Virus record (IMG/VR): IMGVR_UViG_3300030108_000061
Reading direction: 5' to 3' (one strand)
DNA length: 64,000 bases
DNA from: an uncultured virus (IMG/VR IMGVR_UViG_3300030108_000061)
Lineage: Duplodnaviria; Heunggongvirae; Uroviricota; Caudoviricetes
Part shown: in pieces, positions 1-64,000 of the stretch
Position numbering within the stretch: the stretch's first letter is position 1
How the letters are laid out: the number at the start of each line of letters is the position of its first letter
Made by a program: the position numbers and the translations under genes
Notes under the pieces: model-generated
What the model was told of the DNA's origin: nothing
The model's input: the letters and a program-made list of their open reading frames with translations, nothing else
Databases searched by the model: none

Positions 1-98
1 CACTGGTAAACAAACGTTGGAATCTGGACTTAAATGTGCCTCTTTTATTAGAAGCAAAAATAGGTCCGAATTGGCTTGACACAAAGGACGTAGCCTGA
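1..98 (+). CDS. C-terminal fragment of DNA polymerase A (copy 1, truncated by window edge)
   Basis: Translates to ...NVPLLLEAKIGPNWLDTKDVA*, the same end as 49846..51897. Confidence 0.9.
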   Translation, partial: LVNKRWNLDLNVPLLLEAKIGPNWLDTKDVA

Positions 99-104
99 TA
101 TAAC
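76..104 (+). promoter_or_regulatory. Sigma70-like promoter overlapping the polymerase 3' end
   Basis: TTGACA(76-81)-N17-TATAAC(99-104)TATA; identical in the second copy at 51875-51903. Confidence 0.75.
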
Positions 105-139
105 TATACATCTGTAACAAAAGAAAAGGAGATACATAT

Positions 140-1036
140 ATGACAATGGTAGAAACATTTAATACATCAGATTACAACTCAATGGCTGCTACACTTGGGA
201 TGGCAGCAGATAATAAACCATCCCGTGATAGTTCCACACTTGCACGATTACGTATTAATCACTCACCTATCATGGGTGAGCAAGAGGTAAATGGTAAAAA
301 GGTAAAGCTAGAGGTTGTAGCTGGTGGCACGTATAAGTTGGAGATTCCTGATGGGCCAACTTACTACGCAGAATCTGCCACTATACGTCCATACATGCAA
401 AGGTTTATGTATAAACGATTTATCATGGGTAGTGATTCAGCACCTAATCGTTATGTTAAAACAATTATGGCTGACAACCTAAACATTGATCTAAAAGACA
501 ATGATGGTGGTTTCAACTGTGGTAAACCTGCAGGATGGATAGAGGACTTCAAGGCTTTGCCTCAAAAAACACAAGACTTGATCCGACAGATTAAACGTGT
601 TCGTGTAATGTTTGGCACAGTAACACTTGTTAATCCTGTAGACTTGAATGGCAACCCTGTCAATCAAAATTTAGACAATACCCCATTTATATGGGAGATT
701 GAAAACCGTGATGCTTTTAAGATGGCTGGCGGTATCTTTGCTAAGTTAGGCAAGATGCGTAGGCTACCACCGATGCACACAATCAAGTCAGCCACACAAG
801 AACGCAGTTTACCTAACGGTAACAGCTTCTTCTTACCTGATTTGGAGTTGGATATCACTAACTCGTTAGACTTAGATGCAGATGCACAAGAAACATTAAC
901 AAACTTCTTGGCTTGGATTGCAAACTACAACGAATATATATCCAATGCATGGGATGAAAACGTTAGCAAACACGAAGACATTCCATTTGATGACGTGAAT
1001 GATATCATTGACGCAGACATGGAAGAGTTTGCATGA
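140..1036 (+). CDS. Putative ssDNA-binding/annealing protein (copy 1)
   Basis: Follows the polymerase; acidic C-terminal tail ending DADMEEFA; strong RBS AAGGAG; 16 aa differences from 51939..52835 by manual count. Confidence 0.6.
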   Translation: MTMVETFNTSDYNSMAATLGMAADNKPSRDSSTLARLRINHSPIMGEQEVNGKKVKLEVVAGGTYKLEIPDGPTYYAESATIRPYMQRFMYKRFIMGSDSAPNRYVKTIMADNLNIDLKDNDGGFNCGKPAGWIEDFKALPQKTQDLIRQIKRVRVMFGTVTLVNPVDLNGNPVNQNLDNTPFIWEIENRDAFKMAGGIFAKLGKMRRLPPMHTIKSATQERSLPNGNSFFLPDLELDITNSLDLDADAQETLTNFLAWIANYNEYISNAWDENVSKHEDIPFDDVNDIIDADMEEFA

Positions 1037-1887
1037 TTAATCATCCAGCCGAACTAAAGATACATCAGTATCTGGAGAATGCAGCCAATGGTAAGTCAGA
1101 GATGTCTGATGAAACCATTGACCGTGTTGCTTCTGATATTGCTGATGCATTAAAAAGACAGTTTGGCTCTGGCAACAAACGTGATGCCTTTAAACTAAGG
1201 ATGTCCAACATTGGACGTCCTACTTGCCAACTTTGGTTTGATAAAAATAAACCAGAAACAGCATTGCCTAAACCAACTACGTTTGTATTGAATATGATGA
1301 TTGGAGACATAGTTGAGGCAGTCTTTAAAGGTGTTCTTAAAGAGGCTAATGTAGACTTTAAGGATACGAATAGAGTTACCCTTGCAGTGGGAGATATTGA
1401 TGATACATATGTCTCTGGATCTTATGATCTTATTGTAGATGGGGCAGTAGATGATATTAAATCTGCGTCCGATTACAGCTATAAATATAAGTTCGACTCA
1501 TACGAGTCACTAGAAAACAGTGATCCGTTTGGTTATATAAGCCAGCTTGCAGGTTATGCACGTGCTGCAGGTAAAAAACTTGGTGGCTGGTGGGTAATTA
1601 ACAAAGCAAGTGGGCAGTTTAAATATGTCAAGGCAAAAACAGATGTACCTAGACAGATAAATAAAATAAGAGATACGGTTGAATCATTAATTAAAAATGA
1701 TTTCAGTCGGTGTTTTTCCCCTATACCTGAAACGTTCAGGGGGAAAACAACGGGCAACTATATACTTGACGATGGTTGTAAATTTTGCGACTATAGGTTT
1801 GAATGTTGGCCTAGTCTTAGAGAGATACCCTCAAAGGTATCTAAGGCTAAAGTACCACCTATTGTTCAATACGTAGAAAAGGAGTAG
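1033..1887 (+). CDS. PD-(D/E)xK / Cas4-like exonuclease (copy 1)
   Basis: LRMSNIGRPxCQLW, GSYD...DDIKS, QLAGY and CKFCDYRFECW motifs. Confidence 0.75.
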   Translation: MINHPAELKIHQYLENAANGKSEMSDETIDRVASDIADALKRQFGSGNKRDAFKLRMSNIGRPTCQLWFDKNKPETALPKPTTFVLNMMIGDIVEAVFKGVLKEANVDFKDTNRVTLAVGDIDDTYVSGSYDLIVDGAVDDIKSASDYSYKYKFDSYESLENSDPFGYISQLAGYARAAGKKLGGWWVINKASGQFKYVKAKTDVPRQINKIRDTVESLIKNDFSRCFSPIPETFRGKTTGNYILDDGCKFCDYRFECWPSLREIPSKVSKAKVPPIVQYVEKE

Positions 1888-1889
1888 TA

Positions 1890-2114
1890 ATGATTGGAAC
1901 AGATGAAATCAAGGAAATGCAAGATATTATTGCATCAATGGAGAAAGAGCTTGCCGAAAAGAAACGGGTATTACGAGAGGCAAAGTACGCAGGATTACGT
2001 ACAGCTATGCAAGCTCGTAAAGAAGCAGATGAAGCTGTTAAACAAGAGTTAAAAGATTTAGGTTTAACACCTACAACTTTTGGAATGCCGTTTGATTTAA
2101 GCTGGAAGTTCTAG
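1890..2114 (+). CDS. Hypothetical coiled-coil protein
   Basis: RBS AAGGAG; conserved in copy 2 (53689..53916). Confidence 0.75.
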   Translation: MIGTDEIKEMQDIIASMEKELAEKKRVLREAKYAGLRTAMQARKEADEAVKQELKDLGLTPTTFGMPFDLSWKF

Positions 2115-2566
2115 TGAACCACAAACAGTTTAAAGCTGCAATGAAGCATGGGTATAGGAGTGGTCTTGAGATAAAGGTCAAAGACTTTTTAAGAGAACAT
2201 AAGATACCTATCAAGTACGAATGCTTAAAGATTGAGTGGGAAGACTTGATGTATCGTACCTATACTCCAGACTTCATTTTACCTAATGGTATTATTGTTG
2301 AGGTCAAGGGTAGATTTACTGCGACTGATAGGCGTAAACATGTTTGTATCAAGAAACAACATCCTAAGTTGGATATACGTTTCGTGTTTGAGAGTAGTAG
2401 ACGCAAGCTAAGTAAAGGTGCTAAAACTACGTATGCCTTATGGTGTGAACGTAACAAGTTTGCATACTGTGATCGTGTAATACCTATGGAGTGGCTAAAA
2501 GAAAAAGGTAAGAATATGCATCCAGAGTTTATTCAGTTTCCTTTAAAAAAAGTAAAGAGAGGTTAG
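2114..2566 (+). CDS. T7 endonuclease I-like Holliday junction resolvase
   Basis: YRSGLE, YTPDFILPNGIIVEVKGRF and LDIRFVF motifs. Confidence 0.9.
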   Translation: MNHKQFKAAMKHGYRSGLEIKVKDFLREHKIPIKYECLKIEWEDLMYRTYTPDFILPNGIIVEVKGRFTATDRRKHVCIKKQHPKLDIRFVFESSRRKLSKGAKTTYALWCERNKFAYCDRVIPMEWLKEKGKNMHPEFIQFPLKKVKRG

Positions 2567-2567
2567 C

Positions 2568-2888
2568 ATGGGTACAGTATTTCAACAGTTTGATGACAAC
2601 GATATATTAATACGTCTGTCTCCCTTCCTAGATGAAAAAGATGGGTGGACAGGTGAGGTATTGGTAGGTATAGCAACATCAGAGGATAACTACCTTAGTG
2701 AAAATGATTACTTTCATATTATGCAGTTAGGATCTATGTTATGTGCAGCCGTTCCTTTAATGGAAGAAAGTGAGACTTTTAGAAAAATGCTTTACGAGTA
2801 TACACAAAATGTGTTAGAAGAGGAGAGAAAAGAAAAAAAGAAAAAAGTAGTAGAAAAACACGACAATATAATCAAGGTAAACTTTTGA
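2568..2888 (+). CDS. Hypothetical protein
   Basis: RBS GAGG; conserved in copy 2 (54370..54690). Confidence 0.75.
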   Translation: MGTVFQQFDDNDILIRLSPFLDEKDGWTGEVLVGIATSEDNYLSENDYFHIMQLGSMLCAAVPLMEESETFRKMLYEYTQNVLEEERKEKKKKVVEKHDNIIKVNF

Positions 2889-3142
2889 GAGGAGCACGAA
2901 TGTTTGACAATGTAAACAATCCAAAACATTATAACCAAGCAGGTATTGAATGCATTGATGCCATTCGTGCCGCCACTGGTGAAGGTTTTGAATACTATCT
3001 ACAGGGCAATATATTAAAGTATTTGTGGAGATATCGGTACAAGAATGGGGTAGAGGATCTCAATAAAGCACAATGGTATCTCAAGCTATTGATTGAGGAA
3101 AAAAATGCGAGTAAAAATATTTCTGACAATAGAACTGGATGA
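2885..3142 (+). CDS. DUF3310 protein (T7 gp1.7-like, putative nucleotide kinase); likely start is ATG 2900
   Basis: DNVNNPKHY...IECIDAI...GNILKYLWRY..KNGVEDLNKAQWYL. Confidence 0.85.
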   Translation: MRGARMFDNVNNPKHYNQAGIECIDAIRAATGEGFEYYLQGNILKYLWRYRYKNGVEDLNKAQWYLKLLIEEKNASKNISDNRTG

Positions 3143-3263
3143 AGAGGATTACCCCATACCTGTAGATGGTATGGTAGAAGAGGATGTGGATGAAACTATA
3201 CGTAATCTCATTCACGATGTAGACGGTGTTACCGTTAAGTCTGTAAAAGTAATAGTGGAGTAA
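3105..3263 (+). CDS. Small acidic hypothetical protein, 52 aa (not in ORF track)
   Basis: MRVKIFLTIELDEEDYPIPVDG...; RBS GAGG; conserved at 54907..55065. Confidence 0.75.
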   Translation: MRVKIFLTIELDEEDYPIPVDGMVEEDVDETIRNLIHDVDGVTVKSVKVIVE

Positions 3264-3266
3264 ATA

Positions 3267-5028
3267 ATGATATTAGAAAAACCGACAGAAACCTATGGCC
3301 CAACACTTAATATCTCTGAGGAGATACATTCCATGAAATATCGTGGAAAGAACGAGTCATTTAAAGAGGCTATGAAACGTGTAGCTGAAGCATTAAAAGA
3401 TGATGAGTCACACTTTTTAAACTTTAAATCTATACTGTACAATCAAAGATTCCTACCTGCTGGACGTGTGCAATCAGCAATGGGTGCACCAAGACGTGTA
3501 ACACCTTATAATTGTTTCGTGTCCACTACCATACAAGATAGTATGCAAGGCATTATGGAAGCCGCCACAAGAGCCGCAGAGACTATGAGGCTTGGTGGTG
3601 GTATTGGATACGACTTTTCTACGTTACGTCCACGAGGGGCTATGATACGCAGCCTAGAGAGCAAGTCCTCTGGCCCTATATCTTTTATGAATGTGTTCGA
3701 TGCAGTGTGTGGCACAATCTCAAGTGCAGGGCATAGACGTGGAGCACAAATGGGTGTGCTACGTGTAGACCATCCCGATATTGAAGAGTTTGTACGTGCA
3801 AAGAACAACAGTACTGACCTAACTAACTTCAATGTGTCGGTGGGTATTACAGATAAGTTTATGGAAGCAGTAAAATCGGACAGTGACTTTGACCTAGTAT
3901 TTGAAGGCACAATCTACAACACTATCAGTGCTCGTGCATTATGGGATGATATCTTACGCAGCACTTGGGATTGGGCAGAACCTGGGATACTATTTATTGA
4001 TAGAATAAATAAAAAGAATAACTTACGTTACTGTGAAACAATCGCAGCAACCAATCCATGTGGTGAGCAACCATTGCCACCTAATGGTGCATGTTTACTT
4101 GGATCTTTTAACTTAGTTAAATATATAGTTAAAATAAATGACAAGTACGTGTTCAATATTAATCAACTACGCAATGACATACCTTACGTTGTACGTGCTA
4201 TGGATAACGTAGTAGATCGTGCAGTTTATCCACTAAGCCAACAAGAACAAGAGGCTAAGTCAAAACGCCGCATGGGTTTAGGCGTAACAGGTGTTGCTAA
4301 TGCAATAGAGGCACTTGGTTTTGAGTATGGATCATCTGCATTCATCACACAATTAGAAATAATAATGGAGGTAATACGTGATACAGCATATAAAAGTTCT
4401 ATTTCTTTGGCCTTGGAAAAAGGTCCGTTCCCTTTGTNNNNNNNNNNAGAGGTACTTGGATTCCGATTTTGCGAAGACTTTACCAGACGACATTAGGCAG
4501 GATATTTCTAATTATGGCATTCGCAACAGCCATCTACTATCTGTGGCCCCCACAGGAACAATCAGTCTCTCAGCAGATAATGTCTCCAGTGGGATCGAAC
4601 CTGTCTTCTCCTACTATTACGACAGAACCATTATCACCTTCGATGGACCCCAGACAGAACGAGTAGAGGACTACGGCTACAGGGTGTTTGATGTCAAGGG
4701 CAGGACTGCAGACGATCTGTCGGTGTTCGATCACGTAAAAGTGCTCAATGCAGCCAGCAAATATGTTGACAGTGCCTGTTCCAAGACATGCAATGTTGGT
4801 GATGATGTATCATGGGAAGATTTTAAGGATGTGTACATGCAAGCATATGAAGGTGGTGCATCTGGATGTACAACTTTTCGTGCATCAGGAAAACGGTATG
4901 GCATTCTTAATGCATCCTCTGTAGAAAATGTTGCAGAGGAAGAAATTATAGAAGATACAAAAGATTTTGTTGACGAGGGAACAGCTTGCTATTATGATAT
5001 GGAAACTGGTCTTCGTAAATGTGAATGA
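3267..5028 (+). CDS. nrdJ: Class II (adenosylcobalamin-dependent) ribonucleotide reductase, copy 1; split only by the assembly gap
   Basis: TNPCGEQPL..NGACLLGS and APTGTIS motifs; no small-subunit gene nearby; intact 585-aa homolog at 55069..56826. Confidence 0.85.
4438..4447. other. Scaffold gap (10 N)
   Basis: Copy 2 has 6 nt (TCGATC) between the same flanks. Confidence 0.98.
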
Positions 5029-5041
5029 AAGGAGTGACTAA

Positions 5042-5260
5042 ATGACAACAGTAAATATAAATGATGTAGATTATGATACAGAGGATTTTAATGAGGATCA
5101 AATGGCCTTGTACAATGAGATCATGTATGCTACAAGTGTAGTCAATAATCTTACCTATCAAATGCAGTGTGTAAAAACAATGCAAGCTAGTGTAGCAAAT
5201 AAACTAACTAAATCTTTACAAGATAAAGGAGATGATAATGCCAGTACGGAAGAAGTTTAG
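5042..5260 (+). CDS. Small hypothetical protein
   Basis: RBS AAGGAG; distant homolog at 56841..57038 (shared I.D..YD..DF...Q.A and QCV pattern). Confidence 0.7.
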   Translation: MTTVNINDVDYDTEDFNEDQMALYNEIMYATSVVNNLTYQMQCVKTMQASVANKLTKSLQDKGDDNASTEEV

Positions 5261-5693
5261 AAGAGATTGGTACAACAGGTATGACTCACCTGCCAAACAA
5301 ACCCTCGTGCAATACCTAGAAAGTATCGGACACGAGATAACCGAAACTAAAGAAAATTACACTGTGGATATTGTTTCAACAAAAGAAGACCACACGTATT
5401 TTAACGAGGCAGAGGTCAAAGTTTCTTGGACAGGTGATTGGCCTACCGAGTGGAAGGAGATACGTATACCAGAACGTAAGACTCGACTACTTGACAGGTA
5501 CAAAGATGCCAATGGTGTACTAAACTTCTACGTCTTTCGTAGAGACTTAAAGCAGGTATGGCGTATCAAAGATACCAGCCTGACAAAAGAACGGTTACGT
5601 GAAGCAAAAGGTAGAAACATCACAAAGGGAGAACACTTTTATCACATCCCTTACACAGAAGCAAAACTAATTAATATAGGAGAAGCAGCATGA
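5232..5693 (+). CDS. Putative PD-(D/E)xK-fold nuclease
   Basis: VDIV....FNEAEVK resembles D...(D/E)xK catalytic spacing; function inferred. Confidence 0.5.
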   Translation: MIMPVRKKFRRDWYNRYDSPAKQTLVQYLESIGHEITETKENYTVDIVSTKEDHTYFNEAEVKVSWTGDWPTEWKEIRIPERKTRLLDRYKDANGVLNFYVFRRDLKQVWRIKDTSLTKERLREAKGRNITKGEHFYHIPYTEAKLINIGEAA

Positions 5694-5947
5694 ACCCTAA
5701 GAAACTATCCCGTAAACAACGCAATCTTGGCAAACATGATGCGCCATTAAAATGGCAGTTTGACCAAGGCTTCAATGCCTTTAAACGTGGGAAGATTGTC
5801 AACCCATTCTCAGATGACACCATGCAGTCTAGAGAGTGGGAGAGAGGCTTCAATAAAGCCTACTTTGAACAGCTAAAACGGGTTAAAAAATATGAGCTTG
5901 GAAGAAGAGGCAAAGCAGTTTCTCAAGAAACGGAACACAGAGTCTGA
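5690..5947 (+). CDS. Small protein with RMF-like pattern
   Basis: GFNAFKRG...NPF......REWERGF; conserved at 57510..57767. Confidence 0.5.
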   Translation: MNPKKLSRKQRNLGKHDAPLKWQFDQGFNAFKRGKIVNPFSDDTMQSREWERGFNKAYFEQLKRVKKYELGRRGKAVSQETEHRV

Positions 5948-6023
5948 TCCAGACAGACTACGTGACGAGTTAATAAAAATGCTGGAATGGTTCATAGAAC
6001 AACTAAAGAAAAAAGGGGCTTAG
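5892..6023 (+). CDS. Small hypothetical protein, 43 aa (not in ORF track)
   Basis: MSLEEEAKQFLKKRNTESDPDRLRDELIKMLEWFIEQLKKKGA; same length and frame at 57712..57843. Confidence 0.65.
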   Translation: MSLEEEAKQFLKKRNTESDPDRLRDELIKMLEWFIEQLKKKGA

Positions 6024-6039
6024 TTGCCCCTTCTTTTTT
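6009..6039. terminator. Bidirectional intrinsic terminator between the two arms
   Basis: A-tract, GGGGC-ttagtt-GCCCC stem-loop, T-tract, lying between convergent genes. Confidence 0.85.
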
Positions 6040-9000
6040 ATAAAGCACCTTGATATGCTTTAGCTATTGCTATCAGTGCCTGTAAATGATCTGTCTCTTT
6101 TGGGTTTGGTCTAAATCCATATCGTCTTACAAACTGTTGTGTTGCAATTCTACGAAAGTTTGGCTGAACTCTTCTATATTTAATTAGAGCACGTGCATAT
6201 TCATCACCTTGTGCAATTGCACCCTCTCGTATGTCTCGTTTAAACACTTTTAAGTTTTCATCAATAAGACCTCTTACCTCATTAGTAACATATTCTTCTT
6301 CAGTAAATTCATCTCGTAATGCTTGTGGTCCATTATAGTAATCTTTTAATGTAGTTTGTTCATATTGTTTTGCAACATCCACCAATATATCCATGTATCC
6401 GTTTAACATCTGCTGTTCAAAACGTTGAATTGTGGGTACTTTTGATTTACTACCAAACTGCCTGTAATCAAACCCTAAACTTTTTAAATACTCACCAGTT
6501 TCTGAGGGACGATTAGTAAGTGTTACACCTGCAAACTTGTATAGGGGAGATACACGTTCTTTTCCATCGGGATAAAATGGGTATACCTTTTCTGGTAATT
6601 CAGCCTCTTCTTCTGCGGAAAGAAATAAACCACGTTGTTGAAATGATCTTTTTAATTCGTTACCAGCAGTTCCCAAAAAGTCTAATGTTGGATCTTTTGC
6701 AACGTCTGCATACTCACCACCTCTAAATCCTGTACCTCTTTGTAAATCTATTACTTGTGCAAGAGGAACTGCCCAAGTGGTTAAATAATTACCTAAAGTT
6801 CTACCGATTGCACGACCTGCAGCCTCTCCACCTTTTAAGTCTGTCATGTCTGCTATTTGTGCAACCTCTTCTAGTATAGAGTTACCTACACCTACTCTAA
6901 AATTACTGCCAGTAAACAACTCAAAAAATTCTCTTGCATCAAATCTTCTTCCAAATGTGCCATCTTTTAAACGTTTTGTTTGCTCACCAAGGTATTGAAA
7001 CTGTGCCATAGGATACGTTGCAGTGGTATTCATTTGCACATTACCACCTACACCCACTTCATCAAAATCTTCTGGTACATTTTCTGAGCTACGATACCAA
7101 TATGCAGCCCCAACCGCAGCCATACCCATGAGGTTACGTGTAATTCGTTGTCTGTCTTTTGCAGTAAGAGGACCACCACCAACTTTACCGAGGGTAACAA
7201 GCTCTGTTACTTTTCTTGTTAACGGTATGGATGCACCTGCTGCATATTGTCCCATAAGTTCCATACTATTAAACATAAATCTTGGAAAGGGTGCAATAAC
7301 AGTAAGACCATTACGTGTTATGATACTTGAGATTTCACGAAACAAGGGAATATCAGGTTGTTTTGCATAAGTAACATCAAGGGCTTTAGTGGTTGCATCA
7401 TCCACCAATTTAATAAAACTAGGTGCATTTTTTGGTTTTACACTAGATGAATCATTCATAAGATCTTTTAGTTTGCCTTGATTTAGTGCATCAATTAAAT
7501 CTATTTTGTAATGACGTTTTGTAAGACGTTCAAGCTCTCCAAAAAACTGTCCACGTCTTATTAAAAATTCCTGCCAACGGTTAGGAGTATTGAGAGTATC
7601 TACAACATCCTCCATACCTGTCATCACTTTATCAAATGCAGTACCTGATCCTCGTCCTGTTAGCTTTTGTATTTCATTAATGTTATTAAACATGGCATCA
7701 AATTGTTTTGCCATTTCAGGACGTTCTAGTATAAGATCTGTATATCCTTTTGCTACATCAGGGCGAGAGAACATATATTTCATATTACTAAAACTGCCAC
7801 TCCAAATGTCACGAGACAAAAGAGTACGACCTGCCCCAAGAAAACCACCTTTAGCATCTAGAATACCGCCAGAAATAGGTTGACTAAACTCGTATATAGC
7901 AGAGTCCATTACGTTTCCAAGACTTTCTAAAGGAGCACGTACTCCACCTGATGTAAGGTTACGTGCCATAGTAGCAATCTGTGAAACAAGACCACCTCTA
8001 CGTACATTTTCTATACGCATATTACCTTTACGTAAATCTCCTGCTGCACGTGCTTTTGCTTTTTCTATATCGGCATCTACTATGTTTTTTGGTTTTTTAC
8101 GTTTAACTTGTGACAGTGAATTTAATACTTTACCAGCAGCCGATCCCGACCCAACAACTGTAAGCACATAATTTTCAAAGGACAAACCATATTTATTTAA
8201 CATGTCTATCAATTCTTGACCACCTATCATATCTTGACTAACAGTCAAGTCAAGTATATTATCAATTACAGTTTTCTTATTATCAAAAGCATCAGGCCTC
8301 TTTTGTTTTAATTCTGCAGCTACAGCTACAATACCGTCAAACTTATCTGGATCAAGGATAGGAGATGTAATTGTATCAGTGCCTAAAAATAATTGTTGAA
8401 TACCTGCATCACGTTCAGTAACTCCTATTGCAGTATCTTTACCTGCTTGACGTGCTAAGTCTGGATCAATAGACAGTTTACCATCACTTTCTGTAGAAAT
8501 TACTTTACCTGTCTTAGCTTCAAACTCTCTAATCATTTGATTAGATAGTTCTACTTCTTTATCTGCAACTTTTTTAGCAGCTATACGAGCCTCTTCTGCA
8601 GCCTCTAGTGCTGCCAGTTCTGCTCCTTTAGGATTGTATCGTCTTGCAGTTTCAAGTGTTTTTGCATCACGGATTATTTTTTTACCAGATCTTCTTACAT
8701 TTTGTATTGCTACACGAGGTGCAGCCAAGCCACCAAAAACAGGTAAAGTTTCACTAAACTCTAAAAATGTACCAAACCCATCAAGTATATTACCACTTAA
8801 CTCACTAGGATTTTCTGATTCTTTATACTTACTACCAGCCATTGTTTTGTTTATAGAGTTATACAGTGGTGGTGCATATTCCTCTAGTAACTCAAGACCT
8901 GCAGTTAGTTTATCATCTGTAAAGGCTGATACTAAATCCACTGCTTTAGCAACGGCAAAAAGTTTTTTAGGATTAGTCTCTGCTAGTAAGTGTTCTATTA

Positions 9001-9535
9001 TCCCTGGTGCTCTTTGCATTCCAGATATATACTTTGGATTGCCATCTTCGTCCAGTTGAAGCATACTATTTTTTATTTGTTTTGCTTGCTCTGCTTTTTC
9101 TTCCTCTGACATTTCATCAAATGCCTGAAAAATTTGATTGTATTCTTCCTTTATTTTTTGTACAGAGGTAAGTCCTGCCTTACGATCTGCCTCTGCTTTA
9201 TACTGATCTGATAATTCTTGTGACTCTAAAGATCTAAGCAATGGTGTTTCTAGTTCTTCATCGTCTAAAATAGGGAGCATTCTTTTACTATAATATTCAA
9301 TATATTTTGGATCGTCCTCTGCTTCAGCTACAGTTCTAGCTACATCTAATGTTCTGTTTGTATCACTAATAGTATTAGGTTTTTGCGAGTTTATAAAGTT
9401 TAATATATCATCAACAGACTGATCTTCTTCCTCTAGCTCCTTTCCCATAATTATATTAGGAGGAGGTTGATTGCTAGATGCACCTTTTAAACTATTTATA
9501 TAACCTAAAATTTCTTCTACTGTTTGTTCAGCCAT
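6038..9535 (-). CDS. Large internal virion (ejection) protein, copy 1
   Basis: 1165 aa, last gene of the structural arm; shares RRG..VS, TYAKQPD and PFPRFMFNS blocks with 57840..61367; role inferred from position. Confidence 0.65.
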   Translation of the reverse strand: MAEQTVEEILGYINSLKGASSNQPPPNIIMGKELEEEDQSVDDILNFINSQKPNTISDTNRTLDVARTVAEAEDDPKYIEYYSKRMLPILDDEELETPLLRSLESQELSDQYKAEADRKAGLTSVQKIKEEYNQIFQAFDEMSEEEKAEQAKQIKNSMLQLDEDGNPKYISGMQRAPGIIEHLLAETNPKKLFAVAKAVDLVSAFTDDKLTAGLELLEEYAPPLYNSINKTMAGSKYKESENPSELSGNILDGFGTFLEFSETLPVFGGLAAPRVAIQNVRRSGKKIIRDAKTLETARRYNPKGAELAALEAAEEARIAAKKVADKEVELSNQMIREFEAKTGKVISTESDGKLSIDPDLARQAGKDTAIGVTERDAGIQQLFLGTDTITSPILDPDKFDGIVAVAAELKQKRPDAFDNKKTVIDNILDLTVSQDMIGGQELIDMLNKYGLSFENYVLTVVGSGSAAGKVLNSLSQVKRKKPKNIVDADIEKAKARAAGDLRKGNMRIENVRRGGLVSQIATMARNLTSGGVRAPLESLGNVMDSAIYEFSQPISGGILDAKGGFLGAGRTLLSRDIWSGSFSNMKYMFSRPDVAKGYTDLILERPEMAKQFDAMFNNINEIQKLTGRGSGTAFDKVMTGMEDVVDTLNTPNRWQEFLIRRGQFFGELERLTKRHYKIDLIDALNQGKLKDLMNDSSSVKPKNAPSFIKLVDDATTKALDVTYAKQPDIPLFREISSIITRNGLTVIAPFPRFMFNSMELMGQYAAGASIPLTRKVTELVTLGKVGGGPLTAKDRQRITRNLMGMAAVGAAYWYRSSENVPEDFDEVGVGGNVQMNTTATYPMAQFQYLGEQTKRLKDGTFGRRFDAREFFELFTGSNFRVGVGNSILEEVAQIADMTDLKGGEAAGRAIGRTLGNYLTTWAVPLAQVIDLQRGTGFRGGEYADVAKDPTLDFLGTAGNELKRSFQQRGLFLSAEEEAELPEKVYPFYPDGKERVSPLYKFAGVTLTNRPSETGEYLKSLGFDYRQFGSKSKVPTIQRFEQQMLNGYMDILVDVAKQYEQTTLKDYYNGPQALRDEFTEEEYVTNEVRGLIDENLKVFKRDIREGAIAQGDEYARALIKYRRVQPNFRRIATQQFVRRYGFRPNPKETDHLQALIAIAKAYQGAL

Positions 9536-9546
9536 AATTGTACCAT

Positions 9547-10737
9547 TTATCGTATTAGATAAGCAGAAAATCTATTATCTTTAGCAAAGGGATCTTGATA
9601 ACCATGATACACATAAAGAAAAGTTCCATCCGTAATAACAGATCCTGTTTTATACTTTCTTTGTTGCACATTTCTTGCAAAATCATTTTCGTTTTCTTCC
9701 ACTATCACTTGAGGAATAAGTGGTATAAGTTTACCGTCTTTGTCTTTTGGTGGATTATTTTTATTTTCCATATCTGCATTATATTTTTCAAAAGCATATT
9801 CAGCTAATTGATCATTAGCTGTATCATACATACCTCTAATAGCAGCCGATAAAGCAGTTGATTTAATATCTGCATTTCTTGTGGTAAGTTCTTTAGCTGC
9901 ACCTATTGCTGCCATACTGGCAAAATGTTGTTGACCATCTTTCATGTTTTCTATTTCATTATTAATTCCTAATTTAAAACCATAAGGGGCTAATACTCTA
10001 GCATACACACCTTTTATTTGTGATGGAACGTTTTTAGCTCCAAATGCCTCTCCCTCTTCACCTGTTTTATCTCGTTTTGCATCTTCATATGTAGCTAATC
10101 TTTTTAATAATGTTTGTTCTTCAGCTATTAATGCATCGTATTTATCTTTACCCATCACTGATCCATCAGGATCACGAGCTATTTCTTGCCCTATTACAGC
10201 TAATCTTGTACCAAAACTATTTTCTATTTTATCTGGTTCTGCATATAAATCTTTATAGACTGTTGGATTTATACCAAATCCTGATAATATAGAATCATTA
10301 TCTTGAGTTAACGTTGTTTCTGTAGTTGTAATATCCCCTACTTTTGCTGGACTTGCAGCATTAATTGTAGTATTAATAATACTCTGATCATTTTCATTCA
10401 GATCACCAGAAACAGATGGTAAATTTAAAACAGTCATAGGATCAATATCTTTTTTAATTGCACGTTGACCTATATCAAGATATATTTCTGCTGCAGTTGC
10501 ACCTTTTTTAGCTAGTTTTCTTGCTGTATCATCATCATAAAACACAGACAATGCACCCATTAACTCTTCCGTAATGGCATTTTTTTTATCACGTTCAGCT
10601 TTACGGGCAGAACGTAGCCTCATAGCCTCTGTCTCAGCTAGATAGTCAAACCTACGTTGCTGTTCTTCCTCTTCCTCTATGCTTTTAACAATAGATTGAG
10701 ACATACCATTTAAAAAACCACCAAAATTAAAAGACAT
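9547..10737 (-). CDS. Putative internal virion protein
   Basis: MSFNFGGFL N-terminus followed by coiled coil; position in the ejection block; homolog 61368..62540. Confidence 0.6.
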   Translation of the reverse strand: MSFNFGGFLNGMSQSIVKSIEEEEEQQRRFDYLAETEAMRLRSARKAERDKKNAITEELMGALSVFYDDDTARKLAKKGATAAEIYLDIGQRAIKKDIDPMTVLNLPSVSGDLNENDQSIINTTINAASPAKVGDITTTETTLTQDNDSILSGFGINPTVYKDLYAEPDKIENSFGTRLAVIGQEIARDPDGSVMGKDKYDALIAEEQTLLKRLATYEDAKRDKTGEEGEAFGAKNVPSQIKGVYARVLAPYGFKLGINNEIENMKDGQQHFASMAAIGAAKELTTRNADIKSTALSAAIRGMYDTANDQLAEYAFEKYNADMENKNNPPKDKDGKLIPLIPQVIVEENENDFARNVQQRKYKTGSVITDGTFLYVYHGYQDPFAKDNRFSAYLIR

Positions 10738-11258
10738 TACATTCTCCTAGACATTAGGCCACCTTCTTTGGGTGGCTCTTCTGTTTCAAATACTTCTTCT
10801 ACCTGACTCATTGGAGAAACAGGCTCCTCTTTACCAGCCTCTTCTCTTTTCTTACGGATCTTATTTAAAGCAAGGGCTATAGATGACTCTGAAGGAGTAT
10901 CATCAGTTTTTAGCTTTGTACCCATATTATATTTTACACCTTGTTCCTCTGCAAGATATGCCAGTGTTTCCATAAGCACAGGTATAATTAATATTCCTAC
11001 ATCTACACTATGCTTGCCTTGCATAACTGCACCACTTTGCAAAGTCTCTGCTATAATAGTAAGAGGCACACCTGTTTCTATCACATTCATTAAATCTTCT
11101 TGCATATCAGGATCAATGATACGTGGTATGTGAAACTGTATAGCTTCTTCTACAGTAGAAAACTGTGGTGGTTGTTGCCAAGGTCTATTACCTAGTTCAT
11201 GTGTTAACCCTTGACCTGCAATAGGGGCATCAAGAGGTATCTCTAATGCTTTAGTCAT
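10737..11258 (-). CDS. Conserved virion-associated protein
   Basis: GQGLTHELGNRPWQQPPQ; homolog 62540..63085. Confidence 0.7.
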   Translation of the reverse strand: MTKALEIPLDAPIAGQGLTHELGNRPWQQPPQFSTVEEAIQFHIPRIIDPDMQEDLMNVIETGVPLTIIAETLQSGAVMQGKHSVDVGILIIPVLMETLAYLAEEQGVKYNMGTKLKTDDTPSESSIALALNKIRKKREEAGKEEPVSPMSQVEEVFETEEPPKEGGLMSRRM

Positions 11259-11457
11259 TTTTTAGTTCCCGTCTTCCATTACGTATTTCCATTACATAAT
11301 TTGCAATCCTTTGTCTTGGCTCTAGCTCAGACTTTTTATTTTGATTTTTAGGTCTAGGGCCACGAGACAACAACCCCATAGTTGTATCGTCTTGTTTTTT
11401 AACTTTTGCTCTAGGCAAAGGTAAATTAGCATATGCTTTTAATGCTGTATTATACAT
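11251..11457 (-). CDS. Small basic hypothetical protein
   Basis: Homolog 63078..63278 (GLLSR, LEPRxRIAxYVMEIR). Confidence 0.7.
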   Translation of the reverse strand: MYNTALKAYANLPLPRAKVKKQDDTTMGLLSRGPRPKNQNKKSELEPRQRIANYVMEIRNGRRELKND

Positions 11458-11466
11458 ACTTTTCTC

Positions 11467-14400
11467 CTATCCGAATAAATCAATATCAAATACTTCTCCA
11501 AGAATAGTTCCACCAAGTGTTTGTGTAAGATCTGTAGTAAGTATCTTGCCTATTAAAGAACCAAAACCTACAGAAGTTGCATAGTCCTCTTTTAAAGTTG
11601 CTAAATCTAATTCTGTATCAGCACGAAGTTGTGCCTCTGCCAAGTTCATAAAACGAGTTTTTTCATTTTCAGAGGCAGTCCAAGCCCATTCCATATTGTC
11701 AGAATAATATTGCCACAAATTATTATACGCATCACGAGATACACCTAATAGTGACTCTGCATTTATTTCATTTGCTCTGTTAACAGCCTCTGTAGCTGCA
11801 GTTGCAATTTGCCTACGCCACGTTGCGTTAGCCTGATCAATTACTAAACGATTAGTAGCATTAAATTGTTCTCGTTGATTATTTATTTCAGTGTTAAATC
11901 TTTCAACTACGTTTGTTTGTCCTGCATTAAACTGAGCCTGTGCATTAGCTTGAGATGCATTAAACTGTGCAGTTTGATTAGCTAGGCTTGCAAAAAACTG
12001 ATCTGTTTGATTTTGTGAACTTGCATTAAACTGTGCAGTAGCATTCATAGCTGCTTGATCGGTAAACAAAGATTGTATACGTTGTTGTGCCTGAAATAAT
12101 TCTGTTTGTTGTTTATTAGATAAGTTAGCCATATCCATTTGCAAAAAGTTCTGTGCATTTTGTACAGCAGCTTGTTGTCTATTAGATAAATTAGCCATGT
12201 CAAGATTTGCAAGTGCAGCAGCCTCTGCCATAACCATAGCTTGACTATTACTTAGATTAGCTAGATCTACACTATTAGTAATACGGGCATTTTCTAATGC
12301 TATCTGTTGCTCTGCAGTAAAGTTCATATTTGCTACGTCACTAACTTTAGCTGCATTAGCTACACGTGATTGAAATGCTTGGTCAAACTCTTGACCTATA
12401 AACTGTGCTCTTTGTTGTGCTGCAAGCATAGCACGTTGCTGACGATTTGACAAGTTCTGTTGTTCAAAACTTGCAGTTACAGATGCATCAGCTTGTGCAA
12501 TAGGCAAAGCAGATTCCATAGCTGCTTGTACAAGTGCTTGCCCTGCTATACTACTAGCACCTAATCCTCGTGCTGCCATTTGTGCACTTACTGCTCTCAT
12601 TGCACCAGCAGCCCATGCAGGGGTAGCACCGCCTTCAAAGTCCTGCATAAGACCTTCTAGCTGCCCTTGTACGGTAGCTTTTTGACTTGGCATAGCTTGT
12701 GCAGCTTGCACTTGTTCCGTAAACTTAGCTGCTTTCTCTGCGTCTGCAGCACCTGTTATAAGCTCACCACTTTGTATCTCACGAGTAACAGGATTATTTA
12801 TTAGTGTAGCTGTACCCTGTGCAGCCTCTAATCCTGTTATACTTGAATCCGTTTGTTGAGCAGCCCCCACTCGTGCTTGGTCACTAACAGTGCCTTGTGC
12901 AGCCTGTGTTCCTTCAGCAACATCTGCAACTGCACCTGCAACTGTAGTTGTACCTGCAAGTGTAGTTCCTGTAGCTGTAGGCATACCTGCTTGAGTAGTT
13001 CCTGCTAATGCAGTGGGAACAGCAGCAGCCCCCGATACTTGACCAGAACGTGGATCTATAAACTGCCCTGCTTCCATTGTTGTTTTAACTGGTACAACTG
13101 TAGCACCTACTGGTAAACCTGGAGTTACAGCTTGTAATGCAAATACATCTTCTAAAGAACCTGATTCAGGAAGAGTTTGTGGTGGTATATATTGTTGACC
13201 AACAGGAGTAGGATCAGGAGTACCGCCAGATTGAAACTTTTGAACCATACCACCTTGAGCCATTTGCATAGCCTTTTGATTGTACATATCCATCTTTTGT
13301 TTTTTATCAGGATTATTATTAAGATAATCATTAAATCCAGACATGTCACCTTGATATCCTAAACTACCTGCAATTTTTTGCATTGCCTGTGGTTTAAATC
13401 CACCAAAAGATTGTGTCATTGGCATAGTTTGTTGATTTTGTTGTTGCATGTTTGAAACCATCCCACCTTGTTGATATTGAAATGTTGGCGTATATCCAGT
13501 TTGTATAGGTATGGTAGGATTATAGTTATAAGAACTTGCTTGCCCTACTACACCAGTAGATATTTGAGGCACATTAAATTGAATATTACTAGGAGTAAAA
13601 CCCATATTTTGTTGTAGCTGATATGTTCCAGTATTTGGATTAACAGCAGGTCCAGTAAATTGAGGTTGAGTTACATTTGGAGACTGATATGTAAAACCAC
13701 TAGGAATTGGTTGTGTAGTCATTTGTTGTATGGGCATAGTTTGTGTTTGAGGTGTAACTGGTGCCACATTAGATACAGGAGTGTCCACTATATTTTGTTG
13801 AGGTTGAATTTCTTGTTGTTCAACCTGATCGACAGAACTAATAATATTTTCTACTGGATCAAATACATCCTCTACATTTTCCTCAGAGTCTAAAAAATCT
13901 GGTTCTGTTTCACTTATAGGCTCTACTGTTTCTGTAGTTTCTATAGTTTCTACAGGATCAGTAATTGTTTCTTCTACAACTCCTGTTTGTGTTCCTATGT
14001 TTTCTTGATGAAAAGAACTTAATGTATCAGCTACCTTTTCATTAGTTTCAAGTCCTTGATTATGTCTTAATGTAGCAATTGTATCTTGTATTGTTATTGA
14101 ACCATCATTATTAAAATCATATTGATCTATTTCATCTGCAGATATTTTATCTAAACCAACAATATCTTTTTGTATTTTTTCTACCATTGCCTTAGAAGAA
14201 AGCTCTGGACTATTTTCTATAAAATTACTAAAGGCACTCGTTATCTTATTATTTATTTCTTCTGTCTGCCCAAGGTTTTTAAAGCCTCTTAATACGTTTA
14301 CAGTATCTCCAATTCCAATGCTACCATCACCATTTATATCATAAATAGATAATTGATCTGTAGGTATTTCTTTTAATCCAACTATATGTTCTTGTAGCTT

Positions 14401-14775
14401 TTTAAGAAAAGCAGATTTAACTTCAGGATCTGCTGAAGGTGGTACTTTTGTTATTGTATCATTTTCTACAATGTATCCTTTTTGTGTTAAAGAATCTGCT
14501 ACCTCTCTCATATTTTGAGTTATTTTAGTGCCTTCAGGAATATCTAATCCTGCAGTAATATATGCCTGTGCATTAGCACGTTGCGCAGATGGTGTGCCAA
14601 GATCGGCTTCTGTTAAATTAGTAAAATTACCTTGTGCTTGAGATTTTCTAAATTGATCTCCTGCCTTTAAACTAGCAAGGAAATCATTAGGAGCATCTAC
14701 ACTAATAGTATTTCCAGTAGGTAGTGTATATGTGTAACTATTTAGTATAGTTCCTATGCCGTATTCATTTTCCAT
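11467..14775 (-). CDS. Internal virion protein with Q/A/N-rich coiled-coil C-terminus and two dockerin-like repeats
   Basis: Repeated (D)MANLSNxQQ and AQFNA units; YDINGDGSIGIGD and YDFNNDGSITIQD. Confidence 0.7.
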   Translation of the reverse strand: MENEYGIGTILNSYTYTLPTGNTISVDAPNDFLASLKAGDQFRKSQAQGNFTNLTEADLGTPSAQRANAQAYITAGLDIPEGTKITQNMREVADSLTQKGYIVENDTITKVPPSADPEVKSAFLKKLQEHIVGLKEIPTDQLSIYDINGDGSIGIGDTVNVLRGFKNLGQTEEINNKITSAFSNFIENSPELSSKAMVEKIQKDIVGLDKISADEIDQYDFNNDGSITIQDTIATLRHNQGLETNEKVADTLSSFHQENIGTQTGVVEETITDPVETIETTETVEPISETEPDFLDSEENVEDVFDPVENIISSVDQVEQQEIQPQQNIVDTPVSNVAPVTPQTQTMPIQQMTTQPIPSGFTYQSPNVTQPQFTGPAVNPNTGTYQLQQNMGFTPSNIQFNVPQISTGVVGQASSYNYNPTIPIQTGYTPTFQYQQGGMVSNMQQQNQQTMPMTQSFGGFKPQAMQKIAGSLGYQGDMSGFNDYLNNNPDKKQKMDMYNQKAMQMAQGGMVQKFQSGGTPDPTPVGQQYIPPQTLPESGSLEDVFALQAVTPGLPVGATVVPVKTTMEAGQFIDPRSGQVSGAAAVPTALAGTTQAGMPTATGTTLAGTTTVAGAVADVAEGTQAAQGTVSDQARVGAAQQTDSSITGLEAAQGTATLINNPVTREIQSGELITGAADAEKAAKFTEQVQAAQAMPSQKATVQGQLEGLMQDFEGGATPAWAAGAMRAVSAQMAARGLGASSIAGQALVQAAMESALPIAQADASVTASFEQQNLSNRQQRAMLAAQQRAQFIGQEFDQAFQSRVANAAKVSDVANMNFTAEQQIALENARITNSVDLANLSNSQAMVMAEAAALANLDMANLSNRQQAAVQNAQNFLQMDMANLSNKQQTELFQAQQRIQSLFTDQAAMNATAQFNASSQNQTDQFFASLANQTAQFNASQANAQAQFNAGQTNVVERFNTEINNQREQFNATNRLVIDQANATWRRQIATAATEAVNRANEINAESLLGVSRDAYNNLWQYYSDNMEWAWTASENEKTRFMNLAEAQLRADTELDLATLKEDYATSVGFGSLIGKILTTDLTQTLGGTILGEVFDIDLFG

Positions 14776-15236
14776 TATCTAGTTCCTAACCAAACAAAGC
14801 CAAACAAAAAGCCAACACAACACAAAAATAAAAGGATACCCGATGTCCATTCAATAATTGCTTGTTTGATTTCCATTTGCCTGTGTTCATGTTCTCTCTT
14901 TTGTTTTCTTAAATCTGCTTCTATCTCTAATATTTCTTGCCATTTAGAAGGTCCATACATAACTGATATATAATCTTTCAATTCTTTTCTCATGGACTCA
15001 GCCTTTTGTTTAGCTGCAAATATTTCCATAGCCTGTGATTCAATACCACCACCTAATGCTTTATACCAAGGTGGTTTTTGGTTTTGTCTATCTGCAAAAT
15101 CTAGATCAGCTATAGCACCAGCCCACTTAGCCATAGTGCCACCCATGTCTTGCAGGTCTTTGCCAACCTGTATGCCTTTTTTTAGTGTGTTAAAGGCAGC
15201 AGTAGCACCTGCAATAGCCGTTATGGGATCTATCAT
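14775..15236 (-). CDS. Hypothetical protein with C-terminal transmembrane segment
   Basis: MIDPITAIAGATAAF N-terminus; hydrophobic C-terminus. Confidence 0.7.
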   Translation of the reverse strand: MIDPITAIAGATAAFNTLKKGIQVGKDLQDMGGTMAKWAGAIADLDFADRQNQKPPWYKALGGGIESQAMEIFAAKQKAESMRKELKDYISVMYGPSKWQEILEIEADLRKQKREHEHRQMEIKQAIIEWTSGILLFLCCVGFLFGFVWLGTR

Positions 15237-15438
15237 CTTCTCTCTATAATTCTATCTAGTTTTGCGTCTAGAGCCTCCAGNNNNNNNNNNTAGTCATATA
15301 GTCACGAGCCATTTCTTCTCGTGTTTTATTTAGTAGGACTTGCATACGTTGTGTTTCTGTGTGTTGGCTACGGATAACCCAACCTACTATACCAAGTAGG
15401 CCAGTTAGTCCAGCACTCCATAGCAACTCCATTTCCAT
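15233..15438 (-). CDS. Small membrane-anchored coiled-coil protein interrupted by the assembly gap (not in ORF track)
   Basis: MEMELLWSAGLTGLLGIVGWVIRSQHTETQRMQVLLNKTREEMARDYMT-[N gap]-LEALDAKLDRIIERR*. Confidence 0.6.
15281..15290. other. Scaffold gap (10 N); probable junction between two related phage genomes
   Basis: N run; the sequence to the right is gap-free to the window end and contains its own copies of the genes on the left. Confidence 0.9.
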
Positions 15439-15439
15439 C

Positions 15440-15763
15440 TTACCAAGGTACTTCTTTTATTTGTGCAGTTATAGGTGGGTTTTTAAGTAAATTTATTCTA
15501 CTAGCTATACTGTTTTCTACGTTTGCAATGTATTCATCACCTAAAATATTTTTTATCCACCCAACTACATCTGATTCTTTTAAATCAGCAAAAGCTATAA
15601 AAGAGTCACCTTCTTTTAAATCTGAAATTAAATCTGAAGTTTTGCTTGAATAATTATCTGAATCTACTCCTTCACATTGCCAAGATATTTTAGTTACAAA
15701 GTTTTCTTTTGGGGTTTGTAAAACATAAAGTCTTTTTACTCCCCATGTATAAGTTATAGCCAT
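15440..15763 (-). CDS. Tail-fiber-associated small protein
   Basis: MAITYTW...FIAFADLKESDVVGWIK...PW pattern typical of genes following marine phage tail fibers. Confidence 0.6.
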   Translation of the reverse strand: MAITYTWGVKRLYVLQTPKENFVTKISWQCEGVDSDNYSSKTSDLISDLKEGDSFIAFADLKESDVVGWIKNILGDEYIANVENSIASRINLLKNPPITAQIKEVPW

Positions 15764-15765
15764 GT

Positions 15766-16077
15766 TTATGCTCCTGCCTCAATCATAGCTTTGTAGGCCG
15801 TTTTAACTGAGTCTGTCCATGCTGCATTAGCTATAGCTTGCACACTTGCATCCTCACCTGAGATGTCTGTAGCTGTATGTGTCCATGCACCATTTTCATT
15901 TTGTGTAGAATTAAAAGGCACTAGCACATGCCTGTGAAAGCTACGGCTGATTTCTGTTTTTGCGCCATCTGCACCCTCTTCCATAATTACATTAGCTTGG
16001 CGAACATGGATGTTCCATTTGTTTGCTACTTCTATTCTATCGTATTCTATCTCTTTTGTTATGTCGCCTTGTGCCAT
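15766..16077 (-). CDS. Putative tail fiber assembly chaperone
   Basis: EISRSFHRHVL...DISGEDASVQAIANAAWT; directly after the tail fiber; RBS AGGAGG. Confidence 0.65.
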   Translation of the reverse strand: MAQGDITKEIEYDRIEVANKWNIHVRQANVIMEEGADGAKTEISRSFHRHVLVPFNSTQNENGAWTHTATDISGEDASVQAIANAAWTDSVKTAYKAMIEAGA

Positions 16078-16125
16078 TGTTACCTCCTTTGGCTTGGACT
16101 GTCCGACCCAATGCTATGCAGTGAG

Positions 16126-19100
16126 TTATACTATATATGAAATACTTGCACATATAAAATCATTAGCAGATACATCAGAAACTTGCACTGTTCTCTGTGA
16201 ATTGCTTCCTGATTGGAAATGAAATCTTCCAAAACTATTACCATTAACCATTTCAAAAACTACTGGTATGTCGTTTGATCCACCAAGACCCTGACTTCTT
16301 ACCGCACCTTGTGATTGTATAAAAGTTGAGTTGCTTGCAAAAGGAAAACCAACTATAAAAAAGTTACCCGACATACTTCCTACACTACTAACTGATAGAC
16401 TAAAATCAGCAAATACTCTATTACCAATTCTTGTATATCTTCCTACATTACTTCCTGCCGATCCTCCACTTCCTGATGCACTTCCAACACTTGGAGTAAA
16501 TGTGCCTTCTTCGTAATGGTCTAAAACTTCAGAGTTTGTAGTTGCACCACTCGCACTTGTGGCTGTTTGTGCAGAAAAATCGATACCGTGACCTGCTGTG
16601 CCTATTATAAGGTCACCATCAACAATTTCTAAATCACCTCCACTGTGCATTTTAATTTTTTGTGCAAGATCACTAACGTTATTACCATTTGCACCAGTTA
16701 GAAATCTAATTTGTCCATTTTCAACTTGTATAGCTGCATCATTTTGACCACCTGTAGTGTCGTGAAAGAACATAGCAGGTATTGCAGCACCAAGAGTTAG
16801 TTGAGCATCATTTGCCTGAGAGCCAGCACCTAACCCAGCAGAAATTGCACCGTTTGGAACCGAAACATTTCCAGAGCTATCGATACGCATATTTTCTGCA
16901 ATATTATCTGCACTGCTGGTTCTAAAAGTTATAAAACCATCGTCTTTATTAGTAGTATCAGCACCTGCTTGAAATAAAATCTGAGCTACACTCGTACCGT
17001 TCCATTTACCTGTCACTCCTAACAGAGCAGCATCTGCACTACTACGATTAGCATCCCCAGCTATTTCATTGCTTGTGTCGCCTGTTGATTTGACTAAAAT
17101 ACCCTCATCACCCGAATCAGTACGTATTTCTAAATTTTTTGCTATACTGTCAGTTCCGGTTCCAATTCCAACATTGCCAGAAGCATCTATGGTCATACGT
17201 GTCGTATTATTTGTCGTAATATTTAAACCTGCATTTTCACGTTGCTCAATATTAGCAGTGCCATTGGTAGCTATACCTATCTGAAAACCGTCACCATCTG
17301 AACTACTGCCAGTAGTTGAGTTTGTTATTTGAAGTTTAACGGATTCACTACCGCCATTAATATGGAGAAGGCGTTTTGGAGAAGTTGCCCCAATACCCAC
17401 ATTGCCATCACCTGTTATAGATAACCTCTCATCCGTTGTAGCATCACCAGCAACTGAACCAACAAAAAACCCAAGCCTTCTACTAGCTTGAGTGGCATGG
17501 TTAAACGACATAATGTACATATCTTGCTGGTTGCCGCCAAACGAAAGAGCATTGTAAATACCGTTGCCTACACCACCGTTTGTTAGTTTAAGAGTTTCAT
17601 TACTATTAGCTGCGGTTACATCAGTCGAGGTGTGTGACGTTACAACATGAAATGGTGCGGCTGGACTTGTGGTTCCAATTCCCATGTTGCCGTTTTCGTC
17701 GATGATTACTTGGGGGGTATCTGCCTCTAAATTGCCTATACCCGTGTAAAATCGCAGGTCCATGTTTCCAGATGTGTCTGCAGCTTCACTCCTGATCCCT
17801 GCGTAATGTGGAACACTTCCTGTACTACTATCTATATTCTTAAAAGCTATTGCCCCAACGTGCGCCCCAGCACCTATATTGCTAGATGCGTTGTTTCCTA
17901 TTATTAAATCGCCACCATCGCCACCAGATATTTCTAAAACTTTAGCAAGGCTGTGTATACCTGTCGGACTTGAAGTGCCTACTCCCAAGGCTCCTACTAC
18001 ATTAGTTATAGAGCCAGTGCCACTGCCAATAGTTACATCTACTTCATCCTCTGCATCACCATCTCTTATTTCTAATCCTGATTGAGTTTCACCATCATGT
18101 GATGCTACTCTAAACTTCATGTATCCACCTGCACTTGCAGCAGCAGCAGCACTAATATGTGTTTCTATTGAGCCATAATTAACGTCAGCATTATTTTCTG
18201 CATTTCTACCTACAAAAAGTATTCTGCCTATTTCATCATCACTAGCAGCACTTGCAGATTCTCTTTCAAATACCATTACAGGTCCAACAGAAGCATCTGC
18301 ATCTGTAGATTTAAGAGTAAGTTGAGTAGAGTTATCAGAAGTTACAACTTCAACAGAGGTGTTAAAAACTGCAGAGCCACTAACATCTAGAGTACCATTA
18401 ATATCAATATCTGTAGCAGTAAGATCAATTTCATCAGTAGCACCTAGTGACAATACGGTTCCACTAGAACCTTGAATAAACTGACTTGCGTCATTAAACA
18501 TGATCTTATTAGTAGAGTTTAGTGTAAGTCCAGAACCATCAGTGTGTGTAAGAGTAGTATCACCATCATCACCAAATGATAACACTGCATTATCTGAGTC
18601 AAGAAACAAATCATCTGCTATAGTTAAATCACCTGTAGAGCTTAGTGTCATTTTAGCAGTGGCACTAGCAGCAGCAGTTTCAGATGCACCAGTAGTAAAA
18701 ACTAATTTAGTAGAGTTAACACTAGAGGTAAACTCTGCCTCTGCTATAGCATGTATACCTGCAGCCACAGTAGCAGCATCTGTACCACTATCATCCCCTG
18801 CAGCAAACTCAATAGAACCAATAACTTCATTTGCAGTTATTTCATTTTCTTTAGATTTAAGTTGTATTACTATTGGTTTATTATCATCTGTATTAGTGTT
18901 AGTAATTGTCAAACCTGTATCTGCTACATGAGTAACAGTTATTTCACTATCTGCACCAAATGATAATACAGAGGCATCAGATAAAAGTTTAAAATCATTA
19001 CCAAGCACTGCATCTTTAGCTACAGACAAACCACCATCTGTTTGTAAAGAACCATCTGTTGTAGATGTTGCATCTGTAGCATCATCTGTTTTAAGAATAC

Positions 19101-19707
19101 CTGCAGCAGTTATTGTCCCTGCAGCAGACACATTAGCTCCACTAAATGTAAGTGCAGTTGTAGTTCCTGATTTAATTATTAGATTGCCTGATGTATTAGT
19201 TAGTGCAGCATACTGTGTAGCATTAGCTTTAAAAAATACATCACCACCAGCAGCATCAAGCACAATATCATCTGCAGTATCAAGTATTAAATCACCAGTA
19301 TCGTTTACAATGTAAGAGTTTGTTCCACCATGATATAAATTAAGATCTTCACTTGCTCCTAATGTTATACGTCCAACAGCACTATCACCTGTAAGATCAT
19401 CTGCATCTGCATCTACCGTAATTTTAATTGTACGAATAAACATATCTTTAAATGTCAGGCTAGATGTACCTAAGTCTAATGTATTATTTGATTTAGGTGT
19501 TACTGTTGTAGCACTAACAACAAAATCTTGTGCTGGACCCAATACAGATACTGGTCCACCTTCAGCAGATGTACCATCATGTGTGTGACCACTTGTAGAA
19601 AATGCAGTTACAATGGCATCAAACTCTCCATCAAAGTCTGCAGCATTAATAACATTACCGTCAGCAATATTATTGTCTGTATCGTTTCTTGTATAACCTG
19701 TTCCCAT
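16126..19707 (-). CDS. Tail fiber protein
   Basis: N-terminal GYTR..NNIADGNVINA.D.D.EF...GHTHDG; repeated GNVGIGTxSP units; C-terminal LDHYEEGTFTP...GRYTRIG. Confidence 0.9.
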   Translation of the reverse strand: MGTGYTRNDTDNNIADGNVINAADFDGEFDAIVTAFSTSGHTHDGTSAEGGPVSVLGPAQDFVVSATTVTPKSNNTLDLGTSSLTFKDMFIRTIKITVDADADDLTGDSAVGRITLGASEDLNLYHGGTNSYIVNDTGDLILDTADDIVLDAAGGDVFFKANATQYAALTNTSGNLIIKSGTTTALTFSGANVSAAGTITAAGILKTDDATDATSTTDGSLQTDGGLSVAKDAVLGNDFKLLSDASVLSFGADSEITVTHVADTGLTITNTNTDDNKPIVIQLKSKENEITANEVIGSIEFAAGDDSGTDAATVAAGIHAIAEAEFTSSVNSTKLVFTTGASETAAASATAKMTLSSTGDLTIADDLFLDSDNAVLSFGDDGDTTLTHTDGSGLTLNSTNKIMFNDASQFIQGSSGTVLSLGATDEIDLTATDIDINGTLDVSGSAVFNTSVEVVTSDNSTQLTLKSTDADASVGPVMVFERESASAASDDEIGRILFVGRNAENNADVNYGSIETHISAAAAASAGGYMKFRVASHDGETQSGLEIRDGDAEDEVDVTIGSGTGSITNVVGALGVGTSSPTGIHSLAKVLEISGGDGGDLIIGNNASSNIGAGAHVGAIAFKNIDSSTGSVPHYAGIRSEAADTSGNMDLRFYTGIGNLEADTPQVIIDENGNMGIGTTSPAAPFHVVTSHTSTDVTAANSNETLKLTNGGVGNGIYNALSFGGNQQDMYIMSFNHATQASRRLGFFVGSVAGDATTDERLSITGDGNVGIGATSPKRLLHINGGSESVKLQITNSTTGSSSDGDGFQIGIATNGTANIEQRENAGLNITTNNTTRMTIDASGNVGIGTGTDSIAKNLEIRTDSGDEGILVKSTGDTSNEIAGDANRSSADAALLGVTGKWNGTSVAQILFQAGADTTNKDDGFITFRTSSADNIAENMRIDSSGNVSVPNGAISAGLGAGSQANDAQLTLGAAIPAMFFHDTTGGQNDAAIQVENGQIRFLTGANGNNVSDLAQKIKMHSGGDLEIVDGDLIIGTAGHGIDFSAQTATSASGATTNSEVLDHYEEGTFTPSVGSASGSGGSAGSNVGRYTRIGNRVFADFSLSVSSVGSMSGNFFIVGFPFASNSTFIQSQGAVRSQGLGGSNDIPVVFEMVNGNSFGRFHFQSGSNSQRTVQVSDVSANDFICASISYIV

Positions 19708-19711
19708 TGTT

Positions 19712-22150
19712 TTACCTTCTTGTATTTGTACCGTACTCTAATGTCACCGTGTCAAGTGAAAAAGGTGGATCTGTACTATTACTTCTAAATTGTATTGCTG
19801 TTGTAAATCCCGTACCTACTGTTTGTGTTTTAAATAAGTTTTGAACTTTACCACCAAACACAGAACCTGCATCTGTAATTCTAACATTACTTATAGTTTG
19901 TGTCAAAGCATTGCTTATAGTTATTGGTGTACTTTTAAATGTTAGATCTACATTATCAGATAATACTTGATTATTAGATAATGTAATATTATTCTGATCT
20001 GTTACAGTTGTAACTACAGTATCACTAGCCACTCCAGTTCCTGATACACCCATACCAACTGCAATTGTACCAGAGTTATTATCTAAAACTATTTCTTTTA
20101 AATTAGATTTTCCTAATGCTGCATATGCAGATAATGATACTTCTCCATTTACTTTAGCTGTTGCAGTTGTTGTTGTTCCTACGCCATCAGTATTAATAAT
20201 AGTATTACTAGGTATGCCTGTGCCTGAAATAGTATCTCCTCCTGACATATTACCAGATTCAGCAACAGTTAATGTAGTACCGCCACTAGTACCAGATCCT
20301 CTAGTAGAAAATTTAGCAAAACTATTTACACCTATAAAAGATATTTGTGAAGTTTCATTAGAAAAAGATATTGTTGCAGGTTGCACAGAGTTTAATTCAT
20401 CAAAATCAAACTTTAAATTAAAATCAAAATTAACTGCACCCTGTGGGTCTGTAAATAAATTTGCTTTGTATACAGTTTTACGAACTCTTGGATCATTTAT
20501 TGGTAAATATGGAGATAAATATTCTGCAGATATATTAGATCCATCAAAACTATTACCGTCTTCCATTTTATAAAGAAAACCATTATCACCAGAAAAAACA
20601 ATAACTTCGTTTGCACCTACCATTTTACTTGATGCAGAAAATACTTCCATGCCTCTTATTTCTGCAAATTGAAAGTCTGTGCCACCTTGAGGAGAAAACT
20701 GTGTAGCTATTACACCTTTAGCTGCAGCACCAACTTGATCAGGATTAAATGCAAACAATCTATACTGTGACTTAGCTCTAATAGTTAAACTGGTAAATAA
20801 ACTAGCAGACCTAATAAAATCACCCAAAGTAGACTGTATGGCTTTTGATATAATTCCTAAACCAAAGTCATTATTACGATCTGTAGCACTTAGTAATCTT
20901 AAACCATCTGCAGTAAGAAACATAACATCACCGCCTATTTCTTGAACGGTGTCACCATCAATACAACCTATATCTTCACTAATCGGTGCCAATGCAAAAT
21001 TAGCTAATGACGTACCTGTTATTTGTTGTATTGTTTTATCTGTAAATATTATAAGAGATTCTCTAAAAGGTATTAATGCTGTAACATTACCACCGACTCT
21101 AAAATTACCACCACCATTACCTGATGTAAAATCACTATCCAATAATGGTCCTGTAAAAGAAACTACATCTCCCTTTCCATAAAATATATGTGTTTTAAAA
21201 GTAGTTACGTGTGTCGCAGATAATACATCAGATGGAGCACCTGTAAGCTCTACAAAGCTAGTACCATCATACAATGCAGGTGGGTTAGCTCCATCAACTA
21301 TTGCAACCTTACGTGTTCCTGTAAAGTTATATTCAGCAAATCTAGTTCTACCTGCACCCTCTCTATTTAAACTTATAAATGTTACAGCAGTATTATCTGA
21401 TACATTAGCTGTTAATGCAGGACTTATAGTTAAAGTTTGTCCTCCTGTACCCCCTGCATCTGCAGTAACTGTATAAACTCTATCTATTCCAGATATAGTA
21501 AACATATCACCATTTTGAGGAGCAACTGTAAGACCATCAACTGGTAAAGAAGTAGCACCAGAGGATACAGGACTACTTGGAGAGTTTACTAATACCGTGC
21601 CATATGCAGGTACGTTTACTTTTGTAAAGCCACTACCAGATGTTTTATACAAGTCTGAGTTTAGTGCTACAATAATATCATCACCAAAAACTTCTACCCC
21701 TTGTGTTCTATAGGGTGTGCTATAAGTTTTAAATGTTATAACAGCACCATTTGCAGGACTAGATTGTAATGTAGTAGAAGTTTTTAATGTTATTTGAGTT
21801 CTATTTGTTGGAGCATCAAATGCTACACTTCCTATCTCATAAGTAGTAGTATCCCCTGCTATAGTAAAAGTATCACCTATTACAGGTGTAGTATGTGTTC
21901 TTGCTATTAATAACGTATCAGAACCAGAGGACTGTGCACCATCTACAACTGCTAGTCCGTATGGTGGTATCTTGTTAGCATCAAACTTACTAAACCCAAG
22001 TATTCTCCTATACCCACCAACAATAGATGGCTCAAAGTTTTTTAAAGTTATTGCAGATCCAGGCATATTAATACCTTGTTGCAACGGACTTATATTTGTT
22101 ACAAGCCCACCTCTAAACTCTACAGGAAACGTTTGTCGTTTAGTTGGCAT
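19712..22150 (-). CDS. Tail nozzle (tail tubular protein B-like) with inserted beta-rich domains
   Basis: GGLVTN..PL, NFEPS..GGYRRI.G and IGC....TVQEIGGD..FL..DGLR motifs; position after the adaptor. Confidence 0.75.
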   Translation of the reverse strand: MPTKRQTFPVEFRGGLVTNISPLQQGINMPGSAITLKNFEPSIVGGYRRILGFSKFDANKIPPYGLAVVDGAQSSGSDTLLIARTHTTPVIGDTFTIAGDTTTYEIGSVAFDAPTNRTQITLKTSTTLQSSPANGAVITFKTYSTPYRTQGVEVFGDDIIVALNSDLYKTSGSGFTKVNVPAYGTVLVNSPSSPVSSGATSLPVDGLTVAPQNGDMFTISGIDRVYTVTADAGGTGGQTLTISPALTANVSDNTAVTFISLNREGAGRTRFAEYNFTGTRKVAIVDGANPPALYDGTSFVELTGAPSDVLSATHVTTFKTHIFYGKGDVVSFTGPLLDSDFTSGNGGGNFRVGGNVTALIPFRESLIIFTDKTIQQITGTSLANFALAPISEDIGCIDGDTVQEIGGDVMFLTADGLRLLSATDRNNDFGLGIISKAIQSTLGDFIRSASLFTSLTIRAKSQYRLFAFNPDQVGAAAKGVIATQFSPQGGTDFQFAEIRGMEVFSASSKMVGANEVIVFSGDNGFLYKMEDGNSFDGSNISAEYLSPYLPINDPRVRKTVYKANLFTDPQGAVNFDFNLKFDFDELNSVQPATISFSNETSQISFIGVNSFAKFSTRGSGTSGGTTLTVAESGNMSGGDTISGTGIPSNTIINTDGVGTTTTATAKVNGEVSLSAYAALGKSNLKEIVLDNNSGTIAVGMGVSGTGVASDTVVTTVTDQNNITLSNNQVLSDNVDLTFKSTPITISNALTQTISNVRITDAGSVFGGKVQNLFKTQTVGTGFTTAIQFRSNSTDPPFSLDTVTLEYGTNTRR

Positions 22151-22153
22151 GGA

Positions 22154-23098
22154 TTACAATACTCTGCTTGGTAGTATCTTAGTGTTCATTGCTCCTGATG
22201 CTATAGCTGTAGAACGAACATAGTCATATCTATTAATGTAAAGAGTACGCATGTTTTTAATACCATCATCAAAAGCACTTTTTAAAATCATAGCTTCTTG
22301 TGTTTCACCTCTAAACATGTAAGCCATATACATAGCTCCATCTACAATTACATATCTAAACTGCACAGGAAGACTAGGTACATCTGTAGCTGCAGATAAA
22401 TTTGTAGGTAGCTTGTAATAATCAAACTCCAATACATATTGTTTATCAGGATATGGATACAATAAGTAATTATTATCGGGGGTTCTTACTATAGCTCTAG
22501 GCACTTCACCTTCTGTAAACTGTGTTACTACTGTGCTATTAGCTATAGTGGCTGCAGTTGTACTATTTGCACCTCTAGTACATCCTGTAAAATCGTTACC
22601 TAATATACCTGTATAGGTTATTTGTTCTGCACCTATGTGTAGTGTACCAGTAGATGTAAATCCTGTTGTTGATGCGACAGTTATTGTTGTTACAGATGCA
22701 GACAATCCAGAGGATGCATTAATAGTTGTTGATGATATGGGGTCTTCTTGATTAGCATAGTTCTTAGATATATACTCTTTGTAGTCTAATACATTTAATT
22801 TATTGCCAGTTACAGTTAGATCTGCATCTTTTTTAATTCTTGCTGTACCATAGTCTACAGACTTTGCATCTGTAGGTATAGAGTATCTTACTACACCTGC
22901 AGTTAAAGTTTTTGTTTCTGTATCATGGTTAAATGGAAAACCATATTCATGTTGATTAATATATCTTATAGATGCATTTATAGCATCCTTTACCATAGCA
23001 TACTCACCTATAGCAGAGGTAAAGTTACTAGAAGTAAGTTCAACCTCGTTTAGTCTTCTATTAACATCATTAACTAAACCTAAATAATCGTATGCCAT
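22154..23098 (-). CDS. Head-tail adaptor (tail tubular protein A-like)
   Basis: YLGLVNDVNRRLNEV, FPFN, YPYPDKQY and VIVDGAMY..Y.FRG motifs. Confidence 0.75.
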   Translation of the reverse strand: MAYDYLGLVNDVNRRLNEVELTSSNFTSAIGEYAMVKDAINASIRYINQHEYGFPFNHDTETKTLTAGVVRYSIPTDAKSVDYGTARIKKDADLTVTGNKLNVLDYKEYISKNYANQEDPISSTTINASSGLSASVTTITVASTTGFTSTGTLHIGAEQITYTGILGNDFTGCTRGANSTTAATIANSTVVTQFTEGEVPRAIVRTPDNNYLLYPYPDKQYVLEFDYYKLPTNLSAATDVPSLPVQFRYVIVDGAMYMAYMFRGETQEAMILKSAFDDGIKNMRTLYINRYDYVRSTAIASGAMNTKILPSRVL

Positions 23099-23121
23099 TT
23101 TATTTCCTTAGATCAAGCTAA

Positions 23122-23145
23122 AGGGGCCAACCTAAGTTAGCCCCT
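23122..23145 (-). terminator. Probable terminator after the capsid genes
   Basis: Minus strand AGGGGCUAAC-uuag-GUUGGCCCCU followed by a short U-rich tail. Confidence 0.6.
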
Positions 23146-23152
23146 AAAGTTT

Positions 23153-23692
23153 TTATGCGAGTAGATCACGATCCACTTCATTAGCAGAGCTAGACTGTGA
23201 TACTTCATCCAAGAGTATGCACACGGCAAACACACGAATAATACCACCAGTAATAGTTCCACTGGATGCCTGAATCTCTACATCAATAGTATCTGCTGAT
23301 GCAGTAAATGCTGGTACATTAGCAACAACACCACTTGATAAACCTGCAGGAGGAGTAATAGCTCCTGCTGAAGCTCCATCTAAGTCAAATGACGCAGCAA
23401 ACAAGTCTACGTCTGTTCCTGTAATACCAACATGAAACTCAGAGTCTGTAGTAGTACCTGCCATTGCAGTGACAACTTTGAAACCTGCATATAGGATCAT
23501 AGTGTTTGCAGGGACAGCAATAGCTTCAATGATATCATTTGCTGCTAGTGCAGTACCACCGTTTTGTAGGATAGCATCTGCAAGATCAATATCGTTCTGC
23601 AGAGTTACTAAACTTCCACGAAGCTGCTTATTGCCAGTACCGCCATTATTGGAAGTAGAGGCTGAGTTCGTGCTCATTGTAATTGTAGCCAT
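23153..23692 (-). CDS. Putative capsid decoration/cement protein
   Basis: Immediately after the MCP; small and beta-rich; RBS GGAGG. Confidence 0.6.
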   Translation of the reverse strand: MATITMSTNSASTSNNGGTGNKQLRGSLVTLQNDIDLADAILQNGGTALAANDIIEAIAVPANTMILYAGFKVVTAMAGTTTDSEFHVGITGTDVDLFAASFDLDGASAGAITPPAGLSSGVVANVPAFTASADTIDVEIQASSGTITGGIIRVFAVCILLDEVSQSSSANEVDRDLLA

Positions 23693-23706
23693 AATTCAAT
23701 CCTCCC

Positions 23707-24780
23707 TTACGCTGCGTTATACTTGGCAGTAACGATTGCTTCTGGACGAAGTATCTTCCTACCATATAGATGCATACCACGAACAATGTCAGCAAAGCTG
23801 TCAGGGTCACGATATGTTTCTGTCTTATTAATCTGCTCTGCAGTTGCAACAGCAGATTCATGTCCAGCAACTAACACTCCAAAATTTGAGTTCTGGTTAG
23901 CTGTTCCTGATGTGCCTGGGCCTGTGCCTACGGCAGGGAGGTTTGAGGATACATACAAACGGAACCCATGAAAGTTGTTGATCACTAGACCATTACGTAG
24001 TCCACCTGAATCACCATAGTCGCCATTCATGAAGCGGCTATCTTCGTCAGAAAGGATTTCCATAAATACAGGGTCAATGACAAGCCATCTCCCTTGTGTA
24101 TCAACTTGTTGTTGATCAAGCAAACGTTTCATACGTGCTACAATCATAGCAGGTGAAACAGTTGCAGTTGGAAGGGATGTGGCCCCAGGCATACGAGCAG
24201 TTACTGGAATCGAATGATCGCCAGCAGATGTCGTAGTGATGTTACCAAAATCACCCTTCTTTAGTTTCATGCTTGAAAGCAGTTCATCATCACCTGCGGT
24301 CAAAACAGCTTTTTCACCACTTGCGGTATCATTTGCTGTATCTGCTTTTGCATGTAATGCTGACTGTTTAAAGCCTGACATGTAGCCAAGAACTTCTTGG
24401 TCATACTGATCAGCTAGGCGATAAGCTGCACGATCTGTTGCCAGATCCATGAAGTTCACGTGACTGTGTGCCTCTTCGATGTCATCCATCTTAAAAGCAA
24501 AGTAGTTACTTTTGTCAACTACCAATGTGAAATCTTCATCATCCAAGTCTTGTGCAGTGACAGTTGTGCCACGTGTGTAAGACTGAACTGAGATTTCAGG
24601 TTCTTTGATAATACGAACAGTATCACCTTGAGCAGAAATCTCCCCAAAATAATCTGAGTTCGTAATATCCCCAACAGTAGCAGACTTGCGAAATGCAAGC
24701 TGTACCTGTTTGGAATAGATTACAGGACTAAAATTACCGTTAGGTAAGTTCCCATAACCCGATGCTGATGAAAAAGCCAT
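23707..24780 (-). CDS. Major capsid protein
   Basis: NLPNGNFSPVIYSK, ITNSDYFGEI..QGDTVRIIKEP and E.YRDPDSFADIVRG.HLYG.K.LRPEA motifs; RBS AGGAGG. Confidence 0.92.
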   Translation of the reverse strand: MAFSSASGYGNLPNGNFSPVIYSKQVQLAFRKSATVGDITNSDYFGEISAQGDTVRIIKEPEISVQSYTRGTTVTAQDLDDEDFTLVVDKSNYFAFKMDDIEEAHSHVNFMDLATDRAAYRLADQYDQEVLGYMSGFKQSALHAKADTANDTASGEKAVLTAGDDELLSSMKLKKGDFGNITTTSAGDHSIPVTARMPGATSLPTATVSPAMIVARMKRLLDQQQVDTQGRWLVIDPVFMEILSDEDSRFMNGDYGDSGGLRNGLVINNFHGFRLYVSSNLPAVGTGPGTSGTANQNSNFGVLVAGHESAVATAEQINKTETYRDPDSFADIVRGMHLYGRKILRPEAIVTAKYNAA

Positions 24781-24816
24781 GATATAATCCTCCTATAAGT
24801 TTGGCTTCACTATGAG

Positions 24817-24976
24817 CTAAACATATTAAGTAGAGGCTGATTGATCTAATAGGGTGCATACTCCACTGATTGGCCTATCAGTATTGTACGGGCCTATACA
24901 CAAACAGGTAAGTCTTTTTGTTTAGGCTAATATTAAGTATAAATGTTAAAAGGTAGACCATTCGGTGGCTTTTAAC
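24817..24976 (-). ncRNA. Structured 5' leader of the MCP mRNA (putative cis-regulatory RNA)
   Basis: One hairpin (24945-24976) and one long stem (24817-24925) carrying three CC / C(U)nAC internal loops; folded by hand. Confidence 0.6.
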
Positions 24977-24989
24977 TAGTATACATATA

Positions 24990-25017
24990 GTTATACTGTA
25001 AAATTTTTATTTGTCAA
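24990..25017 (-). promoter_or_regulatory. Promoter for the MCP operon
   Basis: TTGACA-N16-TATAACTATA on the minus strand. Confidence 0.75.
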
Positions 25018-25024
25018 CAGTATT

Positions 25025-25882
25025 TTATCGTGCAGACCCAGACATGTCATAAACAAATTTTCCAGATCTAATTGACTCCATGATAGCATCTGCAGCTTTT
25101 TCATATTGCTGCGCTGTCATTTTGGCAACTTGCGATTCTTTAAACGAACCTGATTTATCTTCTGTCTCAGGCTCATTGTTACTTGTTCTTTTATTTACAG
25201 AACGAGCGGCATCTTTTCCATTAACTTTTTTAGTGGGTTTAATATTACGATCTGCTTTATACAAGTCAATTGCTCTTGCTGCAGACCTTGCATCTGTATC
25301 ATTTTCATACAATGCATCTTGTACCCACTTAGGCTGTTCTTCTGCCCACTCATGAAAATCGTCACTCTCTCTAATCTCTCCAAAATCAGGGTGAGCTTTC
25401 ATAAGTTCTACCTCTGCTTTTTCACGAGATGCAGTAGCACGTAATTGATCTATTTCCTTTACTTTATCTTCTAATCCTGCAGATTGTTCTCTAGCTTTTT
25501 TAATTGCAATAGTTTCTACAATAGCTGCAACATCAGGATGTTGTTTTGCCCAAGCATCAATATCTTCATCTGACTTAGGTAATTTTATCTCTTTACGTGT
25601 TACCTCTTGTAACTGACCCTCAAGGGTTTTAAATTTTTCTTCCCAATCTTTTTCTTTTTGTTGCATATGGCGACGAAGATCACCATATCGTTTTTTAAAA
25701 CTTTTTTCTTCTGGACTAGTAGGTTCCTCTTCTTTAACCTCTTCTGTAGTAGCTTCTTTACGATCCTTAAGAAGTTCTTTTAGTTCCTGTTCATCGTTTT
25801 CTATCCTGTCTAAATTAGCATTTTTTCTATTCATAAATGCAACTTTTTTTGGTTCTTCTTTAATCATTACTGCTTCAGTCAT
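25025..25882 (-). CDS. Capsid scaffolding protein (start reassigned to ATG 25882)
   Basis: Charged coiled coil, FKKRYGDLRRH, HPDF..I..S..F..W; directly upstream of the MCP; RBS AGAGGA precedes MTEAVM. Confidence 0.8.
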   Translation of the reverse strand: MTEAVMIKEEPKKVAFMNRKNANLDRIENDEQELKELLKDRKEATTEEVKEEEPTSPEEKSFKKRYGDLRRHMQQKEKDWEEKFKTLEGQLQEVTRKEIKLPKSDEDIDAWAKQHPDVAAIVETIAIKKAREQSAGLEDKVKEIDQLRATASREKAEVELMKAHPDFGEIRESDDFHEWAEEQPKWVQDALYENDTDARSAARAIDLYKADRNIKPTKKVNGKDAARSVNKRTSNNEPETEDKSGSFKESQVAKMTAQQYEKAADAIMESIRSGKFVYDMSGSAR

Positions 25883-25895
25883 TTTATTTCCTCTA

Positions 25896-25940
25896 ACTGG
25901 GGCCACCGTAGCCATGTTGGATGGGGGATGAGTAGCCAGC
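25896..25940 (-). ncRNA. Hairpin in the scaffold-gene leader (putative cis-regulatory RNA)
   Basis: GCUGG-CUAC-UCAUC-CC-CCAU-ccaac-AUGG-CUAC-GGUGG-CC-CCAGU, ending just before the RBS. Confidence 0.6.
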
Positions 25941-25952
25941 GTATATAGCAGA

Positions 25953-28181
25953 TTACTTACGTGCTGCTATGCCACGATTCTTGGGGGTAACTTTTTTCTT
26001 TTTAGATCTACTTACAAGACCACCTTCTTTAAAACCATAACCTCCTACGTATCCTTTACCTGCCATTTGCCCTGCTTGAACTGCTCTTTTTTGTCTATCA
26101 GCATCAATACGATCAGCTACAGCCCTTGCCTGTGCTGCAGATGCTTGTCCTCCTGCTACAGATTTTTGAGTTAGTGCTGCATTTTGTCTTGCTCTTGTTA
26201 TATCTGCAGCAGATGTTCTGTCCCTATCTGTTCTACCTCTTTCACCAAAATCTATGGGGGCTGTTGGTGCTGATGGTCCTGCTGGTGCAGGAGTAAAGCT
26301 ATCTATACCTGCAGGTTCTGTTGCAAATGTTGGTGGTGGTGCGACAGGTGTTGCAGTAGCTGCAGGTGGTGCTACAGTTGTTGGAGTAAATCCTCTATCT
26401 GTTTCTTGTCTTGCACGTATAGTTCTTTCAAATTTATCTATCTCATAGTTAGAATAGCCTTCTGCTTCTAAATCTGCTTTAGTATATGTGCCTTTTATGC
26501 TTGCTAGTCTAGCTGCAGCACTTGCTATATCTTCTTCTTTTTGCGCTGTAGATGGTGTTGTTTCATCAACAGTAGTTGCAGTAGCTGCAGGTGGCGCAGT
26601 AAGATCTAAACTAATAGGATCAAATCCTCTAATAGATGTTTCTCCATAGAACTCAGGTTCTGTAGGTTTACCTGCTGTAGCTACCACTGTTTGTAAAGAT
26701 GCCTGTACAGCATCAGCATCAGCACTTTGCAAACTACCTATTACAGAGGTAGTAGGAACACCTAATACTTGAGGTCTAATTGGAGTACCTGCCTCTATAC
26801 CTGCTTTTAAAATATCAGATACGGGTCTACCCATCTCATAATCAGCCACTGTTTGCATAGCTCTAGGCAGTAGTGATCCTTTAGGATCAAACCCTTCATC
26901 TGTAGTAATTTTTATAACACCCTCATTCTTAGCAGTTCCATCTTTTTCATTATTATTCTCATCTGATGCATATTCAATAGCAGCAGTTGTTGCTGCCTCT
27001 GTATCTTCTTTATTTAAACTTAATGCACTTGAAACATCTTTAATTACATCATTTATTAATCCAATAGCAGCCATTCCAAGGCCACCACCTTTTTCTGTTT
27101 TTTCTTTTAATGTAGCTAATTCTTCTTTCAAATCATCTAGCTTACCAGCATCTTTCATTTTGTTTACAAAAGTTTGATCATTTTTTATTTTATCTTGTAA
27201 TTTTTCAAGCGTGTTTATTTTATTCATACGCATCATAGCTGCAGAGGCTAATCCAAAAGCAGGATTAATTACACTAGCAATAGCTACAAATACATTTCCT
27301 ACAGAGCTATTAATCTTTCCTACTTCGTTTACTATTTCTTCTGCACTTGCTGCATCGTAATCAAAAGGCTTTGGTGGGGGAAGTGGATCACGATCATTAT
27401 CATCTCGAACACTTGTAGTAGGTGTTGTAGTAGGATCAGTTGTTACATCATCAGTATCGTCTGATATTTCATCTCCCTCTTGATAAGGTATATAACCATC
27501 TGGAATTGGCGTTATAGGATTGCCTTTATAAAAAGTAAACTTTCTTATATCGCCAGTTTCTGGATTGTAGTACTCTACTTCGTAATAATCTAAAAGTTGA
27601 TTTGCTGTAACTACTGGCTTTGGAGATCCTGTAACTGTTTCATAATTTACACCTTGTTCTACAAATGCAGGTCTGTATCCTGATGTAGTTGTCTGCCCTG
27701 TATTATAAGTTATAGGTCTAAAAGAACTTGCAGGGGGAGTATATGTAGGAATATTTGCAGGTGGATTTGAATACACAGAGGGTCTAGTAATTAATGTACC
27801 TGCTTGCGCTTTAACTACCCCACCAGTATATTTTTTCTTAGGCTTTTGTTTTGGCTCTCCTATAATAATTAAATCAGCCATATCAAACGGAAGATCATCA
27901 GGTATAATAGCCTCATCAGAATTACCCATCTGACCCATAGCTTCCATCTTTTTTAAGCCCATCTTAGCATCTTGTCTTAACTGCATTAATTTATCAAGAC
28001 CAATATAACGAACTACATCTTCTGGAAAAACAAACTCACCTTCACTTATCATAGCAGGTATATCATCACGTACACCTTTTTTAGTTCCCCCTATAGGAAC
28101 TTTATTACCAGACACTTCATCTATTTCACCACCCTCATCTTCAAGGCCACCTTTACGAAATAAATCTAATTGCTGTTCCAT
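25953..28181 (-). CDS. Head-module protein of unknown function (conserved N-terminal domain, low-complexity remainder)
   Basis: DDIPAMISEGEFVFPEDVVRYIG domain; located between portal and scaffold; P/T/A-rich C-terminal half. Confidence 0.7.
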   Translation of the reverse strand: MEQQLDLFRKGGLEDEGGEIDEVSGNKVPIGGTKKGVRDDIPAMISEGEFVFPEDVVRYIGLDKLMQLRQDAKMGLKKMEAMGQMGNSDEAIIPDDLPFDMADLIIIGEPKQKPKKKYTGGVVKAQAGTLITRPSVYSNPPANIPTYTPPASSFRPITYNTGQTTTSGYRPAFVEQGVNYETVTGSPKPVVTANQLLDYYEVEYYNPETGDIRKFTFYKGNPITPIPDGYIPYQEGDEISDDTDDVTTDPTTTPTTSVRDDNDRDPLPPPKPFDYDAASAEEIVNEVGKINSSVGNVFVAIASVINPAFGLASAAMMRMNKINTLEKLQDKIKNDQTFVNKMKDAGKLDDLKEELATLKEKTEKGGGLGMAAIGLINDVIKDVSSALSLNKEDTEAATTAAIEYASDENNNEKDGTAKNEGVIKITTDEGFDPKGSLLPRAMQTVADYEMGRPVSDILKAGIEAGTPIRPQVLGVPTTSVIGSLQSADADAVQASLQTVVATAGKPTEPEFYGETSIRGFDPISLDLTAPPAATATTVDETTPSTAQKEEDIASAAARLASIKGTYTKADLEAEGYSNYEIDKFERTIRARQETDRGFTPTTVAPPAATATPVAPPPTFATEPAGIDSFTPAPAGPSAPTAPIDFGERGRTDRDRTSAADITRARQNAALTQKSVAGGQASAAQARAVADRIDADRQKRAVQAGQMAGKGYVGGYGFKEGGLVSRSKKKKVTPKNRGIAARK

Positions 28182-28187
28182 TATAAG

Positions 28188-28412
28188 TTACTCACTTTTT
28201 AAAACCTCATCACGCAGTAATTTTAATCTACGTAGTTGATATATTGCACCTTGTGCTCTATACATTATTTGAATATTGTCTGTCTGTTCTATATTACGAT
28301 GCTGCTGTTCAATAAGCATATCTAAATATTTACTGAACTGGTCCCATTGCTTCTGGTTGCTCACCAGCCCCTTCAGCTTGTTGAGGTGCTCCTTGTTGTT
28401 GTTCATTACCAC
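28188..28412 (-). CDS. Small conserved post-portal protein
   Basis: YRAQG....LRRLK.LRDEV pattern; overlaps the portal 3' end. Confidence 0.65.
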   Translation of the reverse strand: MVMNNNKEHLNKLKGLVSNQKQWDQFSKYLDMLIEQQHRNIEQTDNIQIMYRAQGAIYQLRRLKLLRDEVLKSE

Positions 28413-30468
28413 TAAATCCTTGTTCTTGCGGTGTTGGTGCTTGTCCTGTGCCTATAGTGCCACCCCCTGCTCCTGTCGGGTCTGCAGGGTCAGCACCTGC
28501 TGGTGCTTGTTCAGGTTGCTGTTGTTGAAAACCTTTCATTAGTTCTGCTTGTAATGCAGCTTCATCCATATTATTAGTTACTTTATCTGGGTCAAGATCA
28601 AGAGACTTTGCAATCTCTCTAATAATATATTGAAACTTAGCAAATGGTGCTAAAGCTGGACTAGAGGCAATTTGCATAAACTGCATTAATCTTTGACTAC
28701 GTACTTCATTAGCCATAAGACTTTCTGTACCACGTGCCTTTACTTCTAAATCCCCTTTTATTTCTGGGTCGTAATCAAATTGCATATTAAATCTAAATAA
28801 ACCCTCACCAAGAGGGCGTAATAAATAGTCATCTACATTTTTAATTACGTTTTTTATACCGCCTTGAGCAGCACCCATAAGCATACTGATACCAGAAGCA
28901 GTACGGCCCACACCACTGACGCCTGTTTGACCATGTGCAAAAGATGGGAATCCAGTTGATTCATCTGCTAATACCCTCGCTTTATCAAATAGTTGCAAAT
29001 TTTCTGCGGCAACATTAGGAAACTTTGTGCCAAAGATAGCTTGACCTGGAGCACCACCTTGTCTCCTAAATATCTTGCCTGGATATACACTAAGGTCTTG
29101 GCCTGGGACTAAATTAGTTTCATCTACCTCTATAAGAAGATTACCTGATAGCACAGCATTATCTACCGCCATACGCATGAACCCATTCATAAGAGTCTGT
29201 GTATCATCCATATTTTCTGCTATGCCTACCCCAAAGAATGAATAAGGATTTAATTCATACGGTGCAGCCATATATGGGATATTAGCAGGTTTAAATGGAT
29301 TAAGAACCATACGCAATAATTTGCCGTTACAAATCCAAATATTCGCTTGTAACTCATCTACATCTTGTAAGTCATCTGGTATATCTACGCCTTGCTCTAA
29401 AAGCATAGCAGTATCTGCTGTACCCCAATATTCTAAAACCTCATAGCGATATGTGCCATAGTCAGACATATAATCTTCTAGGTCATTTTCCCAATATTCT
29501 TTTTGATAATTTTCACCTAGTTCTATTGCTTCTTCAATAACTGTAGGTCTAAAATAAGGTCTGCGCTTTAATGCACGTAATTGTGAGCGAGACATCTTAT
29601 GCCTTTCAATTACATACTGTGCCTCTTCTATATTAATAGCATCAGGATCAGGATAAAAGTTCCACACAGAAACATGTGATACTTGTGGTATAGTTTTTAT
29701 TAAAGGAGAATATTCACCTGTTTCATCCCAATTAGGATATTCTTTATCAATAGCAAATGGCCCCTTCATCACACCAGTTCCAAATAGCGCCATTTCAAAC
29801 GCTGTACTACGTAAATGTTTACTAGCTCCAGATTCCTCTAGTTGATCGTGTATCTTTTTTTGCATCATTTTAGCCGCCACCATAGCAGGGCTAAATGTAA
29901 TTGAAGTAGGTGTTTTACCTACGCCTTCACGTAATCCTTCAATATCACCTAGTTTATCTTTTAGTGGCCCTAAACTTTCTAATAAAGTTTTTTGTGTTGC
30001 TCCTGCTGGCAAATCATTGCCATCTCCCTTAAATCCATATGGGCTAACAGGATCATTTATAGTATTCTCTTTTAATTGTTCTGGTTCTTTAGGGTCGAAG
30101 TTAACATCTGCAACTACGCCATCAGGTAATTCTGTTGGATCTACTGTTAATGGAAACTTTTGACTTGCAAATAATACATCTACAATTTGACCATATGCTG
30201 CAAGTGTTTTTGTTTTAGTTACCTTAATAAATACTCTTGACCTTTCTGCCTCTGTAAACTGAACGTCAGGGCCATATAAACCTCTATAATTTCTATAAGC
30301 TCTTAGCCAACGATGCTCGTCTTGTTGCCTAGATGTTTCTGCACGATTATATCGTTCCATAACATATGGAATAATATTAGATGTCTCATAGTCCTCTGTA
30401 GCAGAATCCTCACTATCCGCTAAGACAACTGCATCATCCTCTATAAAACCTTGATCATTATCTTCCAT
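28330..30468 (-). CDS. Portal protein
   Basis: RWLRAYRNYRG, SRVFIKVTKTK, FGTGVMKGP and RTASGISML motifs; follows the terminase. Confidence 0.9.
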   Translation of the reverse strand: MEDNDQGFIEDDAVVLADSEDSATEDYETSNIIPYVMERYNRAETSRQQDEHRWLRAYRNYRGLYGPDVQFTEAERSRVFIKVTKTKTLAAYGQIVDVLFASQKFPLTVDPTELPDGVVADVNFDPKEPEQLKENTINDPVSPYGFKGDGNDLPAGATQKTLLESLGPLKDKLGDIEGLREGVGKTPTSITFSPAMVAAKMMQKKIHDQLEESGASKHLRSTAFEMALFGTGVMKGPFAIDKEYPNWDETGEYSPLIKTIPQVSHVSVWNFYPDPDAINIEEAQYVIERHKMSRSQLRALKRRPYFRPTVIEEAIELGENYQKEYWENDLEDYMSDYGTYRYEVLEYWGTADTAMLLEQGVDIPDDLQDVDELQANIWICNGKLLRMVLNPFKPANIPYMAAPYELNPYSFFGVGIAENMDDTQTLMNGFMRMAVDNAVLSGNLLIEVDETNLVPGQDLSVYPGKIFRRQGGAPGQAIFGTKFPNVAAENLQLFDKARVLADESTGFPSFAHGQTGVSGVGRTASGISMLMGAAQGGIKNVIKNVDDYLLRPLGEGLFRFNMQFDYDPEIKGDLEVKARGTESLMANEVRSQRLMQFMQIASSPALAPFAKFQYIIREIAKSLDLDPDKVTNNMDEAALQAELMKGFQQQQPEQAPAGADPADPTGAGGGTIGTGQAPTPQEQGFSGNEQQQGAPQQAEGAGEQPEAMGPVQ

Positions 30469-30480
30469 TAGTTTTCCTTA

Positions 30481-32055
30481 TTAATATCCAAACACTGAAT
30501 CTGCAACTTGCATCCCTTGTGATGGTACGCCCATGGGATCATAATCAAATATACTAAATCGTGGTCTTGACATTATACCGTATCTTAGTGCATCGTACAA
30601 GTGATCTTCTGATGCGGTATCAATATCTTCAGGATTCTTTTTATCAATAGGCAAAGCTGGCAATTGAGATATTAGATTTGTACAAGTATTAAAAAATACT
30701 AATCTAGGTTCTTCTGTAAACTCATCCACCTGCAAACGTCTGTGTACTTCATTTTTTCCTGCAACTCTAGAGCCTTTTGATCTATCAGAGGGACGCCATC
30801 TACATCCTCTTATAATCATCTGTTCAGCAAGAGTAGGACCAGTATCGCCCCTACGATGCCACAAAGAAGAATCCAAAACTCCATATTTAATATTTCCATC
30901 TCCTGCCTCTAGATCTAGCACCATATCCGCTAAATCTGTAGCAAGAATTTTACTTACGTATAGTTCTCTGTAAACAACTAACTGCTCACTTGGAGATACT
31001 GCAAACCAAATCACCCCTGATTTACTACCATAACCATAGTCACAAGCTCTAAACTTTACCCAATTATTAGGTATATCATATGGCTCTACTACATGTATCT
31101 TTCTATCAAACTCTGTAAACGCTGCACCTTCTTTAATATCCCAATCACCGTCTAGTAACTGTCTACGTTGTTGTTCAGGCAACGATAGTAGCATTGCCTC
31201 ATAGTCACCTTGATTGGCTAGGTAAGGATTATCGGTAAGACGGGCAGGTATAAACCTACGCTTGAATAAAGGTTTGCCAGCTTTCGCATGTCCAGCAGGA
31301 TAACGTAAAACCTCACCCGTTTCAATATCCGTAGCATTAAAAGACTCTCCATGCGGTGCAGGATCAATAAACATTTTTTTGACCCAATGATGGCCCCGAC
31401 CTCCTGGGTTAGTAGTTGCCCTCATGTATACGGGCAGGTCGGGTGCAGTGGACCGTAGACGTGATCTCATGTAGTTCCACGAAAAGGGTGAAGGCCACTG
31501 AGTTAACTCGTCAAAGCCTATCCAGCTAAATGCTAGACCTTGGTATCGCAGGACGTCATCTTCCCTGTCTAGGTAGGACATCCACAATCTCGCACCAGAG
31601 GGCGCGGTCCACTGCATTTTTCGTTCAGACCACTTAATACCTTTCCAAATCTTAGGGTACATCTCCTGTGATTTAAATATAAGTTCTCTAAGTTCTTCTG
31701 TGGTATGACGTAAAAGTAACCCTGAAAAATCTGGATGTCCCATATATCGTAGAGGATCAGCTAACATTGCGTATGACTTACCACCACCAGCCGAACCACC
31801 ATATAATACTTCACGTTCACCTGCTGCAAGAAAGTCTGTCTGGGGGCCATCGTTAGGTTTAAAAACTACGTTGTGCTGTTCTTCTACAGGTATTTCAGTT
31901 AATATAGTGTTAGGCTGCGTCTGCGCTGTCCTCTTTCTTTTTACTGTCGATTCTTTTTTGTTCAAGGGCTTCCGCTTTGGCGATTGCCTTTTTCGCATAT
32001 TCTGCCCATCTGCGTAGGCTTCTAGCTTTGTTGTTCCTTGTTCGCTCATTATCAA
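30481..32055 (-). CDS. terL: Terminase large subunit (exact start uncertain)
   Basis: Walker A YGGSAGGGKS, Walker B IGFDE, ATTNPGG, nuclease-domain DYG and DHLYDALRY. Confidence 0.95.
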   Translation of the reverse strand: MIMSEQGTTKLEAYADGQNMRKRQSPKRKPLNKKESTVKRKRTAQTQPNTILTEIPVEEQHNVVFKPNDGPQTDFLAAGEREVLYGGSAGGGKSYAMLADPLRYMGHPDFSGLLLRHTTEELRELIFKSQEMYPKIWKGIKWSERKMQWTAPSGARLWMSYLDREDDVLRYQGLAFSWIGFDELTQWPSPFSWNYMRSRLRSTAPDLPVYMRATTNPGGRGHHWVKKMFIDPAPHGESFNATDIETGEVLRYPAGHAKAGKPLFKRRFIPARLTDNPYLANQGDYEAMLLSLPEQQRRQLLDGDWDIKEGAAFTEFDRKIHVVEPYDIPNNWVKFRACDYGYGSKSGVIWFAVSPSEQLVVYRELYVSKILATDLADMVLDLEAGDGNIKYGVLDSSLWHRRGDTGPTLAEQMIIRGCRWRPSDRSKGSRVAGKNEVHRRLQVDEFTEEPRLVFFNTCTNLISQLPALPIDKKNPEDIDTASEDHLYDALRYGIMSRPRFSIFDYDPMGVPSQGMQVADSVFGY

Positions 32056-32326
32056 GCCGCTTCCTTAATCCTACATGAGAAATATACCTACCTGTATTTT
32101 TAGATAGCCAGTTAGCAACTTCACGATATGAATATTGCTTTAAATATTTCTTAGCCTGTTGTAACTTATCTAGCTGGTCGGGTATAGGTGCTAGAACATC
32201 ATTATCTTCAGGGTGTAGTTCATAGCCAAACGGGACAGTTCGTGCGATGCGAGGGATTTCTATCCACTCATTGTCTTCTTGTATATCTGTTGGTTGAGGT
32301 AATTTCCAACGTCCTGTTTTAATCAA
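31910..32326 (-). CDS. Putative HTH DNA-binding protein in the packaging module
   Basis: RTVPFGY and YSYREVANWL...GRYISHVGLRKR. Confidence 0.6.
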   Translation of the reverse strand: MIKTGRWKLPQPTDIQEDNEWIEIPRIARTVPFGYELHPEDNDVLAPIPDQLDKLQQAKKYLKQYSYREVANWLSKNTGRYISHVGLRKRLDNERTRNNKARSLRRWAEYAKKAIAKAEALEQKRIDSKKKEDSADAA

Positions 32327-32691
32327 TCTTCTTCTACCTGTTTAGGTGGCATAAGCATAACTCCACCCTTTGCTTCCACTTGCATTTTCTCTGTCTTAAC
32401 AAGACCTGTGCGGTCTAACAACTCTTTTGCTGCTTGCATCTTATCACGTATACCTAACTCTGTTGGGTCCATTAGTGCTCCTACCATTGCAACTGCTGCA
32501 CGTGGTGCATTACGTGACATATACATTTGTGTAGCTTCAAGTATCTCTTCTTTTAAACTATTAACAATGTGTGTAGTAGATGTAGTCTCAGCATAGCCAG
32601 CTAGTTTTTTAGCTTGAGCCACACTACCTGCTGCCTGATCAAACAATGCATCTAAAAACTTTTGTTGTTGTTCTGTTAATTTTCTAGCCAT
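32323..32691 (-). CDS. Putative terminase small subunit
   Basis: LTEQQQKFLD..F...A...AGY N-terminus, AAKELLDRTG, C-terminal LMPPK. Confidence 0.6.
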   Translation of the reverse strand: MARKLTEQQQKFLDALFDQAAGSVAQAKKLAGYAETTSTTHIVNSLKEEILEATQMYMSRNAPRAAVAMVGALMDPTELGIRDKMQAAKELLDRTGLVKTEKMQVEAKGGVMLMPPKQVEED

Positions 32692-33143
32692 TACATCATC
32701 TCAAAATGTGGTGCATCAATAAAAGGTCTGCGTCCTTGTGATCTACGCAAGTCTATATAGTTATTCATTGCGTCCTCTGCAGTCCCTTGATACATTCTAA
32801 TATCACCCTCTGACCAAGCTGCACCCCACTTGATAGGAATTGATATACGTCTAGCTGCCTCTGCAAATGCATCACAGATATCATCATATACATTTAGTTC
32901 CCAAGAAATATCAGAACCAAAATATGCTACAACATCTACGGCTCTACCATCAAGATGTTTAGATTTCATAGTTTGTGATCTGCCAGAGTCAAATAGCTTT
33001 TGCTGCTCTTCTAGTGTACGTAAACCATAGGTCACACCAAAGTCTACCTTAGTTAACTTAATAGCTTCCATAACTACAGCTACAAGATCTTTCTCTACAC
33101 CTTCTAATTTACGAATACTTCTTGCACTTAATTTAAATGTCAT
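32691..33143 (-). CDS. Endolysin, peptidase M15 family
   Basis: GLRT..EQ, SKHLDGRAVD, WG and DAPHFE motifs. Confidence 0.9.
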   Translation of the reverse strand: MTFKLSARSIRKLEGVEKDLVAVVMEAIKLTKVDFGVTYGLRTLEEQQKLFDSGRSQTMKSKHLDGRAVDVVAYFGSDISWELNVYDDICDAFAEAARRISIPIKWGAAWSEGDIRMYQGTAEDAMNNYIDLRRSQGRRPFIDAPHFEMM

Positions 33144-33529
33144 TTATTTTTCCCAAAAAACTTAGTAGCTGATCTTACACCAAAACTAGCAGCCACAATA
33201 ACTCCAAGTGTGTATTGATACCACTCTGGCATAGACTCAAGTGCTACAAAACCATTAGCAACTATCTCTCTACCCCAATCTCCTGTAAACACAAGTACAA
33301 GAGGTATTGAAAATAAAATTGTCAGCCACTCGTCTTTCCACGAAGACTGACTTCCTTGTGCCATAATTTTTTCCCAATCAGCCTCAGATGTTGCGGCTGA
33401 CTTCATTATAGTTGCTTTTGCCTCTGCCTCTACAAGTTTAAGATTACTTGCCGCAGCTTGTACATCTGCTTTACCTTTTAACCAACCACCAGCTAGTTCT
33501 GCTATTGGTCCTATTAACGCTTGGATCAT
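33140..33529 (-). CDS. Holin (GTA-type 3TM-like)
   Basis: SWKDEW, MPEWYQY and ASFGVR motifs; TM segments; adjacent to the endolysin. Confidence 0.75.
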   Translation of the reverse strand: MIQALIGPIAELAGGWLKGKADVQAAASNLKLVEAEAKATIMKSAATSEADWEKIMAQGSQSSWKDEWLTILFSIPLVLVFTGDWGREIVANGFVALESMPEWYQYTLGVIVAASFGVRSATKFFGKNK

Positions 33530-33735
33530 AATGCTATTCCTTTTGATTCTTTAGCAAAAGACATTTCTACACACTTAGTAATTACAAAAGAGTCTGGAGT
33601 AGGTTTAGAAACTTCTAGTTTTTGTAATAATACTACCTCTGCAACTTCACACATCTCTTGATTTGGATATAATATTTGATCTGAAGCTACCTTGTGATCT
33701 CCACCTGCAAACATTAATAAAACAATTACATACAT
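33526..33735 (-). CDS. Small protein with hydrophobic N-terminus and two Cys
   Basis: Translationally coupled ORF in the lysis block. Confidence 0.55.
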   Translation of the reverse strand: MYVIVLLMFAGGDHKVASDQILYPNQEMCEVAEVVLLQKLEVSKPTPDSFVITKCVEMSFAKESKGIAL

Positions 33736-33950
33736 TATTTTGTACCTCTATCAGTCTTAGCTTCTTTATTCATCCAGATGCCAAAGCATCCTGTTAAAGC
33801 TCCCATACAAACAGATACAAGTCCTGCTTGTCCATTAGTAGGATCGGGTAAAGACATATACCAATGAACAGATTGATATGTTAATATAGTTACAACTAAC
33901 ATCATTAGTCTTGGAAATATTTTATAGTCATCTATTATTGTACTTGCCAT
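33735..33950 (-). CDS. Small two-TM membrane protein
   Basis: FPRLMM...WYMSLPDPT..QAGLVSV..GA.TG.FGIW. Confidence 0.7.
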   Translation of the reverse strand: MASTIIDDYKIFPRLMMLVVTILTYQSVHWYMSLPDPTNGQAGLVSVCMGALTGCFGIWMNKEAKTDRGTK

Positions 33951-33959
33951 ACTATTTTC

Positions 33960-34190
33960 CTATGCCACAACAAAGTCTACATTGCGTCCCTGTCTAGGAT
34001 ACATTTTGTTTCTATTGTGTGGATGATATGCATATGCATCCTCATACCTATATTTATCTGCTTTTTTATCCATGGCTGTTTTTGAAGCCTCAACTATTTC
34101 TTGTTTAGTTGTAGACTCTGTTGTTTTTGTTTTATTAAAAGGCATTTGTGGCAAAGGCAAATAATCTAATAAACCTGTACTTATATTCAC
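33960..34190 (-). CDS. Hypothetical protein
   Basis: ORF fits the operon spacing. Confidence 0.55.
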   Translation of the reverse strand: MNISTGLLDYLPLPQMPFNKTKTTESTTKQEIVEASKTAMDKKADKYRYEDAYAYHPHNRNKMYPRQGRNVDFVVA

Positions 34191-34193
34191 GGT

Positions 34194-34439
34194 TTAAGTC
34201 CTTCTAAATCTAGCAGTTTTCTTTGCGATCTTTTTAGGTTGAGCCACAAACTGCTTACCTGCCTTCGTGCCTTTTCGTTTGGCTCTTGAAGTAGCTGCAT
34301 ACTCAGCAGCACTGAGAGACTTAATAGCAGCAGTAGGGAGATAACGTTCTCCCGTTTTAGCGCTGGGCTTGCCACTCTTAGTTCTCCACTTTTGTTTAGT
34401 CCAATCCTTTAGACTTTTTTGAGATTTTTTTAGGGCCAT
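34194..34439 (-). CDS. Small basic protein (C-terminal half of DUF5872-like proteins)
   Basis: SQKSLKDWTKQKWRTKSGK....GERYLP..A. Confidence 0.7.
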   Translation of the reverse strand: MALKKSQKSLKDWTKQKWRTKSGKPSAKTGERYLPTAAIKSLSAAEYAATSRAKRKGTKAGKQFVAQPKKIAKKTARFRRT

Positions 34440-34514
34440 TTAACAACAGTCACACTCTGGATTACACTTACGATTAATTAAAGCACACCAAAGTCTTTTT
34501 AAATAACGCATCAT
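34440..34514 (-). CDS. 24-aa Cys-rich micro-ORF (not in ORF track)
   Basis: MMRYLKRLWCALINRKCNPECDCC*; start overlaps the upstream stop and stop abuts the downstream start. Confidence 0.55.
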   Translation of the reverse strand: MMRYLKRLWCALINRKCNPECDCC

Positions 34515-34693
34515 TATTTGTATCCCCCTCCTGCTTTTTTATAAGCAGAGGCCAGCATTTGAGCTTTTCTTGCCGACCACTGCCCAGGTTTACCGCCCTT
34601 GCTGCCAGCTTTTATTCTGGCAAATTGTCTTTTACGCATGGCTGGCTTAGTGTAGTTTCCAGCCTTGTTTACTGTAGATTTACTTTTAGCCAT
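34514..34693 (-). CDS. 59-aa basic protein, DUF5872-like (not in ORF track)
   Basis: NYTKPAMRK...KGGKPGQWSARKAQMLASAYKKAGGGYK. Confidence 0.75.
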   Translation of the reverse strand: MAKSKSTVNKAGNYTKPAMRKRQFARIKAGSKGGKPGQWSARKAQMLASAYKKAGGGYK

Positions 34694-35124
34694 TAAAACC
34701 TCTCGACATACTTAGCTATCTGCGAACAAAAAGGTAATAAAGCTATTGCCATCATTAAGTTTGCACCTGTATGTATTATAGCTATTCTTAGTGTATCGCC
34801 TTTTGGCATACCGTCACTAACGAAAAAACCTGCAAGCCAAATTGTTCCAGTTGTTCCTATGTTTGCTCCAAGCACTGCTGCTATTGCAGCAGGTAAAGGT
34901 AAAGCACCAGAAGCAACTAAAGCTATGATCGCAGTAGTGCTAAGAGAGCTAGACTGCCAAGCTAGGGTCATTGCTATCCCACCTATGAACATATAGATAG
35001 GGTTGCCTAGAAACCATTGCAAGTGTTCTATATTACCCATGTTTTTCATGCCACCACTAAATAATTTTAGTCCTACATAAAAAACAAATAAACCGCCTAA
35101 AGCTTGTATTGGTGGTGATAGCAT
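34693..35124 (-). CDS. Half-size Na+/phosphate cotransporter (NptA/SLC34 family, single repeat)
   Basis: QSSSLST and GANIGTT signature motifs in a hydrophobic 143-aa protein; RBS AGAGGA. Confidence 0.8.
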   Translation of the reverse strand: MLSPPIQALGGLFVFYVGLKLFSGGMKNMGNIEHLQWFLGNPIYMFIGGIAMTLAWQSSSLSTTAIIALVASGALPLPAAIAAVLGANIGTTGTIWLAGFFVSDGMPKGDTLRIAIIHTGANLMMAIALLPFCSQIAKYVERF

Positions 35125-35140
35125 TTCATTTATCCTCTAC

Positions 35141-35302
35141 TTAATATGGTTTCCAGCTTTGTTCACCGTAGATTTTCTGATAAATTTCGCAACGACTTAT
35201 CCCTATATCTTTTAATGCCCTATTTGACATATTTTGCAGTTGCCAATAAGCAACTCTATTTTCTTGTGATTTTTTTAAATAATTATATATTCTTTTTAGC
35301 AT
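35141..35302 (-). CDS. DUF1127 (YjiS-like) small protein, 53 aa (not in ORF track)
   Basis: ...QLQNMSNRALKDIGISRCEI... matches the L..MSD..L.DIG.SR.EI pattern; RBS AAGGAG. Confidence 0.8.
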   Translation of the reverse strand: MLKRIYNYLKKSQENRVAYWQLQNMSNRALKDIGISRCEIYQKIYGEQSWKPY

Positions 35303-35342
35303 TTCTATCTCCTTAATTTGTAAGCCTCAACTTACTAGAGAT

Positions 35343-35387
35343 AGTTATAACATATTTAGTTATAACATAAAATGCACAATGTTGCAA
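35343..35387 (-). promoter_or_regulatory. Promoter-like element with tandem GTTATAAC palindromes upstream of the DUF1127 gene
   Basis: TTGCAA-N17-TATAACTA; ATGTTATAACTA repeated twice with a 15-nt period. Confidence 0.5.
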
Positions 35388-35410
35388 CCCCGTTATGATA
35401 GGATTGCAAC
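35381..35410 (-). terminator. Hairpin after 35435..35950, possible terminator
   Basis: GUUGCAAUCC / GGGUUGCAAC stem on the minus strand; weak U-tail. Confidence 0.35.
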
Positions 35411-35434
35411 TGTTTTAAATTACTATGACCTCAT

Positions 35435-35950
35435 TTAGTCAAAGTTATGGGTTACAGTACCATCACCAAATAGATGTCCTGTTACCATCCAAATAGCATC
35501 AGTGATAGCCACGCAACTTACGTAACCACCAAGAAAACGTCCATCTGCATCTGAGTTTAAAATCAACTGATGGTCTGCGGCAGCAGGTACGTTAAAACCA
35601 TTTGTATCTACATTTTCATTAAGAGCAACTGCAGTACCTACATCATCTTTATCCATATGCAAAATTACACCTTGCATAGTATCTGCATCACTTGCAGCAG
35701 AAATAGTGTAGCTATTTGATGTGCCTGTTGTTCCAATATGAAAGTCATAATACAATCCTGCCTCTGCAGCAGGAAGTGTTACCACAATACCTGCAGCACG
35801 ATTCAGAGTAAAAATTGTGCCTGATTCTGCTGCTGTTACTGTTTTAGTTGCATCAGTAAGACTAGTTACTGTTCGTTTCATTGTTGTAAAAGAAATGTTT
35901 GGGTTTTGATAAACCTCAATACCTTCCTCTCGTGTTACTGATAGTGACAT
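35435..35950 (-). CDS. Putative virion decoration/fiber-like protein
   Basis: TKTVTAAESGTIFTL..AAGIVVTLPAA..GL.Y.F beta-rich pattern; RBS AAGGAGG. Confidence 0.55.
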   Translation of the reverse strand: MSLSVTREEGIEVYQNPNISFTTMKRTVTSLTDATKTVTAAESGTIFTLNRAAGIVVTLPAAEAGLYYDFHIGTTGTSNSYTISAASDADTMQGVILHMDKDDVGTAVALNENVDTNGFNVPAAADHQLILNSDADGRFLGGYVSCVAITDAIWMVTGHLFGDGTVTHNFD

Positions 35951-35964
35951 ATATTAAACCCTCC

Positions 35965-36165
35965 TTACACTTTCACCAGCTTATAGCCTTTGGCTTTAGC
36001 TGCTGCACGAATTTTTGCAAGTGTCATCATAGCAGAACCACCTTTTGCGTAACCCTTCTTCTTCATGCCGCCTCGTGCCATACCTTTCTTTTTCATACCA
36101 CCACGAGCCATACCTTTTTTCTTCATGCCTCCACGTGCCATGCCTTTCTTTTTATGCATTGCCAT
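35965..36165 (-). CDS. Small basic repeat protein (KKKGMARGGM)n
   Basis: Three MARGG units plus YAKGG; nucleotide repeats differ at synonymous positions; RBS AAGGAG. Confidence 0.8.
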   Translation of the reverse strand: MAMHKKKGMARGGMKKKGMARGGMKKKGMARGGMKKKGYAKGGSAMMTLAKIRAAAKAKGYKLVKV

Positions 36166-36167
36166 AG

Positions 36168-36851
36168 CTATTCATCTCCTTCGCTATATAAATTATTAAA
36201 CACTCGTTGCGTATCCCAAACGTAATTCACGTCTTCTTTCGAGTGAAATATATTTTGATTGGGCTTAAAATCAGGTGCGCCCTCTCCCATTTCAAACCAT
36301 GCAGGGTGAGTTACTCTCACTCTATTATTGGGTAACGCAACCATGTTACCAGTATATTCCCCTGCATCCAACAACTCAAGGACGTGAGATTGTTTATGTT
36401 GAGCAGGATCATCAGCTACTTCACTATCTGTGTAGTCTACAGTAAAATAATATTTAGCAGGATAGAACTCGTCATCTATCTTGGCAATCCAAGGTGCAGG
36501 AGTTGCACGATCTATTTTATAGACTGAATGCCAGTGGGACATACAGTCCCAAGGTTGCGCTAAATATGTAGGCAATGGCATAGGCCATTGTTCTAGTGGA
36601 GTATCTGCCACCAATGCTGTTAGTGGCATTCTAGCCCACATTGCACCGCCATGCACGTTAGGGCTATCTTCTTCATCGTCAGATTCACAACCTGTAAATA
36701 TGACCTGAAAACTTAATGTTCTGTTTGGCATTGTGGTGACTGCTACCACCATGCAATGTAAAAATTCACCATGATATTCCGACATATTCTTAGTATATTC
36801 ACGGCGTACCCATGCTTTGAAATAGGGTATGTTACTTTGTAGATACGGCAT
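36168..36851 (-). CDS. Conserved hypothetical phage protein (likely start ATG 36851)
   Basis: [32 protein letters not shown] and ALPNNRVR blocks. Confidence 0.7.
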   Translation of the reverse strand: MPYLQSNIPYFKAWVRREYTKNMSEYHGEFLHCMVVAVTTMPNRTLSFQVIFTGCESDDEEDSPNVHGGAMWARMPLTALVADTPLEQWPMPLPTYLAQPWDCMSHWHSVYKIDRATPAPWIAKIDDEFYPAKYYFTVDYTDSEVADDPAQHKQSHVLELLDAGEYTGNMVALPNNRVRVTHPAWFEMGEGAPDFKPNQNIFHSKEDVNYVWDTQRVFNNLYSEGDE

Positions 36852-37137
36852 TCTTTTTATGTTTCCTTCGCAAGTCTGATTTCCCTTGTTTAAAGACATT
36901 GGCTATGGCTGTCTTTCCCATAACTTTAGCACGTTGTTCACCAACTGTCAATATCTGAATCTTTCTTGCATAAGGTTTATTTATTCTTTTTACTTTTGCA
37001 ACTGTAGCTTTTGCATCTGCCATAGTTGCAAACTTAATAGGCACCGTATCTTTAGGGTTTTCGTCTGTATACAGCCTACGTCCAGACCCTTTAGGCTTTT
37101 TACCTGTTCCTACTTTTGGGTCTTTTCTTTTTGCCAT
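36832..37137 (-). CDS. Small basic hypothetical protein
   Basis: [32 protein letters not shown]. Confidence 0.7.
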
Positions 37138-37261
37138 TTTTATTTTTACCTGCAGTGGTTAAAGCTATAGCTACAGCTTGCTTTTGTGGTTTGCCCTCTT
37201 TACGTAACATACTTATATTAGAGCTTATAGTCTTATTACTTTTTCCTTTTTTTAGTGGCAT
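37100..37261 (-). CDS. 53-aa basic protein (not in ORF track)
   Basis: [34 protein letters not shown]..., a pattern common in phage late regions. Confidence 0.7.
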
Positions 37262-37263
37262 TA

Positions 37264-37599
37264 TTAACGTCTTCGTGCTTGAACTCTTTGTCCACCTCTT
37301 GCCCCTCTAAGCATAGCTCTCTGTAAAGCACCAGCCCTACGCCCAAAAGGACTTCTTCTTCTTGGTGTTGGTCTTCCACCACGACTTGCTACTGCACCTG
37401 ATACTCTACCTCTTTGAGCACTTGCTCTATTACCACCAGCAGCTGCCTGTGTTGCTGCTGCTCGCTGTAAAGCCCCTGTTTTTTGCTTATTTGCTGTTGC
37501 TCTAGCTGCTTTTCTTTGGCGTAATGCACCCAACCCAGCAATCTTTTTTCCTCGCATTGAACCTACTGCACGTTTAGTGCGACCTCTTCCTCCAAGCAT
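37264..37599 (-). CDS. Arg/Gly/Ala-rich protamine-like protein
   Basis: 111 aa with no D or E; GALQRA repeated; RBS AAGGAG. Confidence 0.7.
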
Positions 37600-37614
37600 A
37601 GTTTCTCTCCTTAA

Positions 37615-38070
37615 CTATTTATAAAACATGCCACCTTTACGCATGTCATTATTCCCAGACTTCATCATACCACCACGTTTCATGTAGCCCATTTTGTTAC
37701 GCACTGCAGTAGGTAGTTTCTTCAAGCCTTTTTGATCTGCTGTGGGTTTTTTTAATGCGCCACCAGCTTGCATCTCAAAAGGAGCTTTTGGCAAAGTAAC
37801 TTTATCTTTCATTTTTTTATCACGAGCTTTTTGCTGCATAGAGCGTCCAGCTTTAGTAGATTCTTCTGCCATTTCATTCTCAACATCTTTTAGTTGACGT
37901 TTCATATTCTTTAATTCAGTTTTTTCTTCTGCAGATAATTTATCTTTACCTTCTAACTTACGTATCTTAGTTTGTAATTTAACCTTTACACCTGCTAAAG
38001 ATTTAGCGGTCATTGTTGTACCTTTACCTGTAATACTAGATACAAGTTCTACTAAACTTTTCTTTCCCAT
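37615..38070 (-). CDS. Lys-rich protein with three MxxGG motifs
   Basis: MQAGG, MKRGG, MRKGG; RBS AAGGA. Confidence 0.7.
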   Translation of the reverse strand: MGKKSLVELVSSITGKGTTMTAKSLAGVKVKLQTKIRKLEGKDKLSAEEKTELKNMKRQLKDVENEMAEESTKAGRSMQQKARDKKMKDKVTLPKAPFEMQAGGALKKPTADQKGLKKLPTAVRNKMGYMKRGGMMKSGNNDMRKGGMFYK

Positions 38071-38089
38071 CAGTTTATTCCTTTATGGT

Positions 38090-38398
38090 TTAACATCTCC
38101 AACGCCTACGAGCCTGTCTCAACCTTGAGTTAGGATCTTTTGCAGCCTTGGGAAACTTTTTCATTTGTCCTGCTGATCTAGCACAAAAAGACTTACGTCT
38201 TTTAGCTCTAGATTTAGAAGGGTTCTTTTCGGTTACAGCAGTCTTAAGTTTAGATCCAGGGTTCTTACGTCTATACGCCCTAACACCTTTCTCTGTCATA
38301 CCTGCACCAGACTTTGTAGAACGTTTATGACCACCTTTAATGGTCAGTCCTTTCATGCCTGTGCCTTTACGTGACTTTTTCCCGCTCTTTGTCGCCAT
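38090..38398 (-). CDS. Basic protein, DUF6321-like
   Basis: NPGSKLK...RRKSFCARS.G......DPNSR...ARRRWRC. Confidence 0.7.
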   Translation of the reverse strand: MATKSGKKSRKGTGMKGLTIKGGHKRSTKSGAGMTEKGVRAYRRKNPGSKLKTAVTEKNPSKSRAKRRKSFCARSAGQMKKFPKAAKDPNSRLRQARRRWRC

Positions 38399-38603
38399 CA
38401 GTCCACCCCTCTGCCCTCATAGCCCACTCTACATGTTCCAAAGTAAACGGTCTGCCATAATAATTCTGTACAGCTTCACGAACATAAAAGACATCACTGT
38501 GGGGAATGTGTAGATTTTCAATGTTATTGTTGAGTACGTGCTTATAGAACTCATCAAGAACATTATCTGTGTATAGTTTTACTGATTTTTTAGGCATTGT
38601 CAA
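38367..38603 (-). CDS. Hypothetical protein, first gene of the late arm (likely start ATG 38597)
   Basis: LHIPHSDVFYVR; overlaps a promoter-like sequence. Confidence 0.55.
   Translation of the reverse strand: MTMPKKSVKLYTDNVLDEFYKHVLNNNIENLHIPHSDVFYVREAVQNYYGRPFTLEHVEWAMRAEGWTDGDKEREKVT
38576..38603 (-). promoter_or_regulatory. Promoter-like element
   Basis: TTGACA-N16-TAAAACTATA. Confidence 0.55.
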
Positions 38604-38609
38604 TACTTA

Positions 38610-39440
38610 TTTATAAAAAATACTAATTTATATCACTTAACATACAGTTTAAGTGTTATCATTGTACGTGATTTAGCTAATGTATTTATAAAGTAAGTTA
38701 ATGTAGCGTTATAAATGTATCATTGTACGTGATACAGTTAAAGTGTAGGCCACCAAAAACTGTTATATATAGTTTTACACATTCTAAGACCCCTGTCAAT
38801 CCCTAAAATACATTTAATCACATTATTGTAACAATTGTAACGTATTGTGATATACATTCTATATGTAAACCACTATATATGTAATGTGGTTAACACTCTA
38901 TTTTTCCAGATCTGTGTGTATACTCATGCACATATCTACGTACCCCCGTGTGGCCCCTGCACGTACGCACACATGACGTGTGTCTGGGCGCATGACAGGC
39001 ACTTGCAGCGCAGGTGAAAGCGCATAATGCGTGACCATCCACCATGCTACAGAAAAACCCTTTACTTTCAGTAACATATTAACCACCGACAACTGTTATG
39101 CAATCAGTTGCCATGCTAAAGCATGAAAAAAAGGGTGGGATTTTCACGGTGGGGCTGTGTTGTAAGGCCGATGCACAAACTACTACACCCCTACGGGGTG
39201 GGGTGTCCAATGTTGGACAGTAGAACAAACAGTGAACTAGCCTCACGAGTTTCGCGCACGAACTGCGGTATCGAAGATACCTGTAGTCACACGGGAAACG
39301 GCAAGCGCAGAGGATCGCGTGAGGTCACTTTCAACAACTCTATCTACTAATGTTACACAGATAATTTCTATCTCTCCCTTTAGGGTGAGAGAGATATAAA
39401 TTCTCTTAAGTGTAACAGTAGATAGAGAAAGGGCCAAACC
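38610..39440. other. Non-coding divergence region; candidate genome termini/origin
   Basis: Gene orientation switches here; AT-rich repeat block followed by a GC-richer block; no convincing ORF. Confidence 0.6.
38772..38799 (-). promoter_or_regulatory. Promoter for the late arm
   Basis: TTGACA-N16-TAAAACTATA in the intergenic region. Confidence 0.7.
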
Positions 39441-40040
39441 ATGGCAAACTCAACAGCAAAACCACAAGTTGAAGGTACTTCAATCAAAGCTGATCAGGAT
39501 GAAGGCAAAGCCTTGTTACGGATTTGGAACCAGACTAACAGTCTGAAGAACACCATAAAACCTAACGGTTTTGATACTAGGCTGGGTAAACTTCTTCAGA
39601 AGTTGAAGGCTCAGTCACCACTAGATAGTGGTCAGATTAGCCGCCAGACTTTGACAACATACCATGTTGACAAGATTGATCGTCGTAGACGGTCTGAGGC
39701 TCTGTGGTTCGTTGAAAACGAAGTTGAGATCCGTGACTTCATCAAAGCCTCTGGCTTCAAAGGTTCATCCCTCACAGCTTTACAAGCTGCAATGCGTAAA
39801 GCTGCCAAAGGCAGTGAGCCACAAGCTGAACAACCTGCTAAAGCAGAACCGTCCAATGTTGGACAATCTGAACCTACAGAACAGCCAAAGGCTGAACGCC
39901 CTAAGATCACCCAGAGTGTAATGGTAAATACCATTGTTAAGCAAGCTCATCTTAATAACCTTGATCTCGAAGAGATTGTTCTTGATCTCATGGCGGTTCT
40001 TGAGAACCGTCAAAAGGGTAATGCAAAGGCGGCAGCATGA
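39441..40040 (+). CDS. First early protein, unknown function
   Basis: 199 aa; IDRRRRSEALWF; ends AKAAA. Confidence 0.75.
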   Translation: MANSTAKPQVEGTSIKADQDEGKALLRIWNQTNSLKNTIKPNGFDTRLGKLLQKLKAQSPLDSGQISRQTLTTYHVDKIDRRRRSEALWFVENEVEIRDFIKASGFKGSSLTALQAAMRKAAKGSEPQAEQPAKAEPSNVGQSEPTEQPKAERPKITQSVMVNTIVKQAHLNNLDLEEIVLDLMAVLENRQKGNAKAAA

Positions 40041-40276
40041 TCCACCGTCACACACATCAAACCAGTGTTAGGTATCTTATACCTAGCACTAAACGTGGCC
40101 TTGCACAGTGGCAGCTTGATGCAGCTACTGAACAATTCTATGAATTGGCTGCGCAGGAAACAAACCGTCCAATATTGGACACTTTGAATGAGATCACCAG
40201 ATCGCCTGAAGAAATGTACAGACGATCACCTACACTTGTTCATGACAGTGGATGGAAGGACGTAAGCAATGAATAA
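40037..40276 (+). CDS. Early hypothetical protein
   Basis: ATGA overlap with the upstream stop. Confidence 0.55.
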   Translation: MIHRHTHQTSVRYLIPSTKRGLAQWQLDAATEQFYELAAQETNRPILDTLNEITRSPEEMYRRSPTLVHDSGWKDVSNE

Positions 40277-40421
40277 AACATTATATGTTGTTATTGTGCT
40301 TGATAATAATGAGCCTTACGTATGGGCTGATTATCTAAGCATAGATGATGCCAATTGTTCAGCTATGGAAGCTGCCCATGAAACAGGTTTTAACTGTATA
40401 GTTAGAACAGTTAATATATAA
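40269..40421 (+). CDS. Early hypothetical protein, 50 aa (not in ORF track)
   Basis: RBS AAGGA; MNKTLYVVIVLDNNEPYVWADY... Confidence 0.5.
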   Translation: MNKTLYVVIVLDNNEPYVWADYLSIDDANCSAMEAAHETGFNCIVRTVNI

Positions 40422-40434
40422 TTGAGGATGTAAC

Positions 40435-40566
40435 ATGACTAGACGTGAGATCAAACGTATGAACCGTAACCGAGCCATAGGCTGGTTCTTCTTAGGTGTA
40501 AGCTGGACTGCTTTTGCCATCTTATTAGCCTCAATGCCGATGATTTACGAATTAATTGTCTTATAG
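40435..40566 (+). CDS. Early single-TM protein, 43 aa (not in ORF track)
   Basis: RBS GAGG; basic N-terminus then a hydrophobic stretch. Confidence 0.55.
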   Translation: MTRREIKRMNRNRAIGWFFLGVSWTAFAILLASMPMIYELIVL

Positions 40567-40605
40567 TTATATAACACTTGACTATTTATGAAAGTGTTAT
40601 ATAAC
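40566..40605 (+). promoter_or_regulatory. Promoter embedded in a 14-bp inverted repeat
   Basis: GTTATATAACACTT-N12-AAGTGTTATATAAC containing TTGACT-N16-TATAAC. Confidence 0.6.
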
Positions 40606-40635
40606 ATATATAGACATTAACAATGGAGTTTTGAA

Positions 40636-40905
40636 ATGATTAGCCGATTTGACGTAGTTTTTCAAGAATACAGTGATGCCTACAAATCGTATCACGGTGT
40701 TCGTCCTCGTATTTGGAACGCAAGTTCCATCGAAGAAATGGAGGAATGGACTAATCGTTATTACGATTGGATCGCAGAAGATCTGGCACAAGAACGTGCC
40801 GATGAGGATGCAAGCATAAATGCTTGTATGGAAGCTGGTGCACCTGACATAGACACTGCAATGCGGTGGCTTGAAGATGCCAATATCCACTCACAGTGGG
40901 TTTAA
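40636..40905 (+). CDS. Early hypothetical protein
   Basis: YSDAYKS.HGVRPR motif and GAPDIDTAMRWL; RBS GGAG. Confidence 0.75.
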   Translation: MISRFDVVFQEYSDAYKSYHGVRPRIWNASSIEEMEEWTNRYYDWIAEDLAQERADEDASINACMEAGAPDIDTAMRWLEDANIHSQWV

Positions 40906-40947
40906 TTAAAACCGTCCAATGTTGGACACTTTACAAGGAACTTGTAG

Positions 40948-41634
40948 ATGACTTACCAAGTACATACCACAATCAAATCTAATAACCGTAAGGTTGGCAA
41001 GATACCTGTGACCACTACAAGTGCAGCTACCTGCCCTGATGCTTGCCCTTTTAACAATGCAAACGAAGGTGGTTGCTATGCAAATGGTGGGCCACTTGCT
41101 ATGCACTGGGCAAAGGTAACACGTGGTGAACGTGGTGATGGTTGGCATACTTTTATTGCCAAGGTTACTACCTTCAAGGACGGTCAGTTGTGGCGTCACA
41201 ACCAAGCAGGTGATCTGGCAGGTGATGGCAAACGTCTAGATGCCAAAGCAAACGATCAGCTTGCTGATGCCAACACTGGCAAACGTGGCTTCACCTATAC
41301 TCACTATCCTGTATTGACTAGCAAGCATAATGCAAAGGTAGTCAAACGCATGAATGAGAAAGGTTTTGTGGTCAATCTGTCAGCCAACAATGTTAAACAT
41401 GCAGATGCACTGTATGACTTGGGCATTGGACCTGTAGCAACTGTGTTGCCAGAAACACAAACCACCAATACCACTACACCTAAAGGTCGTAAGGTAATTG
41501 TTTGCCCTGCCACAGTCAAAGACGATGTGTCATGTGCAACATGTCAACTGTGTGCTAGGAAACGTGATGCAATCATTGGCTTCCCTGCACATGGATCAAG
41601 TAAACGCAAAGCTGATAAGGTAGCAGCAGCATGA
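40948..41634 (+). CDS. Conserved Cys-rich early protein (Gp88-like)
   Basis: TCPDACPF...GCYA, WRHNQAGD, FTYTH and CPA......CATCQLC motifs. Confidence 0.7.
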   Translation: MTYQVHTTIKSNNRKVGKIPVTTTSAATCPDACPFNNANEGGCYANGGPLAMHWAKVTRGERGDGWHTFIAKVTTFKDGQLWRHNQAGDLAGDGKRLDAKANDQLADANTGKRGFTYTHYPVLTSKHNAKVVKRMNEKGFVVNLSANNVKHADALYDLGIGPVATVLPETQTTNTTTPKGRKVIVCPATVKDDVSCATCQLCARKRDAIIGFPAHGSSKRKADKVAAA

Positions 41635-41786
41635 AACAAACTGTAACATATCGTAATCCTGTGGCTAAAGCCATGCTACAGGAACGCAAGTCGCCACAGG
41701 TCGTGCCACCCAAAAAGGGTGGTAAGGCTAAACGTAACCGCAAACAGGAGAAACTACATGCGATACGAGATCAAGAACTTCGTTAA
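41631..41786 (+). CDS. Small basic protein, 51 aa, weakly ArfA-like (not in ORF track)
   Basis: RNPVAKAML....PQVVPPKKGGKAKRNRK; ATGA coupled to the upstream gene. Confidence 0.55.
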   Translation: MKQTVTYRNPVAKAMLQERKSPQVVPPKKGGKAKRNRKQEKLHAIRDQELR

Positions 41787-41901
41787 GTTTACTAAACGAA
41801 AAGTGTCCAATGTTGGACAGAAACCCAAACGTGACGATTGGAAACGTAATCGTAAGATCGCACGTCAAACTAAAATTAACCTTCGTAAATCAGTAGCGTA
41901 A
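41758..41901 (+). CDS. Small basic early protein
   Basis: RBS AGGAG before ATG 41758. Confidence 0.55.
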   Translation: MRYEIKNFVKFTKRKVSNVGQKPKRDDWKRNRKIARQTKINLRKSVA

Positions 41902-41915
41902 AAGGAGCTATCAAA

Positions 41916-42257
41916 ATGACAAACTCAAACGACATCATTGCACCCAAAGTAAAAGCAGCCCACCCAGAACTGTATGCAGAGCATACGTTTCACATGAAGA
42001 AAGCTGTATCTTACACATACAATTACACTGTAATTGATGAGGTGATCCTTGAGTGTTGGGATGAAATGACAATGGCAGAGATAGCATTTGCGCTAAACGA
42101 ATACCCTAATCGTATTGAATATCGTGTGCAAGTTCTTAAGACCCTTGGCATGATTAAGGGCAAGTACAATATGGAACGTGCCAATCTAAAACGTCAACGT
42201 AAAGAGGCTGTTACATGGCTAAAAGATATTGACAGTAAACTGGCACAGTGTTCATAG
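41916..42257 (+). CDS. Putative HTH protein
   Basis: MTMAEIAFALNEYPNRIEYRVQVL resembles a helix-turn-helix; RBS AAGGAG. Confidence 0.55.
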   Translation: MTNSNDIIAPKVKAAHPELYAEHTFHMKKAVSYTYNYTVIDEVILECWDEMTMAEIAFALNEYPNRIEYRVQVLKTLGMIKGKYNMERANLKRQRKEAVTWLKDIDSKLAQCS

Positions 42258-42420
42258 CCTTAGCTGGAATTGTTGCATACCTGTTGGTGCTCCTTACCGT
42301 TGGTAGTGGATCATCAGCAGGTTTTAATATAAAACAAATAGACGCAATGGATTTATGGATAATTTACTTTCAAGTAATTATCATAGTACAAGTATTGCGT
42401 TATCTGAAAGGTAAAATGTA

Positions 42421-42621
42421 ATGCACGGAATGAACATGAATAATATTGTTTTACATCATGGTGATAGAGTTATATCTATTGCTCAACACAAAGACGAATC
42501 GGGTACGGTTGTATGCTCCGAAATGCTTGACATAACGGATGGGTATGATAAAGATCCAATACAATTTGTCGATTCGACCAAGTCTTTTTTAGATGCTTTA
42601 GAGGAGATCATGTTAACATGA
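42421..42621 (+). CDS. Early hypothetical protein
   Basis: ORF coupled to the downstream gene. Confidence 0.55.
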   Translation: MHGMNMNNIVLHHGDRVISIAQHKDESGTVVCSEMLDITDGYDKDPIQFVDSTKSFLDALEEIMLT

Positions 42622-42992
42622 GAGTAGAAGTATACTTCAACCTACACAAACACACATTTTCTATTCGTTCTTGTAAGACAGGCAAGGTAATGTGTCATGC
42701 TGATCGTGTGCACATCAAAGACCCTGAGTTTGTGGTACGTCAATCAGGACGTGAACGTGTGTTACGTGAAGGCAAGAAGAATGTTCATGCCTTTGTACGT
42801 GGTGAGGCTACGTGCTTCACAGACTTTGAGTACGAAAAGTGTCCAACATTGGACAGTATTCGATACAATCCCTACAAATATGCAGGTTTCGTAAGAATGC
42901 CTGACGAAAAACTAGTACACAGTGCTGATCGTGCATATATGCAGGTCAGTGATGGTAGACCATCTATACATGCAAAAGGAGTAAACGATTGA
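42618..42992 (+). CDS. Conserved phage hypothetical protein
   Basis: VYFNLHK..FS, GRERVLREGKKNVHAFV.G and YNPYK motifs. Confidence 0.75.
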   Translation: MRVEVYFNLHKHTFSIRSCKTGKVMCHADRVHIKDPEFVVRQSGRERVLREGKKNVHAFVRGEATCFTDFEYEKCPTLDSIRYNPYKYAGFVRMPDEKLVHSADRAYMQVSDGRPSIHAKGVND

Positions 42993-43225
42993 CGATTAAA
43001 TCATACGAGATTACTTTACGGATTAATGGTATGGATAGTAGTATCACATTAGATGATACCTTTCCTTCCGTTGAAGATTGGATAAGTGCTTGCAACATGG
43101 CAGTGCTTATGGCAAAGCATGTGCACCCAAGCAAAGAGATAGAGTTTGTCTCTTGCTCAGAGTACATTGACGATATATACGAGGACTTTGATTACATTGC
43201 CCCTGCCTCATTCACAATACATTAA
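42989..43225 (+). CDS. Early hypothetical protein (TTG start)
   Basis: RBS AAGGAG upstream. Confidence 0.55.
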   Translation: MTIKSYEITLRINGMDSSITLDDTFPSVEDWISACNMAVLMAKHVHPSKEIEFVSCSEYIDDIYEDFDYIAPASFTIH

Positions 43226-43236
43226 GGAGAATACCT

Positions 43237-43596
43237 ATGGAAGCTAAGATTAAACTAACTAAGACGATGCTAGACAAGAGCATTATAGATGCCAACAAAA
43301 CTGTGCAAAAGTTTTTGCTAGAAGATTTTGGAATGGATTATAATAATCAGTTCTTTGTTGATCGCAATAAATTTATTATAACTGGTGAATATGGTGATGG
43401 CACAGAGGCCAATGTCACCTTCTATCGCACTGGCACACGTGGAGACAAACGTATCAGCATACAAAAGTTAAAACAGTATGCCGATGTAGGTGATGAGGTA
43501 AGTCTATCATCTGACAGTGAGGATGTTCTAGGTGGTGATGGGATGCGGATCTTTATCCAAGTTCATAGGCCACTGGAAAATGACGATGCTGCTTAG
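43237..43596 (+). CDS. Small protein resembling a stand-alone DNA-recognition domain of restriction-enzyme-like proteins
   Basis: LTKTMLDKSIIDA...FYR..TRGDKRI...LKQYA..GD; RBS AAGGAG. Confidence 0.5.
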   Translation: MEAKIKLTKTMLDKSIIDANKTVQKFLLEDFGMDYNNQFFVDRNKFIITGEYGDGTEANVTFYRTGTRGDKRISIQKLKQYADVGDEVSLSSDSEDVLGGDGMRIFIQVHRPLENDDAA

Positions 43597-43981
43597 TGCA
43601 GCTTTGACATGTCTGGCGTTGAATATTTATCACGAGGCACGTAATGATACAGACACAGGTCAATATGCTGTAGCACACGTGGTGTTGAATCGTGTGCAGC
43701 ATGACAGATGGCCTGACGATGTGTGCAAGGTTGTCAAACAAGGCTATCACAAAGGCAAGCACAAGTGTCAGTTCAGTTGGTATTGTGACGGTAAGTCAGA
43801 CAAGCCTTATGAGGAAGTGTCTTGGGCAAAGGCTATACTTGTGGCTAATGATGTATTGTCAGGTATAGCTGACGATGTGACACATGGTGCTACGCACTAT
43901 CATGCACGATATGTCAAGCCCTATTGGGCTAAACACTTGACTAAAACTGTGGCTATTGGGTCACACATATACTATAAATAG
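43532..43981 (+). CDS. SleB-like cell wall hydrolase (Hydrolase_2); true start probably near 43580-43586
   Basis: CLALNIYHEAR, VAHVVLNRV, CQFSWYCDG, GATHYHA.YV.PYW and HIYY motifs. Confidence 0.9.
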   Translation: MVMGCGSLSKFIGHWKMTMLLSAALTCLALNIYHEARNDTDTGQYAVAHVVLNRVQHDRWPDDVCKVVKQGYHKGKHKCQFSWYCDGKSDKPYEEVSWAKAILVANDVLSGIADDVTHGATHYHARYVKPYWAKHLTKTVAIGSHIYYK

Positions 43982-44061
43982 CTTATCGTTACTAGTATAG
44001 GGATGATAGGTGTGATATAACACGGCATCAGTTGCCATAATCAAATGAAAAGGAGATCAAT

Positions 44062-44931
44062 ATGCCATTTGATATTACAAATTTTGACAATTCAAACAGT
44101 AAACCTTTCGATGTTCCACACTATCTGGACTTCCCTGTGGAGTTTGAACCCACTAAAGTGAAGGACAAGAAGTATGTTATCAACGGAGAGACAGGCGACT
44201 ACCTTGGTGTAGTCGGTGATAAGTTTACCTGTGCATCACATGGTGACTTCTATCGTGGTGTCTATGACACAATCACTGAAAACCTAATGCCAGAAGAGAT
44301 GATGAATGCACAGTTTACGTGGCGGTCTGCCCGTAACAATGCGTGGTCTATGTTAGACATCTCATTACCTGATATGCAGGTAGAGATTAGCACAGATAAT
44401 CATACAACTACGTTGGGCAATCGTATCATCTCATTACATGGTATTGATGGATCATGCAGCAATCAAGCATTCTTTGGTGCTATTGATTACTTTTGTACCA
44501 ATGGGCAGATCCGTGGTGAGTACGACAAAGTGCGTAAGAAGAATACATCCAACTTTACACTGGATGGTTTTATCTACGAACTAAGACGTGCGAGAACTGA
44601 CTTCTATGAAGAGACTGCCAAGATGCAGGTGTGGGCGCAGACTTCCACAAAGTATGTGGACATACAGTCTTTGCTTGAGGAGATGATTTCTTCCAAACGT
44701 AAGGCAGAGAAAATGTTTAGTCTGTACTGTGCAGAGGCAAGCACACGTGGTCACAACAAGTGGGCATTGTATTCTGCCTTTACCAACTATGCCAGCTATG
44801 CTGATGAACGTAACGGGTTTAACCTGCGCAACACTGGCAATGATACACGTGCTATCAGCATGTTCAGCCGTGAGCAAGAGGTAAGCAAGTGGGTATCGGA
44901 TGATCGTTTCATCCAGTTGGAAGCTGCTTAA
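44062..44931 (+). CDS. DUF932-family protein
   Basis: LGVVG..F....H, HGIDGS, FCTNG and WALYSAFTNYAS motifs. Confidence 0.7.
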   Translation: MPFDITNFDNSNSKPFDVPHYLDFPVEFEPTKVKDKKYVINGETGDYLGVVGDKFTCASHGDFYRGVYDTITENLMPEEMMNAQFTWRSARNNAWSMLDISLPDMQVEISTDNHTTTLGNRIISLHGIDGSCSNQAFFGAIDYFCTNGQIRGEYDKVRKKNTSNFTLDGFIYELRRARTDFYEETAKMQVWAQTSTKYVDIQSLLEEMISSKRKAEKMFSLYCAEASTRGHNKWALYSAFTNYASYADERNGFNLRNTGNDTRAISMFSREQEVSKWVSDDRFIQLEAA

Positions 44932-46067
44932 TGCCAAGGCTACCACGGTATGTACAAGAACGAGTGTCACCTTCTGGTGGCATCTCGTATCGTTTTAATC
45001 CACCACAGATACTAGTGGACGAAGGTGTAGTAAAAAGAGAGTCTTACGGGTCAGACTTAAAGCAGGTTCGTAAGATCGTCAAGCAACACAATGAAAACAT
45101 TGACAAATGGAGAGAAGAGCAGTTGATGACTGTTCGTATGAACAAGGTCACAGATCTGATCAACTTTTATTATCAATCTAATGATTTCAGTATGTTACGT
45201 GATACAACTAAAGTGGATTACCGATACTTCCTGACCATCTTGCACCAGACTATGGGCTGGCGTAAGTATGACAAGATTACACCTAAAATTGCCAAGCAAG
45301 CCTATGAAGATTGGGTTAGACGTGGCATCAGCTTTGCCAATCATGCAGCTACTTGTGCTAGTAGAGTATACAACTATGCAATAATGATGGAGTATGCTAC
45401 GCAGAATCCTTGGGCTAATATCAAACGCAAGACTAGTAAGCAACGTAAGGTTACGTGGTCACACGGTGAGATCATCAAGTTCCTTGACATGGCCTATACA
45501 GATTTTGAGTACAGGAACATAGGACTAATAGTCCAAATGGCTTACGAGTGGTGTCAGAGGTTAGGAGACATGCGCAATTTACAGTGGGACAATATAGACT
45601 TTACCTACGGTAGATTAGAACTAGAGCAAAGCAAACGCAGGGCAGAGGTAAGTCTGCCTATATCTGGTAATCTATTGCACATGTTACGAGAACAACGTGA
45701 AGACTTTGGATTCCAAAAATACGTAGCTCCACATCCTAGACCTGTGAACGGGGTGTACAGTCCGTATGCTATGGAACGGCTATCTAAGGTAGGTAGACGG
45801 GTCATGCGACTAGCTGGTTTACCAGAAGAGTTAAGACTTATGGACATACGTAGAACAGGAGTAACACAAATGGATAAGGAAGGTGTGCCGATTAACCAGA
45901 TTATGTCTGTTACAGGGCATAGCCATATGGCCTCTGTAAAGCCTTATTTAAAGCATTCTTATGATAGCGCAAACAGTGCCTTGACAATGCGCAATGTAAG
46001 TGTATCCTTGAGTGAAACGAACAACATAGAAAGTGATACATATGAGTGTAAGAAATATAATCAATGA
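44931..46067 (+). CDS. int: Tyrosine integrase/recombinase
   Basis: QRLGDM (R), QSKR (K), DIRRT (HxxR variant), TGH and downstream Y. Confidence 0.88.
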   Translation: MPRLPRYVQERVSPSGGISYRFNPPQILVDEGVVKRESYGSDLKQVRKIVKQHNENIDKWREEQLMTVRMNKVTDLINFYYQSNDFSMLRDTTKVDYRYFLTILHQTMGWRKYDKITPKIAKQAYEDWVRRGISFANHAATCASRVYNYAIMMEYATQNPWANIKRKTSKQRKVTWSHGEIIKFLDMAYTDFEYRNIGLIVQMAYEWCQRLGDMRNLQWDNIDFTYGRLELEQSKRRAEVSLPISGNLLHMLREQREDFGFQKYVAPHPRPVNGVYSPYAMERLSKVGRRVMRLAGLPEELRLMDIRRTGVTQMDKEGVPINQIMSVTGHSHMASVKPYLKHSYDSANSALTMRNVSVSLSETNNIESDTYECKKYNQ

Positions 46068-46833
46068 CATATCACTTAGTAATGGTGAGACAAAACGTAT
46101 GAACTGCCCTGAGTGTGGTGGCTACAAGACGTTTACCATTACAAACAATATGGGATCATTGTTGTGGAACTGCTACAAGGCAGGGTGTTCTGTGTCTGGG
46201 GGTAAACGTGTGCACCTATCTGCCGATGATATACGTAACTCCCTTGGTAGTGTTGCCAAAGAGACACACTCTGTAGGTTTTGAAAAACCTGATTGGATTG
46301 TAAAAGACTACAAAGCTATTGAGCATTTCTGTGTTCAGTGGGATATTGACCCCAACAAGTTGGGTCTGTTGTATGATGTGAAAGAACATCGTGTAGTGTT
46401 CCCTATTATGCAGGGCAATGTCATGGTAGATGCTACGGGACGTAGTTTGTCAAAAAGATTGCCTAAGTGGAAAAGATATGGAAAAAGTATGTTGCCATAC
46501 TCGTATGGTTGTGGTACAACTGCTGTAGTTGTTGAGGACTGTGTGAGTGCAGCTATTGTTGGTGCGACAGACAGACTTGGATGCTCTAGTGGTGGTGTAT
46601 ATGTCGGGGTAGCAGTGTTGGGTACATCACTATCGGAGGTACATAAGCAGTACTTATCACAGTTCTCAACGGCAGTGATTGCCCTAGACCCCGATGCCCT
46701 ACCAAAGACACTGGCTATTGCAAAAGAATTACGTGGTCATGTATCTAACGTAAAGGTGCTACGACTGCATGACGATCTAAAGTATCGTTACCAAACCGAC
46801 TTCGACGATTTACAACACTTAGGAGAAACATAA
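46033..46833 (+). CDS. DNA primase (zinc finger + TOPRIM)
   Basis: CPECGG...WNCYKAGC, VVVED and ALDPDA motifs. Confidence 0.85.
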   Translation: MIHMSVRNIINDISLSNGETKRMNCPECGGYKTFTITNNMGSLLWNCYKAGCSVSGGKRVHLSADDIRNSLGSVAKETHSVGFEKPDWIVKDYKAIEHFCVQWDIDPNKLGLLYDVKEHRVVFPIMQGNVMVDATGRSLSKRLPKWKRYGKSMLPYSYGCGTTAVVVEDCVSAAIVGATDRLGCSSGGVYVGVAVLGTSLSEVHKQYLSQFSTAVIALDPDALPKTLAIAKELRGHVSNVKVLRLHDDLKYRYQTDFDDLQHLGET

Positions 46834-48057
46834 ATGGAATTATCACTTGTACGTAGTTTGATGGACAAAGAGTTCTACGATGAGCATCGTGGTGCTAGAT
46901 GTCCTGACAGACTATTCAGTAAAGATGTACGTAAGATCAAGCAGTCTATTGATACTGCTATGGATCGTTATGAACGTACCGTAACACCAGATGAGATTGA
47001 AGCCCTGTTCATGGCTAACAATCCCACACTTACCACTGCACAAAAACAAGCATACTCACACTTGTTTATGCAAGTTAAACGTGAGACACCTATGGGCGGT
47101 GACGTAGCACAAGAGGTGCTATCTAAACTATTCCAACAAGTGGTGGGAGAGGACATTGCAAACCTTGGGTTTGACTATGTAAATGGTGACAAGTCTAGTC
47201 TTGAGCCACTACGTAATTTGCTTGAGCAATATGGTGATGACTTCACTCCAAACCTAAAGGTTGAGTGGGAAGACATTAGTCTTGATACTATACTTGCAAT
47301 GACTGACCTTGAGTCACAGTGGACATTTAACATACCCACACTTACTCGCAAAGTAGAGGGTGTAAATGCAGGTCACTTGATTGAGGTGGGTGCAAGACCA
47401 AACACAGGCAAGACCTCATTCCATGCCTCTCTTGTTGCCAGTGAGGGTGGTTTTGCATGGCAAGGTGCTAAATGTATTGTGTTGTGTAATGAAGAGGCTC
47501 ATTGGCGTGTAGCCCATCGTTACATTACAGCAGCTACAAACATGGACAAGCACAAAGTCAGTAAAAATAAAGATGTAGCTATGCGTGTATTTGATCAGAT
47601 ACGTAGTAAAATTATGTTTAAAGATTCATCTGGACGTGACATGAATTGGGTAGAGTCTGTGTGTAAATCATACAAGCCAGACATTGTGATCCTAGACATG
47701 GGTGACAAGTTTGCTAGGACTAGTGGCTTTGCTAGACCTGATGAAGCACTCAAGGCTAATGCTGTACATGCTAGGCAGATTGCCAAGCAGCATAATTGTG
47801 CTATCTTTTACATGTCTCAGCTATCGGCTGATGCAGAGGGTAAGGTCGTACTAAACCAAGCCATGATGGAAGGTAGTCGTACAGGTAAGGCAGCAGAGGC
47901 AGATCTAATGATTATGATTAGCAAGAACCCTACGGTAGAGGGGCAAGAAGAAGAGGATAATATGAGACACATTAACATTGTTAAAAACAAGTTGTCTGGT
48001 TGGCATGGCATAGTGCACTGTGACCTAGACTATCACACTGCGAGGTACATCCCATGA
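46834..48057 (+). CDS. Replicative SF4 (DnaB/T7 gp4-like) helicase
   Basis: Walker A GARPNTGKTS, NEE, ILD, SQLS and KNK motifs. Confidence 0.92.
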   Translation: MELSLVRSLMDKEFYDEHRGARCPDRLFSKDVRKIKQSIDTAMDRYERTVTPDEIEALFMANNPTLTTAQKQAYSHLFMQVKRETPMGGDVAQEVLSKLFQQVVGEDIANLGFDYVNGDKSSLEPLRNLLEQYGDDFTPNLKVEWEDISLDTILAMTDLESQWTFNIPTLTRKVEGVNAGHLIEVGARPNTGKTSFHASLVASEGGFAWQGAKCIVLCNEEAHWRVAHRYITAATNMDKHKVSKNKDVAMRVFDQIRSKIMFKDSSGRDMNWVESVCKSYKPDIVILDMGDKFARTSGFARPDEALKANAVHARQIAKQHNCAIFYMSQLSADAEGKVVLNQAMMEGSRTGKAAEADLMIMISKNPTVEGQEEEDNMRHINIVKNKLSGWHGIVHCDLDYHTARYIP

Positions 48058-48470
48058 AAAAATATCTTGATAAAATGCCTGATTTTTGTCTTAGTCACTG
48101 GCTTTTAAGAATACCCTTGGCTATTGTATTCATACAACAAGGTCTGTCTAAGTTCCCGATTACTGCTGACGACGCTAGTGCTTTCGATTTACCTTACATT
48201 GTGTGGTGGTTTGCGGCATACGGAGAGTTAGGGGCAGGTATAGGACTACTAGTGGGTGGTCTAATATCTTTTACCTACCTACACTTAGACCACCCTTGGG
48301 TAGAAGATATAGTAACAAGGTTTAGTGGTATAGTTATATGCTGTATTATGACAGGTGTGATATGGGTGGGCGAACCTGATAGCCTGTTGGATGTGTTACT
48401 ATATGATAACTTACATGTGTTATTGTGGGTTGGTGGTTTGTTCTTTGCACTCAGAGGTAGACTAGCATGA
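48054..48470 (+). CDS. DoxX-family membrane protein
   Basis: LLRIPLAIVFIQQGLSKF...AYGELGAGIGLLVG...TRFSG; four TM segments. Confidence 0.7.
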   Translation: MKKYLDKMPDFCLSHWLLRIPLAIVFIQQGLSKFPITADDASAFDLPYIVWWFAAYGELGAGIGLLVGGLISFTYLHLDHPWVEDIVTRFSGIVICCIMTGVIWVGEPDSLLDVLLYDNLHVLLWVGGLFFALRGRLA

Positions 48471-48737
48471 GAAGGTTTGACACCGTTGAATGCCCTTGGT
48501 GCAAAGAAATATTTAACTGGAAAAAGCATAATACTTGCCCACACTGCAAGGATAAATACCAGTGTGTTAGTTGTGGAGCACCAACTAAGAATACATGGTG
48601 CAGTTTTTGTTTGGAGGAAGAATGATGAGTGAACAATATCACATAAAGGGTGCCTTTGGTGCCTTCCTAGTGTGTGCCTTTTTAATTTTAGGTGTACCAA
48701 TAATACTTAACCTTTTATTTTGGCCTGATATAGGTGT

Positions 48738-49025
48738 TTGGAGTTTCTTACGATGAAGTGGTATGCAATAGTATTCTTTTTATCTTGGAATGAAGATGGA
48801 ACAAGAGACACGTTTGTGTTTACAAACCCAGTTTATAATACTGAGGCTGAATGTAGGGTTACACTCACTGACAGAACAAGCATAATGAATTATGTGCATG
48901 GATTAATGGTCTTCTACAATGGTATGCTACCTGGTGCAGTAGAGATGGTTAACTGCATAGATCAAAATGAGTTTGATGAACTTCAAGGATTGAAAAACCA
49001 ACAGGAGGGTAAAGTTGACGCCTAG
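48738..49025 (+). CDS. Hypothetical protein with hydrophobic N-terminus and two Cys (likely start ATG 48753)
   Basis: RBS GGAG before MKWYAIVFFL. Confidence 0.55.
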   Translation: MEFLTMKWYAIVFFLSWNEDGTRDTFVFTNPVYNTEAECRVTLTDRTSIMNYVHGLMVFYNGMLPGAVEMVNCIDQNEFDELQGLKNQQEGKVDA

Positions 49026-49230
49026 AGAAGCAGCACAAATAGAAGCAGAAAAAACTTTCGACTTGTTTATTCTGTGGTCAAAGAGGGCTTTCATTTACAG
49101 CACTATATTTTTGATGGTGGTTGTATTTGGTTGTAATAATGGTGTTGAAACAGGGCCAGATAAGTCAGGCTCTCAGTATAACGGTGAAGCATACTCACCA
49201 ATGAACTTAAATGCAAAGGATAAAAAATGA
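49015..49230 (+). CDS. Small membrane protein / possible lipoprotein
   Basis: TM segment ending VVFGCN; RBS GGAGG. Confidence 0.55.
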   Translation: MTPREAAQIEAEKTFDLFILWSKRAFIYSTIFLMVVVFGCNNGVETGPDKSGSQYNGEAYSPMNLNAKDKK

Positions 49231-49580
49231 GTAACAAATTAAAGGTTGTACCTTTGAGCATTGTTAGTATCTTTGATTTATTCAAAGAGACATGGAACAG
49301 TGTGATGACAATACAGGATTCTCCGTTGCGTCACATTCAAAGACTAGACCCGATGGCTGCACATGCAGTATTTCAAATACTAGCTTACATGTGGAGTGCA
49401 ATCTTTGCACTATGGATAGGTAACATGTTCTGGTTTGCAATCAGTGGGATGGGCCACTCTTTGGTAATCGGTGGCATATTTATTACTGCAATGGTTTATA
49501 AGGAAGCTGAGAAAAACTCTAAGGTAGATCCCACCGACAATGTAACCAGTGGCAGAATGTTTGGTGGAGAGCACGATTGA
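49227..49580 (+). CDS. Conserved membrane protein
   Basis: WNSVM....SPL.HI......H...Q.LA.MW..IF pattern; two TM segments. Confidence 0.65.
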   Translation: MSNKLKVVPLSIVSIFDLFKETWNSVMTIQDSPLRHIQRLDPMAAHAVFQILAYMWSAIFALWIGNMFWFAISGMGHSLVIGGIFITAMVYKEAEKNSKVDPTDNVTSGRMFGGEHD

Positions 49581-49589
49581 GGATTAATA

Positions 49590-49838
49590 ATGATACGACC
49601 AATGACAGACAAGGAACGACAAAGAGCAAAGGAGAAACAAGTAATGAACACGGCAAGCATGAGTGCAGAGATTCAGTTGTATAACGCAATGACTCGTAAT
49701 AAGCTGAACATAAAAGAGGCGATAGAAGCTATGAATCGTTATGCAAATGACAAGGACTTCCAAAAACAGCTTGACGATTATTATGGAAGTGAGCTATACA
49801 TAGCTGACGACTTTGAAGAAGTAACATCAGACCATTAG
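49590..49838 (+). CDS. Hypothetical protein
   Basis: RBS GAGG; MIRPMT..ER. Confidence 0.6.
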   Translation: MIRPMTDKERQRAKEKQVMNTASMSAEIQLYNAMTRNKLNIKEAIEAMNRYANDKDFQKQLDDYYGSELYIADDFEEVTSDH

Positions 49839-49845
49839 GAGAACA

Positions 49846-51897
49846 ATGAAACACCTAACCCTCGACATAGAAAACACAGTTACCAAACGTAACGGCAAGT
49901 TACACCTTGATCCGTTCGAACCTGAGAATACATTGGTTATGGTGGGTATGCTAGATGATCTTGGCAACGAAGCTATTGTGACATTTGATCACGCAGAGCA
50001 TTCACCCACACAAAGGGGAGCACAGATAGTACAAGACCTACTTGACTGTGCTCCTCTTCTTATTATGCACAATGCCGCACACGATCTTGTATGGCTATGG
50101 GAATCTGGATTTACCTATGGCGGTCCTATCTTTGATACCATGCTAGGTGAATACGTATTGCAACGTGGACAGAAAGAACCTCTGTCTCTTGAGGCATGTG
50201 CAGAAAGATATGAACTTGCTACACAGAAGCAGGACACCATGAAAGAGTGGTTGAAAGCTGGTAAGCAGGTACGTGACATGCCTTATACAGAACTATCAGA
50301 TTACCTATCTGCTGACCTTGCAGCTACACAACAATTGTATTTGCGTTTAGTGACACAGTACGAGGAGTGCAGTGCATTGGAAGGAACGATACGCCTGACT
50401 AATCAGCTTGCTGTACATCTGTCACGTATATACCAACGTGGTTTTGCTGTTGATATGTCTGTGTTAGATCAGGTTAGGCAAGAGTTTACAAAAGAACGTG
50501 ACGATCTTGTGTCTAGTCTTGAGGCACAGGTGATTGATCTTATGGGGTTTAGGCCAATCAATCTTAACAGTCCAGAGCAATTGTCTTGGGTTATTTACAG
50601 TTGTAAACCTAATGATAAAAAGACATGGCCTGATATGTTTGATCAACGAATGGATAGACAAGATGTGCAACATCAGATACGCAACAACAGCACTAGGCTT
50701 TACAAACAAAAGGCAAAGCAATGCAATGTGTGCAAAGGTAATGGGAAAATACGAAAGGTAAGGAAAGATGGAACACCATACGCAAGACTTAATAATTGCA
50801 CTACGTGTAATTCCAGTGGCTTTCTTTTTCTGGATACTAATGAGATAGCTGGACTACGATTTGGTAGAACTATTGATAATCCTAAGTGGATTAGTGCCAA
50901 TGGGTTTAGCACCAGCAAAGACATCCTAGTGTACCTAGAGGGTATTGCACGTAGTAAAGGTAATACAAAGGCAGAGAAGTTTTTATCCAGTGTTCGTAGA
51001 CTGTCAGCAGTGGAAACCTACCTGTCCAGTTTTGTAGAGGGTATTGCAACCCACGTCAAGTCTGATGGTAAACTTCACGTAAGGTTGTTGCAACATCGCA
51101 CAGGCACAGGCAGACTTTCAGGCGCTGATCCTAATATGCAGAACATGCCACGTGGCGGTACGTTTCCTGTCAAACGTGTATTCAAGTCACGATGGAATGG
51201 CGGCAGTGTGATGGAAGCTGACTTTGCCCAGCTTGAGTTTCGGGTGGCTGCATTCTTATCACAGGACAAGACTGCCATTAATGAAGTGACCACAGGGTTC
51301 GATGTACACTCGTACACTGCCAAGGTTATCTCTGATGCAGGTCAACCTATTAGCAGACAGGAGGCAAAGTCCCATACTTTCGCCCCTTTATATGGGGCAA
51401 GTGGCTTTGGTAGAACAAAAGCAGAGGCTGCTTACTATCAACAGTTTACCACAAAGTATAGTGGTATCGCCAAGTGGCATGAGTCATTGGCAAATGAAGC
51501 ATTACGTACAGGCAAGATCACTACACCATCTGGACGTGAGTTTGCTTTCCCTGATGTAGAACGTAGACATTATGGGGGTGTGACATTTTTCACACAGATT
51601 AAAAATTATCCTGTGCAATCGTTTGCCACGGCTGACATTGTACCTATATCTCTGATATACATTGACAAGATGCTAGAGATAAACAAACTAAACAGCTGCA
51701 TAGTCAATACTGTACATGACAGTATTGTTATTGACGTGCATCCAAAAGAGAGGGAGAAAGTTCTTAAAATTATAAATCGTACTAATGAAGTGCTAACATC
51801 CTTGATTAACAAACGTTGGGACATTAATTTAAATGTGCCTCTATTATTAGAAGCAAAAATTGGTCCGAATTGGCTTGACACAAAGGACGTAGCCTGA
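49846..51897 (+). CDS. polA: DNA polymerase A with 3'-5' exonuclease and inserted DnaJ-type zinc finger
   Basis: DIE, HNAAHD, TGRLS..DPNMQN, ADFAQLEFRV, KSHTFAPLYG, NYPVQ and VHDS motifs; insertion CNVCKGNG...CTTCNSSG. Confidence 0.95.
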   Translation: MKHLTLDIENTVTKRNGKLHLDPFEPENTLVMVGMLDDLGNEAIVTFDHAEHSPTQRGAQIVQDLLDCAPLLIMHNAAHDLVWLWESGFTYGGPIFDTMLGEYVLQRGQKEPLSLEACAERYELATQKQDTMKEWLKAGKQVRDMPYTELSDYLSADLAATQQLYLRLVTQYEECSALEGTIRLTNQLAVHLSRIYQRGFAVDMSVLDQVRQEFTKERDDLVSSLEAQVIDLMGFRPINLNSPEQLSWVIYSCKPNDKKTWPDMFDQRMDRQDVQHQIRNNSTRLYKQKAKQCNVCKGNGKIRKVRKDGTPYARLNNCTTCNSSGFLFLDTNEIAGLRFGRTIDNPKWISANGFSTSKDILVYLEGIARSKGNTKAEKFLSSVRRLSAVETYLSSFVEGIATHVKSDGKLHVRLLQHRTGTGRLSGADPNMQNMPRGGTFPVKRVFKSRWNGGSVMEADFAQLEFRVAAFLSQDKTAINEVTTGFDVHSYTAKVISDAGQPISRQEAKSHTFAPLYGASGFGRTKAEAAYYQQFTTKYSGIAKWHESLANEALRTGKITTPSGREFAFPDVERRHYGGVTFFTQIKNYPVQSFATADIVPISLIYIDKMLEINKLNSCIVNTVHDSIVIDVHPKEREKVLKIINRTNEVLTSLINKRWDINLNVPLLLEAKIGPNWLDTKDVA

Positions 51898-51903
51898 TAT
51901 AAC
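51875..51903 (+). promoter_or_regulatory. Sigma70-like promoter (copy 2)
   Basis: TTGACA-N17-TATAACTATA. Confidence 0.75.
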
Positions 51904-51938
51904 TATACATCTGTAACAAAAGAAAAGGAGATACATAT

Positions 51939-52835
51939 ATGACTATGGTAGAAACATTTAATACGGCAGACTACAATTCAATGGCAGTTACACTTGGGAT
52001 GGCTGCGGATAACAAACCATCCCGTGATAGCTCCACTCTTGCACGTTTACGTATTAATCACTCGCCTATTATGGGTGAGCAAGAAGTAAATGGCAAGAAG
52101 GTAAAGCTAGAGGTTGTAGCTGGCGGCACATACAAGTTGGAGATTCCTGATGGCCCAACTTATTATGCCGAATCTGCTACTATACGTCCGTACATGCAAC
52201 GGTTTATGTACAAACGTTTTGTAATGGGCAACGACTCTGCCCCTAATCGTTATGTCAAAACTATCATGGCAGATAACCTTAACATTGATCTAAAGGACAA
52301 TGATGGCGGTTTTAACTGTGGTAAACCTGCTGGTTGGATTGAAGACTTCAAGGCTTTGCCTCAGAAGACACAAGACTTGATCAGGCAGATCAAACGTGTA
52401 CGTGTAATGTTTGGAACTGTTACACTAGACAATCCAGTAGACTTGAATGGCAATCCTGTCAATCAAGAACTAACGGATACGCCATTTATATGGGAGATTG
52501 AGAATCGTGATGCCTTCAAGATGGCTGGTGGTATCTTTACTAAACTTGCTAAGATGCGTAGGCTACCACCTATGCACACCATCAAATCAGGCACACAAGA
52601 ACGTAGCTTACCTAATGGTAACAGCTTTTTCCTGCCTGAGTTGGAGCTTGACATCACTAACTCGTTAGACTTAGATGCAGAGGCACAAGAAATACTTACG
52701 AACTTCTTGGCTTGGATCGCAAACTATAACGAGTATATATCTAACGCATGGGATGAAAACGTGAGTAAGCACGAGGACATTCCATTTGGTGATGTAGATG
52801 ATATCATTGACGCAGACATGGAAGAATTTGCATGA
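51939..52835 (+). CDS. Putative ssDNA-binding/annealing protein (copy 2)
   Basis: Homolog of 140..1036. Confidence 0.6.
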   Translation: MTMVETFNTADYNSMAVTLGMAADNKPSRDSSTLARLRINHSPIMGEQEVNGKKVKLEVVAGGTYKLEIPDGPTYYAESATIRPYMQRFMYKRFVMGNDSAPNRYVKTIMADNLNIDLKDNDGGFNCGKPAGWIEDFKALPQKTQDLIRQIKRVRVMFGTVTLDNPVDLNGNPVNQELTDTPFIWEIENRDAFKMAGGIFTKLAKMRRLPPMHTIKSGTQERSLPNGNSFFLPELELDITNSLDLDAEAQEILTNFLAWIANYNEYISNAWDENVSKHEDIPFGDVDDIIDADMEEFA

Positions 52836-53692
52836 TCAATCATCCAGCCGAACTAAAGATACATCAGTATCTGGAGAACGCAGCCAATGGTAAGTCAGAG
52901 ATGTCTGACGAAACCATTGACCGTGTTGCTTCTGACGTTGCTGATGCGTTAAAAAGACAGTTTGGCTCTGGCAACAAACGTGATGCCTTTAGACTGAGGA
53001 TGTCCAACATTGGGCGTCCCACTTGCCAGCTTTGGTTTGATAAAAATAAACCTGAAAAGGCATTACCTAAACCGACTACATTTGTAATGAACATGATGAT
53101 CGGAGACATAGTTGAAGCAGTCTTCAAGGGTATTCTTAAAGAGGCTGATGTGGCCTTTAAAGATACCAATAGAGTTAGCCTTGCAGTTGGAGACATTGAT
53201 AGTACTTATATTTCTGGTTCTTATGATCTCATTGTAGATGAAGCGGTGGATGACATTAAGTCTGCGTCTGACTATAGCTACAAACATAAGTTTGATTCGT
53301 ACGAGTCGTTAGAAGAGAGTGATCCGTTTGGTTATATAAGCCAACTTGCAGGTTACGCACGTGCAGCAGGTAAAAAACTTGGTGGTTGGTGGGTAATTAA
53401 CAAGGCAAGCGGTCAATTTAAATATGTAAAGGCAAAGACAGATGTTCCAAGCCAGATAAATAAGATAAGAGATACGGTTGAAACATTAATTAAAAATGAT
53501 TTCAGTCGGTGCTTTTCCCCTATACCCGAAAAGTTTCGGGGGAAAGCAACGGGCAACTATATACTTGACGATAGTTGTAAATTCTGCGACTATAGGTTTG
53601 AGTGTTGGCCTAGCTTAAAAGAGATACCATCACGTGTATCACAAGCTAAAGTGCCACCAATTGTGCAATACGTAGAAAGGAGTGATGAATGA
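52832..53692 (+). CDS. PD-(D/E)xK / Cas4-like exonuclease (copy 2)
   Basis: Homolog of 1033..1887. Confidence 0.75.
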   Translation: MINHPAELKIHQYLENAANGKSEMSDETIDRVASDVADALKRQFGSGNKRDAFRLRMSNIGRPTCQLWFDKNKPEKALPKPTTFVMNMMIGDIVEAVFKGILKEADVAFKDTNRVSLAVGDIDSTYISGSYDLIVDEAVDDIKSASDYSYKHKFDSYESLEESDPFGYISQLAGYARAAGKKLGGWWVINKASGQFKYVKAKTDVPSQINKIRDTVETLIKNDFSRCFSPIPEKFRGKATGNYILDDSCKFCDYRFECWPSLKEIPSRVSQAKVPPIVQYVERSDE

Positions 53693-53916
53693 TTGGAGAT
53701 GATGAAATTAAGGAAATGCAGGATCACATTGCTGAAATGGAACGAGAACTTGCAATCAAAAAGAAGGCCGTTAGAGAGGCAAAGTACGCAGGACTACGTG
53801 CAGCTATGCAAGCTCGTAAAGAGGCAGATGAAGCTGTTAGACAAGAGTTAAAGGACTTAGGAGTAACACAAACTACATCCTTTGGAATGCCGTTTGACTT
53901 TCACTGGAGGTTCTAG
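53689..53916 (+). CDS. Hypothetical coiled-coil protein (copy 2)
   Basis: Homolog of 1890..2114. Confidence 0.75.
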   Translation: MIGDDEIKEMQDHIAEMERELAIKKKAVREAKYAGLRAAMQARKEADEAVRQELKDLGVTQTTSFGMPFDFHWRF

Positions 53917-54368
53917 TGAATCATAAGCAGTTCAAAGCTGCTATGAAGCAGGGGTATAGGAGTGGTCTTGAGATAAAAATAAAAGACTTCCTAAGAGAAA
54001 ACAAGATACCCATCAAGTATGAATGCTTAAAGATTGAGTGGGAAGATTTGATGTATCGCACCTATACCCCTGATTTTATTCTGCCTAATGGCATCATTAT
54101 TGAGGTCAAAGGTAGATTTACTGCAAGTGACAGACGTAAACATGTGTGTATCAAGAAACAACATCCTAAGTTGGATATTCGTTTTGTATTTGAGAGTAGT
54201 AGGCGCAAGTTAAGTAAAGGCGCTAAGTCTACATATGCCACGTGGTGTGAGCGCAATAAGTTTACGTACTGTGATCGTGTAATTCCTATGGAATGGCTAA
54301 AAGAAAAGGGTAAAAATATGCACCCTGAGTTCATACAATTTCCATTGAAAAAAGTAAAGAGAGGTTAG
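53916..54368 (+). CDS. T7 endonuclease I-like resolvase (copy 2)
   Basis: YRSGLE, YTPDF and EVKGRF motifs. Confidence 0.9.
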   Translation: MNHKQFKAAMKQGYRSGLEIKIKDFLRENKIPIKYECLKIEWEDLMYRTYTPDFILPNGIIIEVKGRFTASDRRKHVCIKKQHPKLDIRFVFESSRRKLSKGAKSTYATWCERNKFTYCDRVIPMEWLKEKGKNMHPEFIQFPLKKVKRG

Positions 54369-54369
54369 C

Positions 54370-54690
54370 ATGGGTACAGTATTTCAACAATTTGATGACA
54401 ACGATATATTGATACGTCTATCTCCCTTTCTTGATGATTCAGGTGGATGGACAGGCGAACTACTCGTAGGTATAGCAAGCTCAGAGGATAATGATCTAAC
54501 AGATAATGATTATTTTCATATTATGCAACTGGGGTCTATGTTATGTGCAGCCGTTCCTCTAATGGAAGAGAGTGAAACATTTAGAAAAATGCTTTACGAG
54601 TATACACAAAAAGTGTTAGAAGAGGAGAAGAAACAAAAAAAGAAATCAGTAGTAGAGAAACACGACAACATAATCAAAGTAAATTTTTGA
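54370..54690 (+). CDS. Hypothetical protein (copy 2)
   Basis: Homolog of 2568..2888. Confidence 0.75.
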   Translation: MGTVFQQFDDNDILIRLSPFLDDSGGWTGELLVGIASSEDNDLTDNDYFHIMQLGSMLCAAVPLMEESETFRKMLYEYTQKVLEEEKKQKKKSVVEKHDNIIKVNF

Positions 54691-54944
54691 AAGGAGCACG
54701 AATGTCTGACAATGTAAACAATCCAAAACACTACAACCAAGCAGGTATTGAATGCATTGACGCCATTCGTGCCGCCACTGGTGACGGTTTTGAATACTAT
54801 CTACAAGGTAATATACTAAAGTATTTGTGGAGATATCGGTACAAAAATGGGGTAGAAGATCTCAATAAAGCACAATGGTATCTCAAACTATTGATTGAGG
54901 AAAAAGATGCGAGTAAAAATATTTCTGACAATAGAACTGGATGA
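54687..54944 (+). CDS. DUF3310 protein (copy 2)
   Basis: Homolog of 2885..3142. Confidence 0.85.
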   Translation: MKGARMSDNVNNPKHYNQAGIECIDAIRAATGDGFEYYLQGNILKYLWRYRYKNGVEDLNKAQWYLKLLIEEKDASKNISDNRTG

Positions 54945-55065
54945 AGAAGATTATCCAATACCCGTAGATGGTATGGTAGAAGAAGATGTGGATGAGACTA
55001 TACGCAATCTTATCCATGATGTAGACGGTATGTCTGTCAAGTCTGTAAAAATAATAGTGGAGTAA
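54907..55065 (+). CDS. Small acidic hypothetical protein (copy 2, not in ORF track)
   Basis: Homolog of 3105..3263. Confidence 0.75.
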   Translation: MRVKIFLTIELDEEDYPIPVDGMVEEDVDETIRNLIHDVDGMSVKSVKIIVE

Positions 55066-55068
55066 ATT

Positions 55069-56826
55069 ATGATATTAGAAAACCCAGATGAAACTTATGG
55101 CCCAACACTAAATATCTCTGAAGAGATACATTCCATGAAGTACCGTGGAAAGTACGAATCTTTTAAAGAAGCTATGGCACGTGTAGCTGAAGCATTAAAA
55201 GATGATGATGCACATTTCTTAAACTTTAAAACCATACTGTACAATCAGCGATTCTTACCTGCTGGACGTGTACAGTCAGCGATGGGTGCGCCAAGACGTG
55301 TTACACCTTATAACTGCTTTGTATCTACTACTATACAGGACAGTATGCAAGGCATCATGGAAGCTGCTACAAGAGCAGCAGAGACTATGAGACTTGGCGG
55401 TGGAATAGGATACGACTTTTCTACGTTACGTCCACGAGGGGCTATGATACGAAGCCTAGAGAGCAAATCCTCTGGCCCTATATCTTTTATGAATGTGTTT
55501 GACGCAGTGTGTGGCACGATCTCTAGTGCAGGTCATAGGCGTGGAGCACAGATGGGTGTGTTACGTGTAGACCATCCTGATATTGAAGAGTTTATACGTG
55601 CAAAGAACAACAGTACTGACCTAACTAACTTCAATGTATCGGTTGGTATCACAGATAAGTTTATGGAAGCCGTAAAAACAGACAGTGACTTTGACCTAGT
55701 ATTTGAAGGAACAATATACAATACCATCAGTGCTCGTGCATTGTGGGATGATATATTGCGCAGCACATGGGATTGGGCAGAACCAGGAATATTATTTATT
55801 GATAGAATAAATAAAAAGAATAACTTGCGCTACTGCGAAACAATTGCAGCAACCAATCCGTGCGGTGAGCAACCGTTGCCGCCCAACGGTGCATGTTTAC
55901 TTGGCTCTTTTAACTTGACTAAATACGTAGTTAAGATAAATGATAAATACGTGTTCAATATTAATCAGCTACGTAACGACATACCCTATGTTGTACGTGC
56001 TATGGATAACGTAATAGATCGTGCAGTGTATCCTCTTACGCAACAAGAACAAGAGGCTAAATCAAAACGCCGCATGGGATTAGGTGTAACAGGTGTTGCT
56101 AATGCAATAGAAGCACTTGGTTTTGAGTACGGTTCATCCGCATTCATTACACAATTAGAAACTATAATGGAGGTAATACGTGATACAGCATATAAAAGTT
56201 CTATTTCTTTGGCCTTGGAAAAAGGTCCGTTCCCTTTGTTCGATCAGAGGTACTTGGATTCCGATTTTGCGAAGACTTTACCAGACGACATTAGGCAGGA
56301 TATTTCTAATTATGGCATTCGTAACAGCCATTTATTATCTGTGGCCCCCACAGGAACAATTAGTCTCTCCGCAGATAATGTCTCCAGTGGAATCGAACCC
56401 GTCTTCTCCTACTATTACGACAGAACCATTATCACCTTTGACGGACCCAAAACTGAGAGAGTAGAGGACTATGGTTACAGAGTGTTTGGCGTAAAGGGCA
56501 GGACTGCAGACGATCTGTCTGTGTTTGACCACGTAAAAGTGCTTAATGCCGCCAGCAAGTATGTTGACAGTGCATGTTCAAAGACATGTAATGTTGGTGA
56601 TGATGTATCGTGGGAAGACTTTAAGAACGTGTACATGCAAGCATATGAAGGTGGTGCTTCTGGTTGTACAACGTTTCGTGCATCAGGAAAACGGTACGGT
56701 ATTCTTAATGCATCCTCTGCTGAAGACATAGTAGAGGAAGAAATTATAGAAAATACAAAAGATTTTGTTGACGAAGGGACCGCTTGCTATTATGATATGG
56801 AAACTGGTCTTAGAAAATGTGAGTAA
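55069..56826 (+). CDS. nrdJ: Class II ribonucleotide reductase (copy 2, intact)
   Basis: NCFV, TNPCGEQ, ACLLGS and APTGTIS motifs; C-terminal Cys pair. Confidence 0.88.
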   Translation: MILENPDETYGPTLNISEEIHSMKYRGKYESFKEAMARVAEALKDDDAHFLNFKTILYNQRFLPAGRVQSAMGAPRRVTPYNCFVSTTIQDSMQGIMEAATRAAETMRLGGGIGYDFSTLRPRGAMIRSLESKSSGPISFMNVFDAVCGTISSAGHRRGAQMGVLRVDHPDIEEFIRAKNNSTDLTNFNVSVGITDKFMEAVKTDSDFDLVFEGTIYNTISARALWDDILRSTWDWAEPGILFIDRINKKNNLRYCETIAATNPCGEQPLPPNGACLLGSFNLTKYVVKINDKYVFNINQLRNDIPYVVRAMDNVIDRAVYPLTQQEQEAKSKRRMGLGVTGVANAIEALGFEYGSSAFITQLETIMEVIRDTAYKSSISLALEKGPFPLFDQRYLDSDFAKTLPDDIRQDISNYGIRNSHLLSVAPTGTISLSADNVSSGIEPVFSYYYDRTIITFDGPKTERVEDYGYRVFGVKGRTADDLSVFDHVKVLNAASKYVDSACSKTCNVGDDVSWEDFKNVYMQAYEGGASGCTTFRASGKRYGILNASSAEDIVEEEIIENTKDFVDEGTACYYDMETGLRKCE

Positions 56827-56840
56827 AAAGGAGAACTAAC

Positions 56841-57038
56841 ATGACTAAACTAACTATTGACGAAACCGAATATGACATTGATGATTTTACAGATGAGCAA
56901 AAGGCTATCGTAAATCTAATACAGTACAACGACACTGTCGTGCGGCAACTAGAGCATGAGTTGCAGTGTGTATCTGCTGTTGGCAAAATGAAGGTAAACG
57001 AGTTGAAACAATCATTAGGCCATAAAGATGAGGAGTAA
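56841..57038 (+). CDS. Small hypothetical protein
   Basis: Distant homolog of 5042..5260. Confidence 0.7.
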   Translation: MTKLTIDETEYDIDDFTDEQKAIVNLIQYNDTVVRQLEHELQCVSAVGKMKVNELKQSLGHKDEE

Positions 57039-57513
57039 CTCTTTTAAAGAGGGTTCTGAAGCAGAGCAAGAGTTTATTGCTTTACGTGGAGGTAATATCA
57101 TTCGTAGGTCAACTAAAAAGGAGGATATACAAGAACATTGGGATGTGTTAGATAAAGAGTTTGGTAAGATAGATGTTAAGGCAGCTAAACGCAAGTATAG
57201 AAATGGTCAAGTGGATGGCACTATATGGTGGGAACTAACCACTGTAAAAAGACCTCCTCACTGGACGTCTTCAGATGGTTGGGGCGTACCTAATGGCATA
57301 GATAGGTATGTTGCAATAAAGACACATGACTATTTTTATCTTGTAAAGCCCGAAAAAGTTATCGACAAGATAAGAGAAAAATGTAAGAACTATTATCGTG
57401 GTGAATGGGGATTACACTCACGTCCAACACGTGGTGATCTAATTACTATTTTACCTTTGTCTTTTTTACAAGAACACTCAGATCATAAACTTAAAATAGG
57501 AGAAGCAGCATGA
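57028..57513 (+). CDS. Putative PD-(D/E)xK-fold nuclease, not alignable to its positional counterpart
   Basis: G..AE..F, EHWD......KIDVKAAK and WWEL pattern. Confidence 0.55.
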   Translation: MRSNSFKEGSEAEQEFIALRGGNIIRRSTKKEDIQEHWDVLDKEFGKIDVKAAKRKYRNGQVDGTIWWELTTVKRPPHWTSSDGWGVPNGIDRYVAIKTHDYFYLVKPEKVIDKIREKCKNYYRGEWGLHSRPTRGDLITILPLSFLQEHSDHKLKIGEAA

Positions 57514-57767
57514 GCCTTAAAAAATTATCTCGCAAACAACGTAACCTTGGCAAGCACGATGCCCCATTAAAATGGCAGTTTGAGCAAGGCCACAGTGCTT
57601 TTAAACGTGGGCAAATAGTAAACCCATTCTCTAGTGACACAATGCAGTGGAGAGAATGGGAGCGAGGCTTCAATAAAGCCTACTATGAGCAGCTAAAACG
57701 GATAAAAAAATATGAGCTTGGAAGAAGAGGCAAAGAGATTTCTGGAGAAACGGAATGCAGAGTCTGA
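57510..57767 (+). CDS. Small protein with RMF-like pattern (copy 2)
   Basis: Homolog of 5690..5947. Confidence 0.5.
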   Translation: MSLKKLSRKQRNLGKHDAPLKWQFEQGHSAFKRGQIVNPFSSDTMQWREWERGFNKAYYEQLKRIKKYELGRRGKEISGETECRV

Positions 57768-57843
57768 TCCAGATAAATTACGTAATGATTTAATAAAAAT
57801 GTTAGAGTGGTTCATAGAACAGTTGAAAAAAAAGGGAGCTTAG
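57712..57843 (+). CDS. Small hypothetical protein, 43 aa (copy 2, not in ORF track)
   Basis: Homolog of 5892..6023. Confidence 0.65.
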   Translation: MSLEEEAKRFLEKRNAESDPDKLRNDLIKMLEWFIEQLKKKGA

Positions 57844-57853
57844 TTGCTCCCTA
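57826..57853. terminator. Terminator between the arms (copy 2)
   Basis: A-tract, AGGGAGC-ttagtt-GCTCCCT. Confidence 0.75.
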
Positions 57854-60800
57854 AAATACGTAATACACGTAGATGCTCTATGTTACTGTAATCGGGGTTG
57901 CCAAACTGTTTTATAAAGGCACGTTCTGCTTTCTTTCTTTGCATCTTACCCATACGTCTGTAAGATAATAATTCCTGCACATATGGAGATGCTTGTCCTG
58001 CACTACCATCTTGTAGCTTTTCTTTTATTATTTTAATAGAGCTTTTAAACTTCTCTTTTGCAGCAGCCACACCAGCTTTACGTTTACTATATTTCTTTTT
58101 ATACTCTGCGCTCTGTTCGTCATACGCTGCAAGCTCATCTTTTTCTGCCAACCTAGCCATCTCAGCAGCCAATGGCAAATACTCACGTATCAAACTATTC
58201 TCAAAGTTTCTAATCGTAGGAGACTGTGATCTACTTGATATATCAAACTCTTCTAATCCAAGTGTTTTAAGATACTCTCCTGCTTTTGTTTCTCCCTTTT
58301 TCATGTTTATACCAAATAACATTCTTGTGCCTAAGCCTATTCTTTCGGCATCCTCTGTCATTATAAATTCTCTTTGAGGTAAATCTCTTTCTGTCGATGG
58401 GGCAGATAGTCCTCTTTGTTTTAAGGATCGTATAAACTCGCTTGTAAATCCAGACTCCATTGATGGCTCTGGCTTAAAGTCTGCGTATTCTGTGGGGCGC
58501 TCCCCTTGTAGACGCTGCGCATCCGACAGTTGGTATAATGGTGTAAACACACTAGCAGCTAACTGACCAAAGAATCTACCAAGAAACTCATTTCTACGAC
58601 TAGTATCTACAATGTCTTCGCTCTGCACTACAGCTTCACGCACAGTGTCAAGCATGACATTGCCTGTACCTGTACGAAATGTACTACCTAAAAATGTTTC
58701 CGCTAACTCTGTCAAATCAGGATCAAAGTTTGACCAATTTCTGTCTCCAATCATACCCTGTTTTACTGCCTCTGCTATATATGCAAATTGTCTTAGGGGA
58801 AATTGTGGAGTTATATCTATAAGATTACCATCCTCTGTACGTAATTCATTATATTTTGTTCCCTTTGCATCATCAGACATGCGATATTGATAAAAAGCAT
58901 TTGCCGCACCAAGACCTATTATATTTTGTCCAAGTAGTCTAGCATCACCACGAGTTACCTCTTTACCAGTTAGCATTTTAAACAATGGCTTTGTGCCACC
59001 TGCCATGTACTTTGTCATTAACTCTATTGAGTTAAACATAAATCTTGGAAATGGGACTACAGTTGTTAAACCTGTGCGAGTAATAAAGTTTGATATATCT
59101 TTAAACAACCAAAAGTCTGGTTGCTTTGCGTAGGTAACATCAAGAGCCTTACGTGCAGCGTCATCCATTATTGCATGTATTGACCTTGCATCTGATGGTC
59201 TGACAGTTGTAGCATCGTTTAGTATATCACGTATCTTGCCTTCATCAAGAGACTTCAATAGATCCATGTCCCATTCTTTTCGGACAAGTCTCTCTAGCTC
59301 CCCTAAAAACGTACCTCTGCGTATCATAAATTCTTGCATACGGTTTGGTATATTTACAACGCTAACCCCATCCTCAAGGACTCCATACGCCTTGTCAAAT
59401 GCCTTTCCGACAACAGTTTCTGCCTGTCCTCTACCAGTTAGTTTTTGTAGCTCATTTATGCCGCCAAATAAACTGTCATTTATATCACGTAATTCAGGTC
59501 TTTCTAATAAATACTCTGTATAATCTTTTGCTCTGAGAGGTTTTGCAAATATGTACTTCATGCCTCGCATAGCATCTGTGTAAGAACCTGTCTTGGCAAA
59601 GGGATTTATCTCTTGAAATGCTTTACCTGCTCCTACTAATTTATTTTGTTCTCTAGCAAATGCGAAGGTTGCATCTTCAAATATATCTGCCAATGCTTCT
59701 GCAGGTGCACGTATACCAAATGATGTTACGTTACGAGCAGCAGTTGCCAACGCAGATACCATTGATCCACGTCTTATATTCTCAAATCTTAAAAAATAAT
59801 TCTTCCAAAACTTACCAAGCTCAGACTTCATGTCTAACCCTGCAGCAAGTTCCGCTTGTCCTTTAGCAACAGCAGATTTTTTTCTTTTTATTTGACTTAG
59901 TTGATTAAGTATTTTACCAGCTTTTGATCCGCTACTCACCACAGATAGGATATAATCTTCAAATGATAGGCCATAATAAGATAGCAAGTCCATTAATTCT
60001 TCTGTCTGCTTCAAGTCTCCTGTAACTGTGTAGTCAAACAAGTCATCAATTACTGTGTTCTTTGTTTTCTTTCCAAAAGCATCTGGCTTACTCTCTTTAA
60101 GTTTAGATACAACAGCAGTAAGACCATCCATTTTATCAGGGTCTAGTAAAGGATTAATTAATTGATCTGTAGATTTTGCAAGATCAGAGTACCCCAGTGT
60201 GCCACCATCACCAGTTTTAAATGTTTCCTCTGTCTCTCTTATTATACCCAAAAAGTTTGTATCATATATCTCTTTTGTCTTACCTGCCCCTACCTCACGA
60301 ACTAAGTCAGGATCAATAACTAAATTACCATCCTTATCAGTCTTTGATATTCGCTGACCTGCATCAAGATTATTTTCTTCAAATGCACGTATTAAATCAT
60401 TACGTGTTTTTACATTTTTTTCTGCTACATTTATTGCACGTTCACGCATTTTAACTGCCTCTGCAGCCTCTGCATCTATTGCCTTTTGAGCACGTGTATA
60501 ATTTTCTATAGCTGCACTCTTAACGCCTAGTCTTTTACCTACCTCTTTAGCGCCTTTTTTAGTTACCCCTACAGCACCTACGAGAGGCAAGGCACTTAGC
60601 CCTGCCAAAGCTAAATTACCGCCAGCAGCACCAATCCTACCCTCTTTAAATGCCTCTTGCGCATCTCCATACAAAATAGGAACGTCAACGATAGAAGTAA
60701 CAGGGTTAAACACAGAGTCAGCTTGTATAATTGCATTTATCTCTGATATATTTGTCATGCCACTATCTACAAGTTTGTTTGCAAGTTTTCTTGTAACGGC

Positions 60801-61367
60801 ATTTGGACTAGTTAAATAACTAATTAGTCTTTCCTTTTTATCACTTGCCTTACCCACCATGACACCTGCACGTTCATATGCCTCTGTTTCTGTGTCTTTA
60901 AATAAAATACTATCAGGATTTTTTTCTTTTAACTTTTCTAAGGCTTGTTCTCTAGTTAAATTTCCATATAATTTATCTAGTGTAGCAAAGTTTTCTTTCT
61001 TTTCATTTTCTATTTGTGTTATATAATTCTGTATCTGCTCATCACTAGCGGCTAAATCAAGTCTACGATTTTCCTCTATTTTAAATAACTCTTCTACACG
61101 TGCTCTTGCATCTTGCATTACCTCTTCATTTTTGTTCTCTATGTCTATCTGTGTGGCTATAGAGTTATCTTCAGGCACAGATGTATTGTTCTCTAAACCA
61201 GAGGGCAATGTAAATTTATTATTTTGTTTGGGGGATTCTTGAGAATCTTTAGGTAAAGCAAACTGATTGTTTGTAAATACCTCTTCTTTCTCATCAGGTA
61301 TTCGCATACCTTGTGGGGGCATTGTGCCAGCCTCAAAACCTTCAGGCAATACAAAATTATTAGCCAT
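57840..61367 (-). CDS. Large internal virion (ejection) protein, copy 2
   Basis: Shares conserved blocks with 6038..9535. Confidence 0.65.
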   Translation of the reverse strand: MANNFVLPEGFEAGTMPPQGMRIPDEKEEVFTNNQFALPKDSQESPKQNNKFTLPSGLENNTSVPEDNSIATQIDIENKNEEVMQDARARVEELFKIEENRRLDLAASDEQIQNYITQIENEKKENFATLDKLYGNLTREQALEKLKEKNPDSILFKDTETEAYERAGVMVGKASDKKERLISYLTSPNAVTRKLANKLVDSGMTNISEINAIIQADSVFNPVTSIVDVPILYGDAQEAFKEGRIGAAGGNLALAGLSALPLVGAVGVTKKGAKEVGKRLGVKSAAIENYTRAQKAIDAEAAEAVKMRERAINVAEKNVKTRNDLIRAFEENNLDAGQRISKTDKDGNLVIDPDLVREVGAGKTKEIYDTNFLGIIRETEETFKTGDGGTLGYSDLAKSTDQLINPLLDPDKMDGLTAVVSKLKESKPDAFGKKTKNTVIDDLFDYTVTGDLKQTEELMDLLSYYGLSFEDYILSVVSSGSKAGKILNQLSQIKRKKSAVAKGQAELAAGLDMKSELGKFWKNYFLRFENIRRGSMVSALATAARNVTSFGIRAPAEALADIFEDATFAFAREQNKLVGAGKAFQEINPFAKTGSYTDAMRGMKYIFAKPLRAKDYTEYLLERPELRDINDSLFGGINELQKLTGRGQAETVVGKAFDKAYGVLEDGVSVVNIPNRMQEFMIRRGTFLGELERLVRKEWDMDLLKSLDEGKIRDILNDATTVRPSDARSIHAIMDDAARKALDVTYAKQPDFWLFKDISNFITRTGLTTVVPFPRFMFNSIELMTKYMAGGTKPLFKMLTGKEVTRGDARLLGQNIIGLGAANAFYQYRMSDDAKGTKYNELRTEDGNLIDITPQFPLRQFAYIAEAVKQGMIGDRNWSNFDPDLTELAETFLGSTFRTGTGNVMLDTVREAVVQSEDIVDTSRRNEFLGRFFGQLAASVFTPLYQLSDAQRLQGERPTEYADFKPEPSMESGFTSEFIRSLKQRGLSAPSTERDLPQREFIMTEDAERIGLGTRMLFGINMKKGETKAGEYLKTLGLEEFDISSRSQSPTIRNFENSLIREYLPLAAEMARLAEKDELAAYDEQSAEYKKKYSKRKAGVAAAKEKFKSSIKIIKEKLQDGSAGQASPYVQELLSYRRMGKMQRKKAERAFIKQFGNPDYSNIEHLRVLRILGSN

Positions 61368-62540
61368 TTAAGAACCTACTTGATAAAATGGAAAACTAGC
61401 ACTAACACCATCAAGTGGTGCATTAGCACCTACATAAACTAATAACTTACCGTTAAAATTTACAACATCACTAAGTCTATATTGAATATCTTCAAGAGCA
61501 GCTAAGTTAGATACATTCCCTCTAAACCTATTATAATCAAATTTTGTTCCACCAGTTAAACTCTCTGGATCAGTTGCTCTACCTGCAGCAGCTACCCTTT
61601 TTGCATATGTAGTTAAATCTGATTTAGCAGTGTTTATTTCACTAGATATATGTGCAGTAAGTTTAGTATCTGAGGTAGGCACTGCGTTGTTTAAAGTCAT
61701 AAGAGAGTTAGCACCACGTAGTCGTGCTATACTAACTAAACCCCCTTTACCCTGTAAATTACCAGCTATTGTCTCTGATATGTCATCATATTTAAGACCA
61801 AACTGTATAAGATTGTCCTTAAAAGCCCTGCTTGAATTTAGCAAAACATTTTCTGCAGTCATCCAGTTGTCAGGCTCTTTGCCCTTCTTTTCATCATCTT
61901 TTTGTTTGAGTGCAATTTTACCTAATATAAATTCTTCTTGTGTTTTTAGTTGAGATAATTCATTTTCGTCAGTAGTTCGCATCATCTTTTGTACAATAGA
62001 AGCATGAGCAGCATCTAAACTAGCGTATTCTTTTGGCGGTTTACCAAACGCAGCTTTTAAATATGCAGCCTTTTGATTATTTGTAGCGGTAGGCGCAGTA
62101 GGTTGTGTTAATGTTGTTTGAGATAATGCTGGAACCTCTGCAGTTTTAACTGCGGCGTCACCTGCAGCATTCATATCATTTACAACATCCTCTGGTGTTG
62201 CATTAGGACCAGCCATTTCAAACATAACATTAGGATCAAAAAAGTCTGTCTTACCAAAATTATTTTTTGCGGCATCAATATATAACTTTGAAGCTCCTAT
62301 CCCTTGACCAAGAGCTAGTTCAATATTTTTATCATTAATACCTAGTGCTTCCATTGTACCAGCGAGTTCCTCCATGATAGCATTCTTTTTATCACGTTCA
62401 GCTTTCTTTGCTGCACGTGCTCTCATAGATTCTGTCTCAGCTAAATACTGAAATCTACGCTGTTGTTCCTCTTCTGCCTCTATTTTATCTACAATAGACT
62501 CAGACATCCCAGCTAAAAAACCACCAAAGTTAAACGACAT
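61368..62540 (-). CDS. Putative internal virion protein (copy 2)
   Basis: N-terminus nearly identical to 9547..10737, remainder strongly diverged. Confidence 0.6.
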   Translation of the reverse strand: MSFNFGGFLAGMSESIVDKIEAEEEQQRRFQYLAETESMRARAAKKAERDKKNAIMEELAGTMEALGINDKNIELALGQGIGASKLYIDAAKNNFGKTDFFDPNVMFEMAGPNATPEDVVNDMNAAGDAAVKTAEVPALSQTTLTQPTAPTATNNQKAAYLKAAFGKPPKEYASLDAAHASIVQKMMRTTDENELSQLKTQEEFILGKIALKQKDDEKKGKEPDNWMTAENVLLNSSRAFKDNLIQFGLKYDDISETIAGNLQGKGGLVSIARLRGANSLMTLNNAVPTSDTKLTAHISSEINTAKSDLTTYAKRVAAAGRATDPESLTGGTKFDYNRFRGNVSNLAALEDIQYRLSDVVNFNGKLLVYVGANAPLDGVSASFPFYQVGS

Positions 62541-63085
62541 TACATTCTCCTAGCCATCAATCCTGTTTGTGGAGGTGCTTCCTCTTCCATAGGCTCATCT
62601 TGTTGCATTGCTGCATCCAATGAAACTCTTTCTACTGGAGTTTCTTCTTCTTCCAGACCACGCATAGCCTTCTTTCTTTTACGTATCTTACTCATGGCTA
62701 CAGCAATTGAAGACTCAGATGGTGTGTCTTCTGTTTTTAACTCTGTACCCATATTATATTCTACATCTAACTCTTCTGCGAGATATGCTAATGTTTCCAT
62801 AAGCACAGGTATAATTAATATACCTACATCAACACTATGCTTGCCTTGCATAACAGCACCACTCTGTAATGACTCAGCAATAATAGTAAGAGGCACACCC
62901 GTTTCTATTACATTCATCAAATCTTCTTGCAAATCAGGATGCGTTATACGAGGAATATGATACTGTAATGCTTGCTCTACAGTTGTATACTGTGGGGGTT
63001 GCTGCCATGGTCTATTACCCAACTCATGTGTTAATCCCTGACCTGGTAATGCCCTTTCAAATGATACTTGTGGTACTTCAGCCAT
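62540..63085 (-). CDS. Conserved virion-associated protein (copy 2)
   Basis: Homolog of 10737..11258. Confidence 0.7.
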   Translation of the reverse strand: MAEVPQVSFERALPGQGLTHELGNRPWQQPPQYTTVEQALQYHIPRITHPDLQEDLMNVIETGVPLTIIAESLQSGAVMQGKHSVDVGILIIPVLMETLAYLAEELDVEYNMGTELKTEDTPSESSIAVAMSKIRKRKKAMRGLEEEETPVERVSLDAAMQQDEPMEEEAPPQTGLMARRM

Positions 63086-63278
63086 TCTTTAATTCCTGTC
63101 TTGCTTTTCGTATTTCCATAACATACTTTGCAATACGCTCTCTTGGTTCTAATTTATCATTAGTATTTTGCTGTGGCATACTAGGACTACGAGATAATAA
63201 TCCTGTGCTTTGCACTGGTTGTTTTTTCTGTTTAGGCATTTGTAAATTTTTATATGCTTTAAAACCTGCGTTATACAT
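63078..63278 (-). CDS. Small basic hypothetical protein (copy 2)
   Basis: Homolog of 11251..11457. Confidence 0.7.
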   Translation of the reverse strand: MYNAGFKAYKNLQMPKQKKQPVQSTGLLSRSPSMPQQNTNDKLEPRERIAKYVMEIRKARQELKNG

Positions 63279-63289
63279 TCTTATACCTC

Positions 63290-64000
63290 TTACTCTGGTG
63301 CATCTGTGCTAAATATATCAAATACTGGACCTAAAATAGAACCACCCAGTGTGCCTGTAAGATCAGATGTTAATATTTTACCAATTAATGATCCAAATCC
63401 TACACTTGTACTATAGTCTTGTTTCATTTCTGCAAGGTCATACTGAGTATTTGATGCTATGTTTTGAATGGCAAGTCGTGTCATGCGATCTTTTTCACTC
63501 TCTGCGGCAGTCCATGCTTGCTCCATGTTATCAGAATAGAATTGCCACAGGTCATTGTATGCATCACGTGACATATCTAACAAAGCCTCAGAGTTTATTT
63601 CATTAGCACGATTAACTGCAGCCGTATCAGACGTTGCAATCTCTCTACGCCACTGTGCATTTGCCTGATCTATAACTAAACGATTAGTAGCATTAAACTG
63701 CTCACGTTGATTGTTTACCTCAGTATTAAATCTTTCAATAACATTTACCTGACCTGCGTTAAATTGTGACTGTGCATTAGATTGTGTCGCATTAAACTGA
63801 GCAGTTGAGTTTGCAAGACTAGCAAAAAATTGATCTACCTGATTTTGTGAACTAGCATTAAATTGTGCAGCAGCATTCTGTGCAGCCTGATCGCTAAACA
63901 AAGATTGTGTGCGCTGCTGACCTTTAAATAGCTCCATCTGTTGTCTATTAGATAGATTTGCCATGTCCATTTGTAAAAAGTTTTGTGCATTTTGTACAAC
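63290..64000 (-). CDS. C-terminal part of the internal virion protein (truncated by window edge)
   Basis: Homologous to the C-terminus of 11467..14775. Confidence 0.85.
   Translation of the reverse strand, partial: VVQNAQNFLQMDMANLSNRQQMELFKGQQRTQSLFSDQAAQNAAAQFNASSQNQVDQFFASLANSTAQFNATQSNAQSQFNAGQVNVIERFNTEVNNQREQFNATNRLVIDQANAQWRREIATSDTAAVNRANEINSEALLDMSRDAYNDLWQFYSDNMEQAWTAAESEKDRMTRLAIQNIASNTQYDLAEMKQDYSTSVGFGSLIGKILTSDLTGTLGGSILGPVFDIFSTDAPE

Follow-up and report, generated by a model that had tools for sequence, protein, structure and literature searches.

A Gly-Gly motif concentrated in internal and small late proteins of an HMO-2011-type podovirus probably docks or processes injected proteins

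We found that a short motif, in its fuller form hydrophobic-x-x-Gly-Gly-hydrophobic(-Val), is in excess in a marine HMO-2011-type podovirus only in internal/ejection proteins and small basic late proteins; the window analysed is a 64,000-nucleotide stretch from an uncultured virus (IMG/VR IMGVR_UViG_3300030108_000061). Sequence comparison places the motif in an unannotated module that also occurs in lambda-like tape-measure proteins, and the motif probably docks or processes injected proteins. A processing signal and a loading signal are both live readings; the one we favour, at a probability of about 40%, is that the motif serves for docking in proteins whose exit is via the portal or tail channel.

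Results

A preliminary description of the window had used [FYM]xxGG to link small basic late proteins to the post-portal protein and a large ejection protein, and both the link and all 12 copies that it named are borne out (all features given here lie on the minus strand): FRKGG at residue 8 and FKEGG at 717 of the 742-aa protein (25953..28181); YQQGG at 434, MAQGG at 505 and FQSGG at 514 of the 1102-aa protein (11467..14775); MARGG at 9, 19 and 29 and YAKGG at 39 of the 66-aa protein (35965..36165); and MQAGG at 100, MKRGG at 130 and MRKGG at 143 of the 151-aa protein (37615..38070). The next residue, described as mostly M/L/A, is M, L, A or V in 10 of the 12, and the background matches mentioned there, MRLGG in RNR and MPRGG in polymerase, were also found. 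KYTGG (residues 117-121 of the 742-aa protein), listed alongside them, is present, but its aromatic residue is one place closer to GG.

Whether these copies exceed chance had been left for testing; the motif is in excess over a composition-matched background in the window and in four relatives. Over 74 ORFs totalling 16,333 aa, with the diverged second copy past position 51,900 excluded, [FYM]xxGG occurs 21 times against 9.39 +/- 3.12 expected from within-protein shuffles that keep composition, and one of 300 shuffles was as high. The four named proteins, picked once the motif had been seen, hold 12 copies against 1.44 +/- 1.15 expected (0/300), the three MARGG copies of the 66-aa protein counting as one tandem repeat, and the strict form [FYM]x[KRQE]GG[ML] occurs 9 times against 0.26 expected (0/300). 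A group test free of that choice of proteins, using [FYMLIVW]xxGG[FYMLIV] across 69 of the 74 ORFs, gave 7 matches against 1.70 expected in internal/ejection and post-portal proteins (3/500 shuffles as high) and 7 against 1.08 in small late ORFs (0/500), where one membrane protein accounts for two of the seven. The remaining virion and packaging proteins had 1 against 3.24, and plus-strand early proteins 1 against 2.01; the excess is confined to internal/ejection and small late proteins. For the four relatives, counts of [FYM]xxGG[MLVIFA] were 10 against 2.24 expected, 9 against 2.58, 8 against 2.13 and 6 against 2.10, reached by 0, 0, 1 and 7 of 300 shuffles, respectively.

The 742-aa protein, characterised by its ORF, an AlphaFold2 model and N-terminal conservation, has no matching family in Pfam or PHROG scans; it lies next to the portal protein (28330..30468; Pfam SU10_portal, E 3.2e-29; PHROG 332/1216), which gives the context and is a candidate receptor. 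It begins with a tape-measure-like module, continues with a small beta domain (199-235) and a hydrophobic and low-complexity middle, and ends in a basic C-terminal tail; the first 237 residues are conserved in CRP-1 and HMO-2011. The conserved module itself, residues 1-125 (27807..28181), reads QLDLF-RKGGL-EDEGG ... RDDIPAMISEGEFVFPEDVVRYIG-helix ... KYTGGVV, and was matched by 3,243 representative proteins at E<=0.001, with invariant columns and logos. Ahead of the RDDIPAMISEGEFVFPEDVVRYIG core (27999..28070; invariant columns, alignment and hhalign) stands FRKGGL (site A, 28143..28160), and behind it KYTGGVV (site B, 27813..27833).

This bracket is conserved: of the 150 best metagenomic hits to the 742-aa N-terminus, 138 have the core, DDIPAxLSEGEFV, between motif copies, with 196 strict copies 30-50 residues ahead of it and 134 at site B, 70-89 residues past it. 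At site A, 95% of the 138 carry F at -3 and 96% carry L at +1, and the remaining GG dipeptides in these homologues have no such flank pattern. Because the arrangement of motif, core and motif is conserved, core and motif appear to work together. At the other end of the protein, FKEGGLVSR is followed by KKKK (26007..26033), then by the terminal NRGIAARK (25956..25979; KRGLAARK in relatives), and 60 of the 138 homologues have hydrophobic-xxGG within their last 45 residues, typically as FxKGGLASRKK. Variable extensions, mostly without a known family, lie on either side of the module in homologues; those in front span 100-950 residues, with FNKGG at the junction.

The same three-part layout, hydrophobic-xxGG-hydrophobic, PAxLxxGEFV with a helix, and the motif again, is repeated in siphophage tape-measure proteins, and was found in lambda gpH (733-783), T1-like phages and mycobacteriophage Douge. 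The post-portal protein is therefore most plausibly an ejection protein of a podovirus that resembles tape measures and carries variable extra domains. The bracketing of the DDIPAMISEGEFV segment by the motif, already pointed out in the preliminary description, is thus kept from these marine phages to lambda-type tape-measure proteins. Alignment of the 742-aa-type module (A1) with the tape-measure type (A3) by hhalign gave 75% probability (E 2.6e-5, 34 columns); homologues of the latter type have the core in 13/13 and at least one flanking motif in 10/13. The gpH 745-785 stretch was matched in tape-measure genes in 1,047 of 50,697 phage records, three of which were inspected by eye. No Pfam model spans the module, lambda gpH included.

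Other motif-bearing proteins have copies at conserved places. The 1102-aa internal/ejection protein, 62% identical to HMO-2011 gp25 over residues 457-1078, carries YQQGGMV (13456..13476) where its N-terminal extension meets the conserved core, MNQGGIV being the CRP-1 counterpart; the conserved helical N-domain of that core (13222..13407) ends in the tandem motif MAQGGMVQKFQSGG, and all 31 sequences found via a MAKGGMV scan keep its M49, A50, G52, G53, M54, V55 and G62. The 66-aa basic protein carries an array, MARGGMKKKG three times and then YAKGGS (36034..36141), whose like occurs in viral contigs with a period of 10-11 residues. In the 151-aa basic protein, MQAGGA, MKRGGMM and MRKGGMF occupy the C-terminal third (37624..37773), and the family signature LPxxVRNKMGY-MxxGGM is present in CRP-1, CRP-345 and viral contigs. 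Two further internal proteins carry FNFGGFL (396-aa protein, N-terminus, 10711..10731), retained in the window's second, diverged copy, and VRRGGLVS (1165-aa protein, 7982..8005). A related GL-hydrophobic-[SA]RR tail ends the 173-aa internal protein (EGGLMSRRM, 10740..10766), kept behind an acidic linker in 6/6 family members (GGLMSRRM or TGLMARRK), and the 68-aa protein has a GL-hydrophobic-[SAG]R variant (MGLLSR, 11362..11379), kept in 5/6 members, the freshwater relative differing. Motif positions match in HMO-2011, CRP-1, CRP-345 and a freshwater relative, and non-homologous proteins of one gene module have in common terminal versions preceded by flexible linkers, acidic or basic.

AlphaFold2 gave pLDDT <50 over core residues 42-49 of the 742-aa protein, and its confidence was similarly low for a relative of tape-measure type; the alignments had 48 and 14 rows, and their shallowness may alone account for this. 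No solved structural relative of the core was found. Among the 67 window ORFs scanned (nine short ORFs left out), no peptidase family was matched, a hit to M15 cell-wall peptidase being below its cut-off, in agreement with the earlier remark that no canonical protease is evident. Family scans and AlphaFold2 confidence speak against the core as a protease or folded reader domain; the suggestion that the N-terminal segment is one meets with no Pfam or PHROG family and pLDDT <50.

Discussion

We propose that the motif is a short linear element by which proteins kept in the portal or tail channel dock; these proteins would exit ahead of the DNA. Two copies would act around the PAxLxxGEFV-plus-helix core of the 742-aa protein, the tape-measure counterpart lying near the channel-exit end, and more single or tandem copies in the 1102-, 396- and 1165-aa proteins, the related 173-aa tail and the small basic late proteins. 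The Gly-Gly turn would expose a pair of hydrophobic anchors, to be inserted into a shared receptor or into one another; this would tether otherwise disordered proteins to the portal axis, package them together during assembly and let them out first at infection. Because the flanks of site A are constrained and those of other GG dipeptides are not, a one-sided protease site would account for the sequences less well than a binding or structural element. The module is predicted to be disordered alone and is unresolved in lambda virions (PMC12617516), as expected if it orders only on a partner. In mature virions, the same cryo-EM work resolves gpH 818-849 in contact with gpI, the plug protein, to which it is bound; gpH ends in MRDGGLF (842-848), and therefore one motif copy is, on this account, intact in a docked segment. 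The restriction of the excess to internal/ejection and small late proteins, repeated in four relatives, and precedents for channel-stored, partly unfolded cargo and small ejected proteins speak for docking. Against it, tape measures sit in tails and the podoviral proteins in heads, so that a single homologous receptor is not obvious, and the position of copies at domain junctions, together with the T5 cut two residues from an invariant GG, favours processing. Among the publications listed, no virion proteomics was found for any HMO-2011-type phage, which makes even the 742-aa protein, along with the small basic ones, a putative virion component.

The motif may instead mark processing, the main rival and a serious possibility at odds well below even, in which multi-domain ejection and tape-measure proteins would be cut during assembly at or just upstream of hydrophobic-xxGG-hydrophobic, with the neighbouring GEFV module, a protease of the host or some phage enzyme that escaped recognition as catalyst, releasing N-terminal extensions, C-terminal fragments and short basic peptides. 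Copies do fall where variable extensions meet conserved cores (FNKGG before the module, YQQGGMV in the 1102-aa protein), and the family looks polyprotein-like, with extensions on either side of the module. The T5 tape measure pb2 is cut after R1127 (PMC10038345), in the context FVPR|AEGGMMYPG, two residues upstream of an invariant GG; R-A-x-G-G is kept in 5/5 Demerecviridae tape measures, down to 37% identity, and pb2 has GG dipeptides at only 5 places in 1,219 residues. The glycine-rich junction motif of TP901-1 Tal is likewise processed (PMC11409707), and lambda gpH is cut in a Gly-rich region adjoining its first motif copy, where F733|A734 would yield 12.5 kDa and 79.8 kDa, although that site is unmapped and its adjacency approximate. 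Against processing, no peptidase family was matched beyond the sub-threshold M15 hit, Arg precedes the T5 cut where the equivalent residue here is F, M or Y, the C-terminal copy of gpH is uncut in virions, such strong conservation beyond GG is unusual for a cleavage site, and a cut in the 173-aa tail would take off just six to nine residues.

A recurrent flexible hinge or turn of Gly-Gly between hydrophobic residues, suited to extended storage in a narrow channel, with refolding or oligomerisation after ejection and no dedicated reader, is rather unlikely: the settings are low-complexity, basic and Met- and Gly-rich, the motif region is predicted to be disordered and the motif is present in many unrelated small viral proteins, where it could be a by-product of Met/Gly/Lys-rich composition, but composition-keeping shuffles still give 0/300, positions and flanks are conserved over thousands of homologues while other GG dipeptides lack the pattern, and the three-part layout with the GEFV core is fixed across distant phage families. 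We consider it very improbable that the 742-aa N-terminal DDIPAMISEGEFV domain is itself the enzyme or reader of [FYM]xxGG in other proteins, substituting for a prohead protease in the post-portal slot. The conserved bracket would suit such a role, and the lambda and T5 tape-measure cuts have no known catalyst; yet the core is just about 25 residues and one helix with no confidently predicted fold, it has neither a peptidase family nor a solved relative, and the same module lies inside tape-measure proteins, which play no part in head maturation.

The docking motif that we favour can be set beside several known systems. Adenovirus and ASFV core proteins are processed at Gly-Gly by a dedicated cysteine protease, with a hydrophobic P4 and a cut after GG, and they share with our phage a short GG motif common to several internal, partly basic virion proteins. 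The window phage differs in having no match to such a protease in the 67 ORFs scanned and its hydrophobic residue one place farther from GG, which tells against the adenovirus-type register raised in the preliminary description, as does the sole mapped cut in a related context (T5), upstream of GG. Encapsulin cargo-loading peptides are short, contain Gly and Leu followed by basic residues, and sit C-terminally after a flexible linker; like our motif they are terminal peptides common to unrelated cargo proteins, but the window motif is also internal, in tandem and in tail proteins, and binding to an HK97-fold capsid protein would be hypothetical. MuF/SPP1 gp7-type post-portal head proteins and 'polyvalent' injected proteins are encoded directly after the portal gene, and share this slot and the joining of a conserved anchor region to highly variable domains; the 742-aa protein has no Phage_Mu_F domain, its anchor being a tape-measure-type module.

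Internal proteins at the portal/tail channel that are partly unfolded and ejected first, some of them small, are described for crAss001 C1 (gp45) and T7 gp6.7/gp7.3; the likeness is one of role. Pfam crAss_CARG1 produced no hit even at E<=10, and the Atlas lead scored only 0.83. TP901-1/Tuc2009 Tal shows a glycine-rich motif at a tail-protein domain junction processed during assembly (PMC11409707), but this motif, NGGGNSGGGD, is purely Gly/Ser/Asn without hydrophobic anchors and the protein is a tail-associated lysin. In T5 pb2 the mapped assembly-time cut has an invariant GG directly downstream, after which come hydrophobic residues and a GE..VV element; the -3 residue is Arg rather than F, M or Y, and the downstream element bears a metallopeptidase signature, its kinship with the GEFV core being judged by eye alone. 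The lambda gpH C-terminal region (gpHC) and its T1-like (Drexlerviridae) counterparts have FATGGF ... VHRGEFVF-helix ... YATGGY and a terminal MRDGGLF, in a protein that is expelled before the DNA and whose module is unresolved or disordered in the virion. In lambda the module is close to the C-terminal end of a protein of the tail lumen, whereas in the short-tailed window phage it is at the N-terminus, or behind N-extensions, of the product of a portal-adjacent gene, with a longer spacer from first motif to core that holds an additional EGG.

A diglycine motif is enriched in internal and small late proteins of an HMO-2011-type phage

From about 39.4 kb down to 6 kb the minus strand carries the late genes, starting with small basic proteins, then lysis genes, small and large terminase, portal and the 742-aa post-portal protein (25953-28181, minus strand), and continuing through a 296-aa scaffold-like protein, the major capsid protein, adaptor, nozzle and fibre to a terminal block of internal proteins of 153, 1102, 68, 173, 396 and 1165 aa. 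The portal matches Pfam SU10_portal (E 3.2e-29); the 296-aa protein, whose PHROG carries no function, is assigned as scaffold-like by position. The same gene order is found in the HMO-2011 and CRP phages. Of the 14 phage records that the 742-aa protein matched in tblastn, 13 carry the name of Puniceispirillum phage HMO-2011 or a roseophage CRP isolate. The window polymerase has a match to the DnaJ_CXXCXGXG insert (E 6e-4, under its cut-off); a DNA polymerase with such a DnaJ-type insert is described as a hallmark of the HMO-2011-type group, itself reported to be dominant and widespread among marine viruses (PMC9038755). Judged by synteny, similarity and the polymerase insert, the window is an HMO-2011-type podovirus.

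Several other features of this layout were evident. The window exceeds one genome length, its ends being diverged copies of the same genes (9-5106 versus 51808-56905, 88% DNA identity; 10565-12166 versus 62368-63998, 73%), with RNR ORFs of 409 and 585 aa in the two copies; these ends could be a tandem pair of related phage genomes or a chimeric assembly. A 74-aa ORF (28188-28412, minus strand) overlaps the portal gene at its 3' end in a different reading frame and is kept in HMO-2011 (annotated as gp50) and CRP-1 (unannotated), and is probably a real small gene. Very basic small proteins stand in a row at the start of the late operon (36832-38398, minus strand): a 102-aa DUF6321 protein (E 2.2e-14), the 151-aa protein, a 111-aa Arg-rich and a 101-aa Lys-rich protein. 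Further along, a 143-aa ORF (34693-35124, minus strand) matches the Na+/Pi cotransporter family (PF02690, E 1.8e-16) and may be an auxiliary metabolic gene fragment.

All 12 copies of [FYM]xxGG, or more fully hydrophobic-xxGG-hydrophobic, that the preliminary description had located in four proteins (the 742-aa protein, the 1102-aa internal or ejection protein, and small basic late proteins of 66 and 151 aa) were found in place. Representative motif peptides are FKEGGLVSRSKKKK, the MARGGMKKKG array and the GGLMSRRM tail. We compared counts with within-protein shuffles that keep the composition of each protein, using 74 ORFs with the second, diverged window copy left out. Across these ORFs the motif occurs 21 times against 9.4 expected, a count reached in 1 of 300 shuffles, and the strict form [FYM]x[KRQE]GG[ML] occurs nine times against 0.26 (0 of 300). 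The four named proteins hold 12 copies against 1.4 expected (0 of 300), a comparison in which the proteins were selected post hoc and three copies form a single tandem repeat; for this reason, the ORFs were also grouped by genome position, using a broader pattern. The internal and post-portal proteins then gave seven copies against 1.7 expected (3 of 500 shuffles), and the small late ORFs seven against 1.1 (0 of 500), two of these seven sitting in a membrane protein and probably unrelated to the rest. Other virion and packaging proteins had one against 3.2 expected, and early proteins one against 2.0. The position groups added copies absent from the earlier list: the 396-aa protein has FNFGGFL N-terminally, and the 1165-aa protein has VRRGGLVS.

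The motif is conserved in HMO-2011, CRP-1, CRP-345 and the freshwater phage MW202701. Their post-portal proteins (gp49, gp49 and gp62 in the first three) carry the motif before and after a DDIPAxLSEGEFV core, their large ejection proteins have MAKGGMV-type copies, and small ORFs upstream of terminase have MMRGGM-type repeats. The proposed link between post-portal, large ejection and small basic late proteins is supported, and the excess of the motif seen in the window recurs in four relatives.

The motif brackets a conserved module in the post-portal protein

Residues 1-125 of the 742-aa protein, which contain the DDIPAxLSEGEFV core, matched 3,243 representative proteins at E ≤ 0.001, 746 of them at E ≤ 1e-30. 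The core is present in 138 of the best 150 of these 3,243, and in the same 150 strict motif copies lie on either side of it, 196 at 30-50 residues before and 134 at 70-89 after. At the first site F occupies position -3 in 95% and L position +1 in 96% of the 138 homologues, a pattern that is missing from the flanks of their other GG dipeptides. The module is either N-terminal or sits behind N-extensions of about 100 to 950 residues, from which it is separated by FNKGG. C-terminal parts are variable, and 60 of the 138 end in FxKGGLASRKK or KRGLAARK-type tails; in the unrelated 173-aa family, a GGLMSRRM or TGLMARRK tail follows an acidic linker in six of six members, and five of six members of the 68-aa family retain a comparable GLL[SAG]R.

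The 742-aa protein starts with MEQQLDLF (residues 1-8; 28158-28181, minus strand), which resembles the bacterial sliding-clamp-binding pentapeptide QL[SD]LF, so that beta-clamp binding is a candidate reading of it. Across the 138 homologues, Q, M and F stand at the matching place in 87%, 89% and 95%, respectively. Of the 150 best homologues, the 39 longest were scanned with Pfam: LysM was above cut-off in two, two gave a sub-threshold match and 35 gave nothing. The LysM peptidoglycan-binding domain is joined to the module in homologues P0143 and P0031, a fusion that fits putative exposure to the cell wall after ejection. The 1102-aa protein carries, in an N-terminal extension (residues about 145-240; 14000-14400, minus strand), two EF-hand or dockerin-like DxNxDGxI repeats, whose EF-hand_7 match (E 2.3e-5, under cut-off) hints at calcium binding by this ejection protein.

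The module resembles part of tape-measure proteins

Scanning viral contigs for DNA encoding MAKGGMV gave at least 120 loci. Their reading frames include a conserved ejection-protein N-domain whose motif copy sits around residue 50, numerous small basic proteins, tandem arrays repeating every 10-11 residues, and tape-measure proteins, among them locus L080 (PhageMin_Tail in Pfam, E 7.7e-27) and loci L077, L014 and L010 (tape-measure PHROG matches). A family of viral proteins of about 65 aa (PHROG 2423; L022, L032, L059 and L060) starts with a QAVAIA helix, continues into a basic linker containing MAKGGMV and closes with RFKGVF, whose terminal aromatic is reminiscent of the tails of outer-membrane proteins or PDZ ligands.

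The tape-measure proteins have (S/T)D(S/T)IPAMLxPGEFV 5-25 residues downstream of the motif, and behind it a helix and, in many cases, a second motif copy. Against sequences of solved structures, such a module matched gp16 of mycobacteriophage Douge (two copies, E 0.01) and lambda gpH (E 0.63); in neither structure are the matched residues resolved. In gpH the order is FATGGF (733), VHRGEFVF, YATGGY (778) and a terminal MRDGGLF (842). A joint alignment showed that marine and tape-measure modules share their layout: the 742-aa module has the core P-A-x-hydrophobic-x-x-G-E-[FY]-V and the helix with conserved Gly and Leu, and an hhalign comparison of the two alignments gave moderate support (75% probability, E 2.6e-5, 34 columns). 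The motif lies on both sides of the core in the window (FRKGGL before, KYTGGVV after) as in lambda, Shelby, Motto and Strym; at least one flanking copy is kept in 10 of 13 tape-measure-type homologues, and the full bracket in two T1-like phages and one Vibrio phage. The bracketing of this domain, first noted in the window protein, therefore extends to its 138 homologues, lambda gpH and the T1-like and Vibrio phages, and on these alignments the motif-bracketed module is real, old and widespread.

A query with gpH 700-853 matched 1,047 of 50,697 phage records, most only over 745-785, placing the module among the best-conserved tape-measure pieces in isolated phages. No Pfam model covers it (the lambda C-terminal model spans gpH 627-701 only), and none of the papers listed by full-text literature searches mentions it. 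The 742-aa protein is best called a putative tape-measure-like ejection protein of a short-tailed phage; its gene position and hydrophobic segments, with the LysM domains in two of 39 homologues, lead us to infer that it leaves via the tail before the DNA. It thereby gains a candidate identity in a phage group whose internal proteins have so far had no assigned functions, and the signature would flag likely injected proteins, including small basic ones often missed by gene callers.

A protease or folded reader in the post-portal slot is not supported

The preliminary description had noted that prohead proteases often occupy this slot and proposed that the N-terminal domain reads the motif. Pfam and PHROG scans of the 742-aa protein returned no family, and residues 1-125 had no Pfam family even at E ≤ 10 and no usable relative among solved structures. 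AlphaFold2, with 48 aligned homologues, modelled the protein at a mean pLDDT of 63.6, with the invariant core falling under 50 at residues 42-49 and nothing folded within residues 1-190; a tape-measure-type module was likewise modelled at low confidence. Within the first 250 residues, high confidence is confined to a small beta-hairpin-rich mini-domain, YYEVEYYNPETGDIRKFTFYKGNPITPIPDGYIPY (residues 199-235; 27477-27587, minus strand; pLDDT about 95). As had been stated, no canonical protease is evident: among 67 window ORFs scanned with Pfam (nine short ORFs left out), the one peptidase match was an M15 cell-wall peptidase under cut-off. With no family and no confident fold for this module, and no peptidase family above cut-off in the 67 scanned ORFs, neither the protease nor a folded reader is supported, and it is very improbable that the 742-aa N-terminal domain is itself the motif reader.

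Other identities fared no better. A prohead or maturation protease has neither peptidase family, fold nor solved relative behind it, and M23 and JAB Gly-Gly peptidases were not found among the scanned ORFs. Adenain, a C5-type cysteine protease, cuts at (M/L/I)-x-G-G, with its hydrophobic residue at P4, two before GG; here that residue stands three before GG and the 67 scanned ORFs matched no such protease, so the adenovirus analogy does not carry over. The 742-aa protein has no Phage_Mu_F domain in Pfam, setting aside a MuF or SPP1 gp7 head protein. An ESM Atlas search returned only unnamed viral clusters and a crAss cargo lead scoring 0.83; the lead was rejected when crAss_CARG1 (crAss cargo protein 1, PF25725) had no match at E ≤ 10.

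Docking and processing as readings of the motif

Capsid targeting like that of encapsulin cargo-loading peptides, which are terminal and bind the inner face of an HK97-fold shell protein, was one candidate reading of the motif. Our main reading, held at a probability of roughly 0.4, is that the motif is a docking element of proteins that leave through the channel. GG is constrained on both flanks, terminal copies behind flexible linkers are common to unrelated internal proteins, and the module is predicted to be disordered on its own by AlphaFold2 and is unresolved in lambda virions. In the lambda structure, gpH 818-849 is described as resolved intact on the plug protein gpI, and the terminal MRDGGLF falls within this segment (PMC12617516); crAss001 and T7 offer precedents for channel-stored, partly unfolded cargo and small ejected proteins. 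A complex prediction of module residues 1-130 with the motif-bearing ejection-protein N-domain, run without controls, gave a score of 0.02 (mark 0.32), which weighs on neither side of the question of binding. We infer that the small basic proteins are located in the virion; the literature matches listed include no virion proteomics or structure for HMO-2011-type phages. That the motif is a hinge with no dedicated reader seems quite unlikely.

Docking is compatible with a possible, if somewhat doubtful, role of the motif in marking processing sites, and both can hold. Copies lie at the junctions of variable domains, and the T5 tape measure is reported to be cut after R1127 (PMC10038345), two residues before its GGMM; R-A-x-G-G is present in five of five diverse T5 relatives, and the T5 protein has only five GG dipeptides. 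A glycine-rich junction is also processed in TP901-1 Tal (PMC11409707), and about 14 kDa is removed from the glycine-rich C-terminal region of lambda gpH, with site and catalyst reported as unknown (PMC12617516); a cut before A734 would release a computed 12.5 kDa. Against this, no protease was found in the 67 window ORFs scanned, T5 has Arg, not F, M or Y, directly ahead of its cut, and the last lambda copy is uncut.

A broader form of the processing idea, which we consider unlikely, makes motif-core-motif the long-sought element that determines how tape-measure and ejection proteins mature in tailed phages at large, with the cut just upstream of hydrophobic-xxGG-hydrophobic, as in T5 (R1127-AEGGMM); kinship of the T5 element to the GEFV core was judged by eye. 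If it were true, the marine post-portal, ejection and tandem-motif basic proteins would be polyproteins yielding domains and short basic peptides, their cutting module-dependent and maybe self-catalysed. Lambda gpH would likewise be cut at F733-A734 into gpH* of 79.8 kDa and gpHC of 12.5 kDa, a concrete and testable prediction, since the gpH* cut occurs in the same unresolved, glycine-rich part of gpH that holds the module.

Follow-up and report, generated by a model that had tools for sequence, protein, structure and literature searches.

The major capsid (coat) protein gene of an uncultured tailed phage, found on a 64,000-nucleotide stretch of DNA (the window), is preceded on the minus strand by a region that appears to fold into an elaborate RNA leader. 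The questions raised by this locus are whether the fold is real and how it might serve head-protein expression. The element occupies positions 24808–24980, with a sigma-70-type promoter on one side and the coat gene on the other. It comprises two hairpins over about 175 nt, of which P1 is short and P2 to P6 is long and irregular, and these carry three asymmetric internal loops in which CC is opposite C(N)AC. The coat protein shares 78.7% identity with its counterpart in Roseobacter phage CRP-9.

The fold was drawn by hand in a first-pass annotation. Each stretch that it named is present on the minus strand where it had been placed, as checked against the window sequence. The first hairpin, GUUAAAAG-CC-ACC-GAAU-GGU-CUAC-CUUUUAAC, is at 24976–24945. 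The outer helix of the long hairpin, CUAAACA/UGUUUAG, is at 24925–24919 and 24823–24817. The second loop has AGA-CUUAC-CUG (24915–24905) opposite CAG-CC-UCU (24839–24832), the third has AUAGG-CC-CGUAC (24897–24886) opposite GUAUG-CAC-CCUAU (24861–24849), and the cap helix ACUGAU/AUCAGU is at 24882–24877 and 24870–24865. The element was said to start just after a promoter, and TTGACA, 16 nt and TATAAC (25017–24990) are indeed just upstream; it was also said to end about 25 nt before the ribosome binding site (RBS), where GGAGG is 21 nt past the last helix.

Table 1. Positions of leader, promoter and gene features in the window
Feature	Position	Strand	Evidence
Sigma-70-type promoter of the coat transcript	TTGACA 25017–25012, 16-nt spacer, TATAAC 24995–24990	-	sequence
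P1 hairpin, loop module 1 (CC 24968–24967 opposite CUAC 24956–24953)	24945–24976	-	fold, RNAalifold, covariation
P2 5′ strand, AG-C-CUAAACA, one bulged C	24919–24928	-	helix covariation
P3 5′ strand AAAGA, module 2 long strand CUUAC (24912–24908), P3b CUG	24905–24917	-	covariation, loop invariance
P4 5′ strand UAGG, module 3 short strand CC (24892–24891), P5 5′ strand CGUAC	24886–24896	-	loop invariance, covariation
P6 hairpin, tip loop AGGCCA (24876–24871) with self-complementary GGCC	24865–24882	-	loop covariation
P5 3′ strand GUAUG, module 3 long strand CAC (24856–24854), P4 3′ strand CCUA	24850–24861	-	loop letter counts
P3b 3′ strand CAG, module 2 short strand CC (24836–24835), P3 3′ strand UCU	24832–24839	-	CC in 99/99; helices 4 and 5
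P2 3′ strand UGUUUAGCU, end of the conserved element	24815–24823	-	covariation; covariance-model match
Pre-start region: AAGCCAAAC (24807–24799; near-copy of the P2 5′ strand), GGAGG (24793–24789), coat ATG (24780–24778)	24778–24807	-	sequence
Major capsid (coat) protein gene, 357 aa	23707–24780	-	phrog_267 major head protein, E-value = 1.1e-62
Scaffold-gene leader hairpin, two nested modules	25897–25939	-	loop scan; conserved, covarying helices
Scaffold leader, outer module	CUAC 25935–25932 with CC 25902–25901	-	sequence
Scaffold leader, inner module	CC 25926–25925 with CUAC 25911–25908	-	sequence
Probable scaffold gene and RBS AGAGGA (25894–25889)	25025–25894	-	gene order; phrog_13678, function unknown

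Comparative support for the coat-gene leader

The window sequence, taken singly, gives no support to the fold: its folding energy has a z of only −1.32 (16 of 200 shuffled sequences fold as well), and the long stem is not the minimum free energy fold, which retains P1 and the P5–P6 tip and is without P2, P3 and P4. Nor is the loop pattern diagnostic when taken alone, since a loose pattern of loop plus helices occurs 21 times in the window and a mean of 13.1 times in 30 shuffles (range 6–22). It is the comparative evidence that establishes the leader structure.

RNAalifold on plain MAFFT alignments recovered P1, however the rest was a spurious invariant GGC/GCC pairing. This approach was replaced by a hand-set structure and a covariance model, which was built from 65 relatives and followed by re-alignment. 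The model matches the window at 24808–24980 with 123 bits. A coat-gene query matched more than 600 viral contig stretches. At all 100 of the loci chosen, and in 63/80 and 69/80 further viral contigs, the element immediately precedes the coat gene in the sense orientation. The matches are very divergent and range over 31–155 bits. The element is present in Roseobacter phages CRP-1, -3, -9, -345 and -603, and also in Puniceispirillum phage HMO-2011 and a freshwater podovirus; the covariance-model search found none in two related Pelagibacter phages. Phages of the HMO-2011 type infect abundant marine Alphaproteobacteria, i.e. SAR116 and Roseobacter RCA strains.

Among 99 distinct relatives, 87.2% of the paired cells are complementary (60.1% in shuffles) and the covariation score is 0.579, compared with 0.174 in shuffles (reached by 0 of 500) and 0.05–0.12 with slid partners. 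Compensatory changes are found at 42 of the 43 base pairs of these sequences, in an alignment that was fitted to the model and hence leans towards structure; a register-fixed count, which allows no alignment freedom, agrees with the covariation result. The covariation in the coat-gene upstream regions of relatives, which the first-pass annotation proposed as a check, is in favor of the fold.

Individual helices display the same behavior. Helices 1 and 2 of P1 are 88.8% and 91.6% paired in the 99 relatives, and position k2 of the outer P1 helix is AU in 44, UA in 7, GC in 7 and CG in 7 of 65 sequences. P2 (helix 3) is 82.6% paired and has changes on both sides at 9/9 pairs. The P3b CUG/CAG helix covaries (GC 67, AU 27, GU 4, UA 1, n = 99), and in P5 there is a compensatory change at 5/5 pairs.

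The element was described as unfamiliar, and no Rfam 15 match was found in 24781–25024 or 25880–25960 at E-values up to 10. The literature matches listed contain nothing on RNA structure in HMO-2011-type phages.

The promoter is also a recurrent feature. A strict TTGACA plus TATAAC pattern is present in 50/87 distinct relatives, and the remaining subgroups listed have their own sigma-70-like or extended −10 hexamers before the coat leader. P1 starts 5–21 nt past the −10 hexamer in 50 of the 51 relatives with a strict-pattern promoter. In four RNA libraries, contigs connect the leader with the coat coding sequence, and two of these (X17, 24552–24951, and X18, 24740–24962) cross the whole long hairpin unbroken. 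Two contigs extend to 24995 and 24998, i.e. 13–16 nt beyond the predicted start on its upstream side, and may reflect read-through or DNA carry-over. No start site, strand or level is derivable from these contigs, and gaps in their cover of the scaffold gene are meaningless.

Loop modules in the coat and scaffold leaders

In each loop, which a G-C pair closes, CC faces CAC, CUAC or NCUAC on the opposite strand. The loops are thus of size 2x3, 2x4 or 2x5 and are flanked by covarying helices; in the coat leader the paired modules are 13–16 nt apart. The CC is found in 99/99 leaders in modules 2 and 3 and in 93/99 in module 1, where the other six are alignment gaps. The long strand of module 2 ends in AC in 99/99. 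That of module 3 is C84/U13, A87/U12, C87/A12, and that of module 1 is C73/U15, U74, A91, C90 (n = 99 for both). The GG of P4 that precedes the module 3 CC is present in 95–99 of the 99. The early observation that the helices differ while the loop is retained therefore extends to the 99 relatives, i.e. loop letters are fixed where flanking helices covary.

Between modules 2 and 3, about half of the leaders, not including that of the window, have an internal AGUA/GAA loop, which we take to be similar to the sarcin-ricin motif. It was dropped as a core feature.

The open reading frame upstream of the coat gene is probably a scaffold gene, as judged by gene order, i.e. its position between portal-side genes and the coat gene. 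Its likely start is the ATG at 25882–25880 and not the position 25915 given by the ORF finder, as aligned with relatives. The same loop was said to occur twice before this gene, and two nested CC/CUAC loops are present there. The loop, single or as a nested double, recurs across the clade in 102/112 distinct relatives, 47 of which have the nested second module; in the nested leaders listed a helix of 3 or 5 bp precedes the inner module. The helices covary (CCAGC/GCUGG, UCAGC/GCUGA, CUUCAC/GUGAAG, CCGG/CCGG) and the hairpin ends 12–21 nt before the scaffold ATG. No promoter was seen directly upstream of this copy of the loop. Among the 14 intergenic regions of the minus-strand structural gene block, the loop is confined to the coat and scaffold leaders. 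If it is one module in each case, a single phage would use this candidate three-dimensional module five times, at two genes.

A self-complementary tip loop

The P6 tip loop, a feature that was overlooked in the first-pass annotation, occurs in seven versions (GGCC, GCGC, GUAC, GAUC and others), each of them self-complementary. A self-complementary 4- to 6-mer is found in a predicted loop of 68/96 leaders, compared with 23.9 (sd 4.2) when shuffled; P1 loops with a self-complementary core number only 7/99. Of the 43 canonical P6 hairpins, 42 have complementary letters at loop positions 8:11 and all 43 at positions 9:10, with 13 double changes. The 3′ flank of the core is A in at least 90% of these hairpins and the 5′ flank varies (A, C or U).

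Maintenance of self-complementarity through sequence change suggests RNA–RNA kissing dimers, and from this pattern two coat leaders probably pair loop to loop. Pairing of the P6 GGCC with the GGCC at module 3 was considered and rejected, as module 3 stays GGCC (99/99) where the tip loop shifts to GUAC, GAUC, etc. Six leaders (L033, L049, L051, L060, L076 and L080) are without P6, and the automatic fold of 28/96 leaders has no palindromic loop, several of these 28 being misfolds. Thus dimerization cannot be essential everywhere.

Proposed function and comparison with known systems

The reading we tentatively prefer, at somewhat short of an even chance, is that the loops are C-loop-type modules that bind one shared trans-acting factor controlling both the coat and scaffold genes, and that the coat leaders also dimerize. 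Host RNA polymerase would make a dedicated coat mRNA from the sigma-70-type promoter and the 5′ leader of this mRNA would fold, with the P6 tip loop pairing two leaders into a dimer. The shared factor at the loops would most likely be a protein, whether one of phage morphogenesis or one that the alphaproteobacterial hosts have in common, and its binding would couple the translation, or the mRNA lifetime, of the two genes. The scaffold-gene site abuts the RBS, so that a factor bound to the hairpin would block initiation. The last module of the coat leader is about 40 nt upstream of the RBS, and simple steric repression is therefore not obvious there; we infer the direction of control, as we do the factor and its binding. 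Module spacing differs between the coat and scaffold leaders, thus one rigid dimer could not bridge both. The initial proposal of a repeated protein-binding RNA module stands with respect to the repeat, which is real, has fixed letters and is set in covarying helices; the protein that would bind it and its role in setting the capsid-to-scaffold ratio are putative, and Pfam scans of 60 window proteins found no RNA-binding domain. In a more specific version, which we consider rather doubtful, a capsid-assembly protein (scaffold or coat) would bind the C-loops of a self-dimerizing coat leader and also the scaffold hairpin, and unassembled protein would feed back on both translations. If true, one of the most abundant podophage groups of the ocean would have a defined set of RNA operators that ties head-protein stoichiometry to assembly. 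For phages that have a near-consensus host promoter and no RNA polymerase of their own, the leader would be a mutable handle on the timing and balance of head proteins, and it is a compact candidate for structure determination.

An element acting as RNA only, i.e. a leader that stabilizes the coat mRNA at its 5′ end or enhances translation, with loops that are architectural parts of a compact or dimeric fold, would explain the conservation equally well, though on balance we think it unlikely. P1 is close to the −10 hexamer, as expected for a protective 5′ hairpin, the Pfam result fits, very high expression is needed for both genes, and the tip loop points to RNA–RNA contacts under selection. 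C-loops are also described as raising helical twist (PMC9516175). However an invariant loop in triplicate is more than a stabilizer needs, and invariant unpaired letters across such divergent leaders are more typical of a recognition site. The minimal loop hairpin abutting the scaffold RBS, with no promoter seen directly upstream, is also left unexplained. Cleavage of both hairpins by host RNase III or a different endoribonuclease, directed or limited by the loops, appears improbable. T7-like phages have intergenic RNase III processing sites, and the present hairpins are likewise between genes of a polycistronic block. They display long coaxial helices broken by asymmetric internal loops, paired modules have a two-fold symmetry in which each strand reads long loop, helix, CC, and a host enzyme would exist in all hosts. 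The coat leader, however, has its own promoter immediately upstream, so there is no upstream message to separate; the RNA-library contigs span the long hairpin unbroken, although partial cleavage would be compatible with them, and to our knowledge RNase III does not require fixed loop letters.

Visual inspection shows terminator-like hairpins in the interval from the element to the RBS in several subgroups, and these have a bearing on two further possibilities. A riboswitch-like leader, in which the long hairpin would bind a small molecule or ion as an aptamer and the P2 or P3 3′ strand would re-pair to free or hide the RBS, is quite improbable. The large conserved domain with invariant unpaired letters and the terminator-like hairpins would suit it, as would the pairing of GUUCUUCU with the RBS in CRP-3-type leaders (−10.4 kcal/mol) and the near-copy of the P2 5′ strand before the RBS in window-type leaders. 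Such an expression platform is attractive by eye in three subgroups but is not above shuffles overall: pairing of the P2 3′ strand with downstream sequence has a mean z of −0.11 in 99 leaders, with 6% below −1.64. Moreover the one-module scaffold hairpin is too small for a typical aptamer, Rfam gives no match, and we know of no riboswitch architecture with a threefold repeat of one loop. Phage HK022 put RNAs bind host RNA polymerase as nascent transcripts and cause terminator read-through. A put-like role in the long late operon would be in keeping with two stem-loop domains that directly follow a host-type promoter and lead about 18 kb of structural genes on the same strand, in a phage which, from the 60 proteins scanned, has no RNA polymerase of its own, and with the terminator-like hairpins that follow the element in some subgroups. 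This role is nevertheless very improbable: the scaffold copy of the loop abuts an RBS outside a promoter context, and the likeness to described antiterminator RNAs is one of context and domain layout. A scan of positions 14000–33000 gave 13 terminator-like sites compared with 10.3 expected (sd 3.0), no excess, beside the hairpins seen by eye in some subgroups. The least probable of the alternatives is an assembly RNA, i.e. the leader or a processed form of it as a cofactor of head assembly or packaging that oligomerizes by its loops and binds capsid proteins. The size of about 175 nt, the location among head genes and the self-complementary tip loop are in agreement with this, and phi29 prohead RNA oligomerizes by a 4-bp loop–loop contact (PMC7357161). 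Yet a single palindromic loop yields dimers and not rings, according to the same source, the leader is continuous with the coat coding sequence in RNA-library contigs, and there is no terminator or processing-site evidence for a free RNA.

With respect to a shared factor at the loops, the closest likeness is to the C-loop, an RNA–protein binding site described as having two cytosines around an accessible adenine, with a variant that has a one-nucleotide insertion (PMC2952876, PMC9516175). Published examples are in rRNA helices, in the E. coli thrS operator and in a viroid loop bound by VIRP1, and the motif has been reported from an operator with a part in the translational control of a bacterial mRNA (PMC9516175, PMC2952876). 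The term C-loop-like used in the first-pass annotation fits these sequence-level descriptions. Both are asymmetric internal loops in a hairpin stem, and the C-loop long strand, with an initial C and two cytosines around an adenine, is matched by CAC and, with one inserted nucleotide, by CUAC. Differences are that the phage short strand is always CC, that there are three copies in one leader and that the loop is present again at a second gene. The C-loop is defined by two base triples with flanking Watson-Crick pairs, and the phage loops are likened to it by sequence alone.

A catalogue of structured RNAs from IMG/VR, the same data source, also describes covarying intergenic structures upstream of phage genes and names five candidates upstream of one major capsid protein family (PMC10690425). 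These are 29–151 nt in length and are given with no mechanism in the published description, on which the comparison with the present leader is based (PMC10690425).

The tip loop is similar to the palindromic kissing loop of the HIV-1 dimerization initiation site, as described in a review, in its self-complementary core and unpaired purine flanks; kissing-loop cores likewise change between lineages and stay self-complementary (PMC7357161). The HIV-1-type core is of 6 nt and is in a viral genome, whereas the P6 core is of 4 nt (6 in some leaders), is in a phage mRNA leader and belongs to a predicted dimer. The abstract, passages and homodimer table of the review list no natural dimer among bacterial-virus mRNAs (PMC7357161). 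P6 represents a clean covariation signal for intermolecular loop–loop pairing in such an mRNA.

The layout of the scaffold-leader hairpin is that of a small operator hairpin at an RBS. Phage proteins bind hairpins of this type at the MS2 coat–replicase site and at the T4 RegA and gp32 sites. The MS2 and T4 operators are read at a tip loop or bulge, whereas the phage leaders have an internal loop that is multiplied in a larger leader at a second gene. The gene arrangement is that of P22, a podovirus that also has the scaffold-then-coat order and a P22-type coat protein (PF11651 is found on the HMO-2011 coat protein). Free P22 scaffolding protein reportedly lowers its own synthesis post-transcriptionally, in work by Casjens and Adams and by Wyckoff and Casjens (both 1985), and we know of no defined RNA operator described for this autoregulation. 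In P22 the scaffolding protein is the reported regulator, whereas in the present phages the RNA is defined and the binder is putative.

The coat leader and its surroundings

The coat leader, which consists of the hairpin P1 and a long irregular hairpin (P2-P6), is located in the 244-nt gap that separates the end of the probable scaffold gene, so named from gene order, from the start of the coat gene. When the sequence was re-read, the helices, loops and coordinates of the first-pass annotation were all found to be correct, with the element directly after the promoter; its end, placed there about 25 nt before the ribosome binding site, is 21 nt from GGAGG as measured from the last helix.

Features of the coat and scaffold region and of the rest of the window
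Feature	Position	Strand	Remarks
Coat (major capsid) gene	start 24780	minus	357 aa; phrog_267 major head protein, E = 1.1e-62
Coat ribosome binding site	24793-24789	minus	GGAGG
Coat leader	24808-24980	minus	P1 and P2-P6
Coat promoter	25017-24990	minus	TTGACA, 16-nt spacer, TATAAC; read from the sequence
Probable scaffold gene	ends 25025	minus
Scaffold leader, nested modules	25939-25897	minus	followed by AGAGGA, then ATG
Scaffold ATG, likely start	25882-25880	minus	behind AGAGGA
Metatranscriptome contig X15	24645-24795
Metatranscriptome contig X16	24667-24814
Metatranscriptome contig X17	24552-24951
Metatranscriptome contig X18	24740-24962
Window-identical contigs	24845-24995; 24852-24998
Strong 10-bp hairpin	23099-23152		AGGGGCUAAC / GUUGGCCCCU, loop UUAG; no clear U-tract
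ORF after coat gene	23153-23692		179 aa; no family match
Na+/Pi-cotransporter family ORF	34693-35124	minus	143 aa; PF02690, E = 1.8e-16
Tyrosine integrase	44931-46067	plus	PF00589, E = 7.5e-16
Similar window ends	9-5046; 51808-56845		88.6% identical over 5 kb
Further weaker matches	5671-6031; 10841-11324

In the window sequence alone, the leader structure does not exceed chance. Only P1 and the P5-P6 tip are retained in the minimum-free-energy fold, which lacks P2, P3 and P4 of the long stem. The folding z is -1.32, with 16 of 200 shuffles folding equally well, and for a loose loop pattern (GCC, helix, C(N)ACC, flanked on either side by three pairs) the window has 21 occurrences vs a mean of 13.1 (range 6-22) in 30 shuffles.

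A sigma-70-like promoter is present just upstream of the coat leader in every subgroup printed. The strict TTGACA/TATAAC pattern is found in 50 of 87 relatives, and the others printed are extended -10 types. Conservation of the non-consensus last base of the -10 hexamer (window positions 24990-24995 and relatives) is unusually rigid: of the 51 relatives that fit the strict pattern, 50 have TATAAC instead of TATAAT and 48 keep the spacer at 16 nt. No phage RNA polymerase was found among 60 window proteins scanned with Pfam. In four metatranscriptome libraries, contigs link the leader with the coat coding sequence, and two window-identical contigs cover the long hairpin together with P1 and extend slightly upstream of the predicted transcription start; the contigs are uninformative on transcript ends, strand and level.

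Two features are located in the stretch from the element to the ribosome binding site of the coat gene. The sequence AAGCCAAAC (24799-24807), 6 nt before the site, is a near-copy of the P2 5′ strand AGCCUAAAC and could pair with the P2 3′ strand in its place, a feature confined to the window-like subgroup. CRP-3-like and other subgroups (leader loci L083, L094, L104-L112, L128 and L162) display an extra G+C-rich hairpin and a U-rich run, terminator-like by eye.

The strong hairpin between the 179-aa open reading frame and the adaptor gene may stabilise the mRNA 3′ end, or may act as a weak terminator and so set the ratio of coat to tail transcripts. An annotated methyltransferase gene directly follows the coat gene in CRP-9 (L081 3118-3651); in CRP-345 (L082 1-609) one lies two genes ahead of the scaffold gene. 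The Na+/Pi-cotransporter open reading frame is possibly a fragment of a phage-carried auxiliary gene for phosphate uptake, and the integrase gene adjoins replication genes, thus the phage may be temperate. The similarity of the window ends indicates that the window is longer than a single genome (about 51.8 kb) and that the overlap comes from a related, non-identical variant; the window is either a concatemer-like or a chimeric assembly of two strains.

Conservation and covariation among relatives

A search with the coat protein gave 80 viral contigs with coat proteins 81-96% identical, and their upstream regions comprise 65 distinct leaders of 187-262 nt that display conserved blocks between variable stems. 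Pairs were counted outward and inward from fixed letters, i.e. without alignment freedom. By this count the outer P1 position k2 is paired in 65 of 65 leaders (AU 44, UA 7, GC 7, CG 7), and changes are also present at the inner P1 position k1 (CG 49, UA 16), in the CUG/CAG helix beside module 2 (CG 42, UA 15) and in the helix outside module 3 (AU 58, UA 7).

A covariance model (180 positions, 43 pairs), with the structure set on a trimmed alignment, has a single match in the window, the coat leader (123 bits). Roseobacter phages CRP-9 (137.6 bits), CRP-3 (55.6), CRP-345 (54.5) and CRP-1 (47.4) also match, always directly upstream of the coat gene, as do CRP-603 (48.5), Puniceispirillum phage HMO-2011 (47.2) and a freshwater podovirus genome (40.6). 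Weak matches are seen in Rhizobium phage RHph_N3_13 (20.4 bits, E = 0.034), Sinorhizobium phage phiM6 (19.2, E = 0.058) and CRP-738 (15.8, E = 0.25), and none in Pelagibacter phages HTVC033P and HTVC115P or Aeromonas phage 1233. In the contig sets collected with the CRP-3 and CRP-1 coat proteins the element is found at 63 of 80 and 69 of 80 loci (E up to 0.01), counts that take in contigs irrespective of whether upstream DNA is present.

From these matches 100 loci were picked for diversity (six from the initial 80, 40 from the 63, 49 from the 69, four cultured phages and the window). All matched again and gave 99 distinct rows when aligned to the model. Standard pairs occupy 87.2% of cells compared with 60.1% in shuffles. 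Covariation in homologs, to which the first-pass annotation had looked for support of its fold, is clear: 42 of the 43 pairs have changes on both sides, and the score of 0.579 (shuffled 0.174; slid partners 0.05-0.12) is reached by none of 500 shuffles. This alignment is fitted to the model and favours structure, and the anchor-based count is an independent check.

The element had not been recognised as a described one, and Rfam 15 likewise has no match in the coat or scaffold leader, even at E up to 10. Among the papers listed by literature searches on RNA structure in HMO-2011-type phages, none dealt with these phages, and among those listed for kissing loops in phage mRNAs none was relevant. 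A 2023 catalogue of 8,495 candidate structured RNAs of 29-151 nt, drawn from IMG/VR intergenic regions, mentions five that precede genes of a major capsid protein family (PMC10690425), and part of the coat leader may already be listed there without analysis. As far as checked, no description exists of the repeated module, of its occurrence at both genes or of the self-complementary tip loop.

The loop modules and the scaffold leader

Modules 1, 2 and 3, asymmetric loops with CC opposite C(N)AC, are one and the same module. The unpaired letters are held in the 99 rows while the surrounding helices change, as had been noted among the three copies in the one sequence. In module 2, CC is present in 99 of 99, and in as many the long strand ends in AC. 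Module 3 has CC in 99 of 99 and a long strand of CAC or UUAC (C84/U13, A87/U12, C87/A12). In module 1, CC is found in 93 of 99, the remainder being alignment gaps, with a long strand of C73/U15, U74, A91, C90. On the side with G before CC and with C after AC, the module is closed by a G-C pair. The orientation of module 2 is reversed, with the long strand on the 5′ side. About half of the leaders (L003-L078; columns 123-133 and 204-215 of the leader alignment) display AAGUA opposite GAAAA in the internal loop that separates modules 2 and 3, which we take to resemble a sarcin-ricin or loop-E type motif; the window has UGUGUA opposite AUUAGA.

The loop had also been noted twice before the scaffold gene, and the window does have two nested modules there, CUGG-CUAC-UCAUC-CC-CCAU-CCAAC-AUGG-CUAC-GGUGG-CC-CCAG. 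The outer module is found in 102 of 112 distinct scaffold-upstream regions (long strand CUAC 87, CCUAC 7, CCAC 5, CGAC 2, UUAC 1) and a nested second module in 47. The ten unparsed regions comprise two that have the element and a misjudged start, three mislocated, one variant and four of one subgroup with a plain hairpin. The neighbouring helix covaries (CCAGC/GCUGG, UCAGC/GCUGA, CCAGGAA/UUCCUGG, CUUCAC/GUGAAG, CCGG/CCGG, UCGC/GCGA), and the distance from the end of the structure to the ATG is 12-21 nt, which puts that end at the ribosome binding site. The scaffold start listed in the table is likely the correct one, since alignment with relatives places it there; the ORF-finder ATG (25915) falls inside the conserved hairpin. 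As in modules 2 and 3, the nested modules have a two-fold layout in which each strand reads long loop, helix, CC; the spacing before the inner module is a helix of 3 or 5 bp in the nested scaffold leaders printed vs 13-15 and 13-16 nt in the coat leader. Of 14 intergenic regions in the minus-strand gene block of the window, these two leaders alone contain the loop.

The P6 tip loop and possible function

The apical loop of P6 is self-complementary, with lineage-specific cores (GGCC, GCGC, GUAC, GAUC, UGAUCA, AGCU, UGCA). Automatic folding places such a core in a hairpin loop in 68 of 96 leaders, compared with 23.9 (sd 4.2, maximum 40) in 200 rounds of loop-letter shuffling; among the 28 misses are several misfolded loops that do contain GGCC, GUAC or UGAUCA. 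The same test on P1 loops gives 7 of 99. Of 44 canonical 6+6+6 P6 hairpins, 43 were aligned and one with a shifted register was left out. Complementarity is seen in 42 of 43 at loop positions 8:11 and in 43 of 43 at the adjacent positions 9:10 (GC 30, UA 8, CG 3, AU 2; 13 double changes), and the 3′ flank of the core is A in at least 90%. Because adjacent letters of a six-letter loop cannot pair together, the simplest reading is that the tip loop would pair between two RNA molecules. A DNA-level function does not explain a sequence that changes with self-complementarity retained. The flanking letters break the DNA palindrome, thus the core does not simply follow from the stem; nor is it universal, since some leaders lack P6.

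The modules of the two leaders are tentatively read as operator sites for one shared factor, to which somewhat less than an even chance is given. This is suggested by the fixed loop letters, the description of the module elsewhere as a protein site, its reuse at two head genes and the minimal copy that abuts the ribosome binding site. The two genes are those required in the largest, balanced amounts. The factor would recognise the modules in both leaders; the scaffold or coat protein would be a natural candidate by analogy with phage P22, whose scaffold protein reportedly autoregulates, and a host protein that the alphaproteobacterial hosts have in common is just as possible. No RNA-binding domain was found in the 60 window proteins scanned with Pfam. 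Dimerisation through P6, if it occurs, would double the sites per particle.

It is unlikely that the leaders act as RNA only, as a stabiliser or enhancer, and more doubtful that they are sites for an endoribonuclease. A riboswitch is less probable again, as the alternative pairing expected of it is no better than in shuffles (mean z -0.11). A put-like antiterminator, for which a terminator scan gave 13 sites vs 10.3 expected, has a slight chance, and an RNA with a role in assembly the slightest.

With respect to the preferred reading as operator sites, the module had been called C-loop-like. The sections on this motif in PMC9516175 and PMC2952876 describe the C-loop as an asymmetric internal loop within a hairpin stem, the long strand of which starts with C and has two multiply paired cytosines that flank an accessible adenine. 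One published C-loop, for which strands of 8 and 6 nt are given, would agree with a 2x4 loop, judging from its coordinates. The name holds at the level of sequence, where the leader modules agree with these descriptions, and the base triples that define a C-loop lie beyond such a comparison. The P6 tip loop, as predicted, is like the palindromic kissing loops with purine flanks that are treated in the pertinent part of a review (PMC7357161) in having a self-complementary core.

Follow-up and report, generated by a model that had tools for sequence, protein, structure and literature searches.

A conserved CC/CUAC hairpin ahead of the scaffold-position gene of HMO-2011-type phages, probably a protein-binding switch

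Autoregulation of the scaffolding protein of phage P22 has been known since the 1970s–80s, and to our knowledge no RNA operator has been defined for it. In phages MS2 and PP7, a dimer of the coat protein binds an operator hairpin at the ribosome-binding site and represses translation. The boxB element of lambda is a simple stem with a five-base loop that is read by an arginine-rich helix, and it works with boxA in antitermination. The RNase III sites of T7 are intergenic hairpins with an asymmetric internal loop, located before highly expressed genes, and the enzyme is a symmetric dimer. In T4, gp32, gp43, and RegA repress translation by binding RNA at or beside the initiation region. For the autoregulation in P22, literature searches whose coverage left out most of the older work found no RNA target. 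A preprint implicates the N-terminus of the P22 scaffolding protein in translational autoregulation (10.1101/2022.12.13.520362).

Here we describe an RNA hairpin in a stretch of 64,000 nucleotides of viral DNA (IMG/VR record IMGVR_UViG_3300030108_000061; Caudoviricetes), referred to simply as the window. As in P22, where gp8 is the scaffold, a gene in the scaffold position lies ahead of the coat gene. No sequence similarity to gp8 or to any scaffold family was found for the protein that it encodes. The hairpin is a new RNA motif of a known type, the protein-binding operator hairpin of phages, and its candidate ligand is unusual; no description of this RNA was found in literature searches. Protein binding, the identity of the protein, and repression of translation are the three points that we infer from the comparisons reported below.

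The window and its scaffold-position gene

The gene set of the window includes an SU10-like portal and adaptor, a terminase, and a major capsid protein (MCP) in phrog_267, which identifies an HMO-2011-type marine podophage. The nearest named relatives are the Roseobacter phages CRP-1 and CRP-345 and the Puniceispirillum phage HMO-2011. The ends of the window duplicate each other, positions 9–5106 matching 51808–56905 at 88% identity and positions 10565–12166 matching 62368–63998 at 73%. These copies are diverged versions of the same region with a period of about 51.8 kb, so the contig is longer than a single genome and links two phage variants that are related; it is either a strain-chimeric concatemer or a tandem. 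A tyrosine-integrase-like gene (44931–46067, plus strand; phrog_1, E 1e-33) lies among the replication genes and suggests that the phage may have temperate capacity.

The product of the gene ahead of the MCP gene is called here the scaffold-like protein. No scaffold-family match to its sequence was obtained in Pfam, PHROGs, or PDB sequences: Pfam gave nothing at E ≤ 0.01 and only noise at E ≤ 5, the PDB gave no sequence match, and PHROGs returned phrog_13678, 'unknown function'. When the protein was modelled with AlphaFold2 on a 24-sequence alignment, an all-helical structure with helices of 40 and 48 residues was obtained (pLDDT 73, pTM 0.35). The matches in BFVD to proteins named scaffold or capsid assembly protein were weak (E 0.03–1), and the nearest named Atlas cluster, taken as a lead only, was 'Scaffolding protein family' (score 0.92). 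The gene is directly ahead of the MCP gene and its product is predicted to be elongated and all-helical, as is looked for in a scaffold by position and shape. 'Scaffold' is a reasonable label, derived from position, predicted shape, and weak look-alikes, and not a family assignment. Unlike typical scaffolds, the scaffold-like protein has strongly conserved motifs. The most striking of these, the basic motif FKKRYGDLRRH, was invariant in all 24 aligned homologues.

The hairpin and its conservation in relatives

The minus strand of the window from 25940 to 25880 reads GCUGG-CUAC-UCAUC-CC-CCAU-CCAAC-AUGG-CUAC-GGUGG-CC-CCAGU-U-AGAGGA-AAUAAA-AUG, and the letters given for positions 25896–25940 in the initial annotation agree with it one by one. 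The parts of the hairpin are listed in Table 1 together with the other features of the region. Upstream of the hairpin is an ORF of 742 aa (25953–28181), the stop codon of which lies 12 nt before the hairpin, and the spacer between the two is AT-rich. The element is within or touching the initiation region of the scaffold-position gene, as is expected of a translational operator.

Table 1. Positions of the hairpin, its parts, and neighbouring features in the window.
Feature	Position	Strand	Basis or remark
Whole hairpin	25896..25940	minus	window sequence, covariation in relatives, covariance-model match
Hairpin outer stem	25936-25940 / 25896-25900	minus	
Hairpin 5' CUAC loop	25932-25935, facing CC 25901-25902	minus	
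Hairpin middle stem	25927-25931 / 25903-25907	minus	
Hairpin 5' CC	25925-25926, facing CUAC 25908-25911	minus	
Hairpin apical stem	25921-25924 / 25912-25915	minus	
Hairpin terminal loop	25916-25920	minus	
Shine-Dalgarno AGAGGA	25889..25894	minus	1 base past hairpin, 6 nt ahead of ATG
Scaffold-position gene, 285 aa, phrog_13678	25025..25882	minus	gene order, homologue alignment
FKKRYGDLRRH, codons 62-72, basic motif, candidate RNA-binding part	25667..25699	minus	start of 40-residue helix 57-96
Promoter-like TTGACA (25012-25017), 16 nt, TATAAC (24990-24995), ahead of MCP leader	24990..25017	minus	
5'-proximal MCP-leader hairpin, GUUAAAAG-CC-ACC GAAU GGU-CUAC-CUUUUAAC, one CC/CUAC module	24945..24976	minus	sequence, MFE fold
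MCP gene	23707..24780	minus	phrog_267, E 1e-62; weak match to P22 coat protein Pfam family

From the window sequence alone, the hairpin was not distinguishable from chance. When 91 nt were folded with RNAfold, a different pairing was favoured (GGCUACU/GGUGGCC; z = −0.65). For the 45-nt hairpin, the structure drawn in the initial annotation had −9.8 kcal/mol against −11.4 for the MFE (z = −1.2). The half-site GGCTACN5CC with at most one mismatch occurred 22 times in the window, 21.7 being expected; its exact copies are two only, both inside the hairpin. Matches to a CC/CUAC descriptor numbered 4, compared with 2.2 in shuffles, and this count was not significant. As the raw descriptor count is at chance level, the case rests on conservation.

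Relatives were collected in two ways. With the downstream protein as query, 80 viral contigs were obtained (64–100% amino-acid identity), and the element lay just ahead of the ribosome-binding site in 78 of them, the other 2 having no upstream DNA. A pattern scan of the same viral collection gave at least 120 further stretches. When all loci were parsed, there were 98 distinct ones among the matches listed, of which 87 were hairpins of this kind. The 11 that were dropped were GC-rich unrelated matches with non-complementary 5-nt segments, one of the matches (L153) being taken out by eye.

The 87 distinct hairpins, all from HMO-2011-type phages, were aligned with MAFFT. Because 65 of them had been collected by a pattern in which loop letters and GG/CC pairs are set in advance, those columns are invariant by construction; the covarying pairs were left free by the pattern. 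The exact pairing with two opposed CUAC/CC loops, as proposed in the initial annotation, placed 93.6% of cells in standard pairs. Seven of its 13 pairs were changed on both sides, and compensatory changes were found in 118 cells. None of 500 shuffles matched the real paired share or covariation score, and slid controls were at most 42% paired. The helix favoured by RNAfold had 86.4% of cells paired, but none of its 7 pairs was changed on both sides, and it was unpaired at two positions in 25 and 29 of the 87 sequences. The shuffle test is uninformative for this helix, as the whole-structure figures take in the apical pairs that both structures share; the comparative counts rule it out. Forms of the middle stem include UCAUC/GGUGG, UUAUC/GAUAA, CUAUG/CAUAG, and CAAUC/GAUUG. 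The protein-anchored sequences, whose sampling left the loop letters free, give an unbiased view of the loops: among the 38 distinct ones, both CUAC loops were present in every one (2 with an extra C), and the 3' small loop was CC in 35 and CU in 3. In relatives, the hairpin is far beyond chance by these counts, and the covariation that the initial annotation had named as a check was borne out.

The position is also conserved. Distinct contexts in which a Shine-Dalgarno and ATG could be recognised numbered 119, and in 110 of these the double hairpin ended 9–16 nt before the ATG. A covariance model of the double hairpin gave one strong match in the window (67 bits, E 2e-17). No second full copy was found there, the next best score being 11.9 bits, and a match at 15361–15384 (plus strand) looks like chance. 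The model also matched once each in the complete genomes of CRP-1, CRP-345, and HMO-2011, always ahead of the same gene; CRP-9 gave a weak match at the same place.

The longest ORF (25025–25915, 296 aa) begins at an ATG at 25915, inside the hairpin, and a second in-frame ATG is at 25882. Among the 119 contexts, 72 had some ATG in the hairpin or spacer; an upstream ATG that was both in frame and open was found in only 18, about the chance level. The hairpin of CRP-1 has no ATG, the distance from hairpin to ATG varies among relatives by non-multiples of three, and the scaffold-like homologues align from the Met proximal to the Shine-Dalgarno. By these comparisons the start of the scaffold-position gene is the ATG at 25882–25880 and not that at 25915, which upholds the correction made in the initial annotation. 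That the stretch is instead coding from 25915 and conserved as protein, or that its symmetry is a chance product, is hardly credible: the longest ORF does begin there and single-sequence folding is not significant, but the rarity of open upstream ATGs, the irregular spacing, the CRP-1 leader, and the alignment of the homologues all speak against it, and the changes are compensatory for pairing.

Several known elements were considered for the hairpin and rejected. It is not an intrinsic terminator, being followed by UAGAGGAAAUAAAAUG and not by a U run, and a terminator scan listed nothing at the hairpin. A kink-turn has a bulge of three bases and, after it, tandem sheared G-A pairs; here the loops consist of CUAC and CC, and the neighbouring letters offer no G or A pairs. 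An RNase III site would need about 20 bp of coaxial double-stranded RNA, and the hairpin has 14 bp in its double form. No promoter was listed just ahead of the hairpin when the region was scanned. In some relatives the AT-rich spacer looks like a −10 box, but a transcript starting from it would lose the covarying outer stem. Rfam 15 gave no relevant covariance-model match at E ≤ 1 for 23000–29000, and none at E ≤ 10 for the 111 nt around the hairpin.

The module, the MCP leader, and a joint change

In the CRP-9 clade (80 contigs, also including CRP-603, CRP-207, and CRP-13), half of the structure precedes the scaffold-position gene. The leader of this clade is AUAAGG-CUAC-[helix and loop]-CC-CCAAC-AUAAGGA...AUG. 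Since the half structure occurs there with a free helix, the conserved unit is local. It is a module of 10 letters made up of a GG/CC helix, CUAC facing CC, and a helix of free sequence. Of 128 single-module loci, 126 had a helix of at least 3 bp, in 17 forms with compensatory changes. Their loops were CUAC/CC in 78, CGAC/CC in 9, AUAC/AC in 36, and ACAC/AC in 3, with 2 unparsed. In the single-module clades the hairpin ended 11–21 nt from the scaffold-position ATG.

The hairpin of the window clade is two modules that share the 5-bp middle helix, and it is twofold-symmetric. Its pseudo-twofold symmetry had been taken initially to suit a dimeric ligand. The symmetry is real in the window clade; a dimer is not required, two large clades having a single module, and it is to be regarded as optional because the symmetry is not universal. 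A homodimer prediction for residues 50–165 of the scaffold-like protein had a score of 0.00.

When the window and four complete genomes were scanned with descriptors, convincing modules appeared only at the scaffold and MCP leaders, the rest being at shuffle level. One loose CC/CUAC match fell in the same homologous coding stretch of HMO-2011 (14860–14911) and CRP-1 (17131–17182; both plus strand), GGGTATTCC...CTACAGTGTT, and is probably coding conservation plus chance. In a relative, the freshwater spring phage MW202701, the double-module hairpin is kept (at about 785–835 in locus L292), with UCC for CC and one C-A mismatch in the middle stem; between the scaffold-position and MCP genes of this phage stands an inserted HNH endonuclease gene.

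The scaffold-position and MCP genes are separated by a spacer of 245 nt. Its promoter-like element was invariant in its columns (TTGACA-N16-TATAAC) in 24 of 24 aligned MCP leaders; a consensus scan omits it because position 6 of the −10 box is not T. The initial annotation had suggested that the proposed operator is shared with the MCP leader, and the module does recur there. Besides the MFE fold in the window, 97 of 99 distinct MCP leaders from both clades contained a lower stem, CC, a small hairpin, and NYAC. The lower stems were 4–14 bp long and very varied in sequence; NYAC was CUAC in 79, UUAC in 13, CCAC in 3, and AUAC in 2. The module begins 10–16 nt past the −10 box and is about 190 nt upstream of the ribosome-binding site, which makes simple occlusion impossible at this gene.

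The whole MCP leader of about 200 nt (24781–24990, minus strand) was 68–92% conserved across clades. It has a covarying hairpin at about 24865–24882, the invariant blocks UAUAGGCCC, UGCACCCUA, UGUUUAGC, and AAGCC, and an anti-Shine-Dalgarno-like CAGCCUCU some 60 nt ahead of the AGGAGG ribosome-binding site. It had no match in Rfam and is a candidate for a second structured regulatory RNA.

Past the MCP gene, CRP-1, CRP-9, and one contig have a GC-rich, UUCG-capped hairpin that looks like a terminator (about 3770–3800 in L001, 3505–3535 in L004, and 3690–3720 in L054, respectively). The window is without such a hairpin; its MCP stop codon at 23707 is followed directly by GGGAGG and the next ATG at 23692. 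No terminator was predicted on the minus strand of 23500–26600. Ten metatranscriptome RNA runs contained at most 14% of the sampled words. Metatranscriptome contigs from 4 runs, which are of read length and show neither ends nor transcription, were confined to portions of the 5' end of the MCP gene, of its leader, and of the middle of the scaffold-position gene, with 25734–26200 uncovered.

In the CRP-738 clade (61 contigs), the loop letters are changed alike at both leaders. The scaffold leader is GG-AUAC-helix-AC-CC and the MCP leader is stem-AC-hairpin-A[U/C]AC-stem, and two sister groups of the clade have kept CC/CUAC at both. When the leaders of the 128 single-module loci were compared with the proteins that they precede, AYAC/AC was followed by KKRYQDIQRH at 39 of 39 loci and C[U/G]AC/CC by KKRYGDLR[R/T]H at 87 of 87, the remaining 2 being without a parsed scaffold site. 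The type of the MCP leader agreed with that of the scaffold leader at 29 AC-type and 70 CC-type loci, with 21 unparsed MCP sites and 8 odd parses set aside.

In 31 CC-type scaffold-like proteins, which span four divergent clades, 40 columns were invariant. Exactly three of these differed in all 10 AC-type proteins (G67Q, L69I, and R70Q), and all three fall within FKKRYGDLRRH. Of 16 perfectly discriminating columns, 8 were within residues 67–78. As a control, the MCP was treated in the same way, with 61 CC-type and 7 AC-type sequences, all distinct, and with 45 of the 152 loci dropped as their leader was unclassed: none of its 103 invariant columns was changed, and one column was discriminating. 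Loop positions 1 and 2 also vary without a change in the protein motif (UUAC, CCAC, and AUAC in MCP leaders; CGAC).

In a quick maximum-likelihood tree, the AC-type proteins formed one clade (SH-aLRT 99) beside CC-type sister groups. As they form one clade, the co-change of RNA and protein is a single evolutionary event and not a statistic. This event makes the basic helix of the scaffold-like protein the best candidate for the reader of the module. Shared ancestry alone could be sufficient to produce it; the true ligand could also be some other protein of the phage, or one of the host that varies from host to host, as the comparison took in only the scaffold-like protein and the MCP.

Function and comparison with known systems

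The hairpin is probably a protein-binding switch that sets the amount of a capsid-building protein. That the unpaired letters are invariant, that the module occurs in two leaders, and that both switch in concert all favour a trans-acting reader common to the two over a hairpin that merely stabilises, and the position flush with the ribosome-binding site points to an effect on initiation at the scaffold gene. That the hairpin is an operator bound by the scaffold-like protein itself, which thereby represses translation, has in our view a little less than an even chance. In that case a single phage protein, most likely the scaffold-like protein, would bind the module and would contact the RNA with the start of its basic helix, KKRYGDLRRH. 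Unassembled scaffold-like protein, on accumulating, would prevent initiation by binding beside the ribosome-binding site of its own gene, in the manner of P22-type autogenous control. The same protein would also bind the mRNA of the capsid protein, and both procapsid components would be made in step. More tentatively, the scaffold-like protein of HMO-2011-type phages may in general be a sequence-specific RNA-binding protein whose KKRYGDLRRH reads the module on its own mRNA and on that of the MCP, tying procapsid synthesis to assembly.

A different trans-acting factor, whether an unexamined phage protein or a host protein, might bind the module for a purpose other than repression, such as the loading of an antitermination or processivity factor onto RNA polymerase in the manner of lambda N at boxB/nut. 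There are two sites per genome, one shortly past the −10 box of a conserved promoter and the other intergenic; in one clade the two switch jointly, as they would for any ligand that they share, and the MCP leader contains further invariant linear blocks. We nevertheless consider such a role unlikely. Antitermination does not need the tight, conserved spacing to the Shine-Dalgarno and ATG of the scaffold gene, the window lacks a terminator from the sites to the genes downstream of them, and the RNA switch is accompanied by the changes in the most conserved motif of the scaffold-like protein. Nor did a small arginine-rich candidate come up in the course of the work, whose protein comparisons covered the scaffold-like protein and the MCP.

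It is quite unlikely that the hairpin is an element of mRNA stability or processing, in which the spacer is cut by an RNase E-like activity, or transcription starts nearby, and the hairpin caps and protects the scaffold and capsid messages with no dedicated binder beyond a nuclease. 5'-terminal hairpins are known stabilisers in E. coli, the predicted transcript opens with the MCP copy, and the scaffold copy follows an AT-rich spacer shortly after the upstream stop codon. A protective hairpin, however, needs no invariant unpaired letters, no repetition of the same asymmetric loop, and no concerted change of loops; as for the nuclease, RNase III is unlikely, the single-module forms having only 2 + 3–7 bp. 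There is only a slim chance that the RNA acts on the ribosome by itself, as a standby site, as an enhancer, or by keeping the Shine-Dalgarno free, its loop letters being kept for a tertiary fold. The flush position would suit such a motif, and the joint change of C to A at the first letter of both loop strands could mean a non-canonical contact. Such an internal contact fits co-change within one site but not the agreement of type between sites (29 of 29 parsed AC-type and 70 CC-type), and at the MCP gene a long distance separates the copy from the ribosome-binding site.

If binding by the scaffold-like protein is correct, scaffold autoregulation would have its first defined RNA operator in this hairpin. 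The hairpin would also come with a matched natural switch of specificity, CC/CUAC with GDLRR against AC/AYAC with QDIQR, which would amount to an orthogonal protein-RNA pair already at hand; a hairpin and protein of this compactness, with two specificities found in nature, could serve as a tool. The analysis yields a small RNA module that is concretely defined, a candidate protein motif that can be named, and natural variants that predict the outcomes of swaps. It also corrects the start codon of a gene and flags the 200-nt MCP leader as a second conserved structured RNA. The module occurs in the cultured phages HMO-2011, CRP-1, CRP-9, and CRP-738 and in hundreds of marine contigs, and HMO-2011-type phages are among the most abundant groups of marine phages.

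Compared with the systems described at the outset, the hairpin resembles the MS2 and PP7 operators in being small, in having conserved unpaired letters, and in lying at the ribosome-binding site. Those operators belong to RNA genomes, and each is a single, asymmetric hairpin that has a bulged base, whereas the window belongs to a dsDNA phage and its hairpin type has a 4-by-2 internal loop, once or twice per hairpin, with no Rfam match. As with lambda N and boxB, a short phage RNA hairpin is found at two places, one promoter-proximal and one intergenic; unlike in boxB, an internal loop is what would be recognised, and a ribosome-binding site adjoins one of the two places. The RNase III sites of T7 extend over about two helical turns, in contrast to the 14 bp of the double form and the 5–9 bp of the single forms. 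The T4 operators differ in being a pseudoknot plus unstructured tract, a hairpin loop, and linear sites, and the T4 proteins are non-structural. In P22, control is post-transcriptional and is exerted by the free scaffolding protein gp8 itself, which for the gene in the window is only proposed. According to the preprint, it is the N-terminal part of gp8 that is implicated; the candidate motif of the scaffold-like protein lies at residues 62–72 of 285. Unlike in P22, the RNA in the window is defined, its regulation being what we propose, and its motif is also present on the mRNA of the capsid protein.

Follow-up and report, generated by a model that had tools for sequence, protein, structure and literature searches.

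Transporters of the SLC34/NptA family combine two inverted repeats, each with a QSSS motif, in one polypeptide. The locus described here raises the question of what a phage-encoded protein of 143 aa, with only one such repeat, could do. The gene lies within a 64,000-nt stretch of DNA from an uncultured virus (IMG/VR record IMGVR_UViG_3300030108_000061), which we call the window. A preliminary description, made by reading this DNA alone, had recognised a minimal single-repeat Na+/phosphate cotransporter with intact translation signals and coupling to the next gene, had proposed that it acts as a possibly dual-topology homodimer or else modulates the host transporter, and had set it apart from the usual phage phosphate genes pstS and phoH; as checks it named a search with the Na_Pi_cotrans profile, an AlphaFold homodimer prediction and dN/dS among phage homologues. 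Our preferred reading, held with moderate confidence, is that the product is a functional half-size SLC34/NptA member, which would work as an antiparallel homodimeric Na+/phosphate carrier.

The gene and its single repeat

The single QSSS, the single GANIGTT, the ribosome-binding site, the start and the stop were all read directly in the 143-aa ORF, as initially described, and the local organisation is the following:

34693..35124, minus strand: half-size transporter gene, an ORF of 143 aa with an ATG start (432 bases)
34945..34956, minus strand: QSSS, residues 57-60, at the predicted hairpin tip (sequence reading and alignment to 9z60_A)
34849..34869, minus strand: GANIGTT, residues 86-92, in predicted TM2 (sequence reading and alignment to 9z60_A)
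34759..34773, minus strand: H118-T119-G-A-N122, in predicted TM3 (alignment to 9z60_A)
35133..35137, minus strand: GAGGA ribosome-binding site, 8 nt 5' of the ATG (sequence reading)
34691..34695, minus strand: TAATG, the overlap of the transporter-gene stop with the start of the next ORF, one base being common to both (sequence reading)
34514..34693, minus strand: downstream ORF, 59 aa, basic, phrog_17747, its start overlapping the transporter-gene stop
35141..35302, minus strand: upstream neighbour, a 53-aa DUF1127 protein (Pfam PF06568, E 8.1e-9)

The TAATG overlap bears out the coupling to the next gene. On the 5' side the DUF1127 gene is separated from the transporter gene by a gap of 16 nt on the shared strand, and a DUF1127 homologue precedes the transporter gene only in its closest relatives (L001-L004 and L081, the last being the L001 record). 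A scan for consensus promoters and terminators found no minus-strand promoter-like site near the transporter gene, the counts being no higher than in shuffles. Among four metatranscriptome runs compared, contigs of one (X16) span 34708-35125 at 95-99% likeness and those of the other three span only the neighbours of the transporter gene, contig coverage alone not being equivalent to transcription.

The protein matches the Pfam family PF02690 (Na_Pi_cotrans) above the gathering cutoff (60.8 bits against 29.1; E 1.8e-16), and does so as a single match in one stretch, residues 15-121 lying on positions 2-104 of 137 in the profile. In a phmmer search of the PDB it aligns to both repeats of the SLC34A2a chain 9z60_A (82-214 and 390-477; whole-sequence E 1.1e-17). 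The product of 34693..35124 is thus a single-repeat SLC34/NptA-family protein, as had been proposed, and the architecture of the full family, with two inverted repeats and a QSSS in each, is reduced to one Pfam stretch and one QSSS. As would be expected of half a protein, it scores below the whole-protein cutoffs of the NCBIfam models TIGR00704 (NaPi_cotrn_rel, 50.6 against 210.1) and NF037997 (Na/Pi symporter, 41.5 against 50); PHROGs hold no family for it (best E 0.021). The window contains no further copy: below E 0.3 tblastn gives only the self-match, and a six-frame HMM search gives a single match. Extended to 86 loci, over ~6 kb around the gene, the six-frame search again returned one match per source (87 sources in all), so that the gene is a singleton in the manner of dual-topology proteins.

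The halved length and the scores under the full-length cutoffs could also be those of a captured two-repeat transporter gene that has been cut short and has lost its function. Such an origin we regard as extremely improbable. The frame is intact, with QSSS and GAN[ILV]GTT kept, in all 80 of the viral loci fetched; length is held at about 143-150 aa across homologues; the gene has its own ribosome site and is translationally coupled; and the short proteins, in a tree of repeat units based on 103 rows and 98 columns and poorly resolved, form one cluster (SH-aLRT 88) outside both the repeat-1 and the repeat-2 clades, nested in neither. Decay is further contradicted by dN/dS, estimated by the Nei-Gojobori method from 56 unique coding sequences after leaving out the saturated pairs (968 of 1540), with medians of 0.052 for dS 0.02-0.3 (n=33), 0.066 for dS 0.3-1 (n=42) and 0.081 for dS 1-3 (n=468), that is, about 0.05-0.08. 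The half-size gene is under strong purifying selection, and the preliminary description was right not to treat it as a pseudogene.

Binding-site residues and the predicted dimer

The reference for any functional reading is human SLC34A2, for which the available part of a recent preprint (bioRxiv 10.64898/2026.05.25.727688) describes both the repeat unit, ordered TM1-hairpin-TM2-TM3, and the ligand sites. Phosphate is bound there by the two QSSS motifs together with T192 and T465; Na2 and Na4 each combine the hairpin Ser/Thr of one repeat with the TM2/TM5 Thr and H220/H491 of the other; Na3 is formed by N189, N224, N462 and N495; and Na1, which is asymmetric and present in repeat 1 only, by S193, N196, T197, A217 and D221. 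The functional unit, according to the same part of the preprint, is the monomer, with both repeats in one chain.

The phage protein, as modelled by AlphaFold2 from a 49-sequence alignment (mean pLDDT 88.9), has helices at 4-27, 33-39, 42-56, 59-71, 77-102 and 109-141, and its predicted fold is of the same order: TM1 (the gate helix), a re-entrant hairpin with QSSS at its tip, TM2 and TM3. A Foldseek search of the PDB (library to 2026-04-08) returned nothing at E<=0.001 and no SLC34A2 chain among its matches; similarly, the highest Z among 48,161 chains compared by VIA-align was 6.5, under the noise level for helical proteins, with VcINDY (Z 6.0), ArsB (5.9) and Pho90 (5.5) among the matches and none standing out.

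It is the alignment to 9z60_A that places the individual residues. The QSSS at 57-60 matches the phosphate-binding QSSS at 158-161 and 431-434 of human SLC34A2; N88 corresponds to N189/N462 of the Na3 site, T91 to T192/T465 (phosphate and Na2/Na4), T92 to S193/T466, T94, just beyond GANIGTT, to T195/T468, H118 to H220/H491 and N122 to N224/N495. QSSS (Q57, S58, S59, S60) is invariant in 49 of 49 aligned sequences, as are T63, N88, T91, T92, H118 and N122, with T94 nearly so; G86, A87 and G90 of GANIGTT are likewise invariant in the family alignment. Judged from these correspondences, the residues of the symmetric phosphate, Na2/Na4 and Na3 sites of SLC34A2 are all kept, invariant or nearly so. 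The Na1 site is lacking: its phage equivalents are T92, I95, W96, A115 and T119, of which I95, W96 and T119 replace N196, T197 and D221. Position 119 is D in 39 of 95 repeat-1 rows (48 being gapped), and the commonest residues of repeat 2 there are L, V, T and F. The phage protein therefore has in common with SLC34 (NaPi-II)/NptA transporters, as represented by the solved SLC34A2 (PDB 9z60 series), the Pfam domain, the TM1-hairpin-TM2-TM3 order and the conserved QSSS, N-I-G-T-T and H...N residues; it differs in consisting of one repeat in 143 aa rather than two in one chain, and in having no extracellular domain, linker or accessory TM7-8.

With one inverted-repeat unit instead of two, a single chain would supply half of the phosphate and sodium sites, and half a site cannot bind phosphate canonically. 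We infer the dimer, its dual topology, the substrate and the direction of transport along the following lines. The protein would insert in both orientations and then form an antiparallel homodimer, in the core of which phosphate would be held between two QSSS hairpin tips, with two flanking Na sites and a Na site of four asparagines; such a dimer would be without the asymmetric Na1 site and without the accessory and extracellular domains of the animal SLC34 proteins. In an infected marine cell the seawater Na+ gradient would drive phosphate import for phage DNA synthesis.

Structure prediction is consistent with this arrangement. Two copies of the protein gave an ipSAE of 0.61, the highest value among three controls being 0.00, and in this respect the homodimer check passed. 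Of proteins with solved structures, 20 of 30 homo-pairs and 1 of 23 single chains attain the pass mark; this calibration is only roughly valid here because a custom alignment was used, and the score is the model's own confidence and may reflect learned inverted-repeat folds or likeness to known folds. At least 88% of the contacts were common to the three homodimer runs, the pLDDT of the partner being at least 74. The predicted interface (57-60, 63-64, 88, 91-92, 94-95, 118 and 121-122) comprises the hairpin tip, TM2 and TM3, site residues included. Since the predicted contacts include self-contacts in mid-helix (88-88, 125-125) and contacts between opposite helix ends (77 to 110-114, 80 to 114), only an antiparallel pair fits them; they imply, as far as the model goes, a pair with an in-plane two-fold axis that would mimic the pseudo-symmetry of SLC34.

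The distribution of positive charge is less straightforward. The K+R bias, taken as the Y side, which carries loop 1 and the C-tail, minus the X side, with loops from the predicted model, amounts to +2 in 137 of the 191 family members, the mean being 1.38; for the same regions of two-repeat proteins the means are -1.36 in repeat 1 (n=45) and +2.38 in repeat 2 (n=72). A bias of +2 therefore puts the charge pattern nearer to a fixed, repeat-2-like orientation than to a balanced dual topology. Of the mechanisms considered, the homodimer with possible dual topology of the preliminary description has the strongest support, all of it computational: the invariant symmetric-site residues, the singleton gene and the homodimer prediction favour it, and the charge bias is unlike that of a perfectly balanced protein.

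This resemblance to repeat 2 of full-length proteins can be turned into another explanation, namely that the protein is fixed in one orientation, is no canonical transporter alone, and acts by binding or disturbing a membrane protein of the host, such as the host Na/Pi carrier, or makes use of a host partner. An option of this kind had been put forward earlier as modulation of the host transporter, for which we found no positive evidence, and we consider it quite improbable. The functional unit of SLC34A2 being a two-repeat monomer in the available part of the preprint, a third repeat would have no evident site at which to dock. The gene occurs in lineages whose relatives infect different hosts, and this speaks for a protein that works by itself; a half-size partner was not seen in cellular genomes, scanned with patterns from the phage family; and a mere binder would not need invariance of all the four-fold site residues.

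For the antiparallel homodimer, which we continue to prefer, parallels exist in other families. EmrE/SMR and Fluc/CrcB proteins are dual-topology homodimeric membrane proteins. The phage protein resembles them in having a small singleton gene that encodes half of an inverted-repeat architecture and in its predicted antiparallel pairing; it differs in fold and family, in a K+R bias of +2 where theirs is near zero, and in that its dual insertion is putative. No publication on half-size or dual-topology forms in the Na_Pi_cotrans/NaPi-II group emerged from literature searches, and a review of NaPi-II modelling contained no passage on duplication, ancestry or homodimers.

Should the homodimer model be true, no smaller member of the SLC34 family would be known, and the protein would be a tractable symmetric model for a medically relevant group of transporters whose first structures are only now appearing; a hairpin-type carrier would join the short list of natural dual-topology proteins, and the duplication-and-fusion route to inverted-repeat transporters would become directly testable. 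A more far-reaching version holds that the 143-aa protein is a natural dual-topology half-transporter, so far met almost exclusively on phage or phage-like contigs and spreading among unrelated marine phages as a small cassette, and that its antiparallel homodimer is a minimal Na+/phosphate carrier with a fully symmetric site; it would then be a living example of the supposed homodimer stage ancestral to SLC34-like inverted-repeat hairpin transporters. To this version we give tentative credence, a little short of an even chance.

Distribution among phages and cellular genomes

At E<=1e-3 the homologous proteins form 4188 clusters, with lengths of 78-251 aa; the best 120 of the 4188 have 135-166 aa at 77-92% identity, and for several the source indicates a complete protein. 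The nearest clusters of a protein atlas are named 'putative Na/Pi cotransporter', have 147-160 aa and are 100% Viruses. A scan of viral contigs yielded 522 confirmed loci which, with phage hallmark genes flanking, give the gene the character of an auxiliary metabolic gene, its metabolic role being taken from the family. The nearest record (G001) contains an identical copy of the transporter gene, and 50,697 phage records, a set from which near-identical entries may be missing, gave no match to the protein (tblastn) or to 33000-37000 (megablast).

The window itself encodes a TerL that is 84-88% identical to those of Roseobacter phages CRP-345 and CRP-1 and of Puniceispirillum phage HMO-2011, and it therefore represents an HMO-2011-type podophage. 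The terminase/portal neighbours of the window recur in 6 of 80 viral loci, and the same endolysin in 3 more. In about a dozen further HMO-2011-type loci the gene is found in the replication module, between primase/helicase genes and DNA polymerase. Outside this group, one locus is T4-like (L048, with a major head protein, a tail tube and UvsY, its capsid protein sharing 58-60% identity with its counterparts in marine T4-like phages), and another is DSS3_VP1-like (L029, with a TerL 67% identical to that of DSS3_VP1). The gene is thus present in at least three phage lineages (HMO-2011-type, T4-like and DSS3_VP1-like), and at different genomic positions. Genes of nucleotide supply often adjoin it, including ThyX (L010, L020), RNR (L029, L054, L061), PRPP synthetase (L036) and a GMP-reductase-like gene (L083). 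Across these differing contexts the protein is 75-90% identical, as expected of a mobile, self-sufficient gene, and the half-size gene behaves as a mobile metabolic gene among unrelated marine phages.

These positions also bear on whether the protein imports phosphate at all, or instead has a membrane-active role such as the timing of lysis, depolarisation, leak or export of phosphate or sodium, or superinfection exclusion. In the window the gene sits in a late minus-strand operon, ~1.2 kb upstream of the lysis genes and upstream of small membrane proteins, endolysin and terminase genes; CRP-345, a cultured relative with a gene order as in the window, has only small hypothetical genes at the position of the transporter gene; and the sequence does not reveal the direction of transport. 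A membrane-active role is nevertheless unlikely in our view, since other phages carry the gene in replication and nucleotide-metabolism modules, away from lysis genes, and since the phosphate- and Na-coordinating residues are strictly kept, which points to the binding of a specific substrate and not to a generic pore.

The classical phage phosphate genes pstS, phoH and phoA encode a periplasmic binding protein, an ATPase-like protein and a phosphatase. The half-size gene is likewise carried by phages and would be tied to phosphate supply in the P-poor surface ocean; it would differ from them as a complete secondary carrier made from one small gene. The contrast with pstS and phoH drawn in the preliminary description is fair, with the qualification that the gene family is already known as a metabolic gene of HMO-2011-type phages: the available part of PMC9038755 (ISME J 2022) lists PF02690 among the genes of eight HMO-2011-type genomes of subgroup I, with phosphate uptake during infection as its proposed role. 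The Pfam family, the phage group and the proposed role are shared with the gene described here; that part of the paper treats it as an ordinary cotransporter and makes no mention of its half size, of dimerisation or of a spread beyond HMO-2011-type phages. If the homodimer model is true, many abundant marine phages of several lineages would bring their own phosphate carrier in 432 bases, by a route to phosphate distinct from the known pstS route, and the abundance of the gene could be measured along phosphate gradients.

A further gene is associated with the transporter gene in some of these phages. It encodes a protein of 105-117 aa ending in GEHD, with hydrophobic stretches and, by eye, the appearance of a two-helix membrane protein; it matched no Pfam family, and its copies at L020:6502-6819 and L029:6420-6737 are ~72% identical. 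A homologue in the window (49227-49580, plus strand; 32-38% identical) lies far off in the replication module. The GEHD gene directly follows the transporter gene on its 3' side in just 13 of the 81 loci with room for it, HMO-2011-type and DSS3_VP1-like phages included; a general, fixed partnership of the two proteins was accordingly rejected, and the adjacency, together with the identity of ~72% across phage types, suggests that the two genes travel together in a subset.

An exhaustive HMMER search of representatives found no two-repeat protein above 43% identity, those listed being at 32-43%, and a few complete-looking half-size proteins at 39-48% (P0171, P0215, P0249). A scan of one genome per species, covering 185,579 species, relied on patterns taken from the phage proteins, so that distant cellular half-size forms could escape it; all 36 of its matching open frames in L087-L122 have at least two repeat domains (28-49% identity), and single-repeat matches numbered only 5, at 63-75% identity and all on contigs of marine MAGs from unrelated phyla, two labelled Flavobacteriales and one each Chloroflexota, Nitrososphaerales and Verrucomicrobiales. 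The half-size form is so far found essentially only on phage or phage-like contigs. On the contig of the MAG labelled Chloroflexota (L083, 28 kb), the half-transporter gene directly follows a GMP-reductase/IMPDH-family gene, with an isocitrate-lyase-family gene and a solute-binding protein in the vicinity; this contig may be viral or cellular.

Compared with 95 two-repeat proteins, the phage protein is 37.1% identical to repeat 1 and 34.2% to repeat 2, is nearer to repeat 1 in 69 of the 95, and combines features of both. In the repeat-unit tree the clade of short proteins stands in an unresolved fork with the repeats of a longer bacterial group, some members of which have been proposed as exporters. 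The two-repeat proteins there form two groups (weak support), and within each group repeat 1 and repeat 2 have separate clades, the two repeats of one group pairing together and not with the matching repeats of the other; this pattern hints at separate duplications or at concerted evolution.

Other features of the window

The minus-strand surroundings of the gene encode portal, TerL, TerS, an M15-type endolysin, small membrane proteins and many small basic proteins. A run of the last, very basic in composition, occupies 35965-36165 and 36832-38398 (both minus strand), and includes a 66-aa protein with three tandem KKKGMARGGM units, an Arg/Ala/Gly-rich 111-aa protein and a DUF6321 protein; these may be internal virion or DNA-binding proteins. 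The TerL ORF (30481-32055, minus strand) has TTG as its mechanical start and overlaps a 138-aa ORF at 31910-32326; the annotated TerL of CRP-345 is shorter (1329 nt), so that the true start in the window is probably an internal ATG. In the replication module, 48054-48470 (plus strand) encodes a small membrane protein of the DoxX family (Pfam E 8.3e-9).

The first and last 12 kb of the window are alike at only 88% and 73% (9-5106 against 51808-56905, and 10565-12166 against 62368-63998), with slight differences in ORF sizes, and runs of N occur at 4438-4447 and 15281-15290. From this low identity it follows that the window covers two related HMO-2011-type variants over more than one genome length, and it may be a concatemer, scaffolded or chimeric, instead of a sequence with a terminal repeat.

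Finally, the intergenic region 5' of the DUF1127 gene (35303-35434) contains two direct copies of AGTTATAACATA (35343-35354 and 35358-35369) as well as two of TTGCAAC (35382-35388 and 35404-35410), and the direct copies may constitute a regulatory site. In the contigs of one metatranscriptome run, 35126-35454 (329 letters, comprising the DUF1127 gene and the spacer) is replaced by 335 different letters, across which a near-identical variant of the transporter gene joins the next upstream gene; 35126-35454 is a variable spot.
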